Positions 1 through 40,000 of a DNA stretch of 40,000 nucleotides are shown here, one piece after another. Each line of letters begins with the position of its first letter. Position 1 is the stretch's first letter. This DNA is from an uncultured delta proteobacterium. Its GTDB lineage: Bacteria > Desulfobacterota > Binatia > DP-6. Made by a program: the position numbers and the translations under genes. The notes beneath the pieces are model-generated. The model had not been told where the DNA came from. It did no database searches and worked only from the letters and a program-made list of their open reading frames with translations. Location of the stretch: positions 366,948 to 406,947 of the forward strand of contig CAWFFN010000005.1 in assembly GCA_963815115.1 (NCBI GenBank). The letters run 5' to 3'.

Positions 1-2674
1 TGTGGCCGGGGCTCCGCGGATCGCGCCACGAGATCTCGGGCCACTGGTTCCATGGGGCGGGACGACGATCGCCGATGAGGAAGCTGGCCAGCTCGTTCGC
101 GGCGCTGCGCTCGCCGAGGCACACGAGCGCGCCGACGATGCGCACCTCGTAGGCGGTGTAGTTCTTCCACGGAATCTCGCCGCCGCGCCGCTGCCGAAAG
201 CCGGTGAGGTACTTCGCGTACGTGTGCGCGGCGGCGTCGCGCGGCAGCGTGGGCAGCTCGCCGAGGAGCGAGATCGCGTTCGACGTCGCCGTCGGATCGA
301 AATCCGCCCACTCGACCGAGCCCGGCACGTAGTCGAGGCCCCGCACGGCGATCGTCGTCTCGAGCGACGCGCGCACGTGGGTGCGCATCGCGTCGCGCAG
401 CCCGCGCAGCCGCGCCGCCTCTGCCGCGTCGCCGCGGACGCCGGCCAGGTACGCGGCGTCGGCGAACGCGCGGATCGCCCAGAAGTCGTCCCAGTAGGCG
501 TGCACCGGGTGGGCGAGGTAGCCCTCGTGGCTCGCCGACTCGGGCAACAGGCCGCGAAACGCGCGCTTCTCGGGGGTGTCGTACTCGGCCGCGAGGCGCG
601 TCTCGCGCAGCCGCGCGAGGAAACCGACGGCCCGTTCCACCGACGGCCACAGCGAGTCGAGGAAAGCGCGGTCGGCCCCGAAGCGGACGCACTCGGTGAC
701 CGTGAAGACGAGCTCGCCGTGGCTGTCGTGCTCGACGAGCCAGTCGGGTCCGTTGTGGTCGACGATGCAGGGGACGTTGCCATCGTCCTTCTGATACGGG
801 GCGTACCAGCGCACGAACGCTTGCGCCGCGTCGGCGCACCCCATGCGCAGCAGCGCCGCCGCCATGATGGCGCCGTCGCGGATCCAGGAGCGCGTGTAAC
901 GGCGCGGTCCCGGCTGGAGCGCCGGGCCGTCGCGCAGGACGAGCACGTGCGCAACGGCCGTGCGCATCGTGTCGGCCCACGGACGAGCGCTCGCCGGCAG
1001 GCGGACGGTCACGCCGCCGAGCCGCTCGCGCCAATCCCGCCGGATGGTCTCCAGCGGCGGCGCCACCACGTCCATGTCCGCCATCGTGCCGAACGGGACC
1101 GCGAGGTGCACCTCCGCCGCGCCGCCCGCCGCCAGCGCGACGTCGAAGCGCAGCGCGCCCGAGGCGTAGCCGAACGCGTCGACGACGTGCGTCCGCGGCG
1201 GCACGTCGCCGCCGTGGAGGTGCGCGACGACGCCGCCCTGGTCGAAGGTCGCGGCGCCCGCGCCGTCGGCCGGCGTGAGCGCGACCACCGTGCGCGCGCC
1301 GTCGACGCGCAGCCCGCGAGCGGATGCCACGATCTCGCCGATCGAGCTCATGCCGCCGAGCGCGCCGAACGCCTGCCATGGCGGCGTCACCTGGAACGGA
1401 CGGCACGTGGCGAACAGCCGCACCGACTGCGCCGGTCCGTCGTGCTCGAGGCGATAGCGGACGAAGAGCACGGGTCGGTCGTCGACGCGCGCCGCGAACG
1501 CCGTGGTCCGCAGCACGAGCCCGCCGACGCGCCACACGGACGACGGGATCGGCAGCCAGCCGTCGTCGAGCTCCTGGCTCACCGCGGCGTCGGCCCACGT
1601 GACCAGGGCACCGTCGACGAACAGGAACGGCTCGAGCGAGAAGGTGCCGCGGTCGACCTCGATCCGGCCCTCCTCCTCGATGAGCGCGCAGGTGTCGCCG
1701 TCGGCGACGCCGATCGGCGTCCAGTAGCTCTGCTCGCCGACCTGGTAGCGGGGGCAATCGCCGCGCGGCAGGTCGGCCGCGACGGCGCGGAAGAAGCTGT
1801 CGATCGAGCGCGAGAACTCGTACGGACGGATCTCGATCCGCGACAGGCCGAGGCCGTCGCCGGCGCTCTCGTCGAGCTCGAGCCGCAAGTAGCGGGCCGA
1901 CGTGCCGGGCATGTAGACCCAGCTGCGGGCGGCGTCGGCGTGCGTGGTGGTGTGCGCCGTCTGCCAGGCGATCCCGTCGTTCGACGTCCGCACGCGGAAC
2001 GCGCGTGCGCGCCCGCCGTCTTCCCAGTGGAGGACGAGGCCGCCGTACTCGCGCTCGCCCTGGAAGTCGACGTCGAGCCACTGCGGCGCGGCGCCCTGGC
2101 TTCGCCAGCTCGTTGCCGGCGACGCCGTGAAGAGGTCGTCGGCCCCGTGCCCCGGCTGCGCGCTCGACGCACGCACCACGGGCGCGGCGCGGACCGTGCG
2201 GTCCTCGAAGCGCAGGTCGGCAAGCCAGACGCTGCCGCGGCCGCCGGGGCCGGCCGCGAGCGCGATCTCGATGGTGCCCACCTCCGAGATCGCTCCGCCG
2301 CCGGCGGGGCCCCACGCGAACTCGACCTGGCTCGAGCGGACGCGCATGGGTTGCCACTGCGGCGGCAGCGCGAGCGCCTCTTCACGGTACCACCACACGT
2401 TCTCGCCGCCCGGTGCAGCCAGCTTGATCTCCAGCCGATTGCGCGGACCGTCTCCCCGTAGCGCGAACGCGAGCGCCCAGGTCTCGGGCAGTTGCAGCGC
2501 CAGCTCCTTGCGCGCCACCACGAAGCCGCCGCCCCCGGCGAAATCGAAGTCGAGACGCATCGCGTTCCCGCCGTCGGGGCCGGGGTCCCGCCTGACATCG
2601 AGACGCGCCAGCCCGGAGGCGATCGGACGCCAGCCGGACAGGTCCGCGAAGTCGTCGCGCAGCAGATCGGCCAT
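1..2674 (-). CDS. Discoidin (F5/8 type C) domain-containing glycoside-hydrolase-like protein, 3' end outside window
   Basis: Absent from the ORF track because it has no stop inside the window. Manual minus-strand translation from ATG 2674 is open to nt 1 with strong GC3 bias: MADLLRDDFADLSGWRPIASG... It has a discoidin signature (QWLDVDFQGEREYGGLVLHWE..FRVRTSNDGIAWQT..ARYLRLELD), then a six-hairpin-glycosidase-like region (RRYTRSWIRDGAIMAAALL..YQKDDGNVPCIVD). An alternative in-frame ATG lies at 2725. Confidence 0.75.
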   Translation of the reverse strand, partial: MADLLRDDFADLSGWRPIASGLARLDVRRDPGPDGGNAMRLDFDFAGGGGFVVARKELALQLPETWALAFALRGDGPRNRLEIKLAAPGGENVWWYREEALALPPQWQPMRVRSSQVEFAWGPAGGGAISEVGTIEIALAAGPGGRGSVWLADLRFEDRTVRAAPVVRASSAQPGHGADDLFTASPATSWRSQGAAPQWLDVDFQGEREYGGLVLHWEDGGRARAFRVRTSNDGIAWQTAHTTTHADAARSWVYMPGTSARYLRLELDESAGDGLGLSRIEIRPYEFSRSIDSFFRAVAADLPRGDCPRYQVGEQSYWTPIGVADGDTCALIEEEGRIEVDRGTFSLEPFLFVDGALVTWADAAVSQELDDGWLPIPSSVWRVGGLVLRTTAFAARVDDRPVLFVRYRLEHDGPAQSVRLFATCRPFQVTPPWQAFGALGGMSSIGEIVASARGLRVDGARTVVALTPADGAGAATFDQGGVVAHLHGGDVPPRTHVVDAFGYASGALRFDVALAAGGAAEVHLAVPFGTMADMDVVAPPLETIRRDWRERLGGVTVRLPASARPWADTMRTAVAHVLVLRDGPALQPGPRRYTRSWIRDGAIMAAALLRMGCADAAQAFVRWYAPYQKDDGNVPCIVDHNGPDWLVEHDSHGELVFTVTECVRFGADRAFLDSLWPSVERAVGFLARLRETRLAAEYDTPEKRAFRGLLPESASHEGYLAHPVHAYWDDFWAIRAFADAAYLAGVRGDAAEAARLRGLRDAMRTHVRASLETTIAVRGLDYVPGSVEWADFDPTATSNAISLLGELPTLPRDAAAHTYAKYLTGFRQRRGGEIPWKNYTAYEVRIVGALVCLGERSAANELASFLIGDRRPAPWNQWPEISWRDPRSPGH

Positions 2675-2770
2675 GAGCCGCGCGAGCCCTAGACGACGCC
2701 TGCGCGGCAGGCAACCCGGTTCCATTCGCGGCGCGGCCGGGGAGTGCGCTAGACAGGGGCCGCGTCACCC

Positions 2771-4522
2771 ATGAGCCCCGTCGCCACCGGCTCCGACGAG
2801 AGCACTCATTCCCGGCAGACCTGGCGGCACTTCGTCGACGCGATCCGCAACCTCCTGACGAGCGAGGTCCGCGGCAGGGCGATCTTCCTGTGCGTGTCGC
2901 TCCTCCTCATCTTCCTCGCCATCAACGCCCTCAACGTCGTCAACAGCTACGTCGGCCGCGACTTCATGACGGCGATCGAGAGCAAGGACCGGGTGGGCTT
3001 CGCCCGCTACGCGCTGTTCTATGTCCTGGTGTTCGCGGCCTCGACGGTGACCGCGGTGCTGGCGAGCTACACCCAGGATCTCCTCGGGCTGCTGTGGCGC
3101 GACTGGCTCACGCGGCGGACCGTGAACATCTATCTCACCGATCGCTCCTACGTACGCGTGCAGATGCCGGGCGGGTTGCAGAATCCCGACCAGCGCATCT
3201 CCGAGGACATCCGCACCTTCGTCACGATGACGCTGTCGGTGAGCCTCATGCTGCTCAACGGCTCCATCACCGTCGTCGCGTTCTCGAGCGTGCTGTGGTC
3301 GATCAGCCGGAAGCTGTTCGCGGTCGGCCTCCTCTATGCGGCCGTCGGCTCGGTGGCGACCGTCCTCCTCGGCCGCCGGCTGGTGTCGCTCAACTACATC
3401 CAGGCCGACCGCGAGGCCGACTTCCGCGCGCAGCTGATCCACGTCCGGGAGAACGCCGAGTCGATCGCGCTGCAGCATCGCGAGGCGCGCCTGCTGAGCC
3501 GGCTCATCGATCAGATCGCCGCGCTGATCGGCAACCAGCGCCTCATCATCAACGTCTCGCGCAACGTCGGCTTCTTCACGACCGGCTATAACTACATGAT
3601 CCAGATCATCCCCGCGCTGATCGTCGCGCCGATGTTCATGCGTGACGACGTGCAGTTCGGCGCGGTCACCCAGGCGGCGATGGCGTTCTCGACCCTGCTC
3701 GGTGCGTTCTCGCTCGTGGTGACGCAGTTCCAGACGATCACCTCGTATGCCGCCGTCATGGCCCGGCTGAACGTGCTGGTGGACGCGCTCACGCCCGACG
3801 GAGTGCCCAGGGAGATCACGGTCGTCGAGGACGGCGAGCGGGTGGCGTGGGAGCACCTCACGCTGCGTGCGCCACGCGACGGGCGGCCCCTCGTGCGCGA
3901 TCTCAGCGTCGACACGCCGCGACGCATCCGGCTGCTCGTGCGTGGCCGGGACAACGCCGCGCGCACCGCGCTCGTCCACGCCACCGCCGACATCTTTCAC
4001 CACGGGGAAGGCCGCATCATCCGGCCGCCGCTCGGCCACCTGGCCTTCCTGCCCGAGCGGCCGTACCTGCCGCCGGGGACGCTCCGTGAGGTGCTGGTCG
4101 GCGAGCTCGACGGAGGCGCCGTCGGCGACGAGGAGCTGCTGCGCGTGATCGGCCTGCTCCGCGCCGAGCGGGTGCTGGAGCACGTCGGGGGGCTCGATCG
4201 TGAGGAGGACTGGGACGAGGCGCTGTCGCTGCGCGAGCAGGAGCTGATCGCCGTCGGGCGCGTGATCGTCTCGCGGCCGACGTTCGTGATCCTCCACAAC
4301 CCGAGCCGCACGCTCGATCGCGACCACATCGAGATCGCGCTGAAAGCGCTCTGCGAGTGCTCCGTCACCTGCATCACGTTCACGGGCACCGACGAGGAGG
4401 ACGACCACATTGCGGCGCACGACGCGCTCCTCGAGCTCGCGGTCGACGGGAGCTGGAGCTGGAAGCCGATCCGCGACGGCGTCGTCGTCGAGGGCGAGGC
4501 GCGGCAGGCGGGCGTGCCGTGA
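2771..4522 (+). CDS. ABC transporter permease/ATPase-like fusion, SbmA/BacA-YddA type, with degenerate nucleotide-binding domain
   Basis: 583-aa ORF. The N-terminal half is a six-helix TMD with family motifs (NPDQRISEDIRTF, ADFRAQLIHVRENAESIAL). The C-terminal half aligns to an ABC NBD, but Walker A, Q-loop, signature, Walker B and H-loop are all substituted (see finding). Confidence 0.85.
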   Translation: MSPVATGSDESTHSRQTWRHFVDAIRNLLTSEVRGRAIFLCVSLLLIFLAINALNVVNSYVGRDFMTAIESKDRVGFARYALFYVLVFAASTVTAVLASYTQDLLGLLWRDWLTRRTVNIYLTDRSYVRVQMPGGLQNPDQRISEDIRTFVTMTLSVSLMLLNGSITVVAFSSVLWSISRKLFAVGLLYAAVGSVATVLLGRRLVSLNYIQADREADFRAQLIHVRENAESIALQHREARLLSRLIDQIAALIGNQRLIINVSRNVGFFTTGYNYMIQIIPALIVAPMFMRDDVQFGAVTQAAMAFSTLLGAFSLVVTQFQTITSYAAVMARLNVLVDALTPDGVPREITVVEDGERVAWEHLTLRAPRDGRPLVRDLSVDTPRRIRLLVRGRDNAARTALVHATADIFHHGEGRIIRPPLGHLAFLPERPYLPPGTLREVLVGELDGGAVGDEELLRVIGLLRAERVLEHVGGLDREEDWDEALSLREQELIAVGRVIVSRPTFVILHNPSRTLDRDHIEIALKALCECSVTCITFTGTDEEDDHIAAHDALLELAVDGSWSWKPIRDGVVVEGEARQAGVP

Positions 4523-4549
4523 CGCGTCCGCGGTCCCGTGTGGCTCGAG

Positions 4550-4696
4550 AGCGGTTTCAAGGGTGTTTCAAGGGGCCTGTTCGGCGCAGGCTGAACATGA
4601 CCCCCCACCCCACCCGTTCGGACATCTCTACTTCGGGGAAAGGCGGACATTTCCACTTTGTGTTGACATCCATGGATCGTCGCCCTCTGATGGGAG
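4550..4696. repeat. Intergenic repeat, copy A (long form)
   Basis: Shares the blocks AGCGGTTTCAA, GTTCGGCSCAGG, ACCCCCCAYCCC and GGATCGTCGCCCTCYGATGGGAG, in the same order and orientation, with 6291-6374. It also contains an 11-nt tandem duplication (GTTTCAAGGGT/GTTTCAAGGGG, 4554-4575) and an extra segment of about 50 nt carrying TTGACA (4663-4668). Confidence 0.6.
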
Positions 4697-4775
4697 AGCG
4701 CCGGGGAACAGTCGCCCAGTGACGGACTCGGGCGTCCTTGTAGGCGGGCTGCGGTTCGGTGTACTCCGCCGCGCT

Positions 4776-5258
4776 ATGACGGTGCGCGGAGCGTTCCTGG
4801 TGGCGGCGTTTGCGATCGGATTGCTGGGCGGCGTCGCCGAGCGCGCCTCGGCGGAGTGGGTCGTCGATGCGAGGGGCAAGTGCGTGGAGCGATGGTCACC
4901 GGGATCGCTACTGCGCGGCCCGACGGCGATGCTGATGGCACCCACGGCGCCATTCCGCCACGCGGCGGGCGTGTTCAGCTACGAGCCGCCGAACCCGGGC
5001 GCGGGCAAGGAGGGGTTCGATCCCTGGGGGCCGGTGACGGCGGTCCTCGCCGGCACCGTCGGCGTCCTCGACAGCGGCGTGTGGCTCGGCACCGGACTGG
5101 CAGACACGGTCACCGGCGGTTACTTCGCTATCGCGCCCCATCGCGCCACGCAGCTCAGCCTGGACCCGCTGATCCCGCTCCTGATGTCGGAGGGACAACG
5201 GAACGCGATCGAGGCGAAGCGCCCGGATCCGTGCGGCCGTATCGGGGCGCCCTCCTGA
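4776..5258 (+). CDS. Hypothetical secreted protein
   Basis: Internal ATG of ORF 4410..5258. It starts with a signal-peptide-like N-terminus, MTVRGAFLVAAFAIGLLGGVAERASA/EW. GC3 bias is good. I recognise no family motif. Confidence 0.55.
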   Translation: MTVRGAFLVAAFAIGLLGGVAERASAEWVVDARGKCVERWSPGSLLRGPTAMLMAPTAPFRHAAGVFSYEPPNPGAGKEGFDPWGPVTAVLAGTVGVLDSGVWLGTGLADTVTGGYFAIAPHRATQLSLDPLIPLLMSEGQRNAIEAKRPDPCGRIGAPS

Positions 5259-5284
5259 CGGCGGCTGCCCGAGGAGATGAAACG

Positions 5285-6124
5285 ATGCACACGTCACAGC
5301 GCGTGACGGTCGAGGCGCAGGTGAACTACCTGACTCCGATGGCGGAGAAGCCGGTCAACTACACGTTCCGGCCGCCGCCCGGGGTGCCCTTGCGCAGCGG
5401 CCGACCGGAGCCCCATCGCATCGAGGTGCGCAATGCCCGGACGCTCGCCGCGCGGCCCTCCCTGGACGAGCAGGGCTTCGCACTGGTCACCCGCGGGACG
5501 TCGGTCGGGAACTTCCACGACGCGGCCGAGGTGTGCTCGGTCTACTATCCGGAGATCGAGGCGCTCCTGAAGGCGGCCACCGGCGCCGCCGAAGTCGTGG
5601 TCTTCGACCACACGCTGCGCTCGGCATCCGCCGAGCAGCGTGCCGCGACGGGGATCCGGGAGCCCGTGCGGTACGTGCACAACGACTATACCGCCCTGTC
5701 CGGCCGCCAACGGGTGACCGATCTCCTCGAGCCCGCACACGCTGCCGAGCGCCTGAAGGGCCGCCACGCGGTGATCAATGTCTGGCGATCCATCCACCGG
5801 CCGGTCGAGCAAGCACCGCTGGCGGTCTGCGACGCCCAATCGATCGCGCCGGAGGACCTGGTGGCCACCGACCTCATCTATCGGGATCGCATCGGCGAGG
5901 TGTACTCCCTCACCCACAACCCGCGCCATCGCTGGTTCTACTACCCCGCGATGGCTCCGGACGAAGCCCTGCTCATCAAGACGTACGATTCGCTCGAGGA
6001 CGGTCGGGCGCGCTTCACCGCGCATACGGCCTTCGACGACCCGAACACGCCGCCCGATGCGGCGCCACGTGAGAGCATCGAGGTCCGGGCGCTCGTCTTC
6101 TACCCGGCCGCCGCCCGGTCGTGA
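5285..6124 (+). CDS. CmcJ/NvfI-family oxidoreductase-like protein
   Basis: ATG 5285 is preceded by GAGGAG. Family-typical blocks are present: LDEQGFAL, VVVFDHTLR, VHNDYTALSG, INVWRSI, PLAVCDA, HRWFYYPAM, LLIKTYDS, PRESIEVRALVF. Confidence 0.8.
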   Translation: MHTSQRVTVEAQVNYLTPMAEKPVNYTFRPPPGVPLRSGRPEPHRIEVRNARTLAARPSLDEQGFALVTRGTSVGNFHDAAEVCSVYYPEIEALLKAATGAAEVVVFDHTLRSASAEQRAATGIREPVRYVHNDYTALSGRQRVTDLLEPAHAAERLKGRHAVINVWRSIHRPVEQAPLAVCDAQSIAPEDLVATDLIYRDRIGEVYSLTHNPRHRWFYYPAMAPDEALLIKTYDSLEDGRARFTAHTAFDDPNTPPDAAPRESIEVRALVFYPAAARS

Positions 6125-6290
6125 GCATCCAGCCATCGGGTGGCGGCGGTCTTCGTGGCAACCGCCGCCGGGAGTTCGATTGGCGCTCGCTGTCGACAAT
6201 CAGGGCTGCGCTCCGAGACTACTGCCGGTCGATGCGGCCGGACAAGCCCAGCCTATGGTAAGAGCGGGTCCGTCCTGGAGGGGGGCAGAT

Positions 6291-6374
6291 AGCGGTTTCA
6301 ACGGGCGTGTTCGGCCCAGGTGGATATAACCCCCCATCCCGGACGTTCGCTGGATCGTCGCCCTCCGATGGGAG
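6291..6374. repeat. Intergenic repeat, copy B (short form)
   Basis: Same ordered sequence blocks as 4550-4696. It lies between convergent genes (the + gene ends at 6124, the - gene ends at 6520). Confidence 0.6.
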
Positions 6375-6519
6375 CCCTGACAGCCATCCGCACGGCGTGA
6401 CTACCAGCTCGCGACCCTTCCGTAGCGAGGACGCGTACGTCGCCGACACCGGCGGTGGTCGTGTCCAGAAGTTCGGGTGTCCCTAGCTCATCCGGGCCTA
6501 CCGGCCGCCGCCGTCATCG

Positions 6520-7122
6520 TCACGAGATGGGGTGACCAGGGGGGTGGACATTCGGCTGACAAGAACAGGTTCCCGGGGGCAAGGATCCCTCCGGCACGCA
6601 GTGGTACCCTGGGGAGCAAGCGCCGCCGCATTGCGGGTAGAGCACCGGTCCGCAGGGTGGCAGCGTCGTCGTGGTGGTCGTCGACGTGGTGGTGGGCGTC
6701 TGGCACGTCGATCCGCCCGCGGAGGGCGCGCAGACGAGGCCAACACAGCACGACGTCGACCCGCAGGAATCGCCGGCGGCCACGCAATCGCCGGGCTCGG
6801 CGACCACGAGCCCCATGACGATCGCGTCGACGTGCGCTTCGACCGCCGCGACGTCGCCGGTCGTGCGACATCCACCCTTCGCCTCCGCCGCCGCGAATGC
6901 CGCCGTGAACCGCTGATCGGCTTTCGCGAGACAGGTATCGTCGACGGGCACGCTCACCTTGACGGACTTGCCCCAGCACGCGAGCTTCGCGACGGCCTTC
7001 TTGCTCGCCGCGGTGAGCTTGGCGGCGGCGCATGTGTCGGCGGGGGTCGCAGCGGCAGCCACGCGGGCCAGCACGAGGATCGCGGTGAGGATCGAGCGGA
7101 GCGCTGGACGTGTCGTGCGCAT
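6520..7122 (-). CDS. Secreted protein: 4-Cys helical N-module, knottin-like Cys module, poly-Thr linker, second Cys-rich module
   Basis: Start is MRTTRPALRSILTAILVLARVAAAA (signal peptide) at ATG 7122 inside ORF 6520..7455. The upstream part of that ORF is Arg-rich junk. The product is 200 aa with 16 Cys. Confidence 0.7.
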   Translation of the reverse strand: MRTTRPALRSILTAILVLARVAAAATPADTCAAAKLTAASKKAVAKLACWGKSVKVSVPVDDTCLAKADQRFTAAFAAAEAKGGCRTTGDVAAVEAHVDAIVMGLVVAEPGDCVAAGDSCGSTSCCVGLVCAPSAGGSTCQTPTTTSTTTTTTLPPCGPVLYPQCGGACSPGYHCVPEGSLPPGTCSCQPNVHPPGHPIS

Positions 7123-7133
7123 GGCAATCCCCG

Positions 7134-8330
7134 TCAGTTGGTGGCGCAGCCGAATATCGACTGGCCGGTCGAGGGCCAGACGTACATGCCGACGAAGCAT
7201 TGCTCGGAGTCGACGGACTCGCCGAAGAATATCGTGTGGCCCGTCGCGTTGACGTAGGTGCAGATCGTCTGGACGGCGTCCCCGGCGTGCACCGGGAACG
7301 ACGTCGGCAAGACGAGCTGATCGCCGAGTGTGTACGGTGCATCGAGGACCGTCTTCGGCACGGCGCCCGTGGTGATCACCATTTTCACATGGGTGCCCCT
7401 GGCATGGAGATGCGGCCACAGCCCCACGACCTGCGTCTCGTCCAGCCAGCTGCACCCGCCGGACGCCGTGTGCGGCATGCCGTCACTCGGGATCGAGATG
7501 TTGAACGTCCCGGTGAGCACCAGGGCGGCATCGTCGAGCACGCTCGACGCCGGGCCGGTGCGGACGAGCACCCCCGCGATTCCGTTCGCGGGCACGGCCG
7601 CGTCGTTCGCGAGAGACACGTTCAGGTTGACGTAGTCGCCCGCATGCAGATGCACGCCGACGCCCAGCGGGAAGGCGAAGTCGTCCGTGCCGATTCCCGA
7701 CGCGAAGATCAGCCGATCGTCGAGGCTTCCCGCGTTGCAGTCGTAGTCGCCGAGCGGTGCCGAGGTGGACGACGACACGGTGACGAGCATCTCGAACACG
7801 CCCGTCGGAGACACTGGACGGAACGCCTTGATGTACACGTCCGACGGAACCCGAACCCGCCGGCACTGGAATCGCTGGGACCCCGGCAGGGTCGACCAGG
7901 AGCGCCCGACCAGCAGGCGCCAGTCGCCGTCGGGGCCGCCGGGCTCGCCGGCCACGAGCATGGTGACGCCGTCATCGACGTCGGACGCGATGGTCGTCGC
8001 ATCGCCGCTCCTGGCGCACCCGCCTTTCGCGTCGGCCTTGACGAAGGCGGTCGTGAGCTTCTCCTCCGCCTTCAGCAGGCACGCGATGTCGACCGGCCGC
8101 GCCCTCTTGACGGCGCTCGTGTAGCACTTGAGCTCGCCCGCCGTTCCTTTGCCCGCGGCATTGAGCTTGGCCGCGGCGCAGGTCCCCTGCGGCGTCGTCG
8201 CGGCGCGCGCGACGTCCGGGGACAGCGTCCAGGCGGCGAGGACGACGACGGCCGCCGTGGCGTGTCGGACCGCATCGATCGATGTCGCGCGGTCGCGGGT
8301 GACGATCCGGGATGCTCGCCTGAAGGTCAT
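7134..8330 (-). CDS. Secreted protein: the same 4-Cys N-module fused to a PHM/DBH-like (copper monooxygenase fold) domain
   Basis: Start is MTFRRASRIV...AAVVVLAAWTLSPDVARA at ATG 8330 inside ORF 7134..8411. The C-terminal blocks WPHLHARGTHV and CTYVNATGHTIFFGESVDSEQCFVGMYVWP resemble the PHM C-domain (HTHHLG, DEMCNLY). Confidence 0.7.
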   Translation of the reverse strand: MTFRRASRIVTRDRATSIDAVRHATAAVVVLAAWTLSPDVARAATTPQGTCAAAKLNAAGKGTAGELKCYTSAVKRARPVDIACLLKAEEKLTTAFVKADAKGGCARSGDATTIASDVDDGVTMLVAGEPGGPDGDWRLLVGRSWSTLPGSQRFQCRRVRVPSDVYIKAFRPVSPTGVFEMLVTVSSSTSAPLGDYDCNAGSLDDRLIFASGIGTDDFAFPLGVGVHLHAGDYVNLNVSLANDAAVPANGIAGVLVRTGPASSVLDDAALVLTGTFNISIPSDGMPHTASGGCSWLDETQVVGLWPHLHARGTHVKMVITTGAVPKTVLDAPYTLGDQLVLPTSFPVHAGDAVQTICTYVNATGHTIFFGESVDSEQCFVGMYVWPSTGQSIFGCATN

Positions 8331-8426
8331 TGGAATGCGCTCCCGACCGTGGAGGCGTGACCGCGTACGGCACGACGTGCCGTCGTCCGGCACGAATCGC
8401 GGGCCCCGCAAAAAATTTGGCGGAAC

Positions 8427-10310
8427 CTAGAGGTCCCAAAAGATGGACGGGGCGGGGCCCGGATCGTAGGCGCAGCAGTGGCCGGTCTTGATCGAAGTCG
8501 CGAGATGGCGGCCGAGGGCCTCGTCGTTGGTGCGGACCTTCGCGATCGCGGCCTTGATGGCCTTCGTCACCATCAGCCGCGCCCGCTCGGCGTGTGACGC
8601 GGCCTTTCGGTCTCGACCGCCGAGGCCGAGCGCGGCGACGATCTGTTCCCGAAGCGACTCGATCTCGGCGCGCAGGCGCGCCGCGCGCAAGGTGTCGTTC
8701 AGTCGAACGGCGTCGGCGAGCTCGTCGCGCATCTCACCGATGCGCCGGCGATACTGCTCGCGAGCCGCGGCATCGATCGACGGTCCGGCGTCTCCGAGGT
8801 CCGCGGCGGTCGCGTCGGAGTCGACCCTCGCACGGCGGCTGCCGGGCGGCGCAGCCGCCTCGGCGAGATCGCGCGCGAGGATCGGGCGACCGGGGTGCGC
8901 CAGGAGGTGCGCGATGTAGCGAAGCCCCTTGGCGTCCTTCAACCTGATCACGTTGGCCCGCCACGACACCGTCCAGTACTCGCCTTCGCGCCGAAACGTC
9001 GCCTCGGCGTCCGCCGATCCGGCTCCGCCGCTCGCGGTCGCGCTGCGGGCGCCGTCGATCTCGACGCCACGTCGTGTCGGCGCGTGTCGGCGATAGACCT
9101 CGATCGCGCTGTCGAGCTTCTCGATCGCCGCGCGGCGCTCGGCGCCGGCTTGCAGCGTTCGGCCCCAACTCTGGAACGTCCGCGCTTCCTGCCACACCAT
9201 GCCGTACCGACGAAAGGTCTCCGCCGCCTTGATGAAGAGAGCTTCGGATTCGCTCCACGATCCCCGCGCCGCGGCGACGACCGCCTCGGCCCGCGCGACG
9301 AGGCCGGCCAGCGCGGCCGCGTCGTCGCCCGCGGCCAGGATCTCGCGGCATCGCTCGAGCTCTGCGATGGCTTCGTCCGGATTTGCGCACTCGCCGTCGG
9401 GCGATTCTCCCGCCATCGGGTGCGCGAAGCCCAGCTCGTCGGCGGCCGCCGGCGCGGCGATCGGTTGGACCGCGTCCGGGCGACGGCGTTGGCCGGTCAC
9501 GAACTCCTCGACCTCGTCGAGCAAGAGGTCGAGCACGTCCCGATCCATGGCCTGAAGCAGGTGATCGTCGCCGGGAAGCTCGACGTACTTGGCGCCCGGA
9601 ATGGTCCGCGCCAGGTATCGTCCGGCCTCGACCGGAACGAGTGCGTCCCCCGCGCGATGCAGGACGAGCGTCGGCACGCGGATCGACGGCAGGAGATCGC
9701 GCACGTCGATCTCGTAGTTCGCCCGGACGAGCGCGAGGATCCCGTTCGGACTCGCCACCGCACGCTCGAGCCGACCGAACCACTCGACGAACGCCTTGTC
9801 TCCGAGGCGCTGCGGGGCGTTCAGGCGCACGAGGATGCCTTGCCCCCAGTACGTCTCGAGCGCCACGAGAAATCGCTGCATCAGCTCGCGGCTCACCGTC
9901 CATGGCGGGGCCTGCATGGAGGCGTACGTGCCGTACAGGATGAGACCCGACAGCCGCTCCGGATGCTTGGCCGCGAGCGTGAGACACATCTGCCCGCCTT
10001 CGGACCAGCCGTAGACGGTCGCGCGACGCGACCCCGTTGCATCCATGACCGCCAGGATGTCGCCGACACGCTCGTCGAGCGTCTGCTCGGCGACTCGATC
10101 GGACAAGCCCTGTCCGCGCTTGTCGAAGACGATCACTCGCGCGAACGAGGCGAGCCGCTTGAGCATGTAGGCGTTGATGGGAAGCTCCCAAAAGAGCTCC
10201 ACGTGCGACACCGTTCCCGGTACGAGGACGACGTCGCACGGGCCGTCTCCGAAAACCCGGTACGCGATGTGGACGTCGCCACTCTTGGCGTACTTCGTGC
10301 CGGCTTCCAT
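8427..10310 (-). CDS. Alpha/beta-hydrolase domain fused to a helical, regulator-associated C-terminal region
   Basis: N-terminus: KYAKSGDVHIAYRVFGDGP, nucleophile elbow GWSEGG, and LVLHRAGDALVP..GDDHL. C-terminus: FRREGEYWTVSWRANVIRLKDAKGLRYIAHLLAHPGRPILARDL. I prefer ATG 10310; the track's TTG at 10364 adds 18 Arg-rich residues. Confidence 0.8.
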   Translation of the reverse strand: MEAGTKYAKSGDVHIAYRVFGDGPCDVVLVPGTVSHVELFWELPINAYMLKRLASFARVIVFDKRGQGLSDRVAEQTLDERVGDILAVMDATGSRRATVYGWSEGGQMCLTLAAKHPERLSGLILYGTYASMQAPPWTVSRELMQRFLVALETYWGQGILVRLNAPQRLGDKAFVEWFGRLERAVASPNGILALVRANYEIDVRDLLPSIRVPTLVLHRAGDALVPVEAGRYLARTIPGAKYVELPGDDHLLQAMDRDVLDLLLDEVEEFVTGQRRRPDAVQPIAAPAAADELGFAHPMAGESPDGECANPDEAIAELERCREILAAGDDAAALAGLVARAEAVVAAARGSWSESEALFIKAAETFRRYGMVWQEARTFQSWGRTLQAGAERRAAIEKLDSAIEVYRRHAPTRRGVEIDGARSATASGGAGSADAEATFRREGEYWTVSWRANVIRLKDAKGLRYIAHLLAHPGRPILARDLAEAAAPPGSRRARVDSDATAADLGDAGPSIDAAAREQYRRRIGEMRDELADAVRLNDTLRAARLRAEIESLREQIVAALGLGGRDRKAASHAERARLMVTKAIKAAIAKVRTNDEALGRHLATSIKTGHCCAYDPGPAPSIFWDL

Positions 10311-10680
10311 TACCGACGCTCTGCCTCTCGCTGCACGCTGCCGCGTGGAGCGGTGCGCTGTCAATGGATGGCGTCGAGGCGGTCCTGGGCGATGGGCGGC
10401 CGCAAAAGCGGCGCTTCCAGAAGGCGTTCCGCCCTGGCGTGCAGAGCAGCGGTTCCATTCTCAGGACGAAGCTCCCCTCGAAGGCGAAGACCGGGACAAC
10501 GCCGACTTCGGAGGGTTGCCAGCGGCGCCGGGGAGGACCGAGGTTCAGGCGTTTCGACCTCGTGCGGGAGCTTCCACTCAGAGGCGACGCTGCACGTGTA
10601 CGTGGCGGCGCTGCGGTTCTCCACCGGTGACGTTGGAGCGGCGGACGTGATGTGTCAGGTTCCGGCGCCGCGGACGATCC

Positions 10681-12234
10681 TCAGGTCGCGAGTGCGGGGT
10701 CCAGGGCGTGCCGGCCCGCCGCCCACGGGCTCTCGGCCGCGCCGAGCTCTGGATCCCACATGTCGAGCTTCTGCATGACGGACACGATGTGCTTGTACGT
10801 CACCAGGGCGGAGAACACGGCGTTCAGTCCCGACGGCTTTTCCTTCCACCGGCGCAGGACCCGGAGCGGGATGCGTCGGAACTCCGGTCCCATCGACCCG
10901 AACGCCCGCAGCAGGTGCGTGTAGAACTCGGCGCCGTCGTCCTCGCCGAGCCCGTACACGACCCGACCGGAGTCGGGCCACACCTCGCAGAGCCCCAGCA
11001 CACGCTGGCCGAAATGGGCCGGGTGGTACAGGCGATTGAGCAGCCAGCGCGTGCCGTGGCGTAGCTGGTCGGCGGTCATCAGCTTGGGCACGATGTTGGT
11101 CCCGGAATAGTGGTCGAAGTCGGGACGATCGACGAGCCGACCGTCCGCCCGGAGGCGCGCCTCGAGCGGAGTCCCCGCGGGCGCGTTCAGCATCCCGGTG
11201 CTGCAGATCGGCACGTTGGCGGCCTGCAGGAACTCGAACTGCTCGCGAAACGCGTCGGTGGTGTCGTGGTCGAAGCCGACGATCATCCCCGCCTGGACGC
11301 AGACGCCCCGGGCCTGCAGCTCGTGGATGCTCTCGAGCAGGTCGCGGGCGAGGTTCTGCCGCTTCTTGGCCTCCGCGAGCGCCGCCTTGTTGGGCGACTC
11401 GATGCCGACGAACGCCACGTTCAGGCCCGCCGCGGCGCACAGGTCCACGACCTCGGGATCGCGCACGATGTCGATCGAGAGCTGGGTCGAGAAGATCACC
11501 GGCTCCGCGCGGTCCCCGTTCCAGTCGCGGAGCGCGGTGAGGATCTCCGTCGCCTTCTTGCGGTTGACGGTGAAGTTGTCGTCCGAGAGGAAGATGGAGC
11601 GATACCCGTAGCCGTACAGCGTGTCCGCCTCGGCGAGGATCTGCTCGACCGCCTTGTGGCGGATGCGGCGGCCGAGATACACGATGACGTCGCAGAACTC
11701 GCACTCGAACGGGCATCCGCGGCTCGTCTGGATGACGCCGATCGTGTAGCGGTCGTTGCGCAGGAGATCCATGCGCGGCGGGGGCGAGAGGGCGAAGTCG
11801 ATCTTCTCGGGCTGGGCGTAGTGGTCGCGGTGCCGCCCGGCCCGGAAGTCGTCGAGGAACGCCGGCCAGGTGAGCTCGGCCTCGCCGGTGAAGAGGATGT
11901 CGCAGTAGGGGCGGCAGCGCTCCGGGCTCAGCGAGGCGAACGGACCGCCGATCGCGACCAGCCGCCCGCGCTCGCGGAACATCCGCGCGAGCTCGACCAT
12001 GCGCCGGCTCTGGCTGACGTAGCCGGTGATCCCGACCAGGTCGCACGGCAAGTCCAGGTCCACGGCCTCGACCGTCTCGTCACAGATCACCACCTCGACG
12101 TCCTTCGGCGTCAGCGCCGCCAGCGTCGGCGGCGCGAGGTTCGGGATGTATCCCGGCTTGCCGGTGATGTCGGCCGCTTCCGAGAGGCTCCAGAAGCTCG
12201 CCTGCAGCCCGGGATTCACGAGGTAGACGCGCAC
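10681..12234 (-). CDS. B12-binding-domain radical SAM protein (class B), divergent copy rSAM-1
   Basis: 517 aa. N-terminal Rossmann-like B12 domain (MRVYLVNPG..VGITGY), radical SAM motif SRGCPFECEFC (CxxxCxxC), and a long C-terminal helical extension. Confidence 0.9.
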   Translation of the reverse strand: MRVYLVNPGLQASFWSLSEAADITGKPGYIPNLAPPTLAALTPKDVEVVICDETVEAVDLDLPCDLVGITGYVSQSRRMVELARMFRERGRLVAIGGPFASLSPERCRPYCDILFTGEAELTWPAFLDDFRAGRHRDHYAQPEKIDFALSPPPRMDLLRNDRYTIGVIQTSRGCPFECEFCDVIVYLGRRIRHKAVEQILAEADTLYGYGYRSIFLSDDNFTVNRKKATEILTALRDWNGDRAEPVIFSTQLSIDIVRDPEVVDLCAAAGLNVAFVGIESPNKAALAEAKKRQNLARDLLESIHELQARGVCVQAGMIVGFDHDTTDAFREQFEFLQAANVPICSTGMLNAPAGTPLEARLRADGRLVDRPDFDHYSGTNIVPKLMTADQLRHGTRWLLNRLYHPAHFGQRVLGLCEVWPDSGRVVYGLGEDDGAEFYTHLLRAFGSMGPEFRRIPLRVLRRWKEKPSGLNAVFSALVTYKHIVSVMQKLDMWDPELGAAESPWAAGRHALDPALAT

Positions 12235-12246
12235 GGTGCACCTCCG

Positions 12247-12993
12247 TTACATCGCGAGTCCGCCGTCGACGTGCACGACCGCACCCGTCACGTAGCGGGC
12301 GGCGGGGGAGAGCAGAAACGCCGCCACCGGCGCGACGTCCTCGGGCTCGCCGAAGCGCCGCATGGGAATCAGCTCGGTCGCCTGGCGCTCGTACTCCGGC
12401 TTCAGTCCGGCCGTCATGTCCGTCCGGATGAACCCGAGGGCCAGGGCGTTGACGGTGATGTCGAGCCGCCCGACCTCCTTCGCCAGCGCCTTGGTGAAGC
12501 CGATGACGCCCGCCTTCGACGCCGAGTAGTTCGCCTGACCGGGCATGCCGACGATGCCACTCACCGAGGTCACGTTGAGGATGCGGCCGCTCTTGGCCTT
12601 CATCATGGGCGTGATCACGGCGCGACAGAAGTTGAACACCCCGGTCAGGTTGGTGTCGAGCACGTCCTTCCAGTCGTCGGCCTTCATCATCATGAGGAGC
12701 TTGTCCTTCGTGATGCCCGCGTTGTTCACGAGGGCGTGGATCTCCCCCAGCTCGCTGCGGGCGCGCGCGATCATCTCCCGGACGCGCTCGAGATCGGCCG
12801 AATCCACCTGGGCCGCGAGCGATCGGACGCCCAGGGCGTCGAGTTCGCTCGTCAGCGTCTCGGCGAGGTCGGCGCGGCTGCGATAGGAGAACGCCACGCT
12901 GCACCCTTGCCGGGCGAGCTCCAGGGCGATGGCGCGCCCGATGCCCCGCGTCGCTCCCGTCACGACGGCGACTCTGCCCTCGAACGTGCTCAC
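12247..12993 (-). CDS. fabG: 3-oxoacyl-ACP reductase (SDR)
   Basis: The GTG start at 12993 forms a GTGA overlap with the upstream stop. Motifs: TGATRGIGRAIA, NNAG, YSASKAG, and C-terminal VTGAVVHVDGGLAM. Confidence 0.9.
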   Translation of the reverse strand: MSTFEGRVAVVTGATRGIGRAIALELARQGCSVAFSYRSRADLAETLTSELDALGVRSLAAQVDSADLERVREMIARARSELGEIHALVNNAGITKDKLLMMMKADDWKDVLDTNLTGVFNFCRAVITPMMKAKSGRILNVTSVSGIVGMPGQANYSASKAGVIGFTKALAKEVGRLDITVNALALGFIRTDMTAGLKPEYERQATELIPMRRFGEPEDVAPVAAFLLSPAARYVTGAVVHVDGGLAM

Positions 12994-13745
12994 GAGCTGC
13001 CATTCCCCGAGCGCTCCGCGATCTGCTCGCCGACGAGCGCCGCGAAGGCTTCCGTCTCGCGGCGGAGGCCGTCGGCGCCGCCATCGGTCAGGAAGCATTC
13101 CTTGAGCGCTCTCACCGCCGCCGCGGGCTTCGCGGAGAGGTCGCGGGCCATCTCCCCGGCGGTCGCCAGCACGCGGTCTCGCGGCACGAGCCGGTCGACG
13201 AGCCCCCAGGCCAGCGCCGTCTCGGCCCGGATCATCCGTCCGAGGTACAGCATCTCCTTGGCCCGTCCGACGCCGATGAAGCGGGCGAGGCGCTGGGTCG
13301 CCCCGAGGCCCGGAATGATGCCGTGCTTCAGCTCGGGCATGCTGAAGTACGCCACCTCCGAGGCGACCCGGAGGTCGCACACCAGCGCGAGCTCGAGGCC
13401 CCCGCCGATGGCGACGCCGTTGATGGCGGCGATCAGCGGCTTCGGATAGGCCTCGATGCGCGAGTAGATGCGCTGGAACCTTTCGAACAGCGTCATGCGC
13501 TCCTCGTGTCCGAGGCCCGCCATCTCCTCGCCGAAGAGCTGCTGCAGATCGCCGCCGGTGCAGAACGCGTTGCGGATCCCGCCGGTGAGGATGACCGCAG
13601 CGACGGCAGGGTCGTCCTTCCAGGCCTCCAGCGCCGTGACGATCTCGTCCAGCACCTGGCCGTTGATGGCATTGATCGGCGGTCGCATCAGGGTGACGGT
13701 GCCCACCCCGTCCTCGTGCGCGACCGACAGGTGATGAAATCCCAT
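12990..13745 (-). CDS. Enoyl-CoA hydratase/isomerase (crotonase) family protein, ECH-1
   Basis: ATG 13745 (MGFHHLSVAHEDGVGTVTLMRPP). Motifs FCTGGDL and AAINGVAIGGGLELALVCD. The upstream part of ORF 12990..13964 is junk. Confidence 0.9.
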   Translation of the reverse strand: MGFHHLSVAHEDGVGTVTLMRPPINAINGQVLDEIVTALEAWKDDPAVAAVILTGGIRNAFCTGGDLQQLFGEEMAGLGHEERMTLFERFQRIYSRIEAYPKPLIAAINGVAIGGGLELALVCDLRVASEVAYFSMPELKHGIIPGLGATQRLARFIGVGRAKEMLYLGRMIRAETALAWGLVDRLVPRDRVLATAGEMARDLSAKPAAAVRALKECFLTDGGADGLRRETEAFAALVGEQIAERSGNGSS

Positions 13746-13747
13746 GC

Positions 13748-14968
13748 CTATTCGCTCCCCACGACGAGACACGCCGAGCTGGCCTGCGGATCGAGCGATG
13801 GCACCAGGACGGTGCGCACCGCCCGGGCGAGCGGGCCGGACACGAGGGCCAGCGGCCCGATCTCCGGATCGACCTCCGTCGTGTTGATCGTCGGCGGGAT
13901 CGTGCCCGACTCGAGCGCGACGAGCGCGGCAGCGGTCTGCAGCGCGCCCGACGCCCCCATGCATTCGCCCAGCATCGACTTGACCGCCGTCACCGGGACA
14001 TCGGGTCCGAGGAGCCGTCCGATCGCCGCCCCCTCGACGAAGTCGGCCTCGCGGCTCGAGCTGGCGGATGCGCTGACCAGGTCGACGGACCGGGGCGCAA
14101 CGCCGGCACGCTCGAGCGCCAGGCTCATCACGGCTTTCACGGAGTCCGCCGCGCGCCGTCCGCCGGTGAAGAGCGACCCGTAGCCAGCCACGGTTCCCCG
14201 GATGCGCGCGCCTCGTTTGCGGGCCACGTCCCGGTTCTCGAGGACGAAGAGATAGCAGCCCTCACCGAGGACGAACCCTCTCCGCCGCCGGTCGTAGGGC
14301 ACGCTGAGCCCTGCCGCCTCGCCTCGCGCGAGCCGACCCTCGTCGGCTGCGAGCAGGAAGGCATCGAGGGAGAGCTGCTCCATGCCGCCGGCGACCACGC
14401 GGGTCGCCTGTCCCGAGCGGATCATGCCCGCCGCGGTGCCGAGCGCGTCGGCGCTGGACGCGAATCCCGAGGACACCGTGTTGATGCAGGCCTGGAGCCT
14501 GGACCGCACGGCGGCGAAGTTGGTCGCGGAATTGAGCGCCGCGTCGAACCCCTCCATGGGAAGCAGGTCGGCTGGATCATGAGTCAGTATCTTCTGCGTG
14601 TAGTCGGTGGTCTGAGGAAAGTTGCCGTGCGCGGTCCCGACGATGAGCCCGGTCTCGGCCCGCGTCTCCTCGCCGTCCTCCAGCCCGGCGTCCTGGAGCG
14701 CCTGCTGCACCGCGACGGCCAGAAGCCGCGTCCCGCGCATGACGTACTTGATGCCCTTGCCGCCCAGCCGCTCGTCCGCACGCAGGTCGCGCACCTCGGC
14801 GCCCACCCGTACCGGCGACGCCGAGAGGTCGAGCGTCGTCACGGGACCGATCGCCGAGGCGCCACGGCGAAGATTCGCCGAGAACTCCTCCCAGGCGCAA
14901 CCCAGCGGCGAGACGACGCCCACGCCCGTGATGACGACGTGCAGGGATGTCCTCGCCTCGGCGCTCAT
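13748..14968 (-). CDS. Ketosynthase-like protein lacking the catalytic Cys (CLF/KS-beta-like), partner of KS-1
   Basis: The ATG at 14968 forms an ATGA overlap with the KS-1 stop. It has a thiolase fold (VVITGVGVVSPLG...), but SSGFASSADAL aligns to ACSSGNHAL of KS-1 (Cys to Phe), and both catalytic His motifs are absent. Confidence 0.85.
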   Translation of the reverse strand: MSAEARTSLHVVITGVGVVSPLGCAWEEFSANLRRGASAIGPVTTLDLSASPVRVGAEVRDLRADERLGGKGIKYVMRGTRLLAVAVQQALQDAGLEDGEETRAETGLIVGTAHGNFPQTTDYTQKILTHDPADLLPMEGFDAALNSATNFAAVRSRLQACINTVSSGFASSADALGTAAGMIRSGQATRVVAGGMEQLSLDAFLLAADEGRLARGEAAGLSVPYDRRRRGFVLGEGCYLFVLENRDVARKRGARIRGTVAGYGSLFTGGRRAADSVKAVMSLALERAGVAPRSVDLVSASASSSREADFVEGAAIGRLLGPDVPVTAVKSMLGECMGASGALQTAAALVALESGTIPPTINTTEVDPEIGPLALVSGPLARAVRTVLVPSLDPQASSACLVVGSE

Positions 14969-16143
14969 GCCTTCGTGAAGACGACGACGGCGTTGTTGCC
15001 GCCGAAGGCGAACGAGTTGTTCATCACCGCACGGAGCGCGAGCGGGCGTGCGGCGTTCGGGACGCAGTCGACGGGGCAGTCCGGGTCGGGGGTCTGGTAG
15101 TTGATGGTGGGAGGGACGACTCCGTCCCGCAGCGCCAGGCAGCACACCACGGACTCGATGGCGCTGGCCGCTCCCATGGAATGGCCGATCATCGACTTGA
15201 CCGAGCTCACCGGGAGGCGGCCGGCCCGGTCGCCGAACACGGCGCGCAGCGCCACGGCTTCGGCCCGGTCGTTCGCCGGTGTCCCGGTGCCGTGCGCGCT
15301 CACGTAGTCGATGTCGTCGGGCGCCAGCCCGGCGGCGCGGAGCGCGGCGCGCATCGCCCGGATGGCCCCTGCGCCCGACGGATCGGGCGACGTCACGTGG
15401 AAGCCGTCCGCGCTCAGCCCGTACCCCTTCACCTCGGCGTAGGCCGGCGCTCCCCGCTCGGCGGCGTGCTCGCGCGACTCGAGCACGAGCATCCCCGCGC
15501 CCTCGCCGATCATCAGACCGCGGCGGTTCCGGTCGAACGGCTGGCAGTGCTCGGCGGCCAGAGAACGGAGGTTGTGGAAGTACGTGAACTCCGTCTGCGC
15601 GAAGACGTCGACCCCGCCGACGACCATCGCGTCCACCTCGCCTCGCCGGATGAGATCACACCCGGAGGCGAGGGCATGATTCCCGGAGGAGCACGCGTTC
15701 ACGGACAGGAGATGGGGTCCGCCGGTGCCGAGCCGGTCCGCCAGCGCGCCCAGGATGGTGGAGAGGGGATAGGTGCGGGTGACCGCCGGCGTGAAGCCGT
15801 TCGCCTTGGTTGCCGGGTCGGCGCGCAGCGCCGCCTCGAAGGTCTTCAGATCGCCCCCGAGCGTGCCGACGACCACCCCCACACGCTCCGCGCCCGTGCG
15901 GCCCACGTCGAGCCCGGCGTCCCGGACCGCCTCGCTCGCGGCCGTGCCCGCCAGCTCGTGCGGGGTGGTCTCGAGCGCGAGCTCGCGGATGACGTGGCCC
16001 CGGTGCACCTTGTAGGCCGTCGTGTCGAAGTAGGGGATCTCGCCGGCGCCTTCCCGACCGGCGAGCATCGCCTTCCACGCCGCATCGGTACCGACTCCGA
16101 CGGAGGTGACGAGGCCGACGCCGGTGACGACGACTCCTGACAT
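14965..16143 (-). CDS. Beta-ketoacyl-ACP synthase (FabF-like), KS-1
   Basis: 392 aa. Motifs: VVVTGVGLVTSVG, active-site VNACSSG, SAHGTGTPAND, SVKSMIGHSMGAAS, and FAFGGNNAVVVF. Confidence 0.9.
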   Translation of the reverse strand: MSGVVVTGVGLVTSVGVGTDAAWKAMLAGREGAGEIPYFDTTAYKVHRGHVIRELALETTPHELAGTAASEAVRDAGLDVGRTGAERVGVVVGTLGGDLKTFEAALRADPATKANGFTPAVTRTYPLSTILGALADRLGTGGPHLLSVNACSSGNHALASGCDLIRRGEVDAMVVGGVDVFAQTEFTYFHNLRSLAAEHCQPFDRNRRGLMIGEGAGMLVLESREHAAERGAPAYAEVKGYGLSADGFHVTSPDPSGAGAIRAMRAALRAAGLAPDDIDYVSAHGTGTPANDRAEAVALRAVFGDRAGRLPVSSVKSMIGHSMGAASAIESVVCCLALRDGVVPPTINYQTPDPDCPVDCVPNAARPLALRAVMNNSFAFGGNNAVVVFTKA

Positions 16144-16388
16144 CTAGGAGACCGACCCAAGACGGCGTCTCGGGTCGGATCCGGAGGCGAGCGCAGCGCG
16201 CTCGGTAGCACGCACGACCTGCATGTCGCGGCCGGCAACGCCGGCGCGACACTCTCGGCACGCCCGTGTCCGCCTCGTTTGCCGCGCCAGCTTTGCTGGC
16301 CGCGGCATGGCGGTCGCCCATGCCACCATACGTCTCATGTCCACTTTTCCTCTCCGACCCAAGACGCAGTCCTGGGTCGGCCTTCTAG
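16144..16388. repeat. Non-coding spacer bounded by 35-bp inverted repeats (MITE-like), each arm a hairpin
   Basis: 16144-16178 (CTAGGAGACCGACCCAAGACGGCGTCTCGGGTCGG) matches the reverse complement of 16354-16388 at 30 of 35 positions. Both ends terminate in CTAG. No credible ORF lies inside. Confidence 0.4.
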
Positions 16389-17827
16389 GCGGTGGCGTGC
16401 TCCTGCCGGTAGCGCCACAGCGCGCGGTCGTACTCGCCGGAGTCCCGCAGGTCCTTCGCGTTCTGGATGAGGTGCCGGAAGACCAGCTGCCAGTCGAGGT
16501 TCACGCGAAACGCGAAGTACGCCGCCGCCAGGTTGCCCAGCACCTCGCGAGCGCGGGCGAACCGCCGGCGCAGGACCTCCGTGGTGTAGAGGCGCTCGTA
16601 GAGGTGCTCGAGCCCCGCGATGAAGTCGTCCAGCGGCATGCTCTTCAGCAGGTAGAGGAGGTGATGCGCGGTGCCGTACTGCCAGTCCTGCGGGAAGCGG
16701 TTGCGGAACAGCCGCCCCTCGGCCTGCAGGCGCTCGTAGAAGCGCGTTCCCGGGGCCGGGGTCTCGATCCCGCAGGTCATGATGTCGATGTCGTTGTCGA
16801 GGACGAAGTCGGCGACGCGATCGAACACCTCGGGGCTCTCCGTGTCGGTCCCGAAGATCATCGTGCCCCAGACCGCCAGGCCGTGGTGGTGGATGCGCTC
16901 GATGGCGCGTCGATAGTCGCCCCCCGTGGCCTTCAGGTTGAACTTCTTGTTGAGGAGCTGGAGGGTCGCGGCCTCGAGCGACTCGAATCCGATCAGCATC
17001 CCCACGCTGCCGGACTGCGCCATCCAGTGCAGGACCTCGTCGTCCTCGGCGATGTGGATGGACGTGAAGCCGAACCAGTTCTGGCGGATGCCGCGTTCCG
17101 CCATCTGGCGGTACAGCGACACGGTGCGCTCGTGCGACAGCTTGCCGTGGCCGTAGAAGTTCTCGTCGCTCCAGATCATGCCACGATACTGCCCCTTGAA
17201 CTCCTCGAGCTCGTCGAGCAGGTCGTCGACGGGGCGTTCGCGATATTTCCGGCCCTGGAAGAGCGGGATGAAGCAGAACTCGCAGGTGTACGGGCACCCC
17301 GCCGACGCGATCGCCGCCGTGAAACGGTAGCCGTACTTGCGCCGCAGGAACTCCCGGTCGGGTCGGATGTCCCGGAGGATGGACAGATCGTGCAGCCCGC
17401 CGTCGTAGTGCGGCTGGAGCTCCCCGCGCTCGAAGTCCCGCACCAGCCTGGGCCACGCGGTGAACGCCTCTCGCGTGCAGATCGCATCCGCGAAGGGCCG
17501 CGCCTCCTCCGGGTAGGAGGTGGCGTGCCAGCCGCCGATGGCCACCGGGATCCCCTGCGCCCGGCACGCCGTGGCGATCTGGTAGGCGCGCGGCGCCTGG
17601 TGGCTCATCGCGGTGATCCCCACCAGATCCGCGCCGTCGAACGTGATGCCGGTCCCGTCCGCGGCGAGGGCCTGCTCCTTCATCTCGTCGATGATGTCGA
17701 CCTCCCAGCCCGCGGGCGTGAGCGCCTTCAGGTAGGCGAGGCCGAGCGGCATCTGCGTCAGGACCGAGACGTTCTCCTCGCCGACGTTGCCCGGCGGATG
17801 CGGGCTGATGAGCACCAGGCGCTTCAT
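16385..17827 (-). CDS. B12-binding-domain radical SAM protein, tandem paralogue rSAM-2
   Basis: ATG 17827 (MKRLVLISPHPPGNVGEENVSVLTQMPLGLAY) overlaps the upstream stop by 1 nt (TGATG). Motifs GCPYTCEFC, ENFYGHG and NWFGFTS. The track ORF 16385..19246 is an off-frame extension. Confidence 0.9.
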   Translation of the reverse strand: MKRLVLISPHPPGNVGEENVSVLTQMPLGLAYLKALTPAGWEVDIIDEMKEQALAADGTGITFDGADLVGITAMSHQAPRAYQIATACRAQGIPVAIGGWHATSYPEEARPFADAICTREAFTAWPRLVRDFERGELQPHYDGGLHDLSILRDIRPDREFLRRKYGYRFTAAIASAGCPYTCEFCFIPLFQGRKYRERPVDDLLDELEEFKGQYRGMIWSDENFYGHGKLSHERTVSLYRQMAERGIRQNWFGFTSIHIAEDDEVLHWMAQSGSVGMLIGFESLEAATLQLLNKKFNLKATGGDYRRAIERIHHHGLAVWGTMIFGTDTESPEVFDRVADFVLDNDIDIMTCGIETPAPGTRFYERLQAEGRLFRNRFPQDWQYGTAHHLLYLLKSMPLDDFIAGLEHLYERLYTTEVLRRRFARAREVLGNLAAAYFAFRVNLDWQLVFRHLIQNAKDLRDSGEYDRALWRYRQEHATA

Positions 17828-19368
17828 CAGGCTTGCCCCACCGGCTGCTTGGCATGCACGTTCTTGTAGATCGACATGAGCTTGGCCCGCTGCGGATGGT
17901 TGAAGTCCTCGAAGGCGAGCGGCACCGCGACCTGCGCCGGATTGGCCTCGTGGGGGTACGCACCCGAGTCGTAGAGCTTGTGTAGCTCCATCAGGTTGGC
18001 CTCGAAGACGACCTTCCAGTCGAGGTTGATGCGGTAGGCGAACATCGAGTTCACGAGGTTGCCGGTGGCGGCGTAGGTCTGCTTGAAGCGCTCGCGCAGC
18101 TTCTCCTTGCCGTAGATGTTGTCGTACACGTAGGTGAGCCCCTCGATGAAGCGCTCGAGCGACATGTTCTTCAGCCGATGCACGAGGTGACCGGAGTTGT
18201 AGTAGTACCAGTCGTACGGGAAGTTGGTGCGGAAGATGCGCTGCTCGCTGCTCAGGCGGTCGAAGAGCTCGGTGCGCACCATGGGCGTGTAGATGCCGAA
18301 GGTGCAGACGTCCATTCCGGTCTCCCAGACGGCGTCGACGACCTGCTTGAAGGTGTCTTCCTTGTCGAAGTCGGTTCCGAAGATCACCGAGCTCCACACG
18401 ATCAGCCCGTGCCGGTGGAGGTTGCCGAAGCAGTGCCGGTAGCTGTCGAGGAACGAGGTCGAAGCCTTCTTGGCGATGCCGATGTTGACCGACTTGTGCA
18501 TCTTCTTGAGCGTGTCGTAGTCGAGTGACTCGATGCCCATCAGGATGCCGAGGCAGCCGCTCTTCGCCATGTAGTCGAGCACGACGTCGTCCTGGGTGAC
18601 GTTGAGCGACGTGAAGCCGAACCAGTTCTTCTTGAGATCGCGCTCCGCCCACCCCTTGAAGAGCTTGCGGCAGCGTTCCTGCGAGTCGGGCGTGTAGCCG
18701 TAGAAGTTGTCCTCCGCGAGCATGAGCCCGCGGTAGTCGGTGTGGGCGAGCTCGTTCCAGACGTCCTCCGGCGGGCGCTGGCGGTACTTGCGGCCCTGGA
18801 TGAAGGGGACACAGCAGAAGTCGCACTTGAACGGGCAGCCGCGGGTCGTGATGATCGACGAGTACTTGTAGCGGTACTTGTCGCGCAGCCACTCCCGGTC
18901 GGGGTGGATGTCCCTGAGCTCCTCGAGCGGCGTCGGGCCGCCGTGGTAGGTGGGCTGGAGACGCCCGCCATCGAAGTCGGCGAGCACCTGCGGCCACACC
19001 CGCTCGGCCTCGCCGATGACCACGCTGTTCACGTGGGCGCTCGCCTCCTCCGGGAGAATGGTCGCGTGGGCGCCGCCGGCGACCGTCGGCACGCCCGCCT
19101 TGCGACACGCCTCGGCGATCTCGTAGAGCCGCGGCACCTGGTAGGTCACGGCCGTGATCCCGACGAGGTCGGCATGGCCGAAGGTCAGGTTGCCCTGCGC
19201 GTCGACGGCCCGCTCGAGGGTCTCGTCGATGACGTCGACCTCCCATTCGTCGCGCGGCGTCAGCGCGGCGATGTAGGCGAGGTTGAGCGGCATCTGCACG
19301 ATGACCGAGATGTTCTCCTCGCCGAAGTGCTTCTCGGGATAGGCGTTGATCAGAACGAGTCGCTTCAT
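17827..19368 (-). CDS. B12-binding-domain radical SAM protein, tandem paralogue rSAM-3
   Basis: ATG 19368 is preceded by AAGGGAG. N-terminus MKRLVLINAYPEKHFGEENISVIVQMPLNLAY, with GCPFKCDFC, DNFYGYT and NWFGFTS. Confidence 0.9.
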   Translation of the reverse strand: MKRLVLINAYPEKHFGEENISVIVQMPLNLAYIAALTPRDEWEVDVIDETLERAVDAQGNLTFGHADLVGITAVTYQVPRLYEIAEACRKAGVPTVAGGAHATILPEEASAHVNSVVIGEAERVWPQVLADFDGGRLQPTYHGGPTPLEELRDIHPDREWLRDKYRYKYSSIITTRGCPFKCDFCCVPFIQGRKYRQRPPEDVWNELAHTDYRGLMLAEDNFYGYTPDSQERCRKLFKGWAERDLKKNWFGFTSLNVTQDDVVLDYMAKSGCLGILMGIESLDYDTLKKMHKSVNIGIAKKASTSFLDSYRHCFGNLHRHGLIVWSSVIFGTDFDKEDTFKQVVDAVWETGMDVCTFGIYTPMVRTELFDRLSSEQRIFRTNFPYDWYYYNSGHLVHRLKNMSLERFIEGLTYVYDNIYGKEKLRERFKQTYAATGNLVNSMFAYRINLDWKVVFEANLMELHKLYDSGAYPHEANPAQVAVPLAFEDFNHPQRAKLMSIYKNVHAKQPVGQA

Positions 19369-19379
19369 CGCGTCTCCCT

Positions 19380-20828
19380 TCAGTGCGCCGTGGCGGCGGT
19401 GCTCGCGCTGCCCACGCTCACTCGCTCGGCGGGGTAGGCGCCCGAGTCGTAGAGGCCGTGCAGGTTGCGGAGAATCTGCTCGAACACGCGCTGCCAGTCC
19501 TGGCCGACGCGGTACGCGAACAGCGCGGTGCGCGGGTTGCCGGTCGCCTGGAGCGAGCGTCGGAACCGGGCGCGGAGCGCCTCCTTCGTGTACAGGTGAT
19601 CGTAGACGTAGTGCATGCCCGTGATGAAGTCCTCGAGGGTCATCTTGTCGAGCTTGTACGTCACGTGATCGGTCCCGTAGTGGAACCAGTCGTTGGGGTA
19701 GTTGGTGCGGAAGACGCGGCCCTCGCCGAGAAGGCGCTTGTGCATCGGCGTATTCGGCAGCGGGGTGCTGATGCCGTAGGTGAGCACGTCGAGGGAGTTC
19801 TCGAGAATGTAGTCGACCATGCGACGGAAGCAGTCCTTGTCGTCCCCGTCCGCGCCGAAGATGACCGAGCCCCACACGATCATGCCGTGATCGTGGATGT
19901 TCTTGATCGAGTCGGCCATGCGGTCGACTCCGAGGCGGAGGTTGACGTCCTTCACCATCTTCTTGAGCACGTCCTCGCTGTTCGACTCCAGGCCGATGAG
20001 GAATCCGAAGCAGCCCGATTTCGCCATGGCGTCCAGCATCACCAGGTCCTGGCCGGTGGCGAGGGTCGAGAACCCGAACCAGTCCTTCCACATCTTGCGC
20101 TCGACCATGCCCTGGAAGAGCTGGCGCGCCCGCTCGTTGGCTCGCTTGCTGTAGCCGTAGAAGTTGTCCTCGGCGAGCATCAGGCCCTTGTACTTGGTCG
20201 CATCCATCTCGGCCCAGACGTCCTCCACCGGCCGCTCCCGGAACTGGCGCCCCTGGAACACGGGAACGCTGCAGAACTCGCAGCGGAACGGGCATCCCTT
20301 CGTGGTGACGATCGACGAGTACTTGTAGCCGTACTTCTCGCGGCAGAACTCCCGGTCCGGGTGGACCCGGCCGACGAGCTCGAGGGAAGGCAGCCCGCCG
20401 TCGTAGAGCGGCTGGAGGTCGCCGCGCGCGAAGTCGTCGAGGATCGACCGCCACGTCAGCTCGGCCTCGCCGGTGCACACCGCGTCGGCGTGGCGTTGCG
20501 CCTCTTCGACCATCGCCGAGACGTGAATGCCGCCCATCACCACCTTCATGCCGCGCCGCCGGCATGCGTCCGCGATCTGGTACGCCCGCGGGCTCTGGTA
20601 GGTGAGCGACGTGATGGCGACGAGGTCCGCGTCGAAGATCGGCTCGCCGCGCTCGTCGAGCGCGAGCTCGATGGTCTCGTCGACCAGGTCACGCTCCCAT
20701 TCGTCCTGCGGCGTCAGCGCGGCCAGGTAGGCGAGATTCAGCGGCATCTGCACGATCACGGAGATGCTCTCCTCGCCGTGTCGCTCCGGCGGATGGGGGT
20801 TGACGAACACCACCTTGCGTCGATCCAT
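19380..20828 (-). CDS. B12-binding-domain radical SAM protein, tandem paralogue rSAM-4
   Basis: ATG 20828 is preceded by AGGAGGGAG. N-terminus MDRRKVVFVNPHPPERHGEESISVIVQMPLNLAY, with GCPFRCEFC, DNFYGYS and DWFGFST. Confidence 0.9.
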   Translation of the reverse strand: MDRRKVVFVNPHPPERHGEESISVIVQMPLNLAYLAALTPQDEWERDLVDETIELALDERGEPIFDADLVAITSLTYQSPRAYQIADACRRRGMKVVMGGIHVSAMVEEAQRHADAVCTGEAELTWRSILDDFARGDLQPLYDGGLPSLELVGRVHPDREFCREKYGYKYSSIVTTKGCPFRCEFCSVPVFQGRQFRERPVEDVWAEMDATKYKGLMLAEDNFYGYSKRANERARQLFQGMVERKMWKDWFGFSTLATGQDLVMLDAMAKSGCFGFLIGLESNSEDVLKKMVKDVNLRLGVDRMADSIKNIHDHGMIVWGSVIFGADGDDKDCFRRMVDYILENSLDVLTYGISTPLPNTPMHKRLLGEGRVFRTNYPNDWFHYGTDHVTYKLDKMTLEDFITGMHYVYDHLYTKEALRARFRRSLQATGNPRTALFAYRVGQDWQRVFEQILRNLHGLYDSGAYPAERVSVGSASTAATAH

Positions 20829-20842
20829 GCGACACTCCCTCC

Positions 20843-22318
20843 TTACGCTAGCGCGGTCGTCCCGGCGTTGCCGTGGACTGCTCGCGGCGCCGCCGGCTCC
20901 CGCGCGGCGATCCGGTTCGCCACCCGCCAGCCGGAGGCGACCACCGCACACACACCGGGGCCCGGGATGGTCCAGTGACCGGTGAGGTACAGATTCTCGA
21001 TCGGGGTCTCGTGCGCCAGGCGCCGCATCCCCGACTGCTCGGGAATCACGGCCCAGCCGTAGGGCGCACCACAGAAGTTGCTCGTCCGCTCCGCCCCGGT
21101 CGGGGGATGTGCGACCGTCATCACCTCCACGTGGCGCCGCAGCCCCGGAACGAAGTCCTCGATGCGGTCGAGCACGTCGCGCACCTTGGTCTCCTGCACG
21201 GCACGCCAGTCGCCCGCGGCCTCCTCCTCGGGCGCGAGCGAGGCGACGACGGTCATCGTGTGGTACCCCGGCGGGGCCATCCCGGGCTCGATCTGCGTCG
21301 GTGAAGAGACGTAGAGCCAGGGTCCGCCCAGCTCCTCGGAGAAGAAATAGAAGCCGCGCGCGAGGCGCTCGGGTTGGCAGCGCGCGCTCACCCCGAGGTA
21401 CAGGAGCACGAACGGCGAGCTCGCGCGCAACGTCCGCAGTCGTTGCGCGTACGCCGGGTCCACGGCGCCGTCGAGCAGGCGGAAGAACGTCTGTGCCGGG
21501 TCGATGTTCGAGACCACGGCGCCGGCCGCGATCTCGCGTCCATCGGCGAGCCGGACGCCCGCGGCCCGCGTGCCGTCGAGCAGCACGTCGCGCACGGCCG
21601 TCGAGACCAGCAGGTCGCCTCCGCTGGCGACGAACCTCGCCGCGATGGCGTCGGCGAACGCCTGGGTGCCCCCGCGGGGATAGTAGGCGCCGTCGCGCCA
21701 GTAGTTGACGATCATCTGGCACATCCCGACCGCCGAGAGCTCCTGGGGAGGCGATCCCAGGTAGCCCCACTGCCCCGACAACCCGAGCTTGAGGCGGGGA
21801 TCGTCGAAGAAGGCGTCGAGCATCTCCGCGAACGTCGAGTCCTGGTAGCGGATCAGCGTCGGGCTCTCCCGGCGCTCATCGAGCAGCGCGCGATAGAGCT
21901 TGACGATCTCGGCGAAGAACGCGTCGATGGCGCGACGCTCCCGGGGAAAGCGCTCCGCGAGCAACGCCGCGAAGGCATCCAGCCTCGTCGGAACCGGGAG
22001 CGACCAGGACGGGAAGACCAGCGTGTCCATGGGGTCGAGGCGCACGAAGTCGCACTCGATCCCCAGAGCACGCAGGCAGCTGCCCACGATGCTCAGGCGG
22101 CCGCACCCGCTGATGTGGTGCACGGCGACGTCGAACGTGAATCCCTTCTGCGTGAACGACGAGCAGCAGCCGCCGGGCTGGGCGCTGCGCTCCACGATCA
22201 GCGTCCGCTTGCCCCGCTGCGCGAGCTGCGTGCCGCACACCAGCCCGCCGATACCGCCGCCGACGACGACGGCGTCGTAGTCCCCCCGTACCTCGACTCG
22301 CGCGGTCCGGCCGTCCAT
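20843..22318 (-). CDS. Phytoene-desaturase-family (CrtI-like) FAD-dependent oxidoreductase
   Basis: 491 aa. N-terminal dinucleotide fold DAVVVGGGIGGLVCGTQLAQRGKRTLIVERSAQPGG, YPRGGTQAFADAI, and a C-terminal LYLTGHWTIPGPGV motif typical of the CrtI/amine-oxidase family. Confidence 0.9.
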   Translation of the reverse strand: MDGRTARVEVRGDYDAVVVGGGIGGLVCGTQLAQRGKRTLIVERSAQPGGCCSSFTQKGFTFDVAVHHISGCGRLSIVGSCLRALGIECDFVRLDPMDTLVFPSWSLPVPTRLDAFAALLAERFPRERRAIDAFFAEIVKLYRALLDERRESPTLIRYQDSTFAEMLDAFFDDPRLKLGLSGQWGYLGSPPQELSAVGMCQMIVNYWRDGAYYPRGGTQAFADAIAARFVASGGDLLVSTAVRDVLLDGTRAAGVRLADGREIAAGAVVSNIDPAQTFFRLLDGAVDPAYAQRLRTLRASSPFVLLYLGVSARCQPERLARGFYFFSEELGGPWLYVSSPTQIEPGMAPPGYHTMTVVASLAPEEEAAGDWRAVQETKVRDVLDRIEDFVPGLRRHVEVMTVAHPPTGAERTSNFCGAPYGWAVIPEQSGMRRLAHETPIENLYLTGHWTIPGPGVCAVVASGWRVANRIAAREPAAPRAVHGNAGTTALA

Positions 22319-22322
22319 CGCG

Positions 22323-23549
22323 TCAGCCCGTCGGGCAGGCCGAGAGCAGCAGGGCGGCGCAGTGCCCGGAGTAGGAGGAGGCGGTGACGAGCGCGCGGGT
22401 CACCTCCATGCGCCGCGCCACGTTCGGGACGCAATCGACGGCGCACGCCTCGTCCGCGACCCGATGGTTGATCGTCGGAGGCACCACCTGCTCCGTCAAC
22501 GCCAGCAGCGCCGCCGCGGCTTGGAGTGAGCCCGACGCGTCGAGACACTCCCCGCACATGGACTTGATGGCGCTCACCGGCGGGCACGACGCGTCGCCGT
22601 CGAAGGCGGCGCGCAGGGTGCTGGCCTCGAGCCGGTCTCCCCCGGGGGTGGAATTGGCGCCGCTGAAGACGCACCAGCCGTCCGGGGACGCGGGCGGCGT
22701 GCGCCCGAGCGCAGCGCGGATGACCCGACGGCCGTTCGCCACCGGATCCCCGCCACGCGGCCGGAAGCCGTTCCCGTATCCGGTGACCTCGCCGTAGATC
22801 CGGGCGCACCGCTCACGGGCACGCGACAGCGGCTCGAGGAACAGCAGACAGCTGCCCTCGCCCAGCACGACGCCGTCCCGGCGACGGTCGAACGGGGCGC
22901 ACAGTCCGCTGCCGGAAAGCGCGCCCGTCCCCGCGAAGCCCCGGTAGACGTCTTCGCCGAGACCGAACACGCCCCCCGCCAACATGGCTCCCGCCCGACG
23001 CAGCCGGAGGAAGTCTGTGGCGTACCCGAGCGCGTCGAGGCCGCTCGTCTCGCCCGTGGCGATCGTCGCGTTCGGGCCCGTCACCCCGAGGAGAATGGAG
23101 ACGCGGCTCGCCGGCGCGTTCAGCACCGTGTTGGGAAACTCCATGGGGTTCACGTACGCCGGGCCTTCTCGCAGGGCCTCCGTGTCGAACGCGGCGATGC
23201 TGCCGATGCTCCCGTAGGTCGAGCCCACGGCGATGCCGGTCTGGTCATCCCGCACGGGAGCCTCGCCGCCCTGCAGGACGCCGGCGTCCTCGAGCGCGAG
23301 CTTGGCCGCGCACGCGAGCAGCAACGTGGTCCGATCGAAGTGCCGGATGCCCTTGGTCCCGATGAAGGGCGCCGGCGAGAACTCGGCGATCTCCCCGGCC
23401 AGCCGGCTCCGGCCGTTCCCGGGGTCGAAGAGGGAGAGGGGACGAAGACCGGAGGCACCTGCCGCGAGGCTGCGCCAGAACGCCTCCCGCCCTGCGCCCA
23501 GGGCGGAGACGACCCCAAGACCGGTCACGACGATACGTTCCACGATCAC
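22323..23549 (-). CDS. Ketosynthase-like protein lacking the catalytic Cys (CLF-like), partner of KS-2
   Basis: The GTG at 23549 forms a GTGA overlap with the KS-2 stop. N-terminus is IVVTGLGVVSALG. ATGETSGLDAL aligns to the KS active site (Cys to Glu), and the His motifs are absent (FSGANSTPGGD). Confidence 0.85.
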   Translation of the reverse strand: MIVERIVVTGLGVVSALGAGREAFWRSLAAGASGLRPLSLFDPGNGRSRLAGEIAEFSPAPFIGTKGIRHFDRTTLLLACAAKLALEDAGVLQGGEAPVRDDQTGIAVGSTYGSIGSIAAFDTEALREGPAYVNPMEFPNTVLNAPASRVSILLGVTGPNATIATGETSGLDALGYATDFLRLRRAGAMLAGGVFGLGEDVYRGFAGTGALSGSGLCAPFDRRRDGVVLGEGSCLLFLEPLSRARERCARIYGEVTGYGNGFRPRGGDPVANGRRVIRAALGRTPPASPDGWCVFSGANSTPGGDRLEASTLRAAFDGDASCPPVSAIKSMCGECLDASGSLQAAAALLALTEQVVPPTINHRVADEACAVDCVPNVARRMEVTRALVTASSYSGHCAALLLSACPTG

Positions 23550-24784
23550 CCCTCGAACCGGCGCAGGACCAGGCAGCTGTTGTTCCCCCCGAAGGCGATC
23601 GCGTTGTTGAGCGCGACGGTGAGCGACCGCCTGCGCGCTGCGTTCGGCACGTAGTCGAGATCGCAATCCGGATCGGGCGTCTCGTAGTTCATGGTCGGCG
23701 GTACGACCCCGTGGCGCAGCGCCAGCACCGAGGTGATCGCCTCGATCGCACTCGCCGCGCCCATCGTGTGACCGATCATCGACTTGGTCGAGCTCACGCA
23801 GAGCTCGTAGGCGTGCCGCCCGAAGACCCGCTTGATGGCGCGGGTCTCCACCTTGTCGTTCACGGGCGTGCCCGTGCCGTGGGCGTTGATGTAGTCGACC
23901 TCGGCGGGCGCGATGCGCGCCGACTCGAGCGCCAGCCCGATCGCACGGCTGATGCCGTCCCCCTCCGGGTCCGGCGCCGTCATGTGGTGGCCGTCGGCGC
24001 TGATGGCGTATCCCAGCATCTCCGCGAGAATCGGCGCGCCCCGGGTGAGGGCCCCGTCGAGGGACTCCAGCACGACGATGCCGGCGCCCTCGCCCACCAG
24101 GATGCCGCGCCTCCCGCGATCGAACGGCTGGCACCGCTCCGGCGCCACGGAGCCCAGCCGGGCGAACCCGGTGAACGCCACCCGGGAGAACGGGTCCGTC
24201 CCGCCTGCCAGCATCGCGTCCGCCCTGCCGAATCTGATGGCATCGAAGGCCCAGCCGATGCTGTAGTTCCCCGCCGCGCAGGCGGTGGGAATCATCACGT
24301 TCGGACCCGAGAGGCCGAGCCAGTGCGCGATGTGGGCGGGAATCATGGCGGCGGGATGGTGGCGCAACGTCTGCCACGGGATTGCGTCCTCGCCGTCGGA
24401 GACCCTCGCCTGGTCCGCCTGTTCGAGAATCTGGATCTCGCCGCACGTGGTCCCGACGGACACCCCGACCGTGGCCTCCTCGTTGCCGCCACCGCCGAGC
24501 CCGGCATCGGCAAGGGCCAGGTGCGTCGCGGCCACGGCCAGCTGCGAAGCGCGCCCCATCCCCGAGGGCGGCGGCGCCCCGACGATCCCTTCGAAGTCGA
24601 AGTCGTGGACCTCGCAGCCCTGGTGGACCTTGTAGCGCGAAGTGTCGAAGCGCTCGATCTCCGTCACCCCGGAGGCGCCGGACAGCGCGGCCGGCCAGAA
24701 GCGCTCGCGCCCGATCCCGATGGGGGTGACCATGCCCACACCGGTTATCACCACGCGGCGGGCGCGCTGGCCCCCGTCGGTCAT
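23546..24784 (-). CDS. Beta-ketoacyl-ACP synthase, KS-2
   Basis: 412 aa. Motifs: VVITGVGMVTPIG, active-site PTACAAGN, NAHGTGTPVND, STKSMIGHTMGAAS. Confidence 0.9.
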   Translation of the reverse strand: MTDGGQRARRVVITGVGMVTPIGIGRERFWPAALSGASGVTEIERFDTSRYKVHQGCEVHDFDFEGIVGAPPPSGMGRASQLAVAATHLALADAGLGGGGNEEATVGVSVGTTCGEIQILEQADQARVSDGEDAIPWQTLRHHPAAMIPAHIAHWLGLSGPNVMIPTACAAGNYSIGWAFDAIRFGRADAMLAGGTDPFSRVAFTGFARLGSVAPERCQPFDRGRRGILVGEGAGIVVLESLDGALTRGAPILAEMLGYAISADGHHMTAPDPEGDGISRAIGLALESARIAPAEVDYINAHGTGTPVNDKVETRAIKRVFGRHAYELCVSSTKSMIGHTMGAASAIEAITSVLALRHGVVPPTMNYETPDPDCDLDYVPNAARRRSLTVALNNAIAFGGNNSCLVLRRFEG

Positions 24785-25248
24785 CCTGGTCGATGCTCCC
24801 GGAGCGTATCGAGCCCGCGGCGATCCACCGCCGCGAACGTCAGCTTCGCCCTGGCCACCGGCTCGCCCTCGACCAGCGCCACCCCCCGCACGATGGCGGC
24901 GGTGGAGATGACCTTCTCCGCCACGACGTCGAAGAGCAGCTGATCCCCCGGGGTGACGGGCTTCAGGAACCGCGCCTCGACCGCACCGAGCAGGAAGACC
25001 TTGTCCGCATGTTGCGGCTGGTTACCGGCTCGGAAGAGCAACAGCCCGCATTGGGCGAGGGCTTCGACCATCACGGTGCCCGGCATCAGCGCAAGATCCA
25101 CGAAGTGTCCCGGGAAGAAGTACTCGTTGCCGGTGACGTTCTTGAGGCAACGGATGCGTTTGCCTTCCTCCAGCTCGAGAACGCGGTCCACGAACAGAAA
25201 CGGGTAGCGATGGGGGATCAGGCGCGTGATCTCGTCGAACGAGATCAC
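24781..25248 (-). CDS. fabZ: 3-hydroxyacyl-ACP dehydratase
   Basis: Hallmark IPHRYPFLFVDRV..GNEYFFPGHF..MPGTVMVEALAQ. A GTGA overlap with the ACP stop and an ATGA overlap with the KS-2 start. Confidence 0.9.
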   Translation of the reverse strand: MISFDEITRLIPHRYPFLFVDRVLELEEGKRIRCLKNVTGNEYFFPGHFVDLALMPGTVMVEALAQCGLLLFRAGNQPQHADKVFLLGAVEARFLKPVTPGDQLLFDVVAEKVISTAAIVRGVALVEGEPVARAKLTFAAVDRRGLDTLREHRPG

Positions 25249-25520
25249 AGAGCGGCCTCCAGCTTCCCTTGCTCCCGCAGCATCTCCTTCACGAGCGTGA
25301 TGGCAGCGCTGAGCGTCGTCACATCGACGATGCGTTCCTCCGGCACCTCGATACGATACTTGCGCTCGAGGGTGGCAACGATCTCGAGCGCGAGCAGCGA
25401 GTCGAGCCCGACCTCCTCGAAGAGATGGCTGTCACGCTGCGCCCACAGCTCCTCCTCCGGCTTCTCGGAGACCTCGGCCACGACCTCGGTCACGGCGCGC
25501 TCCACGTTGTCTGCGTACAT
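25245..25520 (-). CDS. Acyl carrier protein, ACP-1
   Basis: ATG 25520 is preceded by GAGGAGG. The product is 91 aa with the phosphopantetheine-site motif EEVGLDSLLALEIV. Confidence 0.85.
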   Translation of the reverse strand: MYADNVERAVTEVVAEVSEKPEEELWAQRDSHLFEEVGLDSLLALEIVATLERKYRIEVPEERIVDVTTLSAAITLVKEMLREQGKLEAAL

Positions 25521-25729
25521 CACCGTGCTTGACCTCCTCAGCCTCTGCCCGCTGATTCGACCTGCGACATGCCCGCAGAGTGCGTCCCTCTCGGAACCCA
25601 CGTGTGGCGTGCGGACCCCGAATGGTCTGTGCGTGTCGCCTTGGAACCGGCCCGTCTCCGTTAACCCGCGATCCACGCATGGTCAAGCAGTTCTCGATTT
25701 TCTGGAACGACCCCAAACTTGGAGTGTCT
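25521..25729 (-). promoter_or_regulatory. Candidate internal promoter/operator region upstream of ACP-1
   Basis: One of the two largest non-coding gaps in the cluster (with 16144-16384). It contains the most AT-rich stretch of the cluster (25680-25740) and sits directly downstream of the TetR gene. A minus-strand TTGACC-N16-TTAACG is the only sigma-70-like match. The call is positional only. Confidence 0.3.
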
Positions 25730-26365
25730 CTAAGAACGTGCCCCCGTCCGCCGGCGCTGCGGGCGGCGATCGGTCGTGTCGATCGCGGACGGGGCGACAC
25801 CCGACAGGAAGATGGCCGCACCACGGTGCAGGCGCTCGGTGAGCGGCTGACCGCCGTCGCCGTGCAGCCATCGCAAGATGATGGCGTAGTAGGTCCCGAT
25901 GAAGATGTCCGCCAGCTCGTGCGGATCGTATTCGGTGCTGACCTCGCCCCGGCGCTGCCCCTCGTGCAAGAGCGCCGCGCTCAGGTCGGAAAGGATGCGT
26001 TCGGCACGCACGTTGCCGAAGTTCAGAGCGCTCCGGGTGAACAGCGTGCGGTAGAACCGCTTGTCGGCCTGCAGCCCCCGCCCCATCGCCTCGAGCAGGC
26101 GCCTCACCTTCTCCGCCGTGGGGGCGTCCCGCCGCGCCTCGTGCTCGAGCATCTCCTGGTATCGCCCCACGGTGTCCTCGGCAGCCTGCTGCAGGATGGC
26201 GTCCTTGCTCGGGAAATAGTTGAAGAACGTCGCCTGGCTGATCTCCAGCTGTCCGATGATGTCGTCGATCGTCACCTCGTCGAACCCACGCTCCATGAAG
26301 AGCTGGATCGCGTTGGCGAGGATCTTACCGCGCAGCTTGTTCTTCTTCTCGGCCCGTAAGCCCAT
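25730..26365 (-). CDS. TetR/AcrR-family transcriptional regulator
   Basis: 211 aa. The N-terminal HTH is KILANAIQLFMERGFDEVTIDDIIGQLEISQATFFNYFPSKDAIL. Confidence 0.9.
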   Translation of the reverse strand: MGLRAEKKNKLRGKILANAIQLFMERGFDEVTIDDIIGQLEISQATFFNYFPSKDAILQQAAEDTVGRYQEMLEHEARRDAPTAEKVRRLLEAMGRGLQADKRFYRTLFTRSALNFGNVRAERILSDLSAALLHEGQRRGEVSTEYDPHELADIFIGTYYAIILRWLHGDGGQPLTERLHRGAAIFLSGVAPSAIDTTDRRPQRRRTGARS

Positions 26366-26407
26366 TTTCGCCTTCCGTGGTTCTCCGCCCGCGAGCGATC
26401 GCCCGAA

Positions 26408-27652
26408 TCACGGCTCGAACCGTCGCACGACGAGCGTCGAGTTGTTTCCTCCGAAGGCGAAGGAGTTGCTCAGTGCCGTCCGGATCTCCTGGCTGCGGCT
26501 CGCGTTCGGCACGTAGTCGAGGTCGCAGTCGGGATCGGGCACGTCGTAGTGCAGGGTCGGGGGAACCACCCCTCTCCGCACCGCGAGACAGCAGATGGCC
26601 GCCTCGAGCGCAGCCGATGCCCCGGCGGTGTGGCCCACGATGGACTTCGTCGAGCTCACCGGGATCGCGTGGGCGCGCGCGCCGCACACCCGTTTGATGG
26701 CGAGGGTCTCGATGTGGTCGTTCAGGTACGTCCCGGTCCCGTGGGCATTGATGTAGTCGACCTCGTCCACGCCGATTCCCGCGTCGTCCAGCGCCCGCTG
26801 CATCGCCAGCGCCATGCCGTGGCCGTCCGGATCGGGCGACGTGATGTGGTGCGCGTCGCAGCTGGCACCGAACCCGGCGATCTCCGCAAGCGGCTCCGCC
26901 CCGCGGGCGACGGCGGAGCGGAGCGTCTCGAGGACCAGGAAGGCGGCCCCGATGCCCGGGGTGAACCCCATGCGCTCCTTGGTGAACGGCCTGCACGGCT
27001 GCGGATCGATCACCCCGAGGCGATATGCCCCGACCAGCCCGGATGCCTGGATGGCCTCCCACCCTCCCGCCAGCATGCAGTCGGCCTGCCCGGTGCGCAG
27101 CAGGTCGACCGCGTGCCCGAGGGCGAAGTTGCTCGAGGCGCACGCCAGGGAGAACACCATGCTCGGACCACGCAGCCCGAAGCGGCGGGTCAGCAGCCGT
27201 GCCACCGCGGGAAACGGATAGGCGGCGAGCGTCCCGGCGGGCAGGTCGGGGAGCCCCCCGGCGCGGCGGCGGCGCACGAGCTGCTCGAGGAGGCCGAGCT
27301 GGCCGAAGTTGCTCCCCAGCGAGAGCCCCACGGCCGCCCCGTCGCGTTCGAGACCGGCGTCCCGCAGCGCCTCTCGGGCGGCGATCACGGGTTGGGCCGC
27401 GAAGAGCTCACCATCGGCGAGCGCCACGTCGTGCGCGGACGCGTAGGCGTCGATCTCCTCGATCGCGGGTGCCCCCACGTATCCGGTGTACTCGCCCGGG
27501 TCGAAGCCGTAGCGCGCGAACGTGGCCGCGAGCTCCGCCGCCGGTCGCAAGCTCGTCCTGCCCTCCACGATGGCGTTCCAGAGCGGCGCCTGCCCGATCC
27601 CGGCGGGCGAGACGATGCCCATTCCCGTCACGATGATGGGTTGGCCGTCCAT
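26408..27652 (-). CDS. Beta-ketoacyl-ACP synthase, KS-3
   Basis: 414 aa. Motifs: IIVTGMGIVSPAG, active-site SLACASSN, NAHGTGTYLND, STKSIVGHTAGASA, FAFGGNNSTLVV. Confidence 0.9.
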   Translation of the reverse strand: MDGQPIIVTGMGIVSPAGIGQAPLWNAIVEGRTSLRPAAELAATFARYGFDPGEYTGYVGAPAIEEIDAYASAHDVALADGELFAAQPVIAAREALRDAGLERDGAAVGLSLGSNFGQLGLLEQLVRRRRAGGLPDLPAGTLAAYPFPAVARLLTRRFGLRGPSMVFSLACASSNFALGHAVDLLRTGQADCMLAGGWEAIQASGLVGAYRLGVIDPQPCRPFTKERMGFTPGIGAAFLVLETLRSAVARGAEPLAEIAGFGASCDAHHITSPDPDGHGMALAMQRALDDAGIGVDEVDYINAHGTGTYLNDHIETLAIKRVCGARAHAIPVSSTKSIVGHTAGASAALEAAICCLAVRRGVVPPTLHYDVPDPDCDLDYVPNASRSQEIRTALSNSFAFGGNNSTLVVRRFEP

Positions 27653-27662
27653 CCGGCTCCTG

Positions 27663-28397
27663 TCATTCGAGAAGATCGACGAGCTTCTTCTTCACGAGCG
27701 GGCGCGAGACCAGCGAGGCGAACAGCTTCGCCTCACGCTCCGCGTCCACCTCGTTCACCAGCTCCAGGGCGGCGAGGGCCGCAGCCGGCTCCGCGCGCGC
27801 GATCGCGCCTGCCAGCCTGCGCGTCTCCTCGGCCACCTGATCCGGTGCGACGCACCGGTTGACGAGCCCGATGCGATGAGCCTCCGGCGCGCTGACCGTC
27901 TGCCCGCTCAGGATCATCTCGAGCGCCTTCGCGCGTCCGACGAGCCGCGCCAGGCGGCCGATGCCGCCCAGAGCCGGCACGAAGCCGAGCGACAGCTCGG
28001 GAAACCCGAAGCGCGCCCGGCTTCCGCACACGCGCAGGTGGCAGGCGAGCGCGATCTCGAGTCCCCCGCCGAGGCAGAGCCCGTTGACGGCCGCGATGAA
28101 CGGCTTCGGGAGGCCGAAGAACTCGTCGAGCAGCGCGCGGCCGGCCCGGGCCTGTCGCTCCGCCTCGTCGGCGGACGGAAAGCGTGCGATCGCACTCAGG
28201 TCGCCGCCGACGGAGAACACCCGGGGCAGGCCGGTGACGATGACGACGCGCACGGTGCTCGCGGCGACGATCGGCCGCGCCTCCTCGAGCTGCGCGAAGA
28301 GCGCCGGGGTCAGCGCATTCACGGGCGGGTTGTCGAGCCGCACGACGGCCGTGCTGCCCTCGACCACCGTCTCGACCAGCCTCCGCGGATCAGCCAT
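27663..28397 (-). CDS. Enoyl-CoA hydratase/isomerase (crotonase) family protein, ECH-2
   Basis: 244 aa. Motifs FSVGGDL and AAVNGLCLGGGLEIALACHLRV. It overlaps the upstream gene by 8 nt. Confidence 0.9.
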   Translation of the reverse strand: MADPRRLVETVVEGSTAVVRLDNPPVNALTPALFAQLEEARPIVAASTVRVVIVTGLPRVFSVGGDLSAIARFPSADEAERQARAGRALLDEFFGLPKPFIAAVNGLCLGGGLEIALACHLRVCGSRARFGFPELSLGFVPALGGIGRLARLVGRAKALEMILSGQTVSAPEAHRIGLVNRCVAPDQVAEETRRLAGAIARAEPAAALAALELVNEVDAEREAKLFASLVSRPLVKKKLVDLLE

Positions 28398-29559
28398 CGT
28401 CCCTGCGCACGCGCTCCAGCAGGGAGCGCGTGGGTTGGTAGCGACCGCCGAGGCTCGCCTCCAGCGCGGCCAACCTGGGCTCCAGGAGCGTCGGGTCGAG
28501 CTCCCGGATCTTCTCGAGCGGGCCCTCGTCCGTTCCGACGACCTCGCGCAGGATGGCGTCGATCTCGTCGCGCTCGCCCAGACCCTGGGTGAGACAGCAG
28601 AGATACTCGTCGATGAGTCGCAGCCAGATCCGCCCGGGGATGTCCTCTCCCGGCTCGGGCCGCGGCGCGACGTCCGATTCCGCGAGCAGGGCGAGCAGAC
28701 GCGGGTTCGCTCCCCGACCCCGGTCTCCGTACAGGAAGATCCCGCTCTTGCTCTTCCGTCCCAGGTGGCCCTCGGCGCGCAGCGTGCTCAGGATGCGGCG
28801 GACGCCGCCGTCGTCGGCGGCCAGCGAGGATCCCTCCCCGGTGAAGACGTCGAGGGCGACGTCGATGCCGACGAGATCGAGTGTCGACAGCGGGCCCAGC
28901 GACATCCCCGCGTCCGTCATCTGCGCGTCGACGGCGGCAGGGGCGGCGCCTCCCGCGCACACGGCCAGGCCCTCCGCGATGTAGCCCGCGAGGAGGCGAT
29001 TCACGACCGAGCGCCGGACCACGAAGGGGCGCTTGCCGAGCGAGCGACACCAGGCCGCGATGTCCGCCACCGCCGACGGCGCCGTCCGCGAAGCGGGAAT
29101 GATCTCGACCACCGTGGTCAGCCTGACGGGCGCGAGGAAGTGCGTGCCGACGAAACGCGCCGCGGCGGGAAGACCGTCGCCGAGCACCTCCAACGAGAGC
29201 TCGGACGTGGTCGAGGTCAGGATGGTGCGCTCGGGACAGGCGCGCGACAGCTCCGAGAGGACCCGGCGCTTGGCGGTCGGATCCTCCGCGACCGCTTCCA
29301 CGGCGATGTCGACGTCCCGAAAGTCGGAAAGGTCCTGCGTGACGCGTACCCGATCGAGGAGCTCCGCCACCGTCGAGGCCGCCAGCCGGCCGTGGTCGCG
29401 TCGCCGCTCCAGCCGCCGGCGGACCCCGGCCCGGAAGGCCGCGCCCGATTCGGGCCGCCGCGCGAACAGCGTGAGCGGCATGCCCCGGTCGGCCAGCAGA
29501 TCCGCGAGACCGCCGCCGATCTGTCCGAGGCCGACGATCCCCACCCGCTGCCTAGTCAA
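28390..29559 (-). CDS. 3-hydroxyacyl-CoA dehydrogenase family protein (extended C-terminus)
   Basis: N-terminal Rossmann VGIVGLGQIGGG, then FVGTHFLAPVRLTTVVEIIP and GPLSTLDLVGIDV. The TTG start at 29559 overlaps the ACP-2 stop by 8 nt; an alternative GTG lies 5 codons in. Confidence 0.85.
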   Translation of the reverse strand: MTRQRVGIVGLGQIGGGLADLLADRGMPLTLFARRPESGAAFRAGVRRRLERRRDHGRLAASTVAELLDRVRVTQDLSDFRDVDIAVEAVAEDPTAKRRVLSELSRACPERTILTSTTSELSLEVLGDGLPAAARFVGTHFLAPVRLTTVVEIIPASRTAPSAVADIAAWCRSLGKRPFVVRRSVVNRLLAGYIAEGLAVCAGGAAPAAVDAQMTDAGMSLGPLSTLDLVGIDVALDVFTGEGSSLAADDGGVRRILSTLRAEGHLGRKSKSGIFLYGDRGRGANPRLLALLAESDVAPRPEPGEDIPGRIWLRLIDEYLCCLTQGLGERDEIDAILREVVGTDEGPLEKIRELDPTLLEPRLAALEASLGGRYQPTRSLLERVRRDDG

Positions 29560-29878
29560 TCTCGACCTCGCCCCGGAGGATCCGCGTGATCAGGTCGATC
29601 AGCTCTCCCAGCGTCTCCACCGGGTTGCGGCGCCCGAAGCGCGCCAGCTTCCGGGTGTCGACCGTGATCTCGTACTGTCCCTGGAGCTCCTCGAACAGGG
29701 CGAGGAAGAGCAGCGAATCGAGCCCGAGATCGTCGAACAGGTGCGCCTCGTCGCGCATCTCGGCGATGTCGCGTTCCAGCTCGTCGGCGAGGAAGCGCTT
29801 CACCTGCGCGCTCACCTGCGCACGCTCCGCGGAGCGCGCGGGGCCGCCGACGTACGTCGAGCTGCTCTCGTCCGACAT
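29552..29878 (-). CDS. Acyl carrier protein, ACP-2
   Basis: ATG 29878 is preceded by AGGAGG. The product is 108 aa with the motif DDLGLDSLLFLALF. Confidence 0.85.
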   Translation of the reverse strand: MSDESSSTYVGGPARSAERAQVSAQVKRFLADELERDIAEMRDEAHLFDDLGLDSLLFLALFEELQGQYEITVDTRKLARFGRRNPVETLGELIDLITRILRGEVEID

Positions 29879-29894
29879 GGGTCCTCCTGCGCGT

Positions 29895-31118
29895 CTACTG
29901 GAGCGACTCGCTCCTCCTGACGACGAGGCTCGCGGCGCGGTCGCAGTCGAAGCTGTTGACGACCGCGGTCCGGACCGCATGGGGCACGCTGCGACCGCGC
30001 ACGTGCGCCGGCACGATGCAGTCCGGGTCCTCGTCCTCGCAGTTCACGGTCGGCGGAACGCGGTCGTGCTGGGCGGCGAGCAGACAGGCGACGACCTGGA
30101 GCATGCCGGAGGCGGCGCCGGCATCGCCGAGCATCGACTTGATGGCGCTGGTGCGAAGTCGGCGCGGCTCGGCGGCGAACAGCCGCCGGAGCGCCATGGC
30201 TTCACCGCGATCGCCGGACGGGGACGAGCCGGCGCCGGCCGCGACCCAGTCGACCTCGTCGGCACCGGTGCCGGCCGCCGCCAGAGCCCGCTGCATTGCC
30301 TCGGCGATGGCCTCTGCCGTCGCGAGGACCTCCTCGCCCGTCTCGACGGGCACGCTGCCGTACCCCGCGACCTCGCCGTACACCCGGGCACCGCGGCCCC
30401 GCGCGGCCTCGGCGCTCTCGAGGACGAGGACTCCGCAGCCCTCGGCGAGGATGAGCCCGCGCCGCCGCCGGTCGAACGGACGCGGCGCCATGGTGTCTCC
30501 GAGCACGCCCGTGCGCCAGAACCCCTCGACGAGGGGCGGAGACAGCACCTCGAGGCCGCCGACCAGGAGGGCGCGGGCGCGCCCGCAGCGCAGCGCGGTG
30601 AGTCCGTGCTGGAGCGCGTCCAGCGACGAGGTGGCGCCGTTGGTCACGGTCGTGTTGAGACCCCGGATGCCGAAGCGAATCGCCAGATTGCCGCCGGCGA
30701 TGTTGATGAACAGGTTGGGAAAGCGCAGCGCATTCGTGCGCTCGCCCGGCGAGAGCAGGCTCTCGTAGAAGCCGACGCAGTCCCCGACGTTGCTGAAGCT
30801 CGATGCGACCACCACCCCGATGTCCTCGGCCGCGTCGGGAGAGATCTCCAGGCGTGCGTCCCGCCGCGCGAGCTCGGCCGTGCACAGGAGGAGCCGGGTC
30901 GCGTCGTTCAGGTACTTGAGCCCTTTCGACCCGATGATGTCCTCGGGCCGGAACTCGCCGAGCTGCCCCGCGTAGCGATAGGCCTCGGGCAGCGCCTCGA
31001 GCCCTGCGATCGGCCTCACGGCGAGCCGACCTTCGGCCAGACCGTCCCAGAAGGCGTCGCGACCGACGCCGAGCGGACTGATCACTCCGATGCCCGAGAT
31101 CACGACGCGGTCACCCAT
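29895..31118 (-). CDS. Ketosynthase-like protein lacking the catalytic Cys (CLF-like), third copy
   Basis: 407 aa. N-terminus is VVISGIGVISPLG. TNGATSSLDAL aligns to the KS active site (Cys to Ala), and the His motifs are absent (AAGAGSSPSGD). Confidence 0.85.
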   Translation of the reverse strand: MGDRVVISGIGVISPLGVGRDAFWDGLAEGRLAVRPIAGLEALPEAYRYAGQLGEFRPEDIIGSKGLKYLNDATRLLLCTAELARRDARLEISPDAAEDIGVVVASSFSNVGDCVGFYESLLSPGERTNALRFPNLFINIAGGNLAIRFGIRGLNTTVTNGATSSLDALQHGLTALRCGRARALLVGGLEVLSPPLVEGFWRTGVLGDTMAPRPFDRRRRGLILAEGCGVLVLESAEAARGRGARVYGEVAGYGSVPVETGEEVLATAEAIAEAMQRALAAAGTGADEVDWVAAGAGSSPSGDRGEAMALRRLFAAEPRRLRTSAIKSMLGDAGAASGMLQVVACLLAAQHDRVPPTVNCEDEDPDCIVPAHVRGRSVPHAVRTAVVNSFDCDRAASLVVRRSESLQ

Positions 31119-31121
31119 GGA

Positions 31122-32489
31122 TCAGTACCGCTCCCGCTCGTCCACGAGGCGGCGCAGCTTGCGCTCCTGGAGCAGCGCCCCGCGCGGCACCGCGGTGAAC
31201 CGGAGGTCGAAGAGCCCGAGCTGGTAGTCCTTCCACGTGGTCTCGAACTTCGCGCGCAGCACGTCCTTGAACCGCTGGGCGACCTCTGCCACGTCGCCGC
31301 CGTCGAGCTCGAGCCGCAGCTCGCACACGTCCTGGTGCCCGTCGCGCCGGATGGCCACCTGCCAGGTTCCCGACGCCTGCGGGACGTCGTTCAGGATGGC
31401 CTCGAACAGCGCGGGGTGTACCCCTTCGCCTCCCAGCATGACGATCTCGTCGCTTCGGCCCCGCAGCGGTGACAGCCGCCGCGTGACGATCCCGCAGTCG
31501 CACGGCTCGGAGACGAGCCTGGCGACGTCGCCCACGCGGTAGCGGATGAGCGGCATGGTGGTGCGATCGAGCGTGGTGAAGACCACTTCGCCATTGCCGT
31601 CCGCGTCCGGGTCGACGATCTCGAAGAGGAAGCTGAACTCGTTCAGGTGGTATCCGGACCGGAACCGGCACTCCATCCCACCGGCTCCTTCCGTGCACCC
31701 GTAGCACATGAACATGCGGGCGCCCCAGACTTCTTCGATGAACTGCCGCGAGCGTTGCGGCAGGCCCTCGCTGGCGCCGACGATCAGCCGCAGCGGCGAG
31801 GCCCCCTGCTCACGCGCCAGCTGGGTGAGGCGGAGGATCCACGACACGTCGCCGATCAGCACGTCGTAGCGATGCTCGGCCAGACGCCGGTAGACCTCGG
31901 CAGGGGGAATCTTGCCGGGAAAGGCGCCGAAGGCACCGAGCTTGGTGACGGCGCGGGCGAACCAGGGACCGCCGTTCCAGTAGTGGTAGTCCGAGGTGCT
32001 GATCACACGGTCGCTCGGGCGAATCCCGACGTGATAGAGGCCAACGGCCATGAGGCTGGTCGCCGCCTCCACCTCTTCGTGCGAGTAGTATATCGTCTTC
32101 CTGCGCTGGGCCGTGCCGCTGGTCTCGTAGAGCACCTGGGGAGGTCGGCAGAGGAAGTCTTCCGCCGGATGGTCGAGGAGATCCTGCGGCGTCGTGAACA
32201 GGTCGCCCAGCTCGGCCGGATGCGACACGGTCGCCGGGTCGACGCCGTGGCGCTGGAAGAGCCGCCGGTAGAACGGCGAGTGGCGGGCGGCGTGGAGCAG
32301 CGTCCGCCGGAGCTTCCAGGCCTGGATGCTGTGCAACGTCGCCGGCGAGCTGGCGCGTGCGGCGAGGCGGTAGGCGGCCTCGACGGACCGTCCGTTGACC
32401 AGGCTCGCCACCGTGCTGGCCACCCCGCCGACGATCCAGTGTCGCCACATGGGCTCTCCACGCCGCGCCGGCGCGGGCTGGGCGGTCAT
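31122..32489 (-). CDS. Phenylacetate-CoA-ligase-family (PaaK/CapK/F390-synthetase-like) adenylate-forming enzyme
   Basis: Family blocks: FYRRLFQRHGVDP, YETSGTAQRRKTIYYS, MCYGCTEGAG, PLIRYRVGDVARL, and GRSDEIVMLGGEGVHP. The ATG at 32489 forms an ATGA overlap with the upstream ORF; an alternative ATG is at 32450. Confidence 0.85.
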   Translation of the reverse strand: MTAQPAPARRGEPMWRHWIVGGVASTVASLVNGRSVEAAYRLAARASSPATLHSIQAWKLRRTLLHAARHSPFYRRLFQRHGVDPATVSHPAELGDLFTTPQDLLDHPAEDFLCRPPQVLYETSGTAQRRKTIYYSHEEVEAATSLMAVGLYHVGIRPSDRVISTSDYHYWNGGPWFARAVTKLGAFGAFPGKIPPAEVYRRLAEHRYDVLIGDVSWILRLTQLAREQGASPLRLIVGASEGLPQRSRQFIEEVWGARMFMCYGCTEGAGGMECRFRSGYHLNEFSFLFEIVDPDADGNGEVVFTTLDRTTMPLIRYRVGDVARLVSEPCDCGIVTRRLSPLRGRSDEIVMLGGEGVHPALFEAILNDVPQASGTWQVAIRRDGHQDVCELRLELDGGDVAEVAQRFKDVLRAKFETTWKDYQLGLFDLRFTAVPRGALLQERKLRRLVDERERY

Positions 32490-32836
32490 CGGGGCGACCC
32501 CCGCTCCCAGTAGTTGACGGTTGCCGTGGCGAGCGCGAGGGCGTCGCCGAGCGCGCACCGCTCCGAGCGCAGGACCGCGACCCACTCGGGCCGGAAGGTC
32601 CGATCACCCGGCCCGAACCGCTCCCAGACCGCGGTCATGCGCTCGGCCGTCGCGTCCGACTCGGCCTCGACGAGGTCGTCCCGCTCGGCCACGAGCTGGA
32701 GCCCGCGGATCGCCTCGTCGATCTGCAGCAGCTCGGCCTGCGCGAGCGCGCCGGCGCGCATCGCGGCCAGGCAGATCAGCGCAAAGAGCACGAGGTCGTG
32801 CTCGCCCTGCGCGGCGGCCTGATCGCGATTCGGCAT
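32486..32836 (-). CDS. Hypothetical protein (116 aa)
   Basis: This is the last 116 codons of track ORF 32486..34366, starting at ATG 32836 (MPNRDQAAAQGEHDLVLFALICLAAMRAG...). It has good GC3 bias and is translationally coupled on its 3' side. I recognise no family. Confidence 0.6.
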   Translation of the reverse strand: MPNRDQAAAQGEHDLVLFALICLAAMRAGALAQAELLQIDEAIRGLQLVAERDDLVEAESDATAERMTAVWERFGPGDRTFRPEWVAVLRSERCALGDALALATATVNYWERGSPR

Positions 32837-32841
32837 GTCGC

Positions 32842-34011
32842 TCAGGTGCGGCTGCGCTCGGTCGCCTCGATCCAGCGTTCGAGCATGCTGCGCTGCCGGA
32901 ACAGATCGTGCTCCGGGCGTGCATCGACGCCGTTCACGATCGGATGCTTGAAGAAGAGCGACAGCTGCTCCTGCGGCCCGGCGGCCCCGGCGCGCGCGGC
33001 CCGGTCGAGCAGGCGCGCCGCATCGATCGCGAGCGGGGCGGCCAGCACCGAGTCCCCGCCCAGGAGATTCACCTTGAGCTGCATCGGGACACCGCAGAAC
33101 CCGATGAAATCGATGTTGTCCCACGATTCCTTGAAGTCGCCGCGCGGGCCATAGTACCGGATGTCGACGATGTGGTTCTCGACCGGGTAGCCGAGGATGG
33201 CGTCCAGGACGCCGAGCTTGTTGTGGAGCTTCTCCACGGCGCGCTGCGGATGCGAGAGATTCTCGCCATCGGCGTTCCCGAGGTAGTTGGCGCTGATCCA
33301 GCCACGGACCTGGAGCCCGCGCAGCGCGAACATGGGTGCGAGCACGGTCTTCAGCAGCGTCTGACCGGTCTTGCCGTCCTTGCCGCAGAAGGGCGTGCGC
33401 TCGCGTCGCGCCAGCGCACGCAAGGCCGGCAGCTCGGCGCTCACGTTCGAAGTGAAGTTCAGGTACGGAATCCTGTTCGAGAGCGCCAGCCACGCATACA
33501 CCATCGACGGTGTGATCGCGGGGTCGTCGGTGAGGAGCGCCCGCTCGAATGCGTCGAGGTCGTCGTGGACGTCGGATGCGACGGGCGTCTCCACCGCGGG
33601 CAGGACGTCGACCAGGACCAGGTCGTGGCCGCCGGCGCGGAGGGTTCGCAGGTGCTCGCGAGCGCTGCGCAACGCGTCGGCGCGGCGTCCGGCGATTGCG
33701 GGCAGCGGGCGCGTCTGCTCCAGCTCGGCCGCCACGGTCCGGACGAGCTCCGGAGGCACGACGCCCTTCTCGCGCACCGACTCCACCAGCGGCCGCGTGT
33801 CGAGGTCCCAGCCCATGACGTGGATGGAGGAGAGCGGCGCGAGCCCGAGTCGGGTAGCGGGCGACGTGGCGGGCCCCGAGCCGGGCGGCCAGGGAAGCTC
33901 GGTCAAGAGTCCGGCGGGGTCGGCGTGACGCTGGAGCCCCGCGAGCCCCGCGGCGATGGTGGTCCCGATGCACCCCGAGATTCCCGCTACGGCGAGCGTC
34001 AGCCCCTTCAT
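32842..34011 (-). CDS. Myo-inositol-1-phosphate synthase (MIPS) family protein
   Basis: ATG 34011 (MKGLTLAVAGISGCIGTTIAAG). GKDGKTGQTLLKTVLAPMF and WISANYLGNADGENLSHP match the conserved MIPS blocks (GQTKxKSVLAxFL; SYNHLGNNDGxNLSxP). Confidence 0.85.
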   Translation of the reverse strand: MKGLTLAVAGISGCIGTTIAAGLAGLQRHADPAGLLTELPWPPGSGPATSPATRLGLAPLSSIHVMGWDLDTRPLVESVREKGVVPPELVRTVAAELEQTRPLPAIAGRRADALRSAREHLRTLRAGGHDLVLVDVLPAVETPVASDVHDDLDAFERALLTDDPAITPSMVYAWLALSNRIPYLNFTSNVSAELPALRALARRERTPFCGKDGKTGQTLLKTVLAPMFALRGLQVRGWISANYLGNADGENLSHPQRAVEKLHNKLGVLDAILGYPVENHIVDIRYYGPRGDFKESWDNIDFIGFCGVPMQLKVNLLGGDSVLAAPLAIDAARLLDRAARAGAAGPQEQLSLFFKHPIVNGVDARPEHDLFRQRSMLERWIEATERSRT

Positions 34012-34223
34012 CCACCTGTCCCGTCTGGCTTCGCTTCTCCGCTTCCGAACGACCACGGCCGCGTCCCTGCCAGCGGACCCGGCCCTCGTCTCCCGGCGCA
34101 CCTTGCACGCGGTGATGGGTATTGGCAACACTCGCAGGCGGGGGATGAGACGGTCGGGCGGAGGAGGGCGAGCCGGCCGTCGGTTTCCGGGCCTGCTGGG
34201 CTTCTGGTATCAGCCAGGCCAGC
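34012..34223. promoter_or_regulatory. Divergent intergenic region (cluster operon to the left, ABC export operon to the right)
   Basis: A 212-nt gap between divergent start codons at 34011 (-) and 34224 (+). The promoters are inferred from position only; I found no convincing consensus hexamers. Confidence 0.3.
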
Positions 34224-35166
34224 ATGGGCGAGTCGGCGGGGGTGGATCTCCACGGGCTCGCGCGCTCCTTCGGTGAGGTCGAGGCGGTGCGCGGCGTGTC
34301 GCTGCACATCGACGAAGGAGAGACCGTGGGGCTGCTGGGTCCCAACGGCGCGGGCAAGACCACCACGCTCTCGATGCTGGCCGCCCTGCTTCCGCCGTCG
34401 TCGGGTGACGCGGAGATCTTCGGAGCCAGCCTGCGCCGCGAGGCGTGGACGGTGCGCCGCCTGGTCGGCCTCGCACCCCAGGACGTCAGTCTCTATCCCG
34501 AGCTGACGGCGGACGAGAACCTGCGCTTCTTCGGCCGGCTCTACGGCCTCGGCGGAGCGCGGCTGCGGGAGCGCGCGGACGAGCTGCTCGACCTCGTCGG
34601 CCTCCTGCCGCGCCGCCACGACCGGGTCGCGACGTACTCGGGAGGCATGAAGCGCCGGCTCAACCTCGCCTGTAGCCTGCTGCATGCGCCCCGGCTGCTG
34701 CTGCTGGACGAGCCCACGGTGGGCGTGGATCCCCAGTCGCGGGACAGGATCTTCGACGCCATCCGGGAGCTGGCACGACGTGGACGGACCATCCTCTACT
34801 CGACCCACTACATGGAGGAGGCCGAGCGCCTGTGCGACCGCATCACCATCATGGACGAGGGACGCCTCGTCGCCGCCGGGACGCTCGGCGAGCTCCTCCA
34901 GATCCCTCGGCATGGGAGAGATCATCGACCTGATCGGCCTCGGCGAGGAGCTCGGCGACGGCCAGCTGGCGTCGATCCCCGGCGTCACCAAGATCGAGCG
35001 GAATGAGCGCTCGACCCGCATCTTCGTCGAGAGCGCCGCGCGCGCGCTCCCGGCGATCGCGGCCGTCGTGGCCCGGGGCGGCGAGAGACTCCGGGGCGTG
35101 CAGATCTATCCCGTGGACCTCGAGCGCGTCTTCTTGCACCTCACCGGGAAGCACCTGCGGGACTGA
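34224..35166 (+). CDS. ABC transporter ATP-binding protein (ABC-2/CcmA type), interrupted by a +1 frameshift near 34890-34916
   Basis: Frame A (34224..35006) carries Walker A GPNGAGKTT, the signature YSGGMKRRL, Walker B LLLLDEPTVGVD and the H-loop STHYMEEA, then degenerates into an Arg/Pro tail. The conserved C-terminus (GEIIDLIGLG...IPGVTKIE...VDLERVFLHLTG) is in frame +1 and ends at 35166. Confidence 0.8.
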
Positions 35167-35174
35167 CGACGTCG

Positions 35175-35777
35175 ATGCGCGCGATCGGCCGCACCACCGC
35201 CCTGGCGGTCCTGCTCGCCTGCGCGGCGTACGGCGACGTCGCGCCGCCGGGCGGCGCCGTGGACGCGGTCCGTGACACGCTCGCGAAGGCGCGCACCGTC
35301 GTGCTGACGTCCGACTCTCACGAGCAGAAGCTCGAGGCCCTGCACGACCTGGCGCGCCATCTGATGGACACCCGCGCCATGGGACGCCGGGCGATCGGCC
35401 CGCGGCTCGCGGAGCAGTCCGAGGCGCAGCAAGAGGAGTTCCTGAAGCTCTTCGACGAGCTGATCGTGCGGTCCTATCTGCAGAAGCTGCTCTTCTTCCG
35501 CCAGCCGCGCTTCGCCTTCGGCAAGGAAGAGACCGGGCAGGACACGGTGATCGTGCACACCCGCATCGTCACCGACAAGGACGAGTTCTTCGTCGACTAC
35601 GAGATGCACCAGCGCGACGGCGCGTGGGTCGCCTCGGACATCGTCGTCGAGAACATCAGCCTGGCGCAGAACTATGCGCAGCAGTTTCAGGAGCTGCTGC
35701 GAACGCGTTCCTTCGACGCGCTGCTCGAGCTGATGCGTGGCAAGGTGGCGGGGCTCCGCGCCAAGAGCGACTCGTGA
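35175..35777 (+). CDS. MlaC/Ttg2D-family lipid-binding periplasmic protein
   Basis: 200 aa. It has a signal peptide (MRAIGRTTALAVLLACAAYG) and family blocks: DTRAMGRRAIGPRL, EFLKLFDELIVRSYLQKL, DGAWVASDIVVENISLAQNYAQQF. Confidence 0.85.
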   Translation: MRAIGRTTALAVLLACAAYGDVAPPGGAVDAVRDTLAKARTVVLTSDSHEQKLEALHDLARHLMDTRAMGRRAIGPRLAEQSEAQQEEFLKLFDELIVRSYLQKLLFFRQPRFAFGKEETGQDTVIVHTRIVTDKDEFFVDYEMHQRDGAWVASDIVVENISLAQNYAQQFQELLRTRSFDALLELMRGKVAGLRAKSDS

Positions 35778-36865
35778 GCCTGCTCGCCATCGCGCTGAAG
35801 GACCTCAGGCTCATCGCCCGGGACCGCGTCGCGCTCCTCTTCACGGTCCTCGTGCCCATCGTCGTGATCACCATCGTGGCCGAGACCCTCGGCGGACACG
35901 CCGGCGGGTCGATCGTCCTGCCGGTCGTGAACGACGACGGCGGCCCGGTCGCGGAGGTGCTGACCGAGACACTCCGCAAGCACGTCGAGGTGATGGAGGT
36001 CGACCGCGCCCGGGCCGAGGCGCTGGTCGGGAGCGAGAAGCGCGCCGCGGCGGCCCTCGTGCTGCCCGAGCGTCTCAGCAAGCGCTATCTGGGCGGGCAG
36101 CCGTCGACCCTCACGCTCCTCACCGATCCGGCGAAAGGGGCCGAGGTCAACACCCTGAAAGCCTACCTCATGCTCGCCGACAGCGAGGCAGCGGCACTGG
36201 CGGACCCGCTCTCGGAAAAGCTCCTGGTACTGGACGAGCACAACCTCACCGGCACGCGCCTCACGACGTCCTCCTTCGAGCAGAACGTCCCCGGGTTCAG
36301 CGTGATGTTCGTGCTGATGAGCATGCTCTTCGGGGTCGCCTTCGGCCTGCGCGACGAGCTCGACTGGGGTACGGTCACGCGGCTGCGGATGGCGCCGATC
36401 GGGCGCGGCACGCTGCTCGGCGGCAAGCTGCTGGCGCGCTACGCCGTCGGTGTGGTGCAGATGCTCCTCCTCTTCGTGTTCGGCCACTACGCGTTCGGCG
36501 TCTCGCTCGGTCCGTCGATCCTCGGCTTTCTGGCGCTGACGCTCGTGGTCGTCTTCTGCATGACCTCGTTCAGTCTTCTCGTGGCGACGTTCGCCCGCAC
36601 GCGGGAGCAGATCATTCCGATCGGTCTCACGGTCGTCATGCTGGTGTGCGCCATCGGAGGGTGCTGGTGGCCGCTGTTCATGGAGCCCCGGTGGCTGCAG
36701 CAGGTTGCCCATGCCACGCCGACGGCGTGGGCGATGGACGGCCTCAGCGACCTCATTCTGCGGGATCGGACGCTGCTGGGGATCGCCCCCACCCTGGCCG
36801 CGCTGCTCGCCTATGGTCTCGTGTGCCTCGGCCTGGGAGCCCGGCTCTATCGGCTCGGGGACTGA
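35774..36865 (+). CDS. ABC-2 type transporter permease
   Basis: The GTG at 35774 forms a GTGA overlap with the MlaC-like stop. N-terminus is LLAIALKDLRLIARDRVALLF, followed by a large periplasmic loop and then five or six hydrophobic helices (FSVMFVLMSMLFGV...LLLFVFGHYAFGV...). Confidence 0.85.
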   Translation: MSLLAIALKDLRLIARDRVALLFTVLVPIVVITIVAETLGGHAGGSIVLPVVNDDGGPVAEVLTETLRKHVEVMEVDRARAEALVGSEKRAAAALVLPERLSKRYLGGQPSTLTLLTDPAKGAEVNTLKAYLMLADSEAAALADPLSEKLLVLDEHNLTGTRLTTSSFEQNVPGFSVMFVLMSMLFGVAFGLRDELDWGTVTRLRMAPIGRGTLLGGKLLARYAVGVVQMLLLFVFGHYAFGVSLGPSILGFLALTLVVVFCMTSFSLLVATFARTREQIIPIGLTVVMLVCAIGGCWWPLFMEPRWLQQVAHATPTAWAMDGLSDLILRDRTLLGIAPTLAALLAYGLVCLGLGARLYRLGD

Positions 36866-36885
36866 GCGTCGCCGGCGTCGCAGCG

Positions 36886-37992
36886 TCAGTGGGACGCCCG
36901 GCGCCGGAGCACTCTCTCGACCGCGGGCGCGAGCGCGGCCGCCACGCGGCGGCTTCCCTCCGCGGTGGGATGGAGTGAATCGAGGAACTCGTCCGGGCCG
37001 AGGAGGTCGTGCAGGTCGACGTACTCGAACCCGCGCGCCGCGCTCTCGGCGCGCAGCCACTCCAGGAACTCGGTCAGCCTCGCCGTGGAGGTCCGGAGGT
37101 TGTAGCAGGCGCCGCTCGGCTCGTGATTCACGGGCCAGTGCGCCACGACCACGTCGATGCCGCGCGTCCGCCGCAGCTCCTCCAGGTAGGCGAGGACGTT
37201 CCAGCTCGCCCACGCCTTGTCGCGTTCCTCGTTGGCCAGCGTCGTCGCGCAGTCGTACGTCGCGGGTTTCCGAGGCGGCGGCTGTGCCGGCTCGTCGAAC
37301 CGTCCGGTCAGGAGACGGATGCCGTCCTCTCCGCCCGCACGCACGATCGCCCGGGAGAGCGCCCCGAGCTGGCGCAGATGACCGGTCGCGAGCGATGTCC
37401 CGGGGATCCCGGAGAGCCAGAGATTGTAGCGCCAGATCGGCTCCTCCAACCCGGGCAGCGGGTCGTTCACGAGCGCCTCGACCGCCCCGGAGTTGTCCAG
37501 GAAGAAGTCGATCAAGCCAGGATACACGGCGGGCGCGACGTGGACGAACTCCGTGATGGTGAGCGGATAGACGATGACCGCGGGATCGTAGGGCAGGGCC
37601 GCGCGCACGATCAGGGCGTCTTGCAGCTGGTAGGTATTGACGAAGCCGAGGTTGAAGGCGCGCGCCGGGAGGCCATGCGCGACCAGCAGGCGGTCGAGCT
37701 CGGCGGGCACTGCTTGGTTCGCCGGGAGCGGGAACCCGAACGACACGCTGCTCCCGACGACCACGACGCGCTGCTCCTGCGGGCGATCGCGCGCGTGGCG
37801 GCAGAGCGTGTGCTGGCGCAGCAGGGGCGGGAGCCAGAAGACCTCGGGTGAGGGCAGCGGTTGCAGCCGCGCGCCGCCCTCGAACAGACCGGGCAGACAC
37901 CAGCGCGGCGTCGCGGCCGCCGGTGACGACAGGAGACACGCCAGCGTGGCGATCGCGACGAGCCCTGAGCGCGGGCGCTCAGAACGCGACAT
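36886..37992 (-). CDS. SGNH/GDSL-like hydrolase or acyltransferase partner of the MBOAT, secreted
   Basis: Signal-like N-terminus (SGLVAIATLACLLSSPAAA), block I-like VVVVGSSVSFG, and block V-like FLDSLHPTAEG (DxxH). Start is 37992 or 38010. GC3 in 37993-38010 favours the overlapping mini-ORF frame, so I chose 37992. Confidence 0.7.
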   Translation of the reverse strand: MSRSERPRSGLVAIATLACLLSSPAAATPRWCLPGLFEGGARLQPLPSPEVFWLPPLLRQHTLCRHARDRPQEQRVVVVGSSVSFGFPLPANQAVPAELDRLLVAHGLPARAFNLGFVNTYQLQDALIVRAALPYDPAVIVYPLTITEFVHVAPAVYPGLIDFFLDNSGAVEALVNDPLPGLEEPIWRYNLWLSGIPGTSLATGHLRQLGALSRAIVRAGGEDGIRLLTGRFDEPAQPPPRKPATYDCATTLANEERDKAWASWNVLAYLEELRRTRGIDVVVAHWPVNHEPSGACYNLRTSTARLTEFLEWLRAESAARGFEYVDLHDLLGPDEFLDSLHPTAEGSRRVAAALAPAVERVLRRRASH

Positions 37993-38104
37993 AGATGAAG
38001 GGAGGCGCATTCGGCTTCCAGAGCGCGAGCACCGCCAGCAGCATGAGGCCGTAGAGGACGACGCGGCCGGCGGCGCGGAGGAGACGGGTGCGGGACGGGT
38101 TCAT
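37979..38104 (-). CDS. Possible 41-aa single-pass membrane mini-protein
   Basis: The ATG at 38104 forms an ATGA overlap with the MBOAT stop. The product is MNPSRTRLLRAAGRVVLYGLMLLAVLALWKPNAPPFIYVAF. It has strong GC3 bias and one hydrophobic helix, but no Shine-Dalgarno sequence. Confidence 0.4.
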   Translation of the reverse strand: MNPSRTRLLRAAGRVVLYGLMLLAVLALWKPNAPPFIYVAF

Positions 38105-39282
38105 CCGAGCGTGAGGAGCGTGGCGGTCTGGTGAAGAACGACCCGCGGCGGGTAGAAGAAGATGAGCCAGCCGTAGCTGACGAACCCGAAGCAGACGGCC
38201 TGGCGTAGGCGGTTGCGCACCGGACCGTCGGCGAACAGCCCGGGGCGGGTTCGCCGGAGCGCCGCTTCCCCCGCGAGCCCGGCCCCGTGGTACACGCCCC
38301 AGACGGCGAAGTGCCACGCGGCCCCGTGCCAGAGCCCGCACACCGCCATGGCGGTCAGCAGGTTGAAAGCGCGGTGCCGGCGGTTGCCGCCCAGCGGGAC
38401 GTACACGTAGTCACGGATCCACGAGCTGAGGCTCATGTGCCAGCGACGCCAGAAGTCGCGCAGGCTGGTTGCGCCGTACGGCCGGTCGAAGTTCTCCGGG
38501 ACGCGCAGCCCGAGGGTGCCGGCGAGCCCGATCGCCATGTCGCTGTAGCCGTCGAAGTCGTAGTAGATGCGGAGACCTTGCAGCACCGCCAGCATGGCGA
38601 CCAGCCCCGACGTAGGGCTGGTCTGCTGCTCGATCAGCTTCACCCATTCGACGATCAGGTCGGCGACGCAGACCTTCTTGAAGAGCCCGAGGACCACGCG
38701 GCGCACGCCCGACCAGAAGACGTCCGGACTGGGTCGGGCCAGCGTCGCGAGCTGGGGAACGAAATCCGGGAAGCGCTTGATCGGGCCGGCCGCCAGGGTG
38801 GGGAAGAAGAAGGCGAACACGGCGAAATGGAGCGGATTGCGCACCGGCTGCCGTCCCGTGACGCGGACCTCGTACAGGTAGTGGACGAACTCGAAGGTGA
38901 AGAACGAGATGCCGAGCGGAGCGGCCGGGCCCATCCAGCCGAGCAGGGGACGGGGAGGGTCGGTTCCGGTCCAGACCGCGAGATGGATAAAGGTGTCGCG
39001 GACCAGGTTCGAGTACTTGTAGGTCACGAGCGTTGCGACACAGAGGCAGATCGCGAACGCAGGGAGCGACCACCGGCCGACCCGCGTCGACGTGAGCGCC
39101 GCCGCCCAGGAGAGCGTCGCCAGGGTGGTGACGACCAGCACGCCGCCCACCCCGCCGAAGTGGAAGTAGAAGGTGAGGCTCGTCGCGAGCAGCCACCAGA
39201 CCCGGAGCGCCTGCGGCAGGAGCAGGAAGCCGGTGACGGCGACGGCGGCGAAGGTCCAGAACCAGGGCTCGAGAAAGAGCAT
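38101..39282 (-). CDS. MBOAT-family membrane O-acyltransferase (AlgI/DltB-like)
   Basis: 393 aa and polytopic. Family blocks: LGISFFTFEFVHYLYEV, FFPTLAAGPIKRF, SLRDFWRRWHMSLSSWIRDYVYVPLGGNR (with the conserved His), and GLWHGAAW. Confidence 0.9.
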   Translation of the reverse strand: MLFLEPWFWTFAAVAVTGFLLLPQALRVWWLLATSLTFYFHFGGVGGVLVVTTLATLSWAAALTSTRVGRWSLPAFAICLCVATLVTYKYSNLVRDTFIHLAVWTGTDPPRPLLGWMGPAAPLGISFFTFEFVHYLYEVRVTGRQPVRNPLHFAVFAFFFPTLAAGPIKRFPDFVPQLATLARPSPDVFWSGVRRVVLGLFKKVCVADLIVEWVKLIEQQTSPTSGLVAMLAVLQGLRIYYDFDGYSDMAIGLAGTLGLRVPENFDRPYGATSLRDFWRRWHMSLSSWIRDYVYVPLGGNRRHRAFNLLTAMAVCGLWHGAAWHFAVWGVYHGAGLAGEAALRRTRPGLFADGPVRNRLRQAVCFGFVSYGWLIFFYPPRVVLHQTATLLTLG

Positions 39283-39343
39283 GCGGTGGGGTGCCGGCGG
39301 CGCGGAGTCGTCGGGGCGCGCGACCTCGGGCGATCGCGGTGGC

Positions 39344-40000
39344 TCAGGCCGCGGGAAGCCGGTACAGCTCGGCGGCGTTGAGCCCGAGGATGCGTGCGCG
39401 TTCCGCGTCGGTGAGGCTTTTGGTCGCCGCGCGCAGCTCGCTCACCACGCCGGGTATCTTGGCGTCGGGGTGCGGGTAGTCGCTCGCCCAGATGATCCGG
39501 TCGGCGCCCACGAGCGGGCTCCGGGCCGTGAAGGCCAGCGTGGATTCGTCGGGATCGAACGAGATCCAGCACTGGCGCCGGAAGTACTCCGATGGCTTCA
39601 TCTTCATCCACGGAACGTCGAAGCCGAAGATCTCGTAGTGATGATCGAGGCGCTCGAGCCAGGGGACGATCCAGCCGCCGTTCGCCTCCAGGAAGATCAC
39701 CTTGAGACGCGGGAAGCGTTCGAGGACGCCCCCGCAGACCATCACCGTCAGCGTCTCCATCATGTCGAACGGGTTCGAGATGGCCTGGCTGAAGAAGACG
39801 TTCGCCATGTTGCGGATCGGGCTGGCCTCGTCGGCGCGGTCGAAATCGGTTCCCTCCGCCTTGAACTGGTAGTAGCCGAGCGCGCGGCAGGCGCCTGGCA
39901 TGTCCGGTGCGAGGAAGGGGTGCAGGCCGATCGGCAGATCGAGCTCCTGGCAGACGTCCCAGATCGGGTCGTAGACCGGGTCGTTGAACTTCTTGCCGTC
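39344..40000 (-). CDS. Amidohydrolase-2 family protein, 5' end outside window
   Basis: The track ORF starts at 39901, but the same frame stays open to nt 40000 (DGKKFNDPVYDPIWDVCQELDLPIGLHPFLAPDMPG...). C-terminal blocks: IIWASDYPHPDA and ILGLNAAELY. Confidence 0.85.
   Translation of the reverse strand, partial: DGKKFNDPVYDPIWDVCQELDLPIGLHPFLAPDMPGACRALGYYQFKAEGTDFDRADEASPIRNMANVFFSQAISNPFDMMETLTVMVCGGVLERFPRLKVIFLEANGGWIVPWLERLDHHYEIFGFDVPWMKMKPSEYFRRQCWISFDPDESTLAFTARSPLVGADRIIWASDYPHPDAKIPGVVSELRAATKSLTDAERARILGLNAAELYRLPAA

Follow-up and report, generated by a model that had tools for sequence, protein, structure and literature searches.

What does a run of 22 closely packed genes make in an uncultured delta proteobacterium, and how are these genes related to those implicated in ladderane synthesis in anammox bacteria? 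We analyzed the 40,000-nucleotide stretch that carries them (hereafter the window) and consider, with a probability of about 0.7, that all 22 serve a single dedicated pathway, ACP-dependent and type II FAS/PKS-like, whose product is a specialised lipid that undergoes modification by radical SAM (rSAM) enzymes. Sequence comparison showed that the centre of the cluster is homologous gene-for-gene to two anammox loci implicated in ladderane synthesis.

Layout and enzyme content of the cluster

GC3-based frame analysis together with Pfam scans recovered 22 minus-strand genes in positions 10681-34011 of the window (G+C content of 70%), all at the coordinates and with the domains listed by the first-pass annotation (Table 1). 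Its list of junctions was likewise reproduced: 4-nt overlaps at 12990-12993, 14965-14968, 23546-23549, 24781-24784, 25245-25248 and 32486-32489, a 1-nt overlap at 17827, 8-nt overlaps at 28390-28397 and 29552-29559, and only two real gaps (16144-16384 and 25521-25729). These overlaps fit translational coupling. We found neither a sigma-70-like site nor a terminator or palindrome in the 209-nt gap, a possible internal promoter; the cluster may be expressed as two transcripts split at this gap and the adjacent TetR gene. The other gap holds a 245-nt element whose arms (16144-16179 and 16353-16388) are 86% complementary, with a hairpin in each; the equivalent gap in the related contig L005 is about 84 nt. 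An alpha/beta hydrolase of 627 aa is encoded 370 nt downstream of g22.

Table 1. Features of the cluster and of the divergent transport module.
Feature	Coordinates	Strand	Basis
g1, myo-inositol-1-phosphate synthase (MIPS) homologue, 389 aa	32842..34011	-	PF07994 1e-35, PF01658 1e-28
g2, no family, 116 aa	32486..32836	-	no Pfam or NCBIfam match
g3, PaaK-like AMP-dependent ligase, 455 aa	31122..32489	-	PF00501, PF14535
g4, CLFa, Cys-less KS partner, 407 aa	29895..31118	-	PF00109/PF02801
g5, ACPa, 108 aa	29552..29878	-	PF00550; DSL motif in translation
g6, 3-hydroxyacyl-CoA dehydrogenase (3HCDH) family, 389 aa	28390..29559	-	PF02737 3e-43, PF00725
g7, crotonase ECHa, 244 aa	27663..28397	-	PF00378 5e-47
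g8, KSa, predicted active ketosynthase, 414 aa	26408..27652	-	PF00109/PF02801; Cys-His-Lys-His intact
g9, TetR-family regulator, 211 aa	25730..26365	-	PF00440
209-nt intergenic gap	25521..25729	.	downstream of TetR, upstream of Cluster-I-like block
g10, ACPb, amxACP homologue, 91 aa	25245..25520	-	51% identical to Kuenenia KustE3603
g11, FabZ of amxFabZ type, 155 aa	24781..25248	-	51% identical to Kuenenia protein
g12, KSb, amxFabF2 homologue, 412 aa	23546..24784	-	58% identical to Kuenenia; catalytic residues intact
g13, CLFb, amxFabFmut homologue, 408 aa	22323..23549	-	47% identical to Kuenenia
g14, CrtI/CrtISO-like flavoprotein (PDH-like), 491 aa	20843..22318	-	PF01593
g15, rSAM1, cobalamin-type, Cluster I enzyme counterpart, 482 aa	19380..20828	-	PF02310, PF04055
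g16, rSAM2, 513 aa	17827..19368	-	PF02310, PF04055
g17, rSAM3, Kuste2803-type counterpart, 480 aa	16385..17827	-	58% identical to L084 rSAM
245-nt element with 36-nt terminal inverted repeats, in 241-nt gap	16144..16388	.	sequence
g18, KSc, predicted active ketosynthase, 392 aa	14965..16143	-	PF00109/PF02801; catalytic residues intact
g19, CLFc, Cys-less partner, 406 aa	13748..14968	-	active site Phe/Ser/Lys/Glu
g20, crotonase ECHb, 251 aa	12990..13745	-	PF00378 1e-59
g21, FabG-type 3-oxoacyl-ACP reductase, 248 aa	12247..12993	-	TIGR01830 312.1, above cut-off 297.75
g22, rSAM4, divergent cobalamin-type with DUF4070, 517 aa	10681..12234	-	PF04055, PF13282, PF02310
ABC ATPase, C-terminal piece in another frame to 35166	34224..35006	+	PF00005
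MlaC	35175..35777	+	PF05494
ABC-2 permease	35774..36865	+	PF12698

The cluster encodes three pairs of an active ketosynthase (KS) and an inactive partner, two ACPs that both carry the DSL motif, and a reductive and dehydrating set of FabG, FabZ, two crotonases and one 3HCDH, with no recognisable enoyl reductase; the KS/CLF, ACP, KR and DH architecture that had been read at first pass is correct. The three KS keep Cys-His-Lys-His, and their partners lack the Cys and both His (Ala/Gly/Lys/Asp at the corresponding positions of g4). Four proteins combine B12-binding and radical SAM domains, each with a CxxxCxxC motif. As previously noted, FabD (malonyl-CoA:ACP transacylase), thioesterase domains, type I PKS/NRPS and glycosyltransferases were absent from the scanned ORFs, and no PPTase or release enzyme was found within the cluster.

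The best PDB match of g1 was the MIPS 7nwr (211 bits, vs. 40 bits for the Ari2-like 6k96), and g1 was 64% identical to genes within the related clusters L071 and L087, where the ligases adjoining MIPS were 66-68% identical to g3. The nearest NCBIfam models of g3 were the DVU_1553-family ligase (198 bits, cut-off 300) and FlxY (133 bits). The product of g2 is kept (75%) only in the close relative L086 and is missing from L071 and L087. KSa shared 49% identity with the third KS in L004, and the TetR gene holds the same position in L005 and L086. The divergent MlaC/ABC module named in the first-pass annotation is present at 34224-36865, and in L086 both its sequence (91%) and its divergent position are conserved.

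Counterparts of two anammox loci

The same annotation had compared the cluster with the gene mix proposed for ladderanes. The likeness to candidate ladderane genes stands but was understated, as the cluster shows collinear orthology to two loci, anammox Cluster I and one of the Kuste2802-2805 type, both of them so far only implicated in the pathway. Genes g10-g15 (ACP, FabZ, KS, Cys-less KS, CrtI-like, B12-rSAM) follow the gene order of Cluster I (KustE3603-3608), with 44-62% identity between counterparts, and the Cluster I order was identical in every anammox genus recovered. By wide margins, the best PDB matches of g10-g13 were the anammox-specific amxACP (7auf, 94 bits vs. 33 bits for canonical ACPs), amxFabZ (8ayi and 7qv0, 165 bits vs. 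118 bits for canonical FabZ), amxFabF2 (9s5h_B, 544 bits vs. 348 bits for the next FabF) and amxFabFmut (9s5h_C, 359 bits vs. 216 bits for the next match). At positions 69, 96 and 115, g11 has Leu, Leu and Ile, to be compared with the amxFabZ hallmarks of a bulky hydrophobic residue at 69, no basic residue at 96 and Ile at 115. In g13 the tunnel residues Phe135 and Val139 are kept, with Glu/Gly/Lys/Glu at the active site.

Within the same block, g15 was more similar to the Kuenenia Cluster I rSAM (62%) than to its neighbours g16 (53%) and g17 (47%). The product of g14 and the protein occupying the kuste3607 position shared 44% identity. The earlier label "CrtI-like oxidase" is unsafe, because g14 scored 169.7 on TIGR02734, below the NCBIfam CrtI-family cut-off of 238.1, and its Kuenenia homologue kuste3607 had no CrtI activity in vivo (PMC4790861). 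Since the partial clusters L004 and L008 have no CrtI-like gene, it is dispensable in some versions.

Genes g17-g21 are collinear with the second anammox locus type (rSAM, KS, non-canonical KS, crotonase, FabG). They match the anammox locus L084, which has the kuste2802-2805 layout in the order AcpS, rSAM, KS, KS, ..., ECH, SDR, at 40-58% identity: g18 was 51% identical to the KS placed after the rSAM, g19 40% (Kuste2805 has Phe/Asn/Lys/Glu where g19 has Phe/Ser/Lys/Glu), g20 44% (54% in L004 and L008) and g21 57% (49-61% in other related loci). The g17 orthogroup, which includes Scalindua and Brocadiaceae proteins, had a bootstrap support of 48/50. One-to-one orthologues of g16 occur in L004 and L008 (66-67%), and its nearest Brocadiales homologues are solitary, with no lipid context. 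Only 29-32% identity connects g22 to g15-g17; two copies of g22 (62-65%) flank the L071 cluster, and its family extends at about 50% identity to Binatia, Chloroflexota and Pirellulales. No anammox-named protein appeared among the best 120 homologues of either g3 or g22, and no close named homologues of g1 were found, which places the outer modules outside the anammox parallel. Against the nearest solved structures (AprD4, TsrM, TokK, CysS), the rSAMs scored at most 50 bits.

Conservation and distribution

The nearest genomes to the window are Danish soil "delta proteobacterium" MAGs. The entire cluster is kept gene-for-gene in three independent MAG contigs (L005, L006 and L086) at 72-99% amino-acid identity, and this conservation, together with the partial conservation across phyla, means that the 22-gene arrangement is not due to chance. 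Related clusters were found in Myxococcota, Acidobacteriota, non-anammox Planctomycetota and one "Spirochaetales" MAG. L004, L008, L071, L072, L077 and L087 carry only part of the cluster, with tandem rSAM genes plus KSc, CLFc and SDR. Cluster proteins are also common in soil metagenomes, in 90%-identity protein clusters of 49-98 members. The cluster is therefore no "orphan", as it had been called. The literature searched contained no characterised cluster with this gene set, in agreement with the first-pass annotation. In a tree of six proteins, the anammox copies formed one clan (100/100) with the window outside it.

Proposed pathway and competing explanations

In the pathway that we favour, the PaaK-like ligase would prime module a (KSa/CLFa and ACPa), with the 3HCDH as putative ketoreductase and ECHa as putative dehydratase; the usual substrates of both enzyme families are CoA rather than ACP thioesters. 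Module b (KSb/CLFb, ACPb, FabG and FabZ) would deliver short unsaturated ACP thioesters of about C6-C8, a length in line with measurements on the anammox homologues amxFabZ and amxFabFhet, which prefer C6-C8 substrates. The CrtI-like flavoprotein may shift, add or remove double bonds, and rSAM1-3 would act on these short intermediates by adding carbon from SAM or by making C-C bonds, with modification during elongation, as for Jaw5 in jawsamycin. Module c (KSc/CLFc, FabG and ECHb) would then lengthen the modified chain, and rSAM4 would tailor it. The modified lipid is probably joined to inositol, as a head group or ester for which MIPS would provide the inositol phosphate, and the divergent ABC/MlaC system would carry it to the outer membrane. 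The inositol link, already put forward at first pass, is plausible: in L071 and L087, too, MIPS and the ligase are found together with the core. As the product, a true ladderane is less likely than a methyl-branched or small-ring unsaturated chain. The first-pass annotation, whose interpretation is partly supported overall, had inferred a polyene-derived chain that would be methylated, cyclised or cross-linked.

Somewhat unlikely, though it fares best among the alternatives, is that the Cluster I family is not ladderane-specific even in anammox bacteria, and that its B12-rSAMs are C-methyltransferases acting on short acyl-ACPs, so that every carrier would make (poly)unsaturated fatty acids with methyl branches in mid-chain. 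Characterised cobalamin-dependent rSAMs are mostly methylases. Among the anammox lipids are 10-methylhexadecanoic and 9,14-dimethylpentadecanoic acids, whose omega-7 methyl would correspond to C2 of a C8 intermediate, in keeping with the chain lengths that amxFabZ and amxFabFhet prefer. The six-gene core is carried by at least four lineages other than anammox bacteria. Sub-threshold NCBIfam likeness to the B12-rSAM methylases PhpK, MCR glutamine methylase and HpnR points the same way, but extends equally to the non-methylating HpnJ and BchE. Such an explanation would leave the CrtI-like enzyme, three KS/CLF pairs and three to four rSAM paralogues unaccounted for; moreover, the expression of Cluster I in anammox bacteria is among the highest of the candidate clusters, and our literature search returned no paper tying these genes to methyl-branched acids.

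Quite improbable is an aryl-polyene or flexirubin-like outer-membrane pigment, for which the ligase would load an aromatic starter, KS/CLF, KR and DH would build the polyene and the rSAMs would decorate it. The enzyme set with no ER, the adjoining lipid-export module, weak ApeI/ApeP-like Pfam matches on the FabZ homologues and the resemblance of g3 to FlxY and g21 to FlxB are consistent with a pigment. However, all flexirubin-model scores fell under their cut-offs (133 against 520 bits for FlxY, 264 against 340 bits for FlxB), and KS, CLF, ACP and FabZ are closest to anammox proteins rather than to aryl-polyene/ishigamide enzymes (326 bits for 6kxd vs. the 544 bits for amxFabF2). Of the genes typical of aryl-polyene clusters, Pfam scans revealed neither a lyase for starter formation nor a LolA/LolB-like gene or a glycosyl/acyltransferase.

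We doubt even more that the products are true ladderanes, lipids with concatenated cyclobutane rings; ladderanes would then not be limited to anammox bacteria, and the window would contain the complete pathway in one operon. Each "exotic" Cluster I gene and the Kuste2803-2805-type genes have collinear counterparts here, the residue-level hallmarks of amxFabZ and amxFabFmut are shared, and the inferred acquisition of these genes at the origin of anammox (PMC9387917) fits the tree, where copies from other bacteria lie outside the anammox clan. Against this, ladderanes have been reported only from anammox bacteria, Desulfotalea has looser homologues yet makes none, the identities reach only 44-62%, some relatives lack the CrtI-like gene, and two further rSAMs, the third KS/CLF module and MIPS have no anammox counterpart identified here. 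Equally doubtful are two or more unrelated abutting operons (g1-g9 and g10-g22) forming no functional unit. The TetR gene and 209-nt gap do divide the halves, anammox homology is limited to g10-g21 and other lineages have the core without module a, but the full gene order is kept in L005, L006 and L086, the core has MIPS and ligase with it even in L071 and L087, whose arrangement differs, and a third KS/CLF pair and second ACP follow the core in L004 and L008 too.

With one specialised lipid pathway as the preferred reading, a non-anammox soil bacterium carries, in one 23-kb operon, counterparts of both putative ladderane gene sets. This contradicts the published view that only ladderane producers possess Cluster I. 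Either the cluster offers a new comparative and experimental handle on the unsolved ladderane pathway, or these genes are not ladderane-specific.

Gene content and surroundings of the cluster

Because G+C content is about 70% throughout the window, raw ORF lists were noisy. Third-position G+C analysis yielded 22 consecutive minus-strand genes (g1, transcribed first, to g22), exactly those of the first-pass annotation, together with its junctions, which comprise six 4-nt, one 1-nt and two 8-nt overlaps and only two real gaps. A Pfam scan agreed with every gene assignment made there and gave, in order of transcription, MIPS, a 116-aa protein without family and a PaaK-like ligase (g1-g3), followed by a KS-like protein, an ACP, a 3-hydroxyacyl-CoA dehydrogenase (3HCDH), a crotonase, a KS and a TetR protein (g4-g9), by an ACP, a FabA/Z protein, a KS, a KS-like protein and an Amino_oxidase/CrtI-like protein (g10-g14), by three B12-binding radical SAM proteins (rSAM1-3, g15-g17), and finally by a KS, a KS-like protein, a crotonase, an SDR and a fourth B12-binding radical SAM protein with DUF4070 (g18-g22). 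The SDR (g21) scored above the FabG equivalog cut-off of NCBIfam. FabD, thioesterase, type I PKS/NRPS and glycosyltransferase genes were not found among the window ORFs scanned, in agreement with what had been noted from the sequence; neither a PPTase nor an enoyl reductase (ER) was detected there by the Pfam/NCBIfam scans, and no PF01648 protein (AcpS) was present among the window ORFs scanned. Rfam returned no riboswitch or other RNA family in the window, and searches of the three intervals listed in the table for sigma-70-like promoters, terminators and palindromic operators gave no match.

An alignment to E. coli FabF showed that the Cys-His-Lys-His residues are kept in g8, g12 and g18, whereas the same positions read Ala/Gly/Lys/Asp in g4, Glu/Gly/Lys/Glu in g13 and Phe/Ser/Lys/Glu in g19. 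Three active KS and three altered partners thus form three pairs of the KS/CLF type, CLF being the Cys-less partner. All four radical SAM proteins (rSAMs; g15, g16, g17 and g22) carry the PF02310 and PF04055 domains of class B enzymes, g22 with a PF02310 score of 31.5 bits that lies just under the gathering cut-off of 32.1, and the three cysteines of CxxxCxxC (C179, C183 and C186) were invariant in an alignment confined to g15-g17 and their homologues. No window rSAM reached the 360-bit cut-off of the NCBIfam model TIGR04072 (rSAM_ladder_B12), on which g15 scored 63.6, g17 51.5 and g22 57.1 bits. The g22 protein is only 29-32% identical to g15-g17 and belongs to a family found at about 50% identity in Binatia, Chloroflexota and Pirellulales, with no anammox-named protein among its best 120 matches. 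Reading the function of rSAM, PDH and ECH from solved structures was abandoned, since only distant or generic matches were obtained.

The divergent MlaC/ABC module described in the first-pass annotation is present on the plus strand and is kept in L086, a 577-kb contig of a close relative that also retains g1-g14, all at 75-99%. Its ABC ATPase is split between two frames in the window and likewise in L086. The split may be real, or it may be an assembly error common to both, should these MAGs derive from long reads. Between g17 and g18, the gap is occupied by a 245-nt element whose 36-nt terminal inverted repeats are 86% complementary, each arm forming a GC-rich hairpin (CCGACCCAAGAC...GTCTYGGGTCGG); since the corresponding gap of L005, a close relative, spans just about 84 nt, the element looks like a small MITE/REP-like insertion inside the operon.

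Two neighbouring units were considered as cluster members and excluded because they are not conserved in close relatives. The first, encoded 370 nt downstream of g22, is a 627-aa protein whose N-terminal part has an alpha/beta-hydrolase fold and of which about 350 residues are unassigned. It is absent from that place in L005 and resembles the hydrolase beside the L071 cluster ("Spirochaetales" MAG) at only 30% over 115 aa; a release/thioesterase role is possible for it, albeit one that orthology does not support. The related clusters in L071, L023 (Blastocatellia MAG) and L087 (Myxococcota contig) likewise have alpha/beta hydrolases next to them, though unrelated ones. The second unit is a GDSL-like hydrolase with an MBOAT acyltransferase, located between the ABC-2 permease and an amidohydrolase. 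Both genes are missing from the same place in L086, where the amidohydrolase (97% identical) directly follows the permease, and the pair therefore represents an insertion/deletion difference between close relatives. Further away, about 2.6 kb between an SbmA/ABC_membrane_2 gene and a gene with a weak Cu2_monoox_C match contain high-GC3 ORFs without any Pfam match in this interval.

Coordinates of the features in the window and in related loci of other genomes
Locus	Position	Strand	Feature
Window	4523-7133		interval with high-GC3 ORFs
Window	5285-6124	+	example of these ORFs
Window	8427-10310	-	alpha/beta-hydrolase-fold protein
Window	10681-34011	-	g1-g22, read from 34011 down to 10681
Window	16144-16384		first gap in the cluster
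Window	16144-16388		element with inverted repeats
Window	25521-25729		second gap in the cluster
Window	10300-10800; 25480-25760; 33990-34250		intervals searched for promoters, terminators and operators
Window	34224-35166	+	ABC ATPase, whole
Window	34224-35006	+	ABC_tran frame of the ATPase
Window	34918-35166	+	DrrA-C-terminal-like 83-aa piece, other frame
Window		+	MlaC, ABC-2 permease
Window	36886-39282	-	GDSL-like hydrolase, MBOAT acyltransferase
L002 (Kuenenia)	5187-11461		Cluster I, collinear with g10-g15
L004	15322-15675		MIase gene between CLFc and ECH
L071 ("Spirochaetales")	15795-16679; 19247-21384		MBL-fold and Asp/Asn beta-hydroxylase-like genes
L084 (Brocadiaceae)	10001-14244		match of g17-g19
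L084 (Brocadiaceae)	16810-21095		FadH-like and MIase genes
L085	3080-6243		g16-like B12-rSAM
L086 (close relative)	7328-8270		split ABC ATPase (245 aa + 84 aa)
L087 (Myxococcota)	7844-8743; 11326-12084		MBL-fold and Asp/Asn beta-hydroxylase-like genes

Counterparts of two anammox loci

When g16 was used as a query, the best named homologues were B12-rSAMs of Kuenenia, Brocadia, Scalindua and other Brocadiales. The Kuenenia stuttgartiensis locus encodes an ACP (86 aa), FabZ (149), two KS (406 and 412), a phytoene-dehydrogenase-like protein (489) and a B12-rSAM (486). This six-gene locus is "Cluster I", KustE3603-3608 (2026 preprint; PMC4790861), the consensus candidate for ladderane synthesis. 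The six-gene core g10-g15 is collinear with it, with near-identical protein lengths, and with at least about 50 anammox loci; identities to Kuenenia are, in order, 51, 51, 58, 47, 44 and 62%, and g15 resembles the Kuenenia enzyme more closely than it does the adjacent g16 (53%) and g17 (47%). The first-pass annotation had seen here the mix of gene types proposed for ladderane synthesis in anammox bacteria; the types are indeed alike, but the resemblance extends beyond a gene mix to collinearity and to 44-62% identity.

The best PDB matches of g10-g13 were all anammox proteins: amxACP (7auf) for g10, with 94 bits versus 33 for the best canonical match; amxFabZ (8ayi / 7qv0) for g11, 165 versus 118; amxFabF2 (9s5h_B) for g12, 544 versus 348; and amxFabFmut (9s5h_C) for g13, 359 versus 216. 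By these scores g10-g13 are of the anammox-specific type and not housekeeping FAS II. The hallmarks of amxFabZ are Ile69, where canonical FabZ has Gly, a non-basic residue at 96 and Val or Ile at 115 (PMC10139942); aligned to 8ayi, g11 shows Leu69, Leu96 and Ile115, so that positions 69 and 96 are conservative, not identical, with respect to amxFabZ. The tunnel residues Phe135 and Val139 that tune chain length in amxFabFmut are identical in g13, where MEFPNTVLN aligns with MDFPNTVLN. The substitutions in the FabZ tunnel and ACP patch, the tunnel residues of the CLF and the logic of an inactive partner are thus common to Cluster I and the window core. The two differ in that the window core belongs to a 70% G+C soil bacterium, probably from the Myxococcota, and not to an anammox planctomycete, sits in a 22-gene operon with three more rSAMs, and has Glu instead of Val or Thr at the Cys position of the CLF, Leu instead of Ile at FabZ 69 and Leu instead of Ser or Thr at FabZ 96. 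The name "CrtI-like oxidase" proposed earlier for g14 does not place it in the phytoene desaturase (CrtI) family: the protein scored 169.7 bits on TIGR02734 (cut-off 238.1), and its Kuenenia homologue kuste3607 gave no lycopene in vivo (PMC4790861).

Some of the anammox proteins among the g16 matches proved closest to g17. One of them lies in L084, a second type of anammox locus from a Brocadiaceae MAG (40% G+C), which encodes AcpS, a B12-rSAM, two KS and, further on, a FadH-like reductase, a crotonase, an SDR and an MIase. Its proteins are 58, 51, 40, 44 and 57% identical to g17, g18, g19, g20 and g21, respectively. The AcpS/rSAM/FabF/non-canonical-KS layout of L084 is that of kuste2802-2805 (PMC4790861). 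The window and this type of locus, compared through L084, share the order rSAM, KS, Cys-less KS, crotonase and FabG at 40-58%, and in both the Cys-less partner has Phe at the Cys position and keeps Lys and Glu; Kuste2805 reads Phe/Asn/Lys/Glu (Rattray's table), one residue different from g19. In the window this block is joined directly to the Cluster I block, whereas anammox genomes carry the two as separate loci, and the AcpS, FadH-like reductase and MIase genes of the L084-type locus are missing from the window. The FadH-like protein of L084 is a 674-aa Oxidored_FMN/Pyr_redox protein and its MIase is muconolactone-isomerase-like; an MIase gene is also present in L004.

A neighbour-joining tree of the rSAMs grouped g17 with Scalindua rubra and Brocadiaceae proteins (48/50 bootstrap replicates), whereas the g16 group was weak (15/50). 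On this support, and because its Brocadiales homologues lie outside any lipid context, we rejected rSAM2 (g16) as an anammox orthogroup. B12-rSAMs 56-59% identical to g16 occur in seven loci of Brocadiales and Planctomycetota MAGs (L069, L073, L075, L078, L079, L083 and L085), around which tblastn found no homologues of the window cluster. L085, the only one of the seven for which neighbouring genes are listed, has a 316-aa protein without family and a TetR gene beside the rSAM, and two of the MAGs possess Cluster I elsewhere (L037 with L073; L046 with L083). Collectively, the matches of g10-g15 and g17-g21 indicate that the window fuses counterparts of two separate anammox loci, with g16 in between.

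Distribution, phylogeny and related systems

We scanned GTDB species representatives with the rSAM alignment and mapped all window proteins onto the best 80 of 196 matching loci. Within these 80, the six-gene core was present in every anammox genus recovered, and the nearest genomes were the soil MAGs MFD04944 and MFD03975 ("uncultured delta proteobacterium"), with g4-g22 at 72-97%. The complete core was also found in the Blastocatellia MAG (L023), in an Acidobacteriota MAG (L076), in two high-G+C Planctomycetota MAGs (L059 and L077) and in the 69% G+C "Spirochaetales" MAG (L071), whose cluster is flanked by two copies of g22 at 62-65%. The Myxococcales locus L008 and the locus L004 lack the CrtI-like gene but otherwise have the core, together with three rSAMs, KSc, CLFc, ECH and FabG. 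With relatives in several phyla among these matches, the cluster is no orphan, as it had been called.

In a neighbour-joining tree of the six concatenated proteins (55 taxa, 1958 columns, midpoint-rooted), all anammox copies formed one clan (100/100), with Blastocatellia as its sister (100/100), followed by the window with L005 and then by the other four. Given its position outside the anammox clan, the window copy is no recent transfer from an anammox bacterium; the distance-based, midpoint-rooted tree leaves the direction of transfer undecided. The pattern fits the inference by Liao et al., who place the acquisition of kuste2805, 3603 and 3605-3606 at the origin of anammox. Cluster I has been described as exclusive to ladderane-producing (anammox) organisms (PMC10139942; 2026 preprint) and as "unique" in another structural paper. 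The 70% G+C window, with its soil "delta proteobacterium" neighbours and its place outside a fully supported anammox clan, and its relatives contradict this exclusivity. A literature search found no paper reporting Cluster I outside ladderane producers.

MIPS and the ligase have a distribution of their own. The g1 protein matched the Pfam families NAD-binding (123.9 bits, cut-off 25) and Inos-1-P_synth (100.2 bits, cut-off 27), MIPS 7nwr (211 bits) and A. fulgidus MIPS (154 bits), and its KDGKTGQTLLKT (catalytic Lys-rich) and LGNxDG motifs align with MIPS; judged from these matches it is a true MIPS-family protein, one without an NCBIfam equivalog match and of a rare subfamily (one representative at 65%, the next at 47%). 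For g3, the nearest NCBIfam models were the "DVU_1553-family" ligase and FlxY, both below threshold. No anammox counterparts of g1, g3 or g22 appeared among the best named homologues. In L071 and L087, MIPS (64%) and the ligase (66-68%) are neighbours and close the core cluster, following FabG and an MBL-fold protein, and it is mainly the recurrence of the pair in these differently arranged clusters that assigns both genes to the pathway. The earlier idea of an inositol-derived head group gains from the family of g1 and from this recurrence; the head group itself is still conjectural. Both loci carry the MBL-fold gene before MIPS and an Asp/Asn beta-hydroxylase-like (2OG-oxygenase) gene after the ligase, and a DegT-type aminotransferase adjoins in L071; the 2OG-oxygenase-like gene suggests that their hosts are not strict anaerobes.

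Close in architecture are the highly reducing type II PKS and aryl polyene clusters (ishigamide Iga11/12, ApeO/ApeC and flexirubin Flx), which share with the window discrete KS/CLF heterodimers, a dedicated ACP, a FabG-type KR, a hot-dog DH, the lack of an ER and a starter from an AMP-ligase. For its part the window has FabG and FabZ alongside its three KS/CLF pairs, and the scans revealed no ER family. Its proteins are, however, far less similar to those systems than to anammox proteins, the NCBIfam flexirubin models stay below their thresholds (FlxY 133.6 bits versus a cut-off of 520; FlxB 264.4 versus 340), and those systems lack the radical SAM, CrtI-like enzyme and MIPS that the window has. 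Ladderane-like FAS clusters were reported in Desulfotalea and Geobacter (Rattray 2009), with a Desulfotalea synteny of SAM enzymes, phytoene-dehydrogenase-like genes, a phenylacetyl-CoA ligase and a membrane protein, and loosely defined "ladderane" BGC calls (antiSMASH) exist for non-anammox genomes. Such clusters, including the TIGR04072 type, have in common with the window FAS paralogues beside radical SAM, phytoene-dehydrogenase-like and phenylacetyl-CoA-ligase-like genes outside anammox. Unlike Rattray's Desulfotalea synteny, the window matches Cluster I and the Kuste2803-type block (Kuste2803 is in Rattray's list of genes without such synteny), and its rSAMs lie at 51-64 bits on TIGR04072, far from the cut-off.

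Jawsamycin (Jaw5) and cispentacin (AmcE/F/G) offer an analogy in working logic, in which short carrier-bound unsaturated intermediates are modified between elongation steps by a radical SAM or KS/CLF-like enzyme and the ring is formed on growing or short carrier-bound chains. Sub-threshold likeness was seen to AmcF (255 bits, cut-off 325) and AmcE (105 bits, cut-off 140). Jaw5 is HemN-like, is not cobalamin-dependent and has a type I iterative PKS as partner; the analogy implies no homology to the window rSAMs. The literature search found no characterised cluster with type II PKS, cobalamin rSAM and phytoene desaturase, in line with the first-pass annotation. Overall, the observation made in that annotation was confirmed and its interpretation upheld in part.

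Proposed pathway and its bearing on ladderane synthesis

Beyond the homology, collinearity, active-site states and lack of an ER observed in the cluster, its gene order (KSb/CLFb, flavoprotein, rSAM1-3, KSc/CLFc, ECH, FabG) can be read together with the substrate preferences of the anammox homologues. Those of KSb/CLFb (g12/g13) decarboxylate malonyl-amxACP, with C6-C8 as their favoured substrate lengths, and the preference of amxFabZ is for chains up to about C6-C8. Gene order and this preference suggest a scheme in which short unsaturated thioesters of ACPb (g10) would first be made, the flavoprotein and the cobalamin rSAMs would then modify them, and the modified chain would finally be extended. 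By analogy with Jaw5, this suggests the "rings formed as the chain grows" route, one of three discussed for ladderanes. Module a (ligase, KSa/CLFa, ACPa, 3HCDH and crotonase) may provide a primer or a second chain, MIPS may supply inositol phosphate, and the ABC/MlaC unit may export the lipid. In a 139-kb ENA contig (P0030), we observed a predicted 862-aa protein in which a ketoacyl-synthase domain is fused to a g16-like B12 radical SAM (72% to g16); it could be a genuine fusion or result from an overlooked stop codon and, if real, would be Rosetta-stone evidence for an rSAM working with KS/CLF.

Most characterised cobalamin rSAMs are methylases, and methyl-branched or small-ring unsaturated chains are for this reason the default expectation for the product; sequence cannot decide between methylation and cyclisation by the window rSAMs. 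No literature link of 10-methylhexadecanoic acid to these genes was found. A true ladderane is an improbable product. The boldest reading, to which we give roughly one chance in ten, is that uncultured soil Myxococcota, some Acidobacteriota and non-anammox Planctomycetota make ladderane-type or other strained polycyclic fatty acids, that in this operon the pathway would for the first time be complete and self-contained, comprising Cluster I, the Kuste2803-2805 block, additional rSAMs, a module for priming, a gene for the head group and an exporter, and that anammox bacteria took scattered copies from such a lineage.

Ladderane synthesis has been an open question since the discovery of ladderanes: no anammox bacterium is genetically tractable, in vitro synthesis has not been achieved, and the only links between Cluster I and ladderanes have been its high expression and the belief that it is exclusive to their producers. 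The cluster type is biochemically uncharacterised and was already known from anammox bacteria, and the window bears directly on this old question. The exclusivity argument falls, since a 70% G+C soil bacterium and members of several other phyla possess an orthologous Cluster I. At the same time, the physical joining of Cluster I to a Kuste2803-2805-type block, a crotonase and FabG predicts that the separate anammox loci act in one pathway, and comparison of the loci leaves a minimal conserved gene set of ACP, FabZ, KS/CLF, rSAM1, rSAM3, KS/CLF, ECH and FabG. With the window, one operon of 23-26 kb from outside the anammox bacteria becomes available for synthesis and expression. If ladderane-like lipids were made, the pathway would be in hand and ladderanes would no longer be an anammox-only biomarker; if not, the field's main candidate cluster would need rethinking.

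What the first reader, a model, noticed from the sequence alone, without database searches (positions are those of the whole stretch)
16385..20828. Three tandem full-length paralogues of a B12-binding radical SAM enzyme, plus a divergent fourth copy at 10681-12234
The three adjacent proteins (480, 513 and 482 aa) are colinear and clearly homologous.
- Shared blocks: GEExxSVxxQMPLxLAYxxALTP at the N-terminus; GCP(Y/F)xC(E/D)FC; (F/I)QGR(K/Q)(Y/F)R(E/Q)RP; (E/D)NFYG; (N/D)WFGF; IFG(T/A)D; and a C-terminal DSG(A/E)Y.
- All three keep an intact CxxxCxxC, so none looks decayed.
- rSAM-1 (SRGCPFECEFC) is much more divergent.

Class-B rSAMs are known to methylate unactivated carbons, sometimes iteratively, and a few catalyse ring formation. 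A tandem array directly after a CrtI-like oxidase and before a KS/CLF pair suggests several successive or position-specific radical modifications of one acyl/polyene chain. That is unusual for fatty-acid-type clusters.
Basis: partly seen in the sequence, partly recalled or inferred. Interest (0 to 1): 0.75.

Follow-up and report, generated by a model that had tools for sequence, protein, structure and literature searches.

The report
Anammox ladderane-cluster radical SAM trio
Three adjacent radical SAM genes in this high-GC soil bacterium are old, separately conserved relatives of the enzymes suspected of building the ladder-shaped lipids of anammox bacteria, and here two anammox gene clusters lie fused into one operon region outside the anammox group.

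Summary
Three intact class-B (B12-binding) radical SAM genes lie head to tail at 19380-20828 (A), 17827-19368 (B) and 16385-17827 (C), minus strand. They are 47-53% identical to each other. A fourth gene, rSAM-1 (10681-12234), is 29-32% identical.

They are not recent tandem copies.
- A is the counterpart of the single rSAM of anammox "Cluster I" (62% to Kuenenia). The whole ACP-FabZ-KS-inactive KS-phytoene-dehydrogenase-like-rSAM block is collinear with it.
- C is the counterpart of the rSAM of a second anammox cluster (AcpS-rSAM-KS-inactive KS-ECH-SDR). Its partner genes follow C here.
- B is a third old paralogue. Its relatives stand alone in deep-branching Brocadiales.
- rSAM-1 belongs to a different, widespread family.

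All three are under strong purifying selection (dN/dS 0.08-0.10). The trio recurs in at least four diverged non-anammox lineages.

No curated family claims them, and their chemistry is unproven. I favour radical C-C bond formation on ACP-bound short unsaturated chains; C-methylation is the main rival.

The literature I searched calls Cluster I exclusive to ladderane producers, so this is a new variant of a known but uncharacterised kind.

The parts
19380..20828 (-). rSAM-A (482 aa): B12-binding radical SAM, counterpart of the anammox Cluster I rSAM (kuste3608 type)
   Evidence: Pfam PF02310 + PF04055. 62% identity to the Kuenenia Cluster I rSAM, in the same position after PDH. Groups with the anammox Cluster I rSAMs, bootstrap 72-77. 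dN/dS 0.08 against L004.
17827..19368 (-). rSAM-B (513 aa): third ancient paralogue
   Evidence: 53% identical to A and 47% to C. Forms its own clade with L004/L005/L007 (bootstrap 99-100). Its link to the stand-alone 'B-like' genes of deep Brocadiales is unresolved. dN/dS 0.10.
16385..17827 (-). rSAM-C (480 aa): counterpart of the rSAM of the second anammox cluster (AcpS-rSAM-KS-CLF, kuste2803 type)
   Evidence: 56-59% identical to the Scalindua and anammox-MAG rSAMs that sit directly before a KS/CLF pair. C clade bootstrap 96-99; union with the anammox C-type 66. dN/dS 0.09.
20843..22318 (-). Phytoene-dehydrogenase-like flavoprotein (PDH)
   Evidence: PF01593 Amino_oxidase. 44% identical to the Kuenenia Cluster I PDH in the syntenic position. 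crtI_fam 170 bits, below its 238 cut-off.
22323..23528 (-). CLF1: KS homologue without a catalytic triad (amxFabFmut type)
   Evidence: 46% identical to Kuenenia FabFmut. Cys163 is Glu, His298 is lost, His333 is Glu, and it shares the GECLDASG motif.
23546..24784 (-). KS1: active ketosynthase (amxFabF2 type)
   Evidence: 58% identical to Kuenenia FabF2. Cys-His-His intact.
24781..25248 (-). FabZ-like dehydratase (amxFabZ type)
   Evidence: 51% identical to Kuenenia amxFabZ. The tunnel residue is Leu (amxFabZ has Ile, canonical FabZ has Gly). The EKVIS patch is hydrophobic, as in amxFabZ (criteria from PMC10139942).
25245..25523 (-). ACP1: dedicated acyl carrier protein (amxACP type)
   Evidence: PF00550. 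49% identical to Kuenenia amxACP; DSL motif present.
14965..16143 (-). KS2: active ketosynthase of module 2
   Evidence: Triad intact. 50-53% identical to the KS that follows the C-type rSAM in anammox loci L083/L084.
13748..14965 (-). CLF2: KS homologue without a triad (kuste2805 type). Start uncertain; the open frame runs up to 15145.
   Evidence: Phe at the Cys163 position and Glu at His333, as Rattray's Table 2 gives for Kuste2805. 39-44% identical to the second KS of L083/L084.
12990..13706 (-). Enoyl-CoA hydratase/isomerase family protein of module 2 (start uncertain, up to 13964)
   Evidence: PF00378. 41-43% identical to the ECH of anammox loci L083/L084.
12247..12993 (-). SDR / FabG-like ketoreductase of module 2
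   Evidence: PF13561/PF00106. 57% identical to the SDR of Scalindua locus L083.
10681..12234 (-). rSAM-1 (517 aa): B12-binding rSAM of a different, widespread DUF4070 family, last gene of the operon
   Evidence: 29-32% identical to A/B/C. Separated from them by a branch of 1.1 substitutions per site, bootstrap 100. Relatives at about 50% identity in Binatia, Ktedonobacterales, Chloroflexota and Pirellulales. Kept in L004, L005 and L070.
25730..26365 (-). TetR-family regulator between module 3 and module 1
   Evidence: PF00440. Conserved in L004.
26408..34131 (-). Upstream module 3, probably part of the same pathway: MIPS-like, unknown 116 aa, PaaK-like ligase, CLF3, ACP2, 3-hydroxyacyl-CoA dehydrogenase, ECH, KS3
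   Evidence: Pfam. Ligase scores 198 bits on the DVU_1553-family model, cut-off 300. KS_26408 has an intact triad; KS_29895 lacks one. The KS3-to-CLF3 stretch is conserved in L004, whose locus ends at CLF3. A MIPS-like gene and a ligase also lie next to the cluster in L070.

Best explanation
The three genes are non-redundant, anciently diverged members of one small family of B12-binding radical SAM enzymes. Elsewhere that family is almost confined to anammox bacteria, where it sits in the putative ladderane-lipid gene clusters.

- rSAM-A is the counterpart of the Cluster I enzyme. It works with ACP1, a short-tunnel FabZ, the KS1/CLF1 heterodimer and the phytoene-dehydrogenase-like flavoprotein.
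- rSAM-C is the counterpart of the enzyme of the second anammox cluster. It works with KS2/CLF2, ECH and SDR.
- rSAM-B is a third paralogue placed between them.

In this lineage the two modules have been joined, which makes the three genes adjacent.

Proposed mechanism:
1. Each enzyme binds a [4Fe-4S] cluster through CxxxCxxC and cleaves SAM to a 5'-deoxyadenosyl radical.
2. The radical abstracts a hydrogen from a short unsaturated acyl chain held on the dedicated ACP.
3. The substrate radical forms a new C-C bond (ring closure). Cobalamin assists in radical or electron handling. Each paralogue handles a different stage or position while the KS/CLF pairs extend the chain.

Shown here: the gene architecture, the orthology, the collinearity and the purifying selection. 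Inferred: an ACP-bound substrate. Speculative: ring formation rather than methylation, and ladderane-like products.
For: Domains and motifs.

Homology and synteny:
- Nearest named homologues are Kuenenia, Brocadia, Scalindua and other Brocadiales.
- The six-gene block is collinear with Kuenenia Cluster I, at 44-62% identity gene by gene.
- The second anammox cluster ACPS-rSAM-KS-CLF-(OYE/FadH-like)-ECH-SDR matches C-KS2-CLF2-ECH-SDR gene by gene at 39-59% identity. Both CLFs have Phe at the catalytic Cys position (Rattray Table 2).

Phylogeny:
- The family is monophyletic, bootstrap 100.
- A groups with the anammox Cluster I rSAMs (72-77).
- C groups with the anammox C-type (66; each subclade 99-100).

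Selection and recurrence:
- dN/dS is 0.08-0.10, the lowest in the locus apart from the small ACP (0.05).
- The trio is conserved in L004, L005, L007, L088 and L089.

Other evidence:
- The FabZ tunnel residue is bulky, as in amxFabZ.
- Published work shows that amxFabZ disfavours chains longer than C6 and that amxFabF2/FabFmut form a KS/CLF-like heterodimer preferring C8 (PMC10139942; bioRxiv 10.64898/2026.05.19.726425).
- The best fold match is the non-methylating AprD4.
Against: - No member of this family has ever been assayed. Even in anammox the link between these clusters and ladderanes is circumstantial.
- Most characterised class-B rSAMs are methylases, and methylases (MgmA, CysS, TsrM, TokK) are also among the top fold and profile matches.
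- Identities to the anammox proteins are only 44-62%, so the product may differ.
- L007 and L089 lack the PDH gene in the cluster.
- The trees are neighbour-joining, with bootstraps of 66-77 on the key joins.
- I did not retrieve kuste2803 itself. The link rests on Scalindua and anammox-MAG loci plus Rattray's description.
- Host taxonomy comes only from the record titles of relatives.
Confidence: 0.5

Rival explanations
1. The three enzymes are cobalamin-dependent C-methyltransferases. They add methyl groups at different unactivated carbons of the ACP-bound chain, perhaps iteratively. The product is a multiply branched lipid, or a cyclopropane precursor, rather than a ring-fused one.
For: Class-B architecture. 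The best profile matches include the methylases PhpK, HpnR and MgmA (TIGR04014). Fold matches include MgmA, CysS, TsrM and TokK. One published ladderane proposal invokes methyl-derived cyclopropanes.
Against: Scores are 50-76 bits against cut-offs of 360-650. The best fold match, AprD4, is not a methylase. The family is tied to a short-chain FabZ, KS/CLF pairs and a desaturase-like flavoprotein, which suggests unsaturated short intermediates rather than methylation of a finished chain.
Confidence: 0.28
2. The locus is a highly reducing type II polyketide/polyene pathway (ishigamide, aryl-polyene or cinnamoyl type) unrelated to ladderanes. The rSAMs perform some other tailoring step, such as dehydrogenation, isomerisation or dehydration.
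For: There are three KS/CLF pairs, two ACPs, DH, KR, ECH and a CrtI-like oxidase. The closest structural homologue of amxFabF2 is the ishigamide KS. KS and FabZ also score on the cispentacin AmcF/AmcE models, below their cut-offs. antiSMASH 'ladderane' calls in non-anammox MAGs are reported without any lipid evidence.
Against: Every core gene has its best match in the syntenic gene of the anammox clusters. In the 79 species-representative loci found, this rSAM family always sits with anammox-type neighbours or stands alone. I know of no described type II PKS pathway that uses this rSAM family (own knowledge, not tested).
Confidence: 0.17
3. The three copies are redundant products of local duplication, or an assembly or binning artefact that stitched anammox DNA into another genome.
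For: The genes are adjacent and collinear. One relative (L005) shows split genes.
Against: - A is closer to Kuenenia (62%) than to B or C (53% and 47%), and the three form separate clades.
- dN/dS is about 0.09 for each.
- GC3 is 0.94-0.96 in a 70% GC window, against 37-45% GC in anammox loci.
- The proteins map to a 1.8 Mb contig.
- The same trio occurs in five other contigs.
- L005's single-base indels are spread across the locus, also in the PDH and KS genes, as long-read assembly errors would be.
Confidence: 0.03

Closest known systems
Anammox 'Cluster I' B12-dependent radical SAM (K. stuttgartiensis kuste3608 type; cluster kuste3603-3608)
   Same: rSAM-A is 62% identical, with the same length and domains. 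It holds the same position at the end of an ACP-FabZ-KS-inactive KS-PDH block, and every gene of that block is 44-58% identical. A groups with this clade in the tree.
   Different: Anammox loci carry a single rSAM here: 53 of 79 species-representative loci have the full core plus one rSAM. The window has three in a row, continues into a second module, and lies in a 70% GC non-anammox genome. The function is unproven in both.
Second anammox cluster AcpS-B12 rSAM-KS-inactive KS (Rattray's kuste2802-2805; Scalindua L083 and anammox MAGs L084-L086)
   Same: rSAM-C is 56-59% identical. It is followed by KS2 (50-53%), CLF2 (39-44%, with Phe at the catalytic Cys position), ECH (41-43%) and SDR (57%), in the same order.
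   Different: The window has no AcpS gene in front and no OYE/FadH-like reductase. Here C overlaps rSAM-B and is separated from KS2 by 241 bp. In one anammox MAG the two clusters lie about 120 kb apart on a single contig (L016 and L084); here they are fused.
Characterised class-B radical SAM enzymes (TokK, CysS, TsrM, MgmA, OxsB, BchE, HpnJ/HpnR, PhpK; also the B12-domain dehydratase AprD4)
   Same: N-terminal Rossmann B12-type domain plus a radical SAM barrel with CxxxCxxC. Foldseek probability is 1.0 and TM-score 0.58-0.68.
   Different: Sequence identity is 14-19%. NCBIfam scores are 50-76 bits against cut-offs of 360-650. None of these enzymes works on an ACP-bound fatty-acyl chain in a KS/CLF context, except that CysS and TokK use pantetheinylated substrates.
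TIGR04072 'lipid biosynthesis B12-binding/radical SAM protein' (rSAM_ladder_B12)
   Same: A B12 rSAM family that NCBI names for lipid biosynthesis; the short name of the model contains 'ladder'.
   Different: A, B, C and rSAM-1 score 51-73 bits against a cut-off of 360, so they are not members.
Type II PKS-like KS/CLF systems that make unusual carbon skeletons (ishigamide Iga11/12; cispentacin AmcE/F/G)
   Same: Heterodimeric KS plus an inactive partner, a dedicated ACP and a FabZ-like enzyme. The window's KS and FabZ hit the AmcF and AmcE models. The amxFabF2 structure is closest to Iga11.
   Different: Scores are below the cut-offs (255 against 325, and 105 against 140). To my knowledge those pathways contain no B12 radical SAM enzymes.

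Membership tests
Class B (B12-binding domain) radical SAM superfamily | N-terminal B12-binding Rossmann domain | tested here: met
   PF02310 scores 42-49 bits for A, B and C, above the 32.1 cut-off; rSAM-1 scores 31.5, just below. The AF2 model (pLDDT 86.7) matches class-B structures.
Class B (B12-binding domain) radical SAM superfamily | Radical SAM core with a CxxxCxxC cluster motif | tested here: met
   PF04055 scores 51-67 bits. GCP(F/Y)xC(E/D)FC is invariant across 16 family members.
Class B (B12-binding domain) radical SAM superfamily | Actual binding and use of cobalamin | not testable with these tools
   The best fold match, AprD4, has the domain but does not use cobalamin (that last point is my own knowledge), so the domain alone does not prove it.
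Anammox Cluster I rSAM (kuste3608 type) | Closest sequence relationship and shared clade | tested here: met
   A is 62% identical to the Kuenenia protein, against 53% and 47% to its own neighbours. The A plus anammox clade has bootstrap 72-77. B and C fall outside this clade.
Anammox Cluster I rSAM (kuste3608 type) | Conserved context ACP-FabZ-FabF2-FabFmut-PDH-rSAM | tested here: met
   The order is collinear with 44-58% identity per gene. CLF1 lacks a triad, and FabZ has a bulky tunnel residue.
Anammox Cluster I rSAM (kuste3608 type) | Restriction to ladderane-producing (anammox) organisms, as stated in PMC10139942 | tested here: not met
   The window has 70% GC. Its nearest genomes are labelled delta proteobacterium, Myxococcales and Blastocatellia. 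Whether this host makes ladderanes is unknown.
Second anammox cluster rSAM (kuste2803 type) | rSAM directly followed by a KS and an inactive KS with Phe at Cys163, then ECH and SDR | tested here: met
   For rSAM-C. Residues are compared with Rattray's Table 2. The Kuenenia sequence itself was not retrieved.
Second anammox cluster rSAM (kuste2803 type) | AcpS (phosphopantetheinyl transferase) gene immediately upstream | tested here: not met
   In the window rSAM-B lies upstream of C. ACPS is present in L083-L087 and further downstream in L089.
Curated class-B families (BchE, HpnJ, HpnR, PhpK, MgmA/TIGR04014, AprD4, ApyD, KedN5, TsrM type, TIGR04072) | Score at or above the NCBIfam curated cut-off | tested here: not met
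   The best scores are 50-76 bits against cut-offs of 251-775.
Ladderane biosynthesis enzymes | Demonstrated formation of cyclobutane rings or of ladderane lipids | not testable with these tools
   This has not been demonstrated for any protein, anammox included.

The most novel reading that the evidence does not exclude
Non-anammox soil bacteria (a Myxococcota-like lineage, Blastocatellia and others) make ladderane or ladderane-like cyclobutane lipids from a single consolidated supercluster. rSAM-A, B and C would be the ring-forming enzymes. The cluster would mark the lineage from which, or into which, the anammox ancestor exchanged these genes. This would end the exclusivity of ladderanes as an anammox biomarker. 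It would also define a minimal, transferable gene set for ladderane biosynthesis.
Probability: 0.2. Interest if true: 0.92.

Novelty: new variant of a known kind. Interest (0 to 1): 0.76.

Why it matters
Ladderane biosynthesis has been unsolved for more than twenty years. Anammox bacteria have no genetic system, and heterologous expression of the putative anammox gene cluster has failed to produce the rSAM enzyme (PMC10139942).

This locus offers three things:
1. A natural experiment. The two anammox-specific clusters, including counterparts of the four genes Liao et al. [quoted passage not shown] That sharpens the list of core genes: ACP, FabZ, two KS/CLF pairs, three rSAM paralogues, ECH and SDR. 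It also shows that PDH is dispensable in some lineages.
2. New high-GC sequence versions of each rSAM to try in expression hosts.
3. A direct challenge to the statement that Cluster I occurs only in ladderane producers, with consequences for using ladderanes or 'ladderane BGCs' as anammox markers.

If the product turns out not to be a ladderane, that is informative too. It would weaken the case that these clusters make ladderanes in anammox.

Tried and rejected
- NCBIfam and Pfam assignment to a characterised class-B family: nothing reaches a cut-off.
- Sequence and fold comparison with solved structures. AprD4, MgmA, CysS, OxsB, TsrM and TokK all match at similar levels, so this cannot separate methylase from non-methylase.
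- Group-specific residues between A, B and C. There are only 9 fixed differences against 101 shared invariant columns. A few lie next to the cluster motif (position 177) and in the E/D-NFYG block. This is too little to predict pockets.
- Rfam scan for a cobalamin riboswitch or other RNA: nothing.
- Promoter and terminator scan of 10000-27000: nothing above chance.
- Exact look-up of the window's own contig: rSAM-B is 'not on record', although the cluster look-up places the proteins on a 1,801,076-bp NCBI/ENA contig.
- Pseudogenisation in relatives: rejected, because L005's single-base indels are spread across the locus, also in the PDH and KS genes.
- Recent horizontal transfer as the cause of the lower GC around rSAM-B (64%): rejected, because GC3 is 0.95 and the drop is in codon positions 1 and 2.


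Full report
**Observation**

The window has about 70% GC. On the minus strand there are three ATG-initiated ORFs with GC3 of 0.94-0.96:
- 19380-20828: rSAM-A, 482 aa
- 17827-19368: rSAM-B, 513 aa
- 16385-17827: rSAM-C, 480 aa

Each carries a B12-binding domain (PF02310), a radical SAM core (PF04055) and a weak DUF4070 tail. BLASTP identities are A-B 53%, A-C 47% and B-C 47%. The fourth gene, rSAM-1 (10681-12234), is only 29-32% identical to them.

**Surroundings**

Pfam and active-site inspection give one long minus-strand array, in order of transcription:
- Module 3: MIPS-like, unknown 116 aa, PaaK-like ligase, CLF3, ACP2, 3-hydroxyacyl-CoA dehydrogenase, ECH, KS3
- TetR regulator
- Module 1: ACP1, FabZ, KS1, CLF1, phytoene-dehydrogenase-like flavoprotein (PDH), rSAM-A
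- rSAM-B
- Module 2: rSAM-C, a 241-bp gap, KS2, CLF2, ECH, SDR, rSAM-1

There are three KS/CLF pairs. In each pair one partner has an intact Cys-His-His triad and the other has lost it.

**Identity of the three enzymes**

No curated NCBIfam model claims them. The best scores are 50-76 bits against cut-offs of 251-775.

A search of 5.8 billion proteins with A found its nearest named relatives, at 55-62% identity, almost only in anammox bacteria: Kuenenia, Brocadia, Scalindua, Anammoxibacter, Tripitaka and Hypogeohydataceae. The Kuenenia stuttgartiensis locus around the best hit reads ACP-FabZ-KS-KS-amine oxidase-rSAM. This is "Cluster I" (kuste3603-3608) of the ladderane literature.

Gene-by-gene identities of the window block to Kuenenia:

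| Gene | Identity |
|---|---|
| ACP | 49% |
| FabZ | 51% |
| KS1 (FabF2) | 58% |
| CLF1 (FabFmut) | 46% |
| PDH | 44% |
| rSAM-A | 62% |
| rSAM-B | 55% |
| rSAM-C | 46% |

Published diagnostic features are also shared:
- CLF1 lacks the triad and carries the same GECLDASG motif as amxFabFmut (criteria).
- The FabZ tunnel position that is Gly in canonical FabZ and Ile in amxFabZ is Leu here, and the EKVIS patch is hydrophobic as in amxFabZ (criteria).

**The trio is not a local duplication**

A is closer to the Kuenenia enzyme than to its own neighbours. Neighbour-joining trees with 200 bootstraps show the following:
- The whole family, including all anammox Cluster I rSAMs, is monophyletic (bootstrap 100) on a long stem away from rSAM-1.
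- A groups with the anammox Cluster I enzymes (72-77).
- B forms its own clade with its orthologues in related genomes (99-100).
- C forms a clade with orthologues in Myxococcales and Blastocatellia (96-99).

Searching with C recovered a distinct set of anammox proteins at 53-60% identity. In Scalindua and in anammox MAGs, their loci read AcpS-rSAM-KS-KS-(OYE/FadH-like reductase)-ECH-SDR. These genes match C, KS2, CLF2, ECH and SDR of the window at 39-59% identity and in the same order. Both CLFs have Phe at the catalytic Cys position.

This architecture fits Rattray's kuste2802 (AcpS), kuste2803 (B12 rSAM) and kuste2805 (mutated KS with Phe163 and Glu333). I did not retrieve the Kuenenia sequences themselves, so this last link is an inference.

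In one anammox MAG the two clusters lie about 120 kb apart on the same contig (L016 and L084). In the window they are fused, with B between them. B-like genes stand alone in deep-branching Brocadiales, but whether they are orthologous to B is unresolved (bootstrap 24-48).

**Conservation**

Against the 92-95% identical orthologues in L004, dN/dS is 0.08 for A, 0.10 for B and 0.09 for C. These are the lowest values in the locus apart from the small ACP (0.05).

The same A-B-C order recurs in:
- two related MAGs (L004, L005)
- a Myxococcales MAG (L007, 63-68% identity)
- two metagenome contigs (L088, L089)

Among 79 species-representative loci, 53 carry the complete Cluster I core with exactly one rSAM, three carry the tandem trio, and two carry two copies in tandem. 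The split genes in L005 go with single-base indels spread across the locus, also in the PDH and KS genes, as long-read assembly errors would be.

**The fourth copy**

rSAM-1 belongs to a different and widespread DUF4070-type family, with relatives at about 50% identity in Binatia, Chloroflexota, Ktedonobacterales and Pirellulales. It is kept at the end of the operon in L004, L005 and L070.

**Host**

The window's proteins map to a 1.8 Mb NCBI/ENA contig. The nearest genomes are titled 'uncultured delta proteobacterium' (MFD MAGs), Myxococcales and Blastocatellia. GC is 70%, against 37-45% in most anammox loci. Contamination by anammox DNA is excluded by GC3 and by the recurrence in several assemblies.

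**Mechanism**

Nothing in this family has been assayed. The literature stresses that even in anammox the role of these clusters is circumstantial.

The AlphaFold model of A (pLDDT 86.7) matches AprD4 best. AprD4 is a dehydratase with a B12-type domain that does not methylate. MgmA, CysS, OxsB, TsrM and TokK follow. Sequence profiles give the same mixed picture. Fold and sequence therefore do not decide between methylation and other radical chemistry.

My preferred reading is that each paralogue uses a 5'-deoxyadenosyl radical to activate an ACP-bound, short, unsaturated chain and to form a C-C bond at a different stage of chain growth. Three things support it:
- the fixed association with a short-tunnel FabZ, KS/CLF pairs and a desaturase-like flavoprotein
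- the published preference of the anammox counterparts for C6-C8 substrates
- the near-restriction of the family to organisms with ring-fused lipids

My estimates:

| Claim | Probability |
|---|---|
| Orthology to the anammox clusters | about 0.9 |
| ACP-bound substrate | about 0.6 |
| Ring formation rather than methylation | about 0.35-0.4 |

**Comparison with the literature**

- PMC10139942 states that Cluster I is 'encountered exclusively' in ladderane producers.
- Liao et al. [quoted passage not shown]
- Rattray 2009 found synteny with deltaproteobacteria in two K. stuttgartiensis operons; the orthologue pairs it names (Kuste3342/3343 with DP1853/DP1855) lie in the kuste3335-3352 cluster.
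- Metagenome surveys report antiSMASH 'ladderane' calls in Myxococcota and other phyla without further analysis.

In ten full-text look-ups and four searches I found no description of a non-anammox locus that unites both anammox-specific clusters with three rSAM paralogues. I therefore class this as a new variant of a known but functionally uncharacterised kind.

**Limits**

- The trees are neighbour-joining on simple distances.
- Key joins have moderate support.
- The genome scan used two peptide patterns biased towards A- and B-type sequences, so copy numbers in other genomes are lower bounds.
- Taxon names are record titles.
- The chemistry is inferred.

Noticed in passing
window 26408-34131 (-): A third KS/CLF pair (26408-27652 active; 29895-31118 without a triad) lies with its own ACP, a 3-hydroxyacyl-CoA dehydrogenase, an ECH, a PaaK-like ligase (DVU_1553-family model, 198 bits against a cut-off of 300), an unknown 116-aa protein and a myo-inositol-1-phosphate-synthase-like protein. 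A ligase and a MIPS-like gene also flank the cluster in L070. This may parallel Rattray's kuste3335-3352 cluster, which contains a 'phenylacetyl-CoA ligase'.
   Followed up: partly
window 34224-36865 (+): An ABC ATPase, an MlaC-family lipid-binding protein and an ABC-2 permease are transcribed divergently from the cluster. Rattray notes a VacJ/MlaA-like protein (kuste3352) in a Kuenenia lipid cluster. This may be a lipid-trafficking system for the product.
   Followed up: no
window 2771-4522 (+): A 583-aa ABC transporter has ABC_membrane_2 and SbmA/BacA-like regions. From my own knowledge, relatives of this type import cobalamin in mycobacteria, which could matter for four B12-domain enzymes nearby. 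No nucleotide-binding domain was reported in the Pfam hits.
   Followed up: no
window 18001-20000: GC falls to 64% over rSAM-B and rSAM-A, against about 70% elsewhere. GC3 stays at 0.94-0.95, so the drop lies in codon positions 1 and 2 (amino-acid composition). It is not a sign of recent transfer.
   Followed up: yes
window 16144-16384: A 241-bp gap separates rSAM-C from KS2, while C overlaps rSAM-B by one base. In some anammox loci the C-type rSAM sits a few bases to about 100 bp before its KS (12 nt in L085, 109 nt in L084), though the gap is about 306 nt in Scalindua L083. The gap may hold an internal promoter; the consensus scan found none.
   Followed up: partly
L007 6700-18690; L089 6904-21440: Two lineages with the A-B-C trio lack the PDH gene between CLF1 and rSAM-A. 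L089 adds a muconolactone-isomerase-like gene, a second ACP, a FabH and an AcpS. The same isomerase-like gene follows the SDR in Scalindua L083.
   Followed up: partly
L068, L072, L074, L077, L078, L079, L082; L071: Deep-branching Brocadiales-type MAGs (46-55% GC) carry an extra stand-alone 'B-like' paralogue with no lipid genes around it. One of them (CSMAG_693) has A-type, B-like and C-type genes, with the C-type next to KS/CLF/SDR on the opposite strand from PDH-rSAM-A.
   Followed up: partly
L006 and L022 (one Blastocatellia contig, about 18 kb apart): An acidobacterial MAG has a complete Cluster I with one rSAM. About 18 kb away on the same contig it has KS-CLF followed by a C-type and a second A-type rSAM.
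   Followed up: partly
L070 1115-4575 (-): The locus labelled Spirochaetales (69% GC) has two tandem copies of the rSAM-1 family next to a Cluster I with two A-type rSAMs, KS2/CLF2, SDR, a MIPS-like gene and a ligase.
   Followed up: no
window 36886-39282 (-): An MBOAT-family membrane O-acyltransferase (38101-39282) is followed by a GDSL/SGNH-like protein (36886-38010). This is a pairing typical of polymer or lipid O-acylation systems (own knowledge).
   Followed up: no
window 4856-6124 (+), 7134-8411 (-), 8427-10364 (-): Downstream of rSAM-1 lie a 645-aa alpha/beta-hydrolase and a 425-aa protein with a weak copper-monooxygenase C-terminal match. On the other strand is a 422-aa ORF with no family match. 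In L005 this position holds a PemK/MazE toxin-antitoxin pair instead.
   Followed up: no
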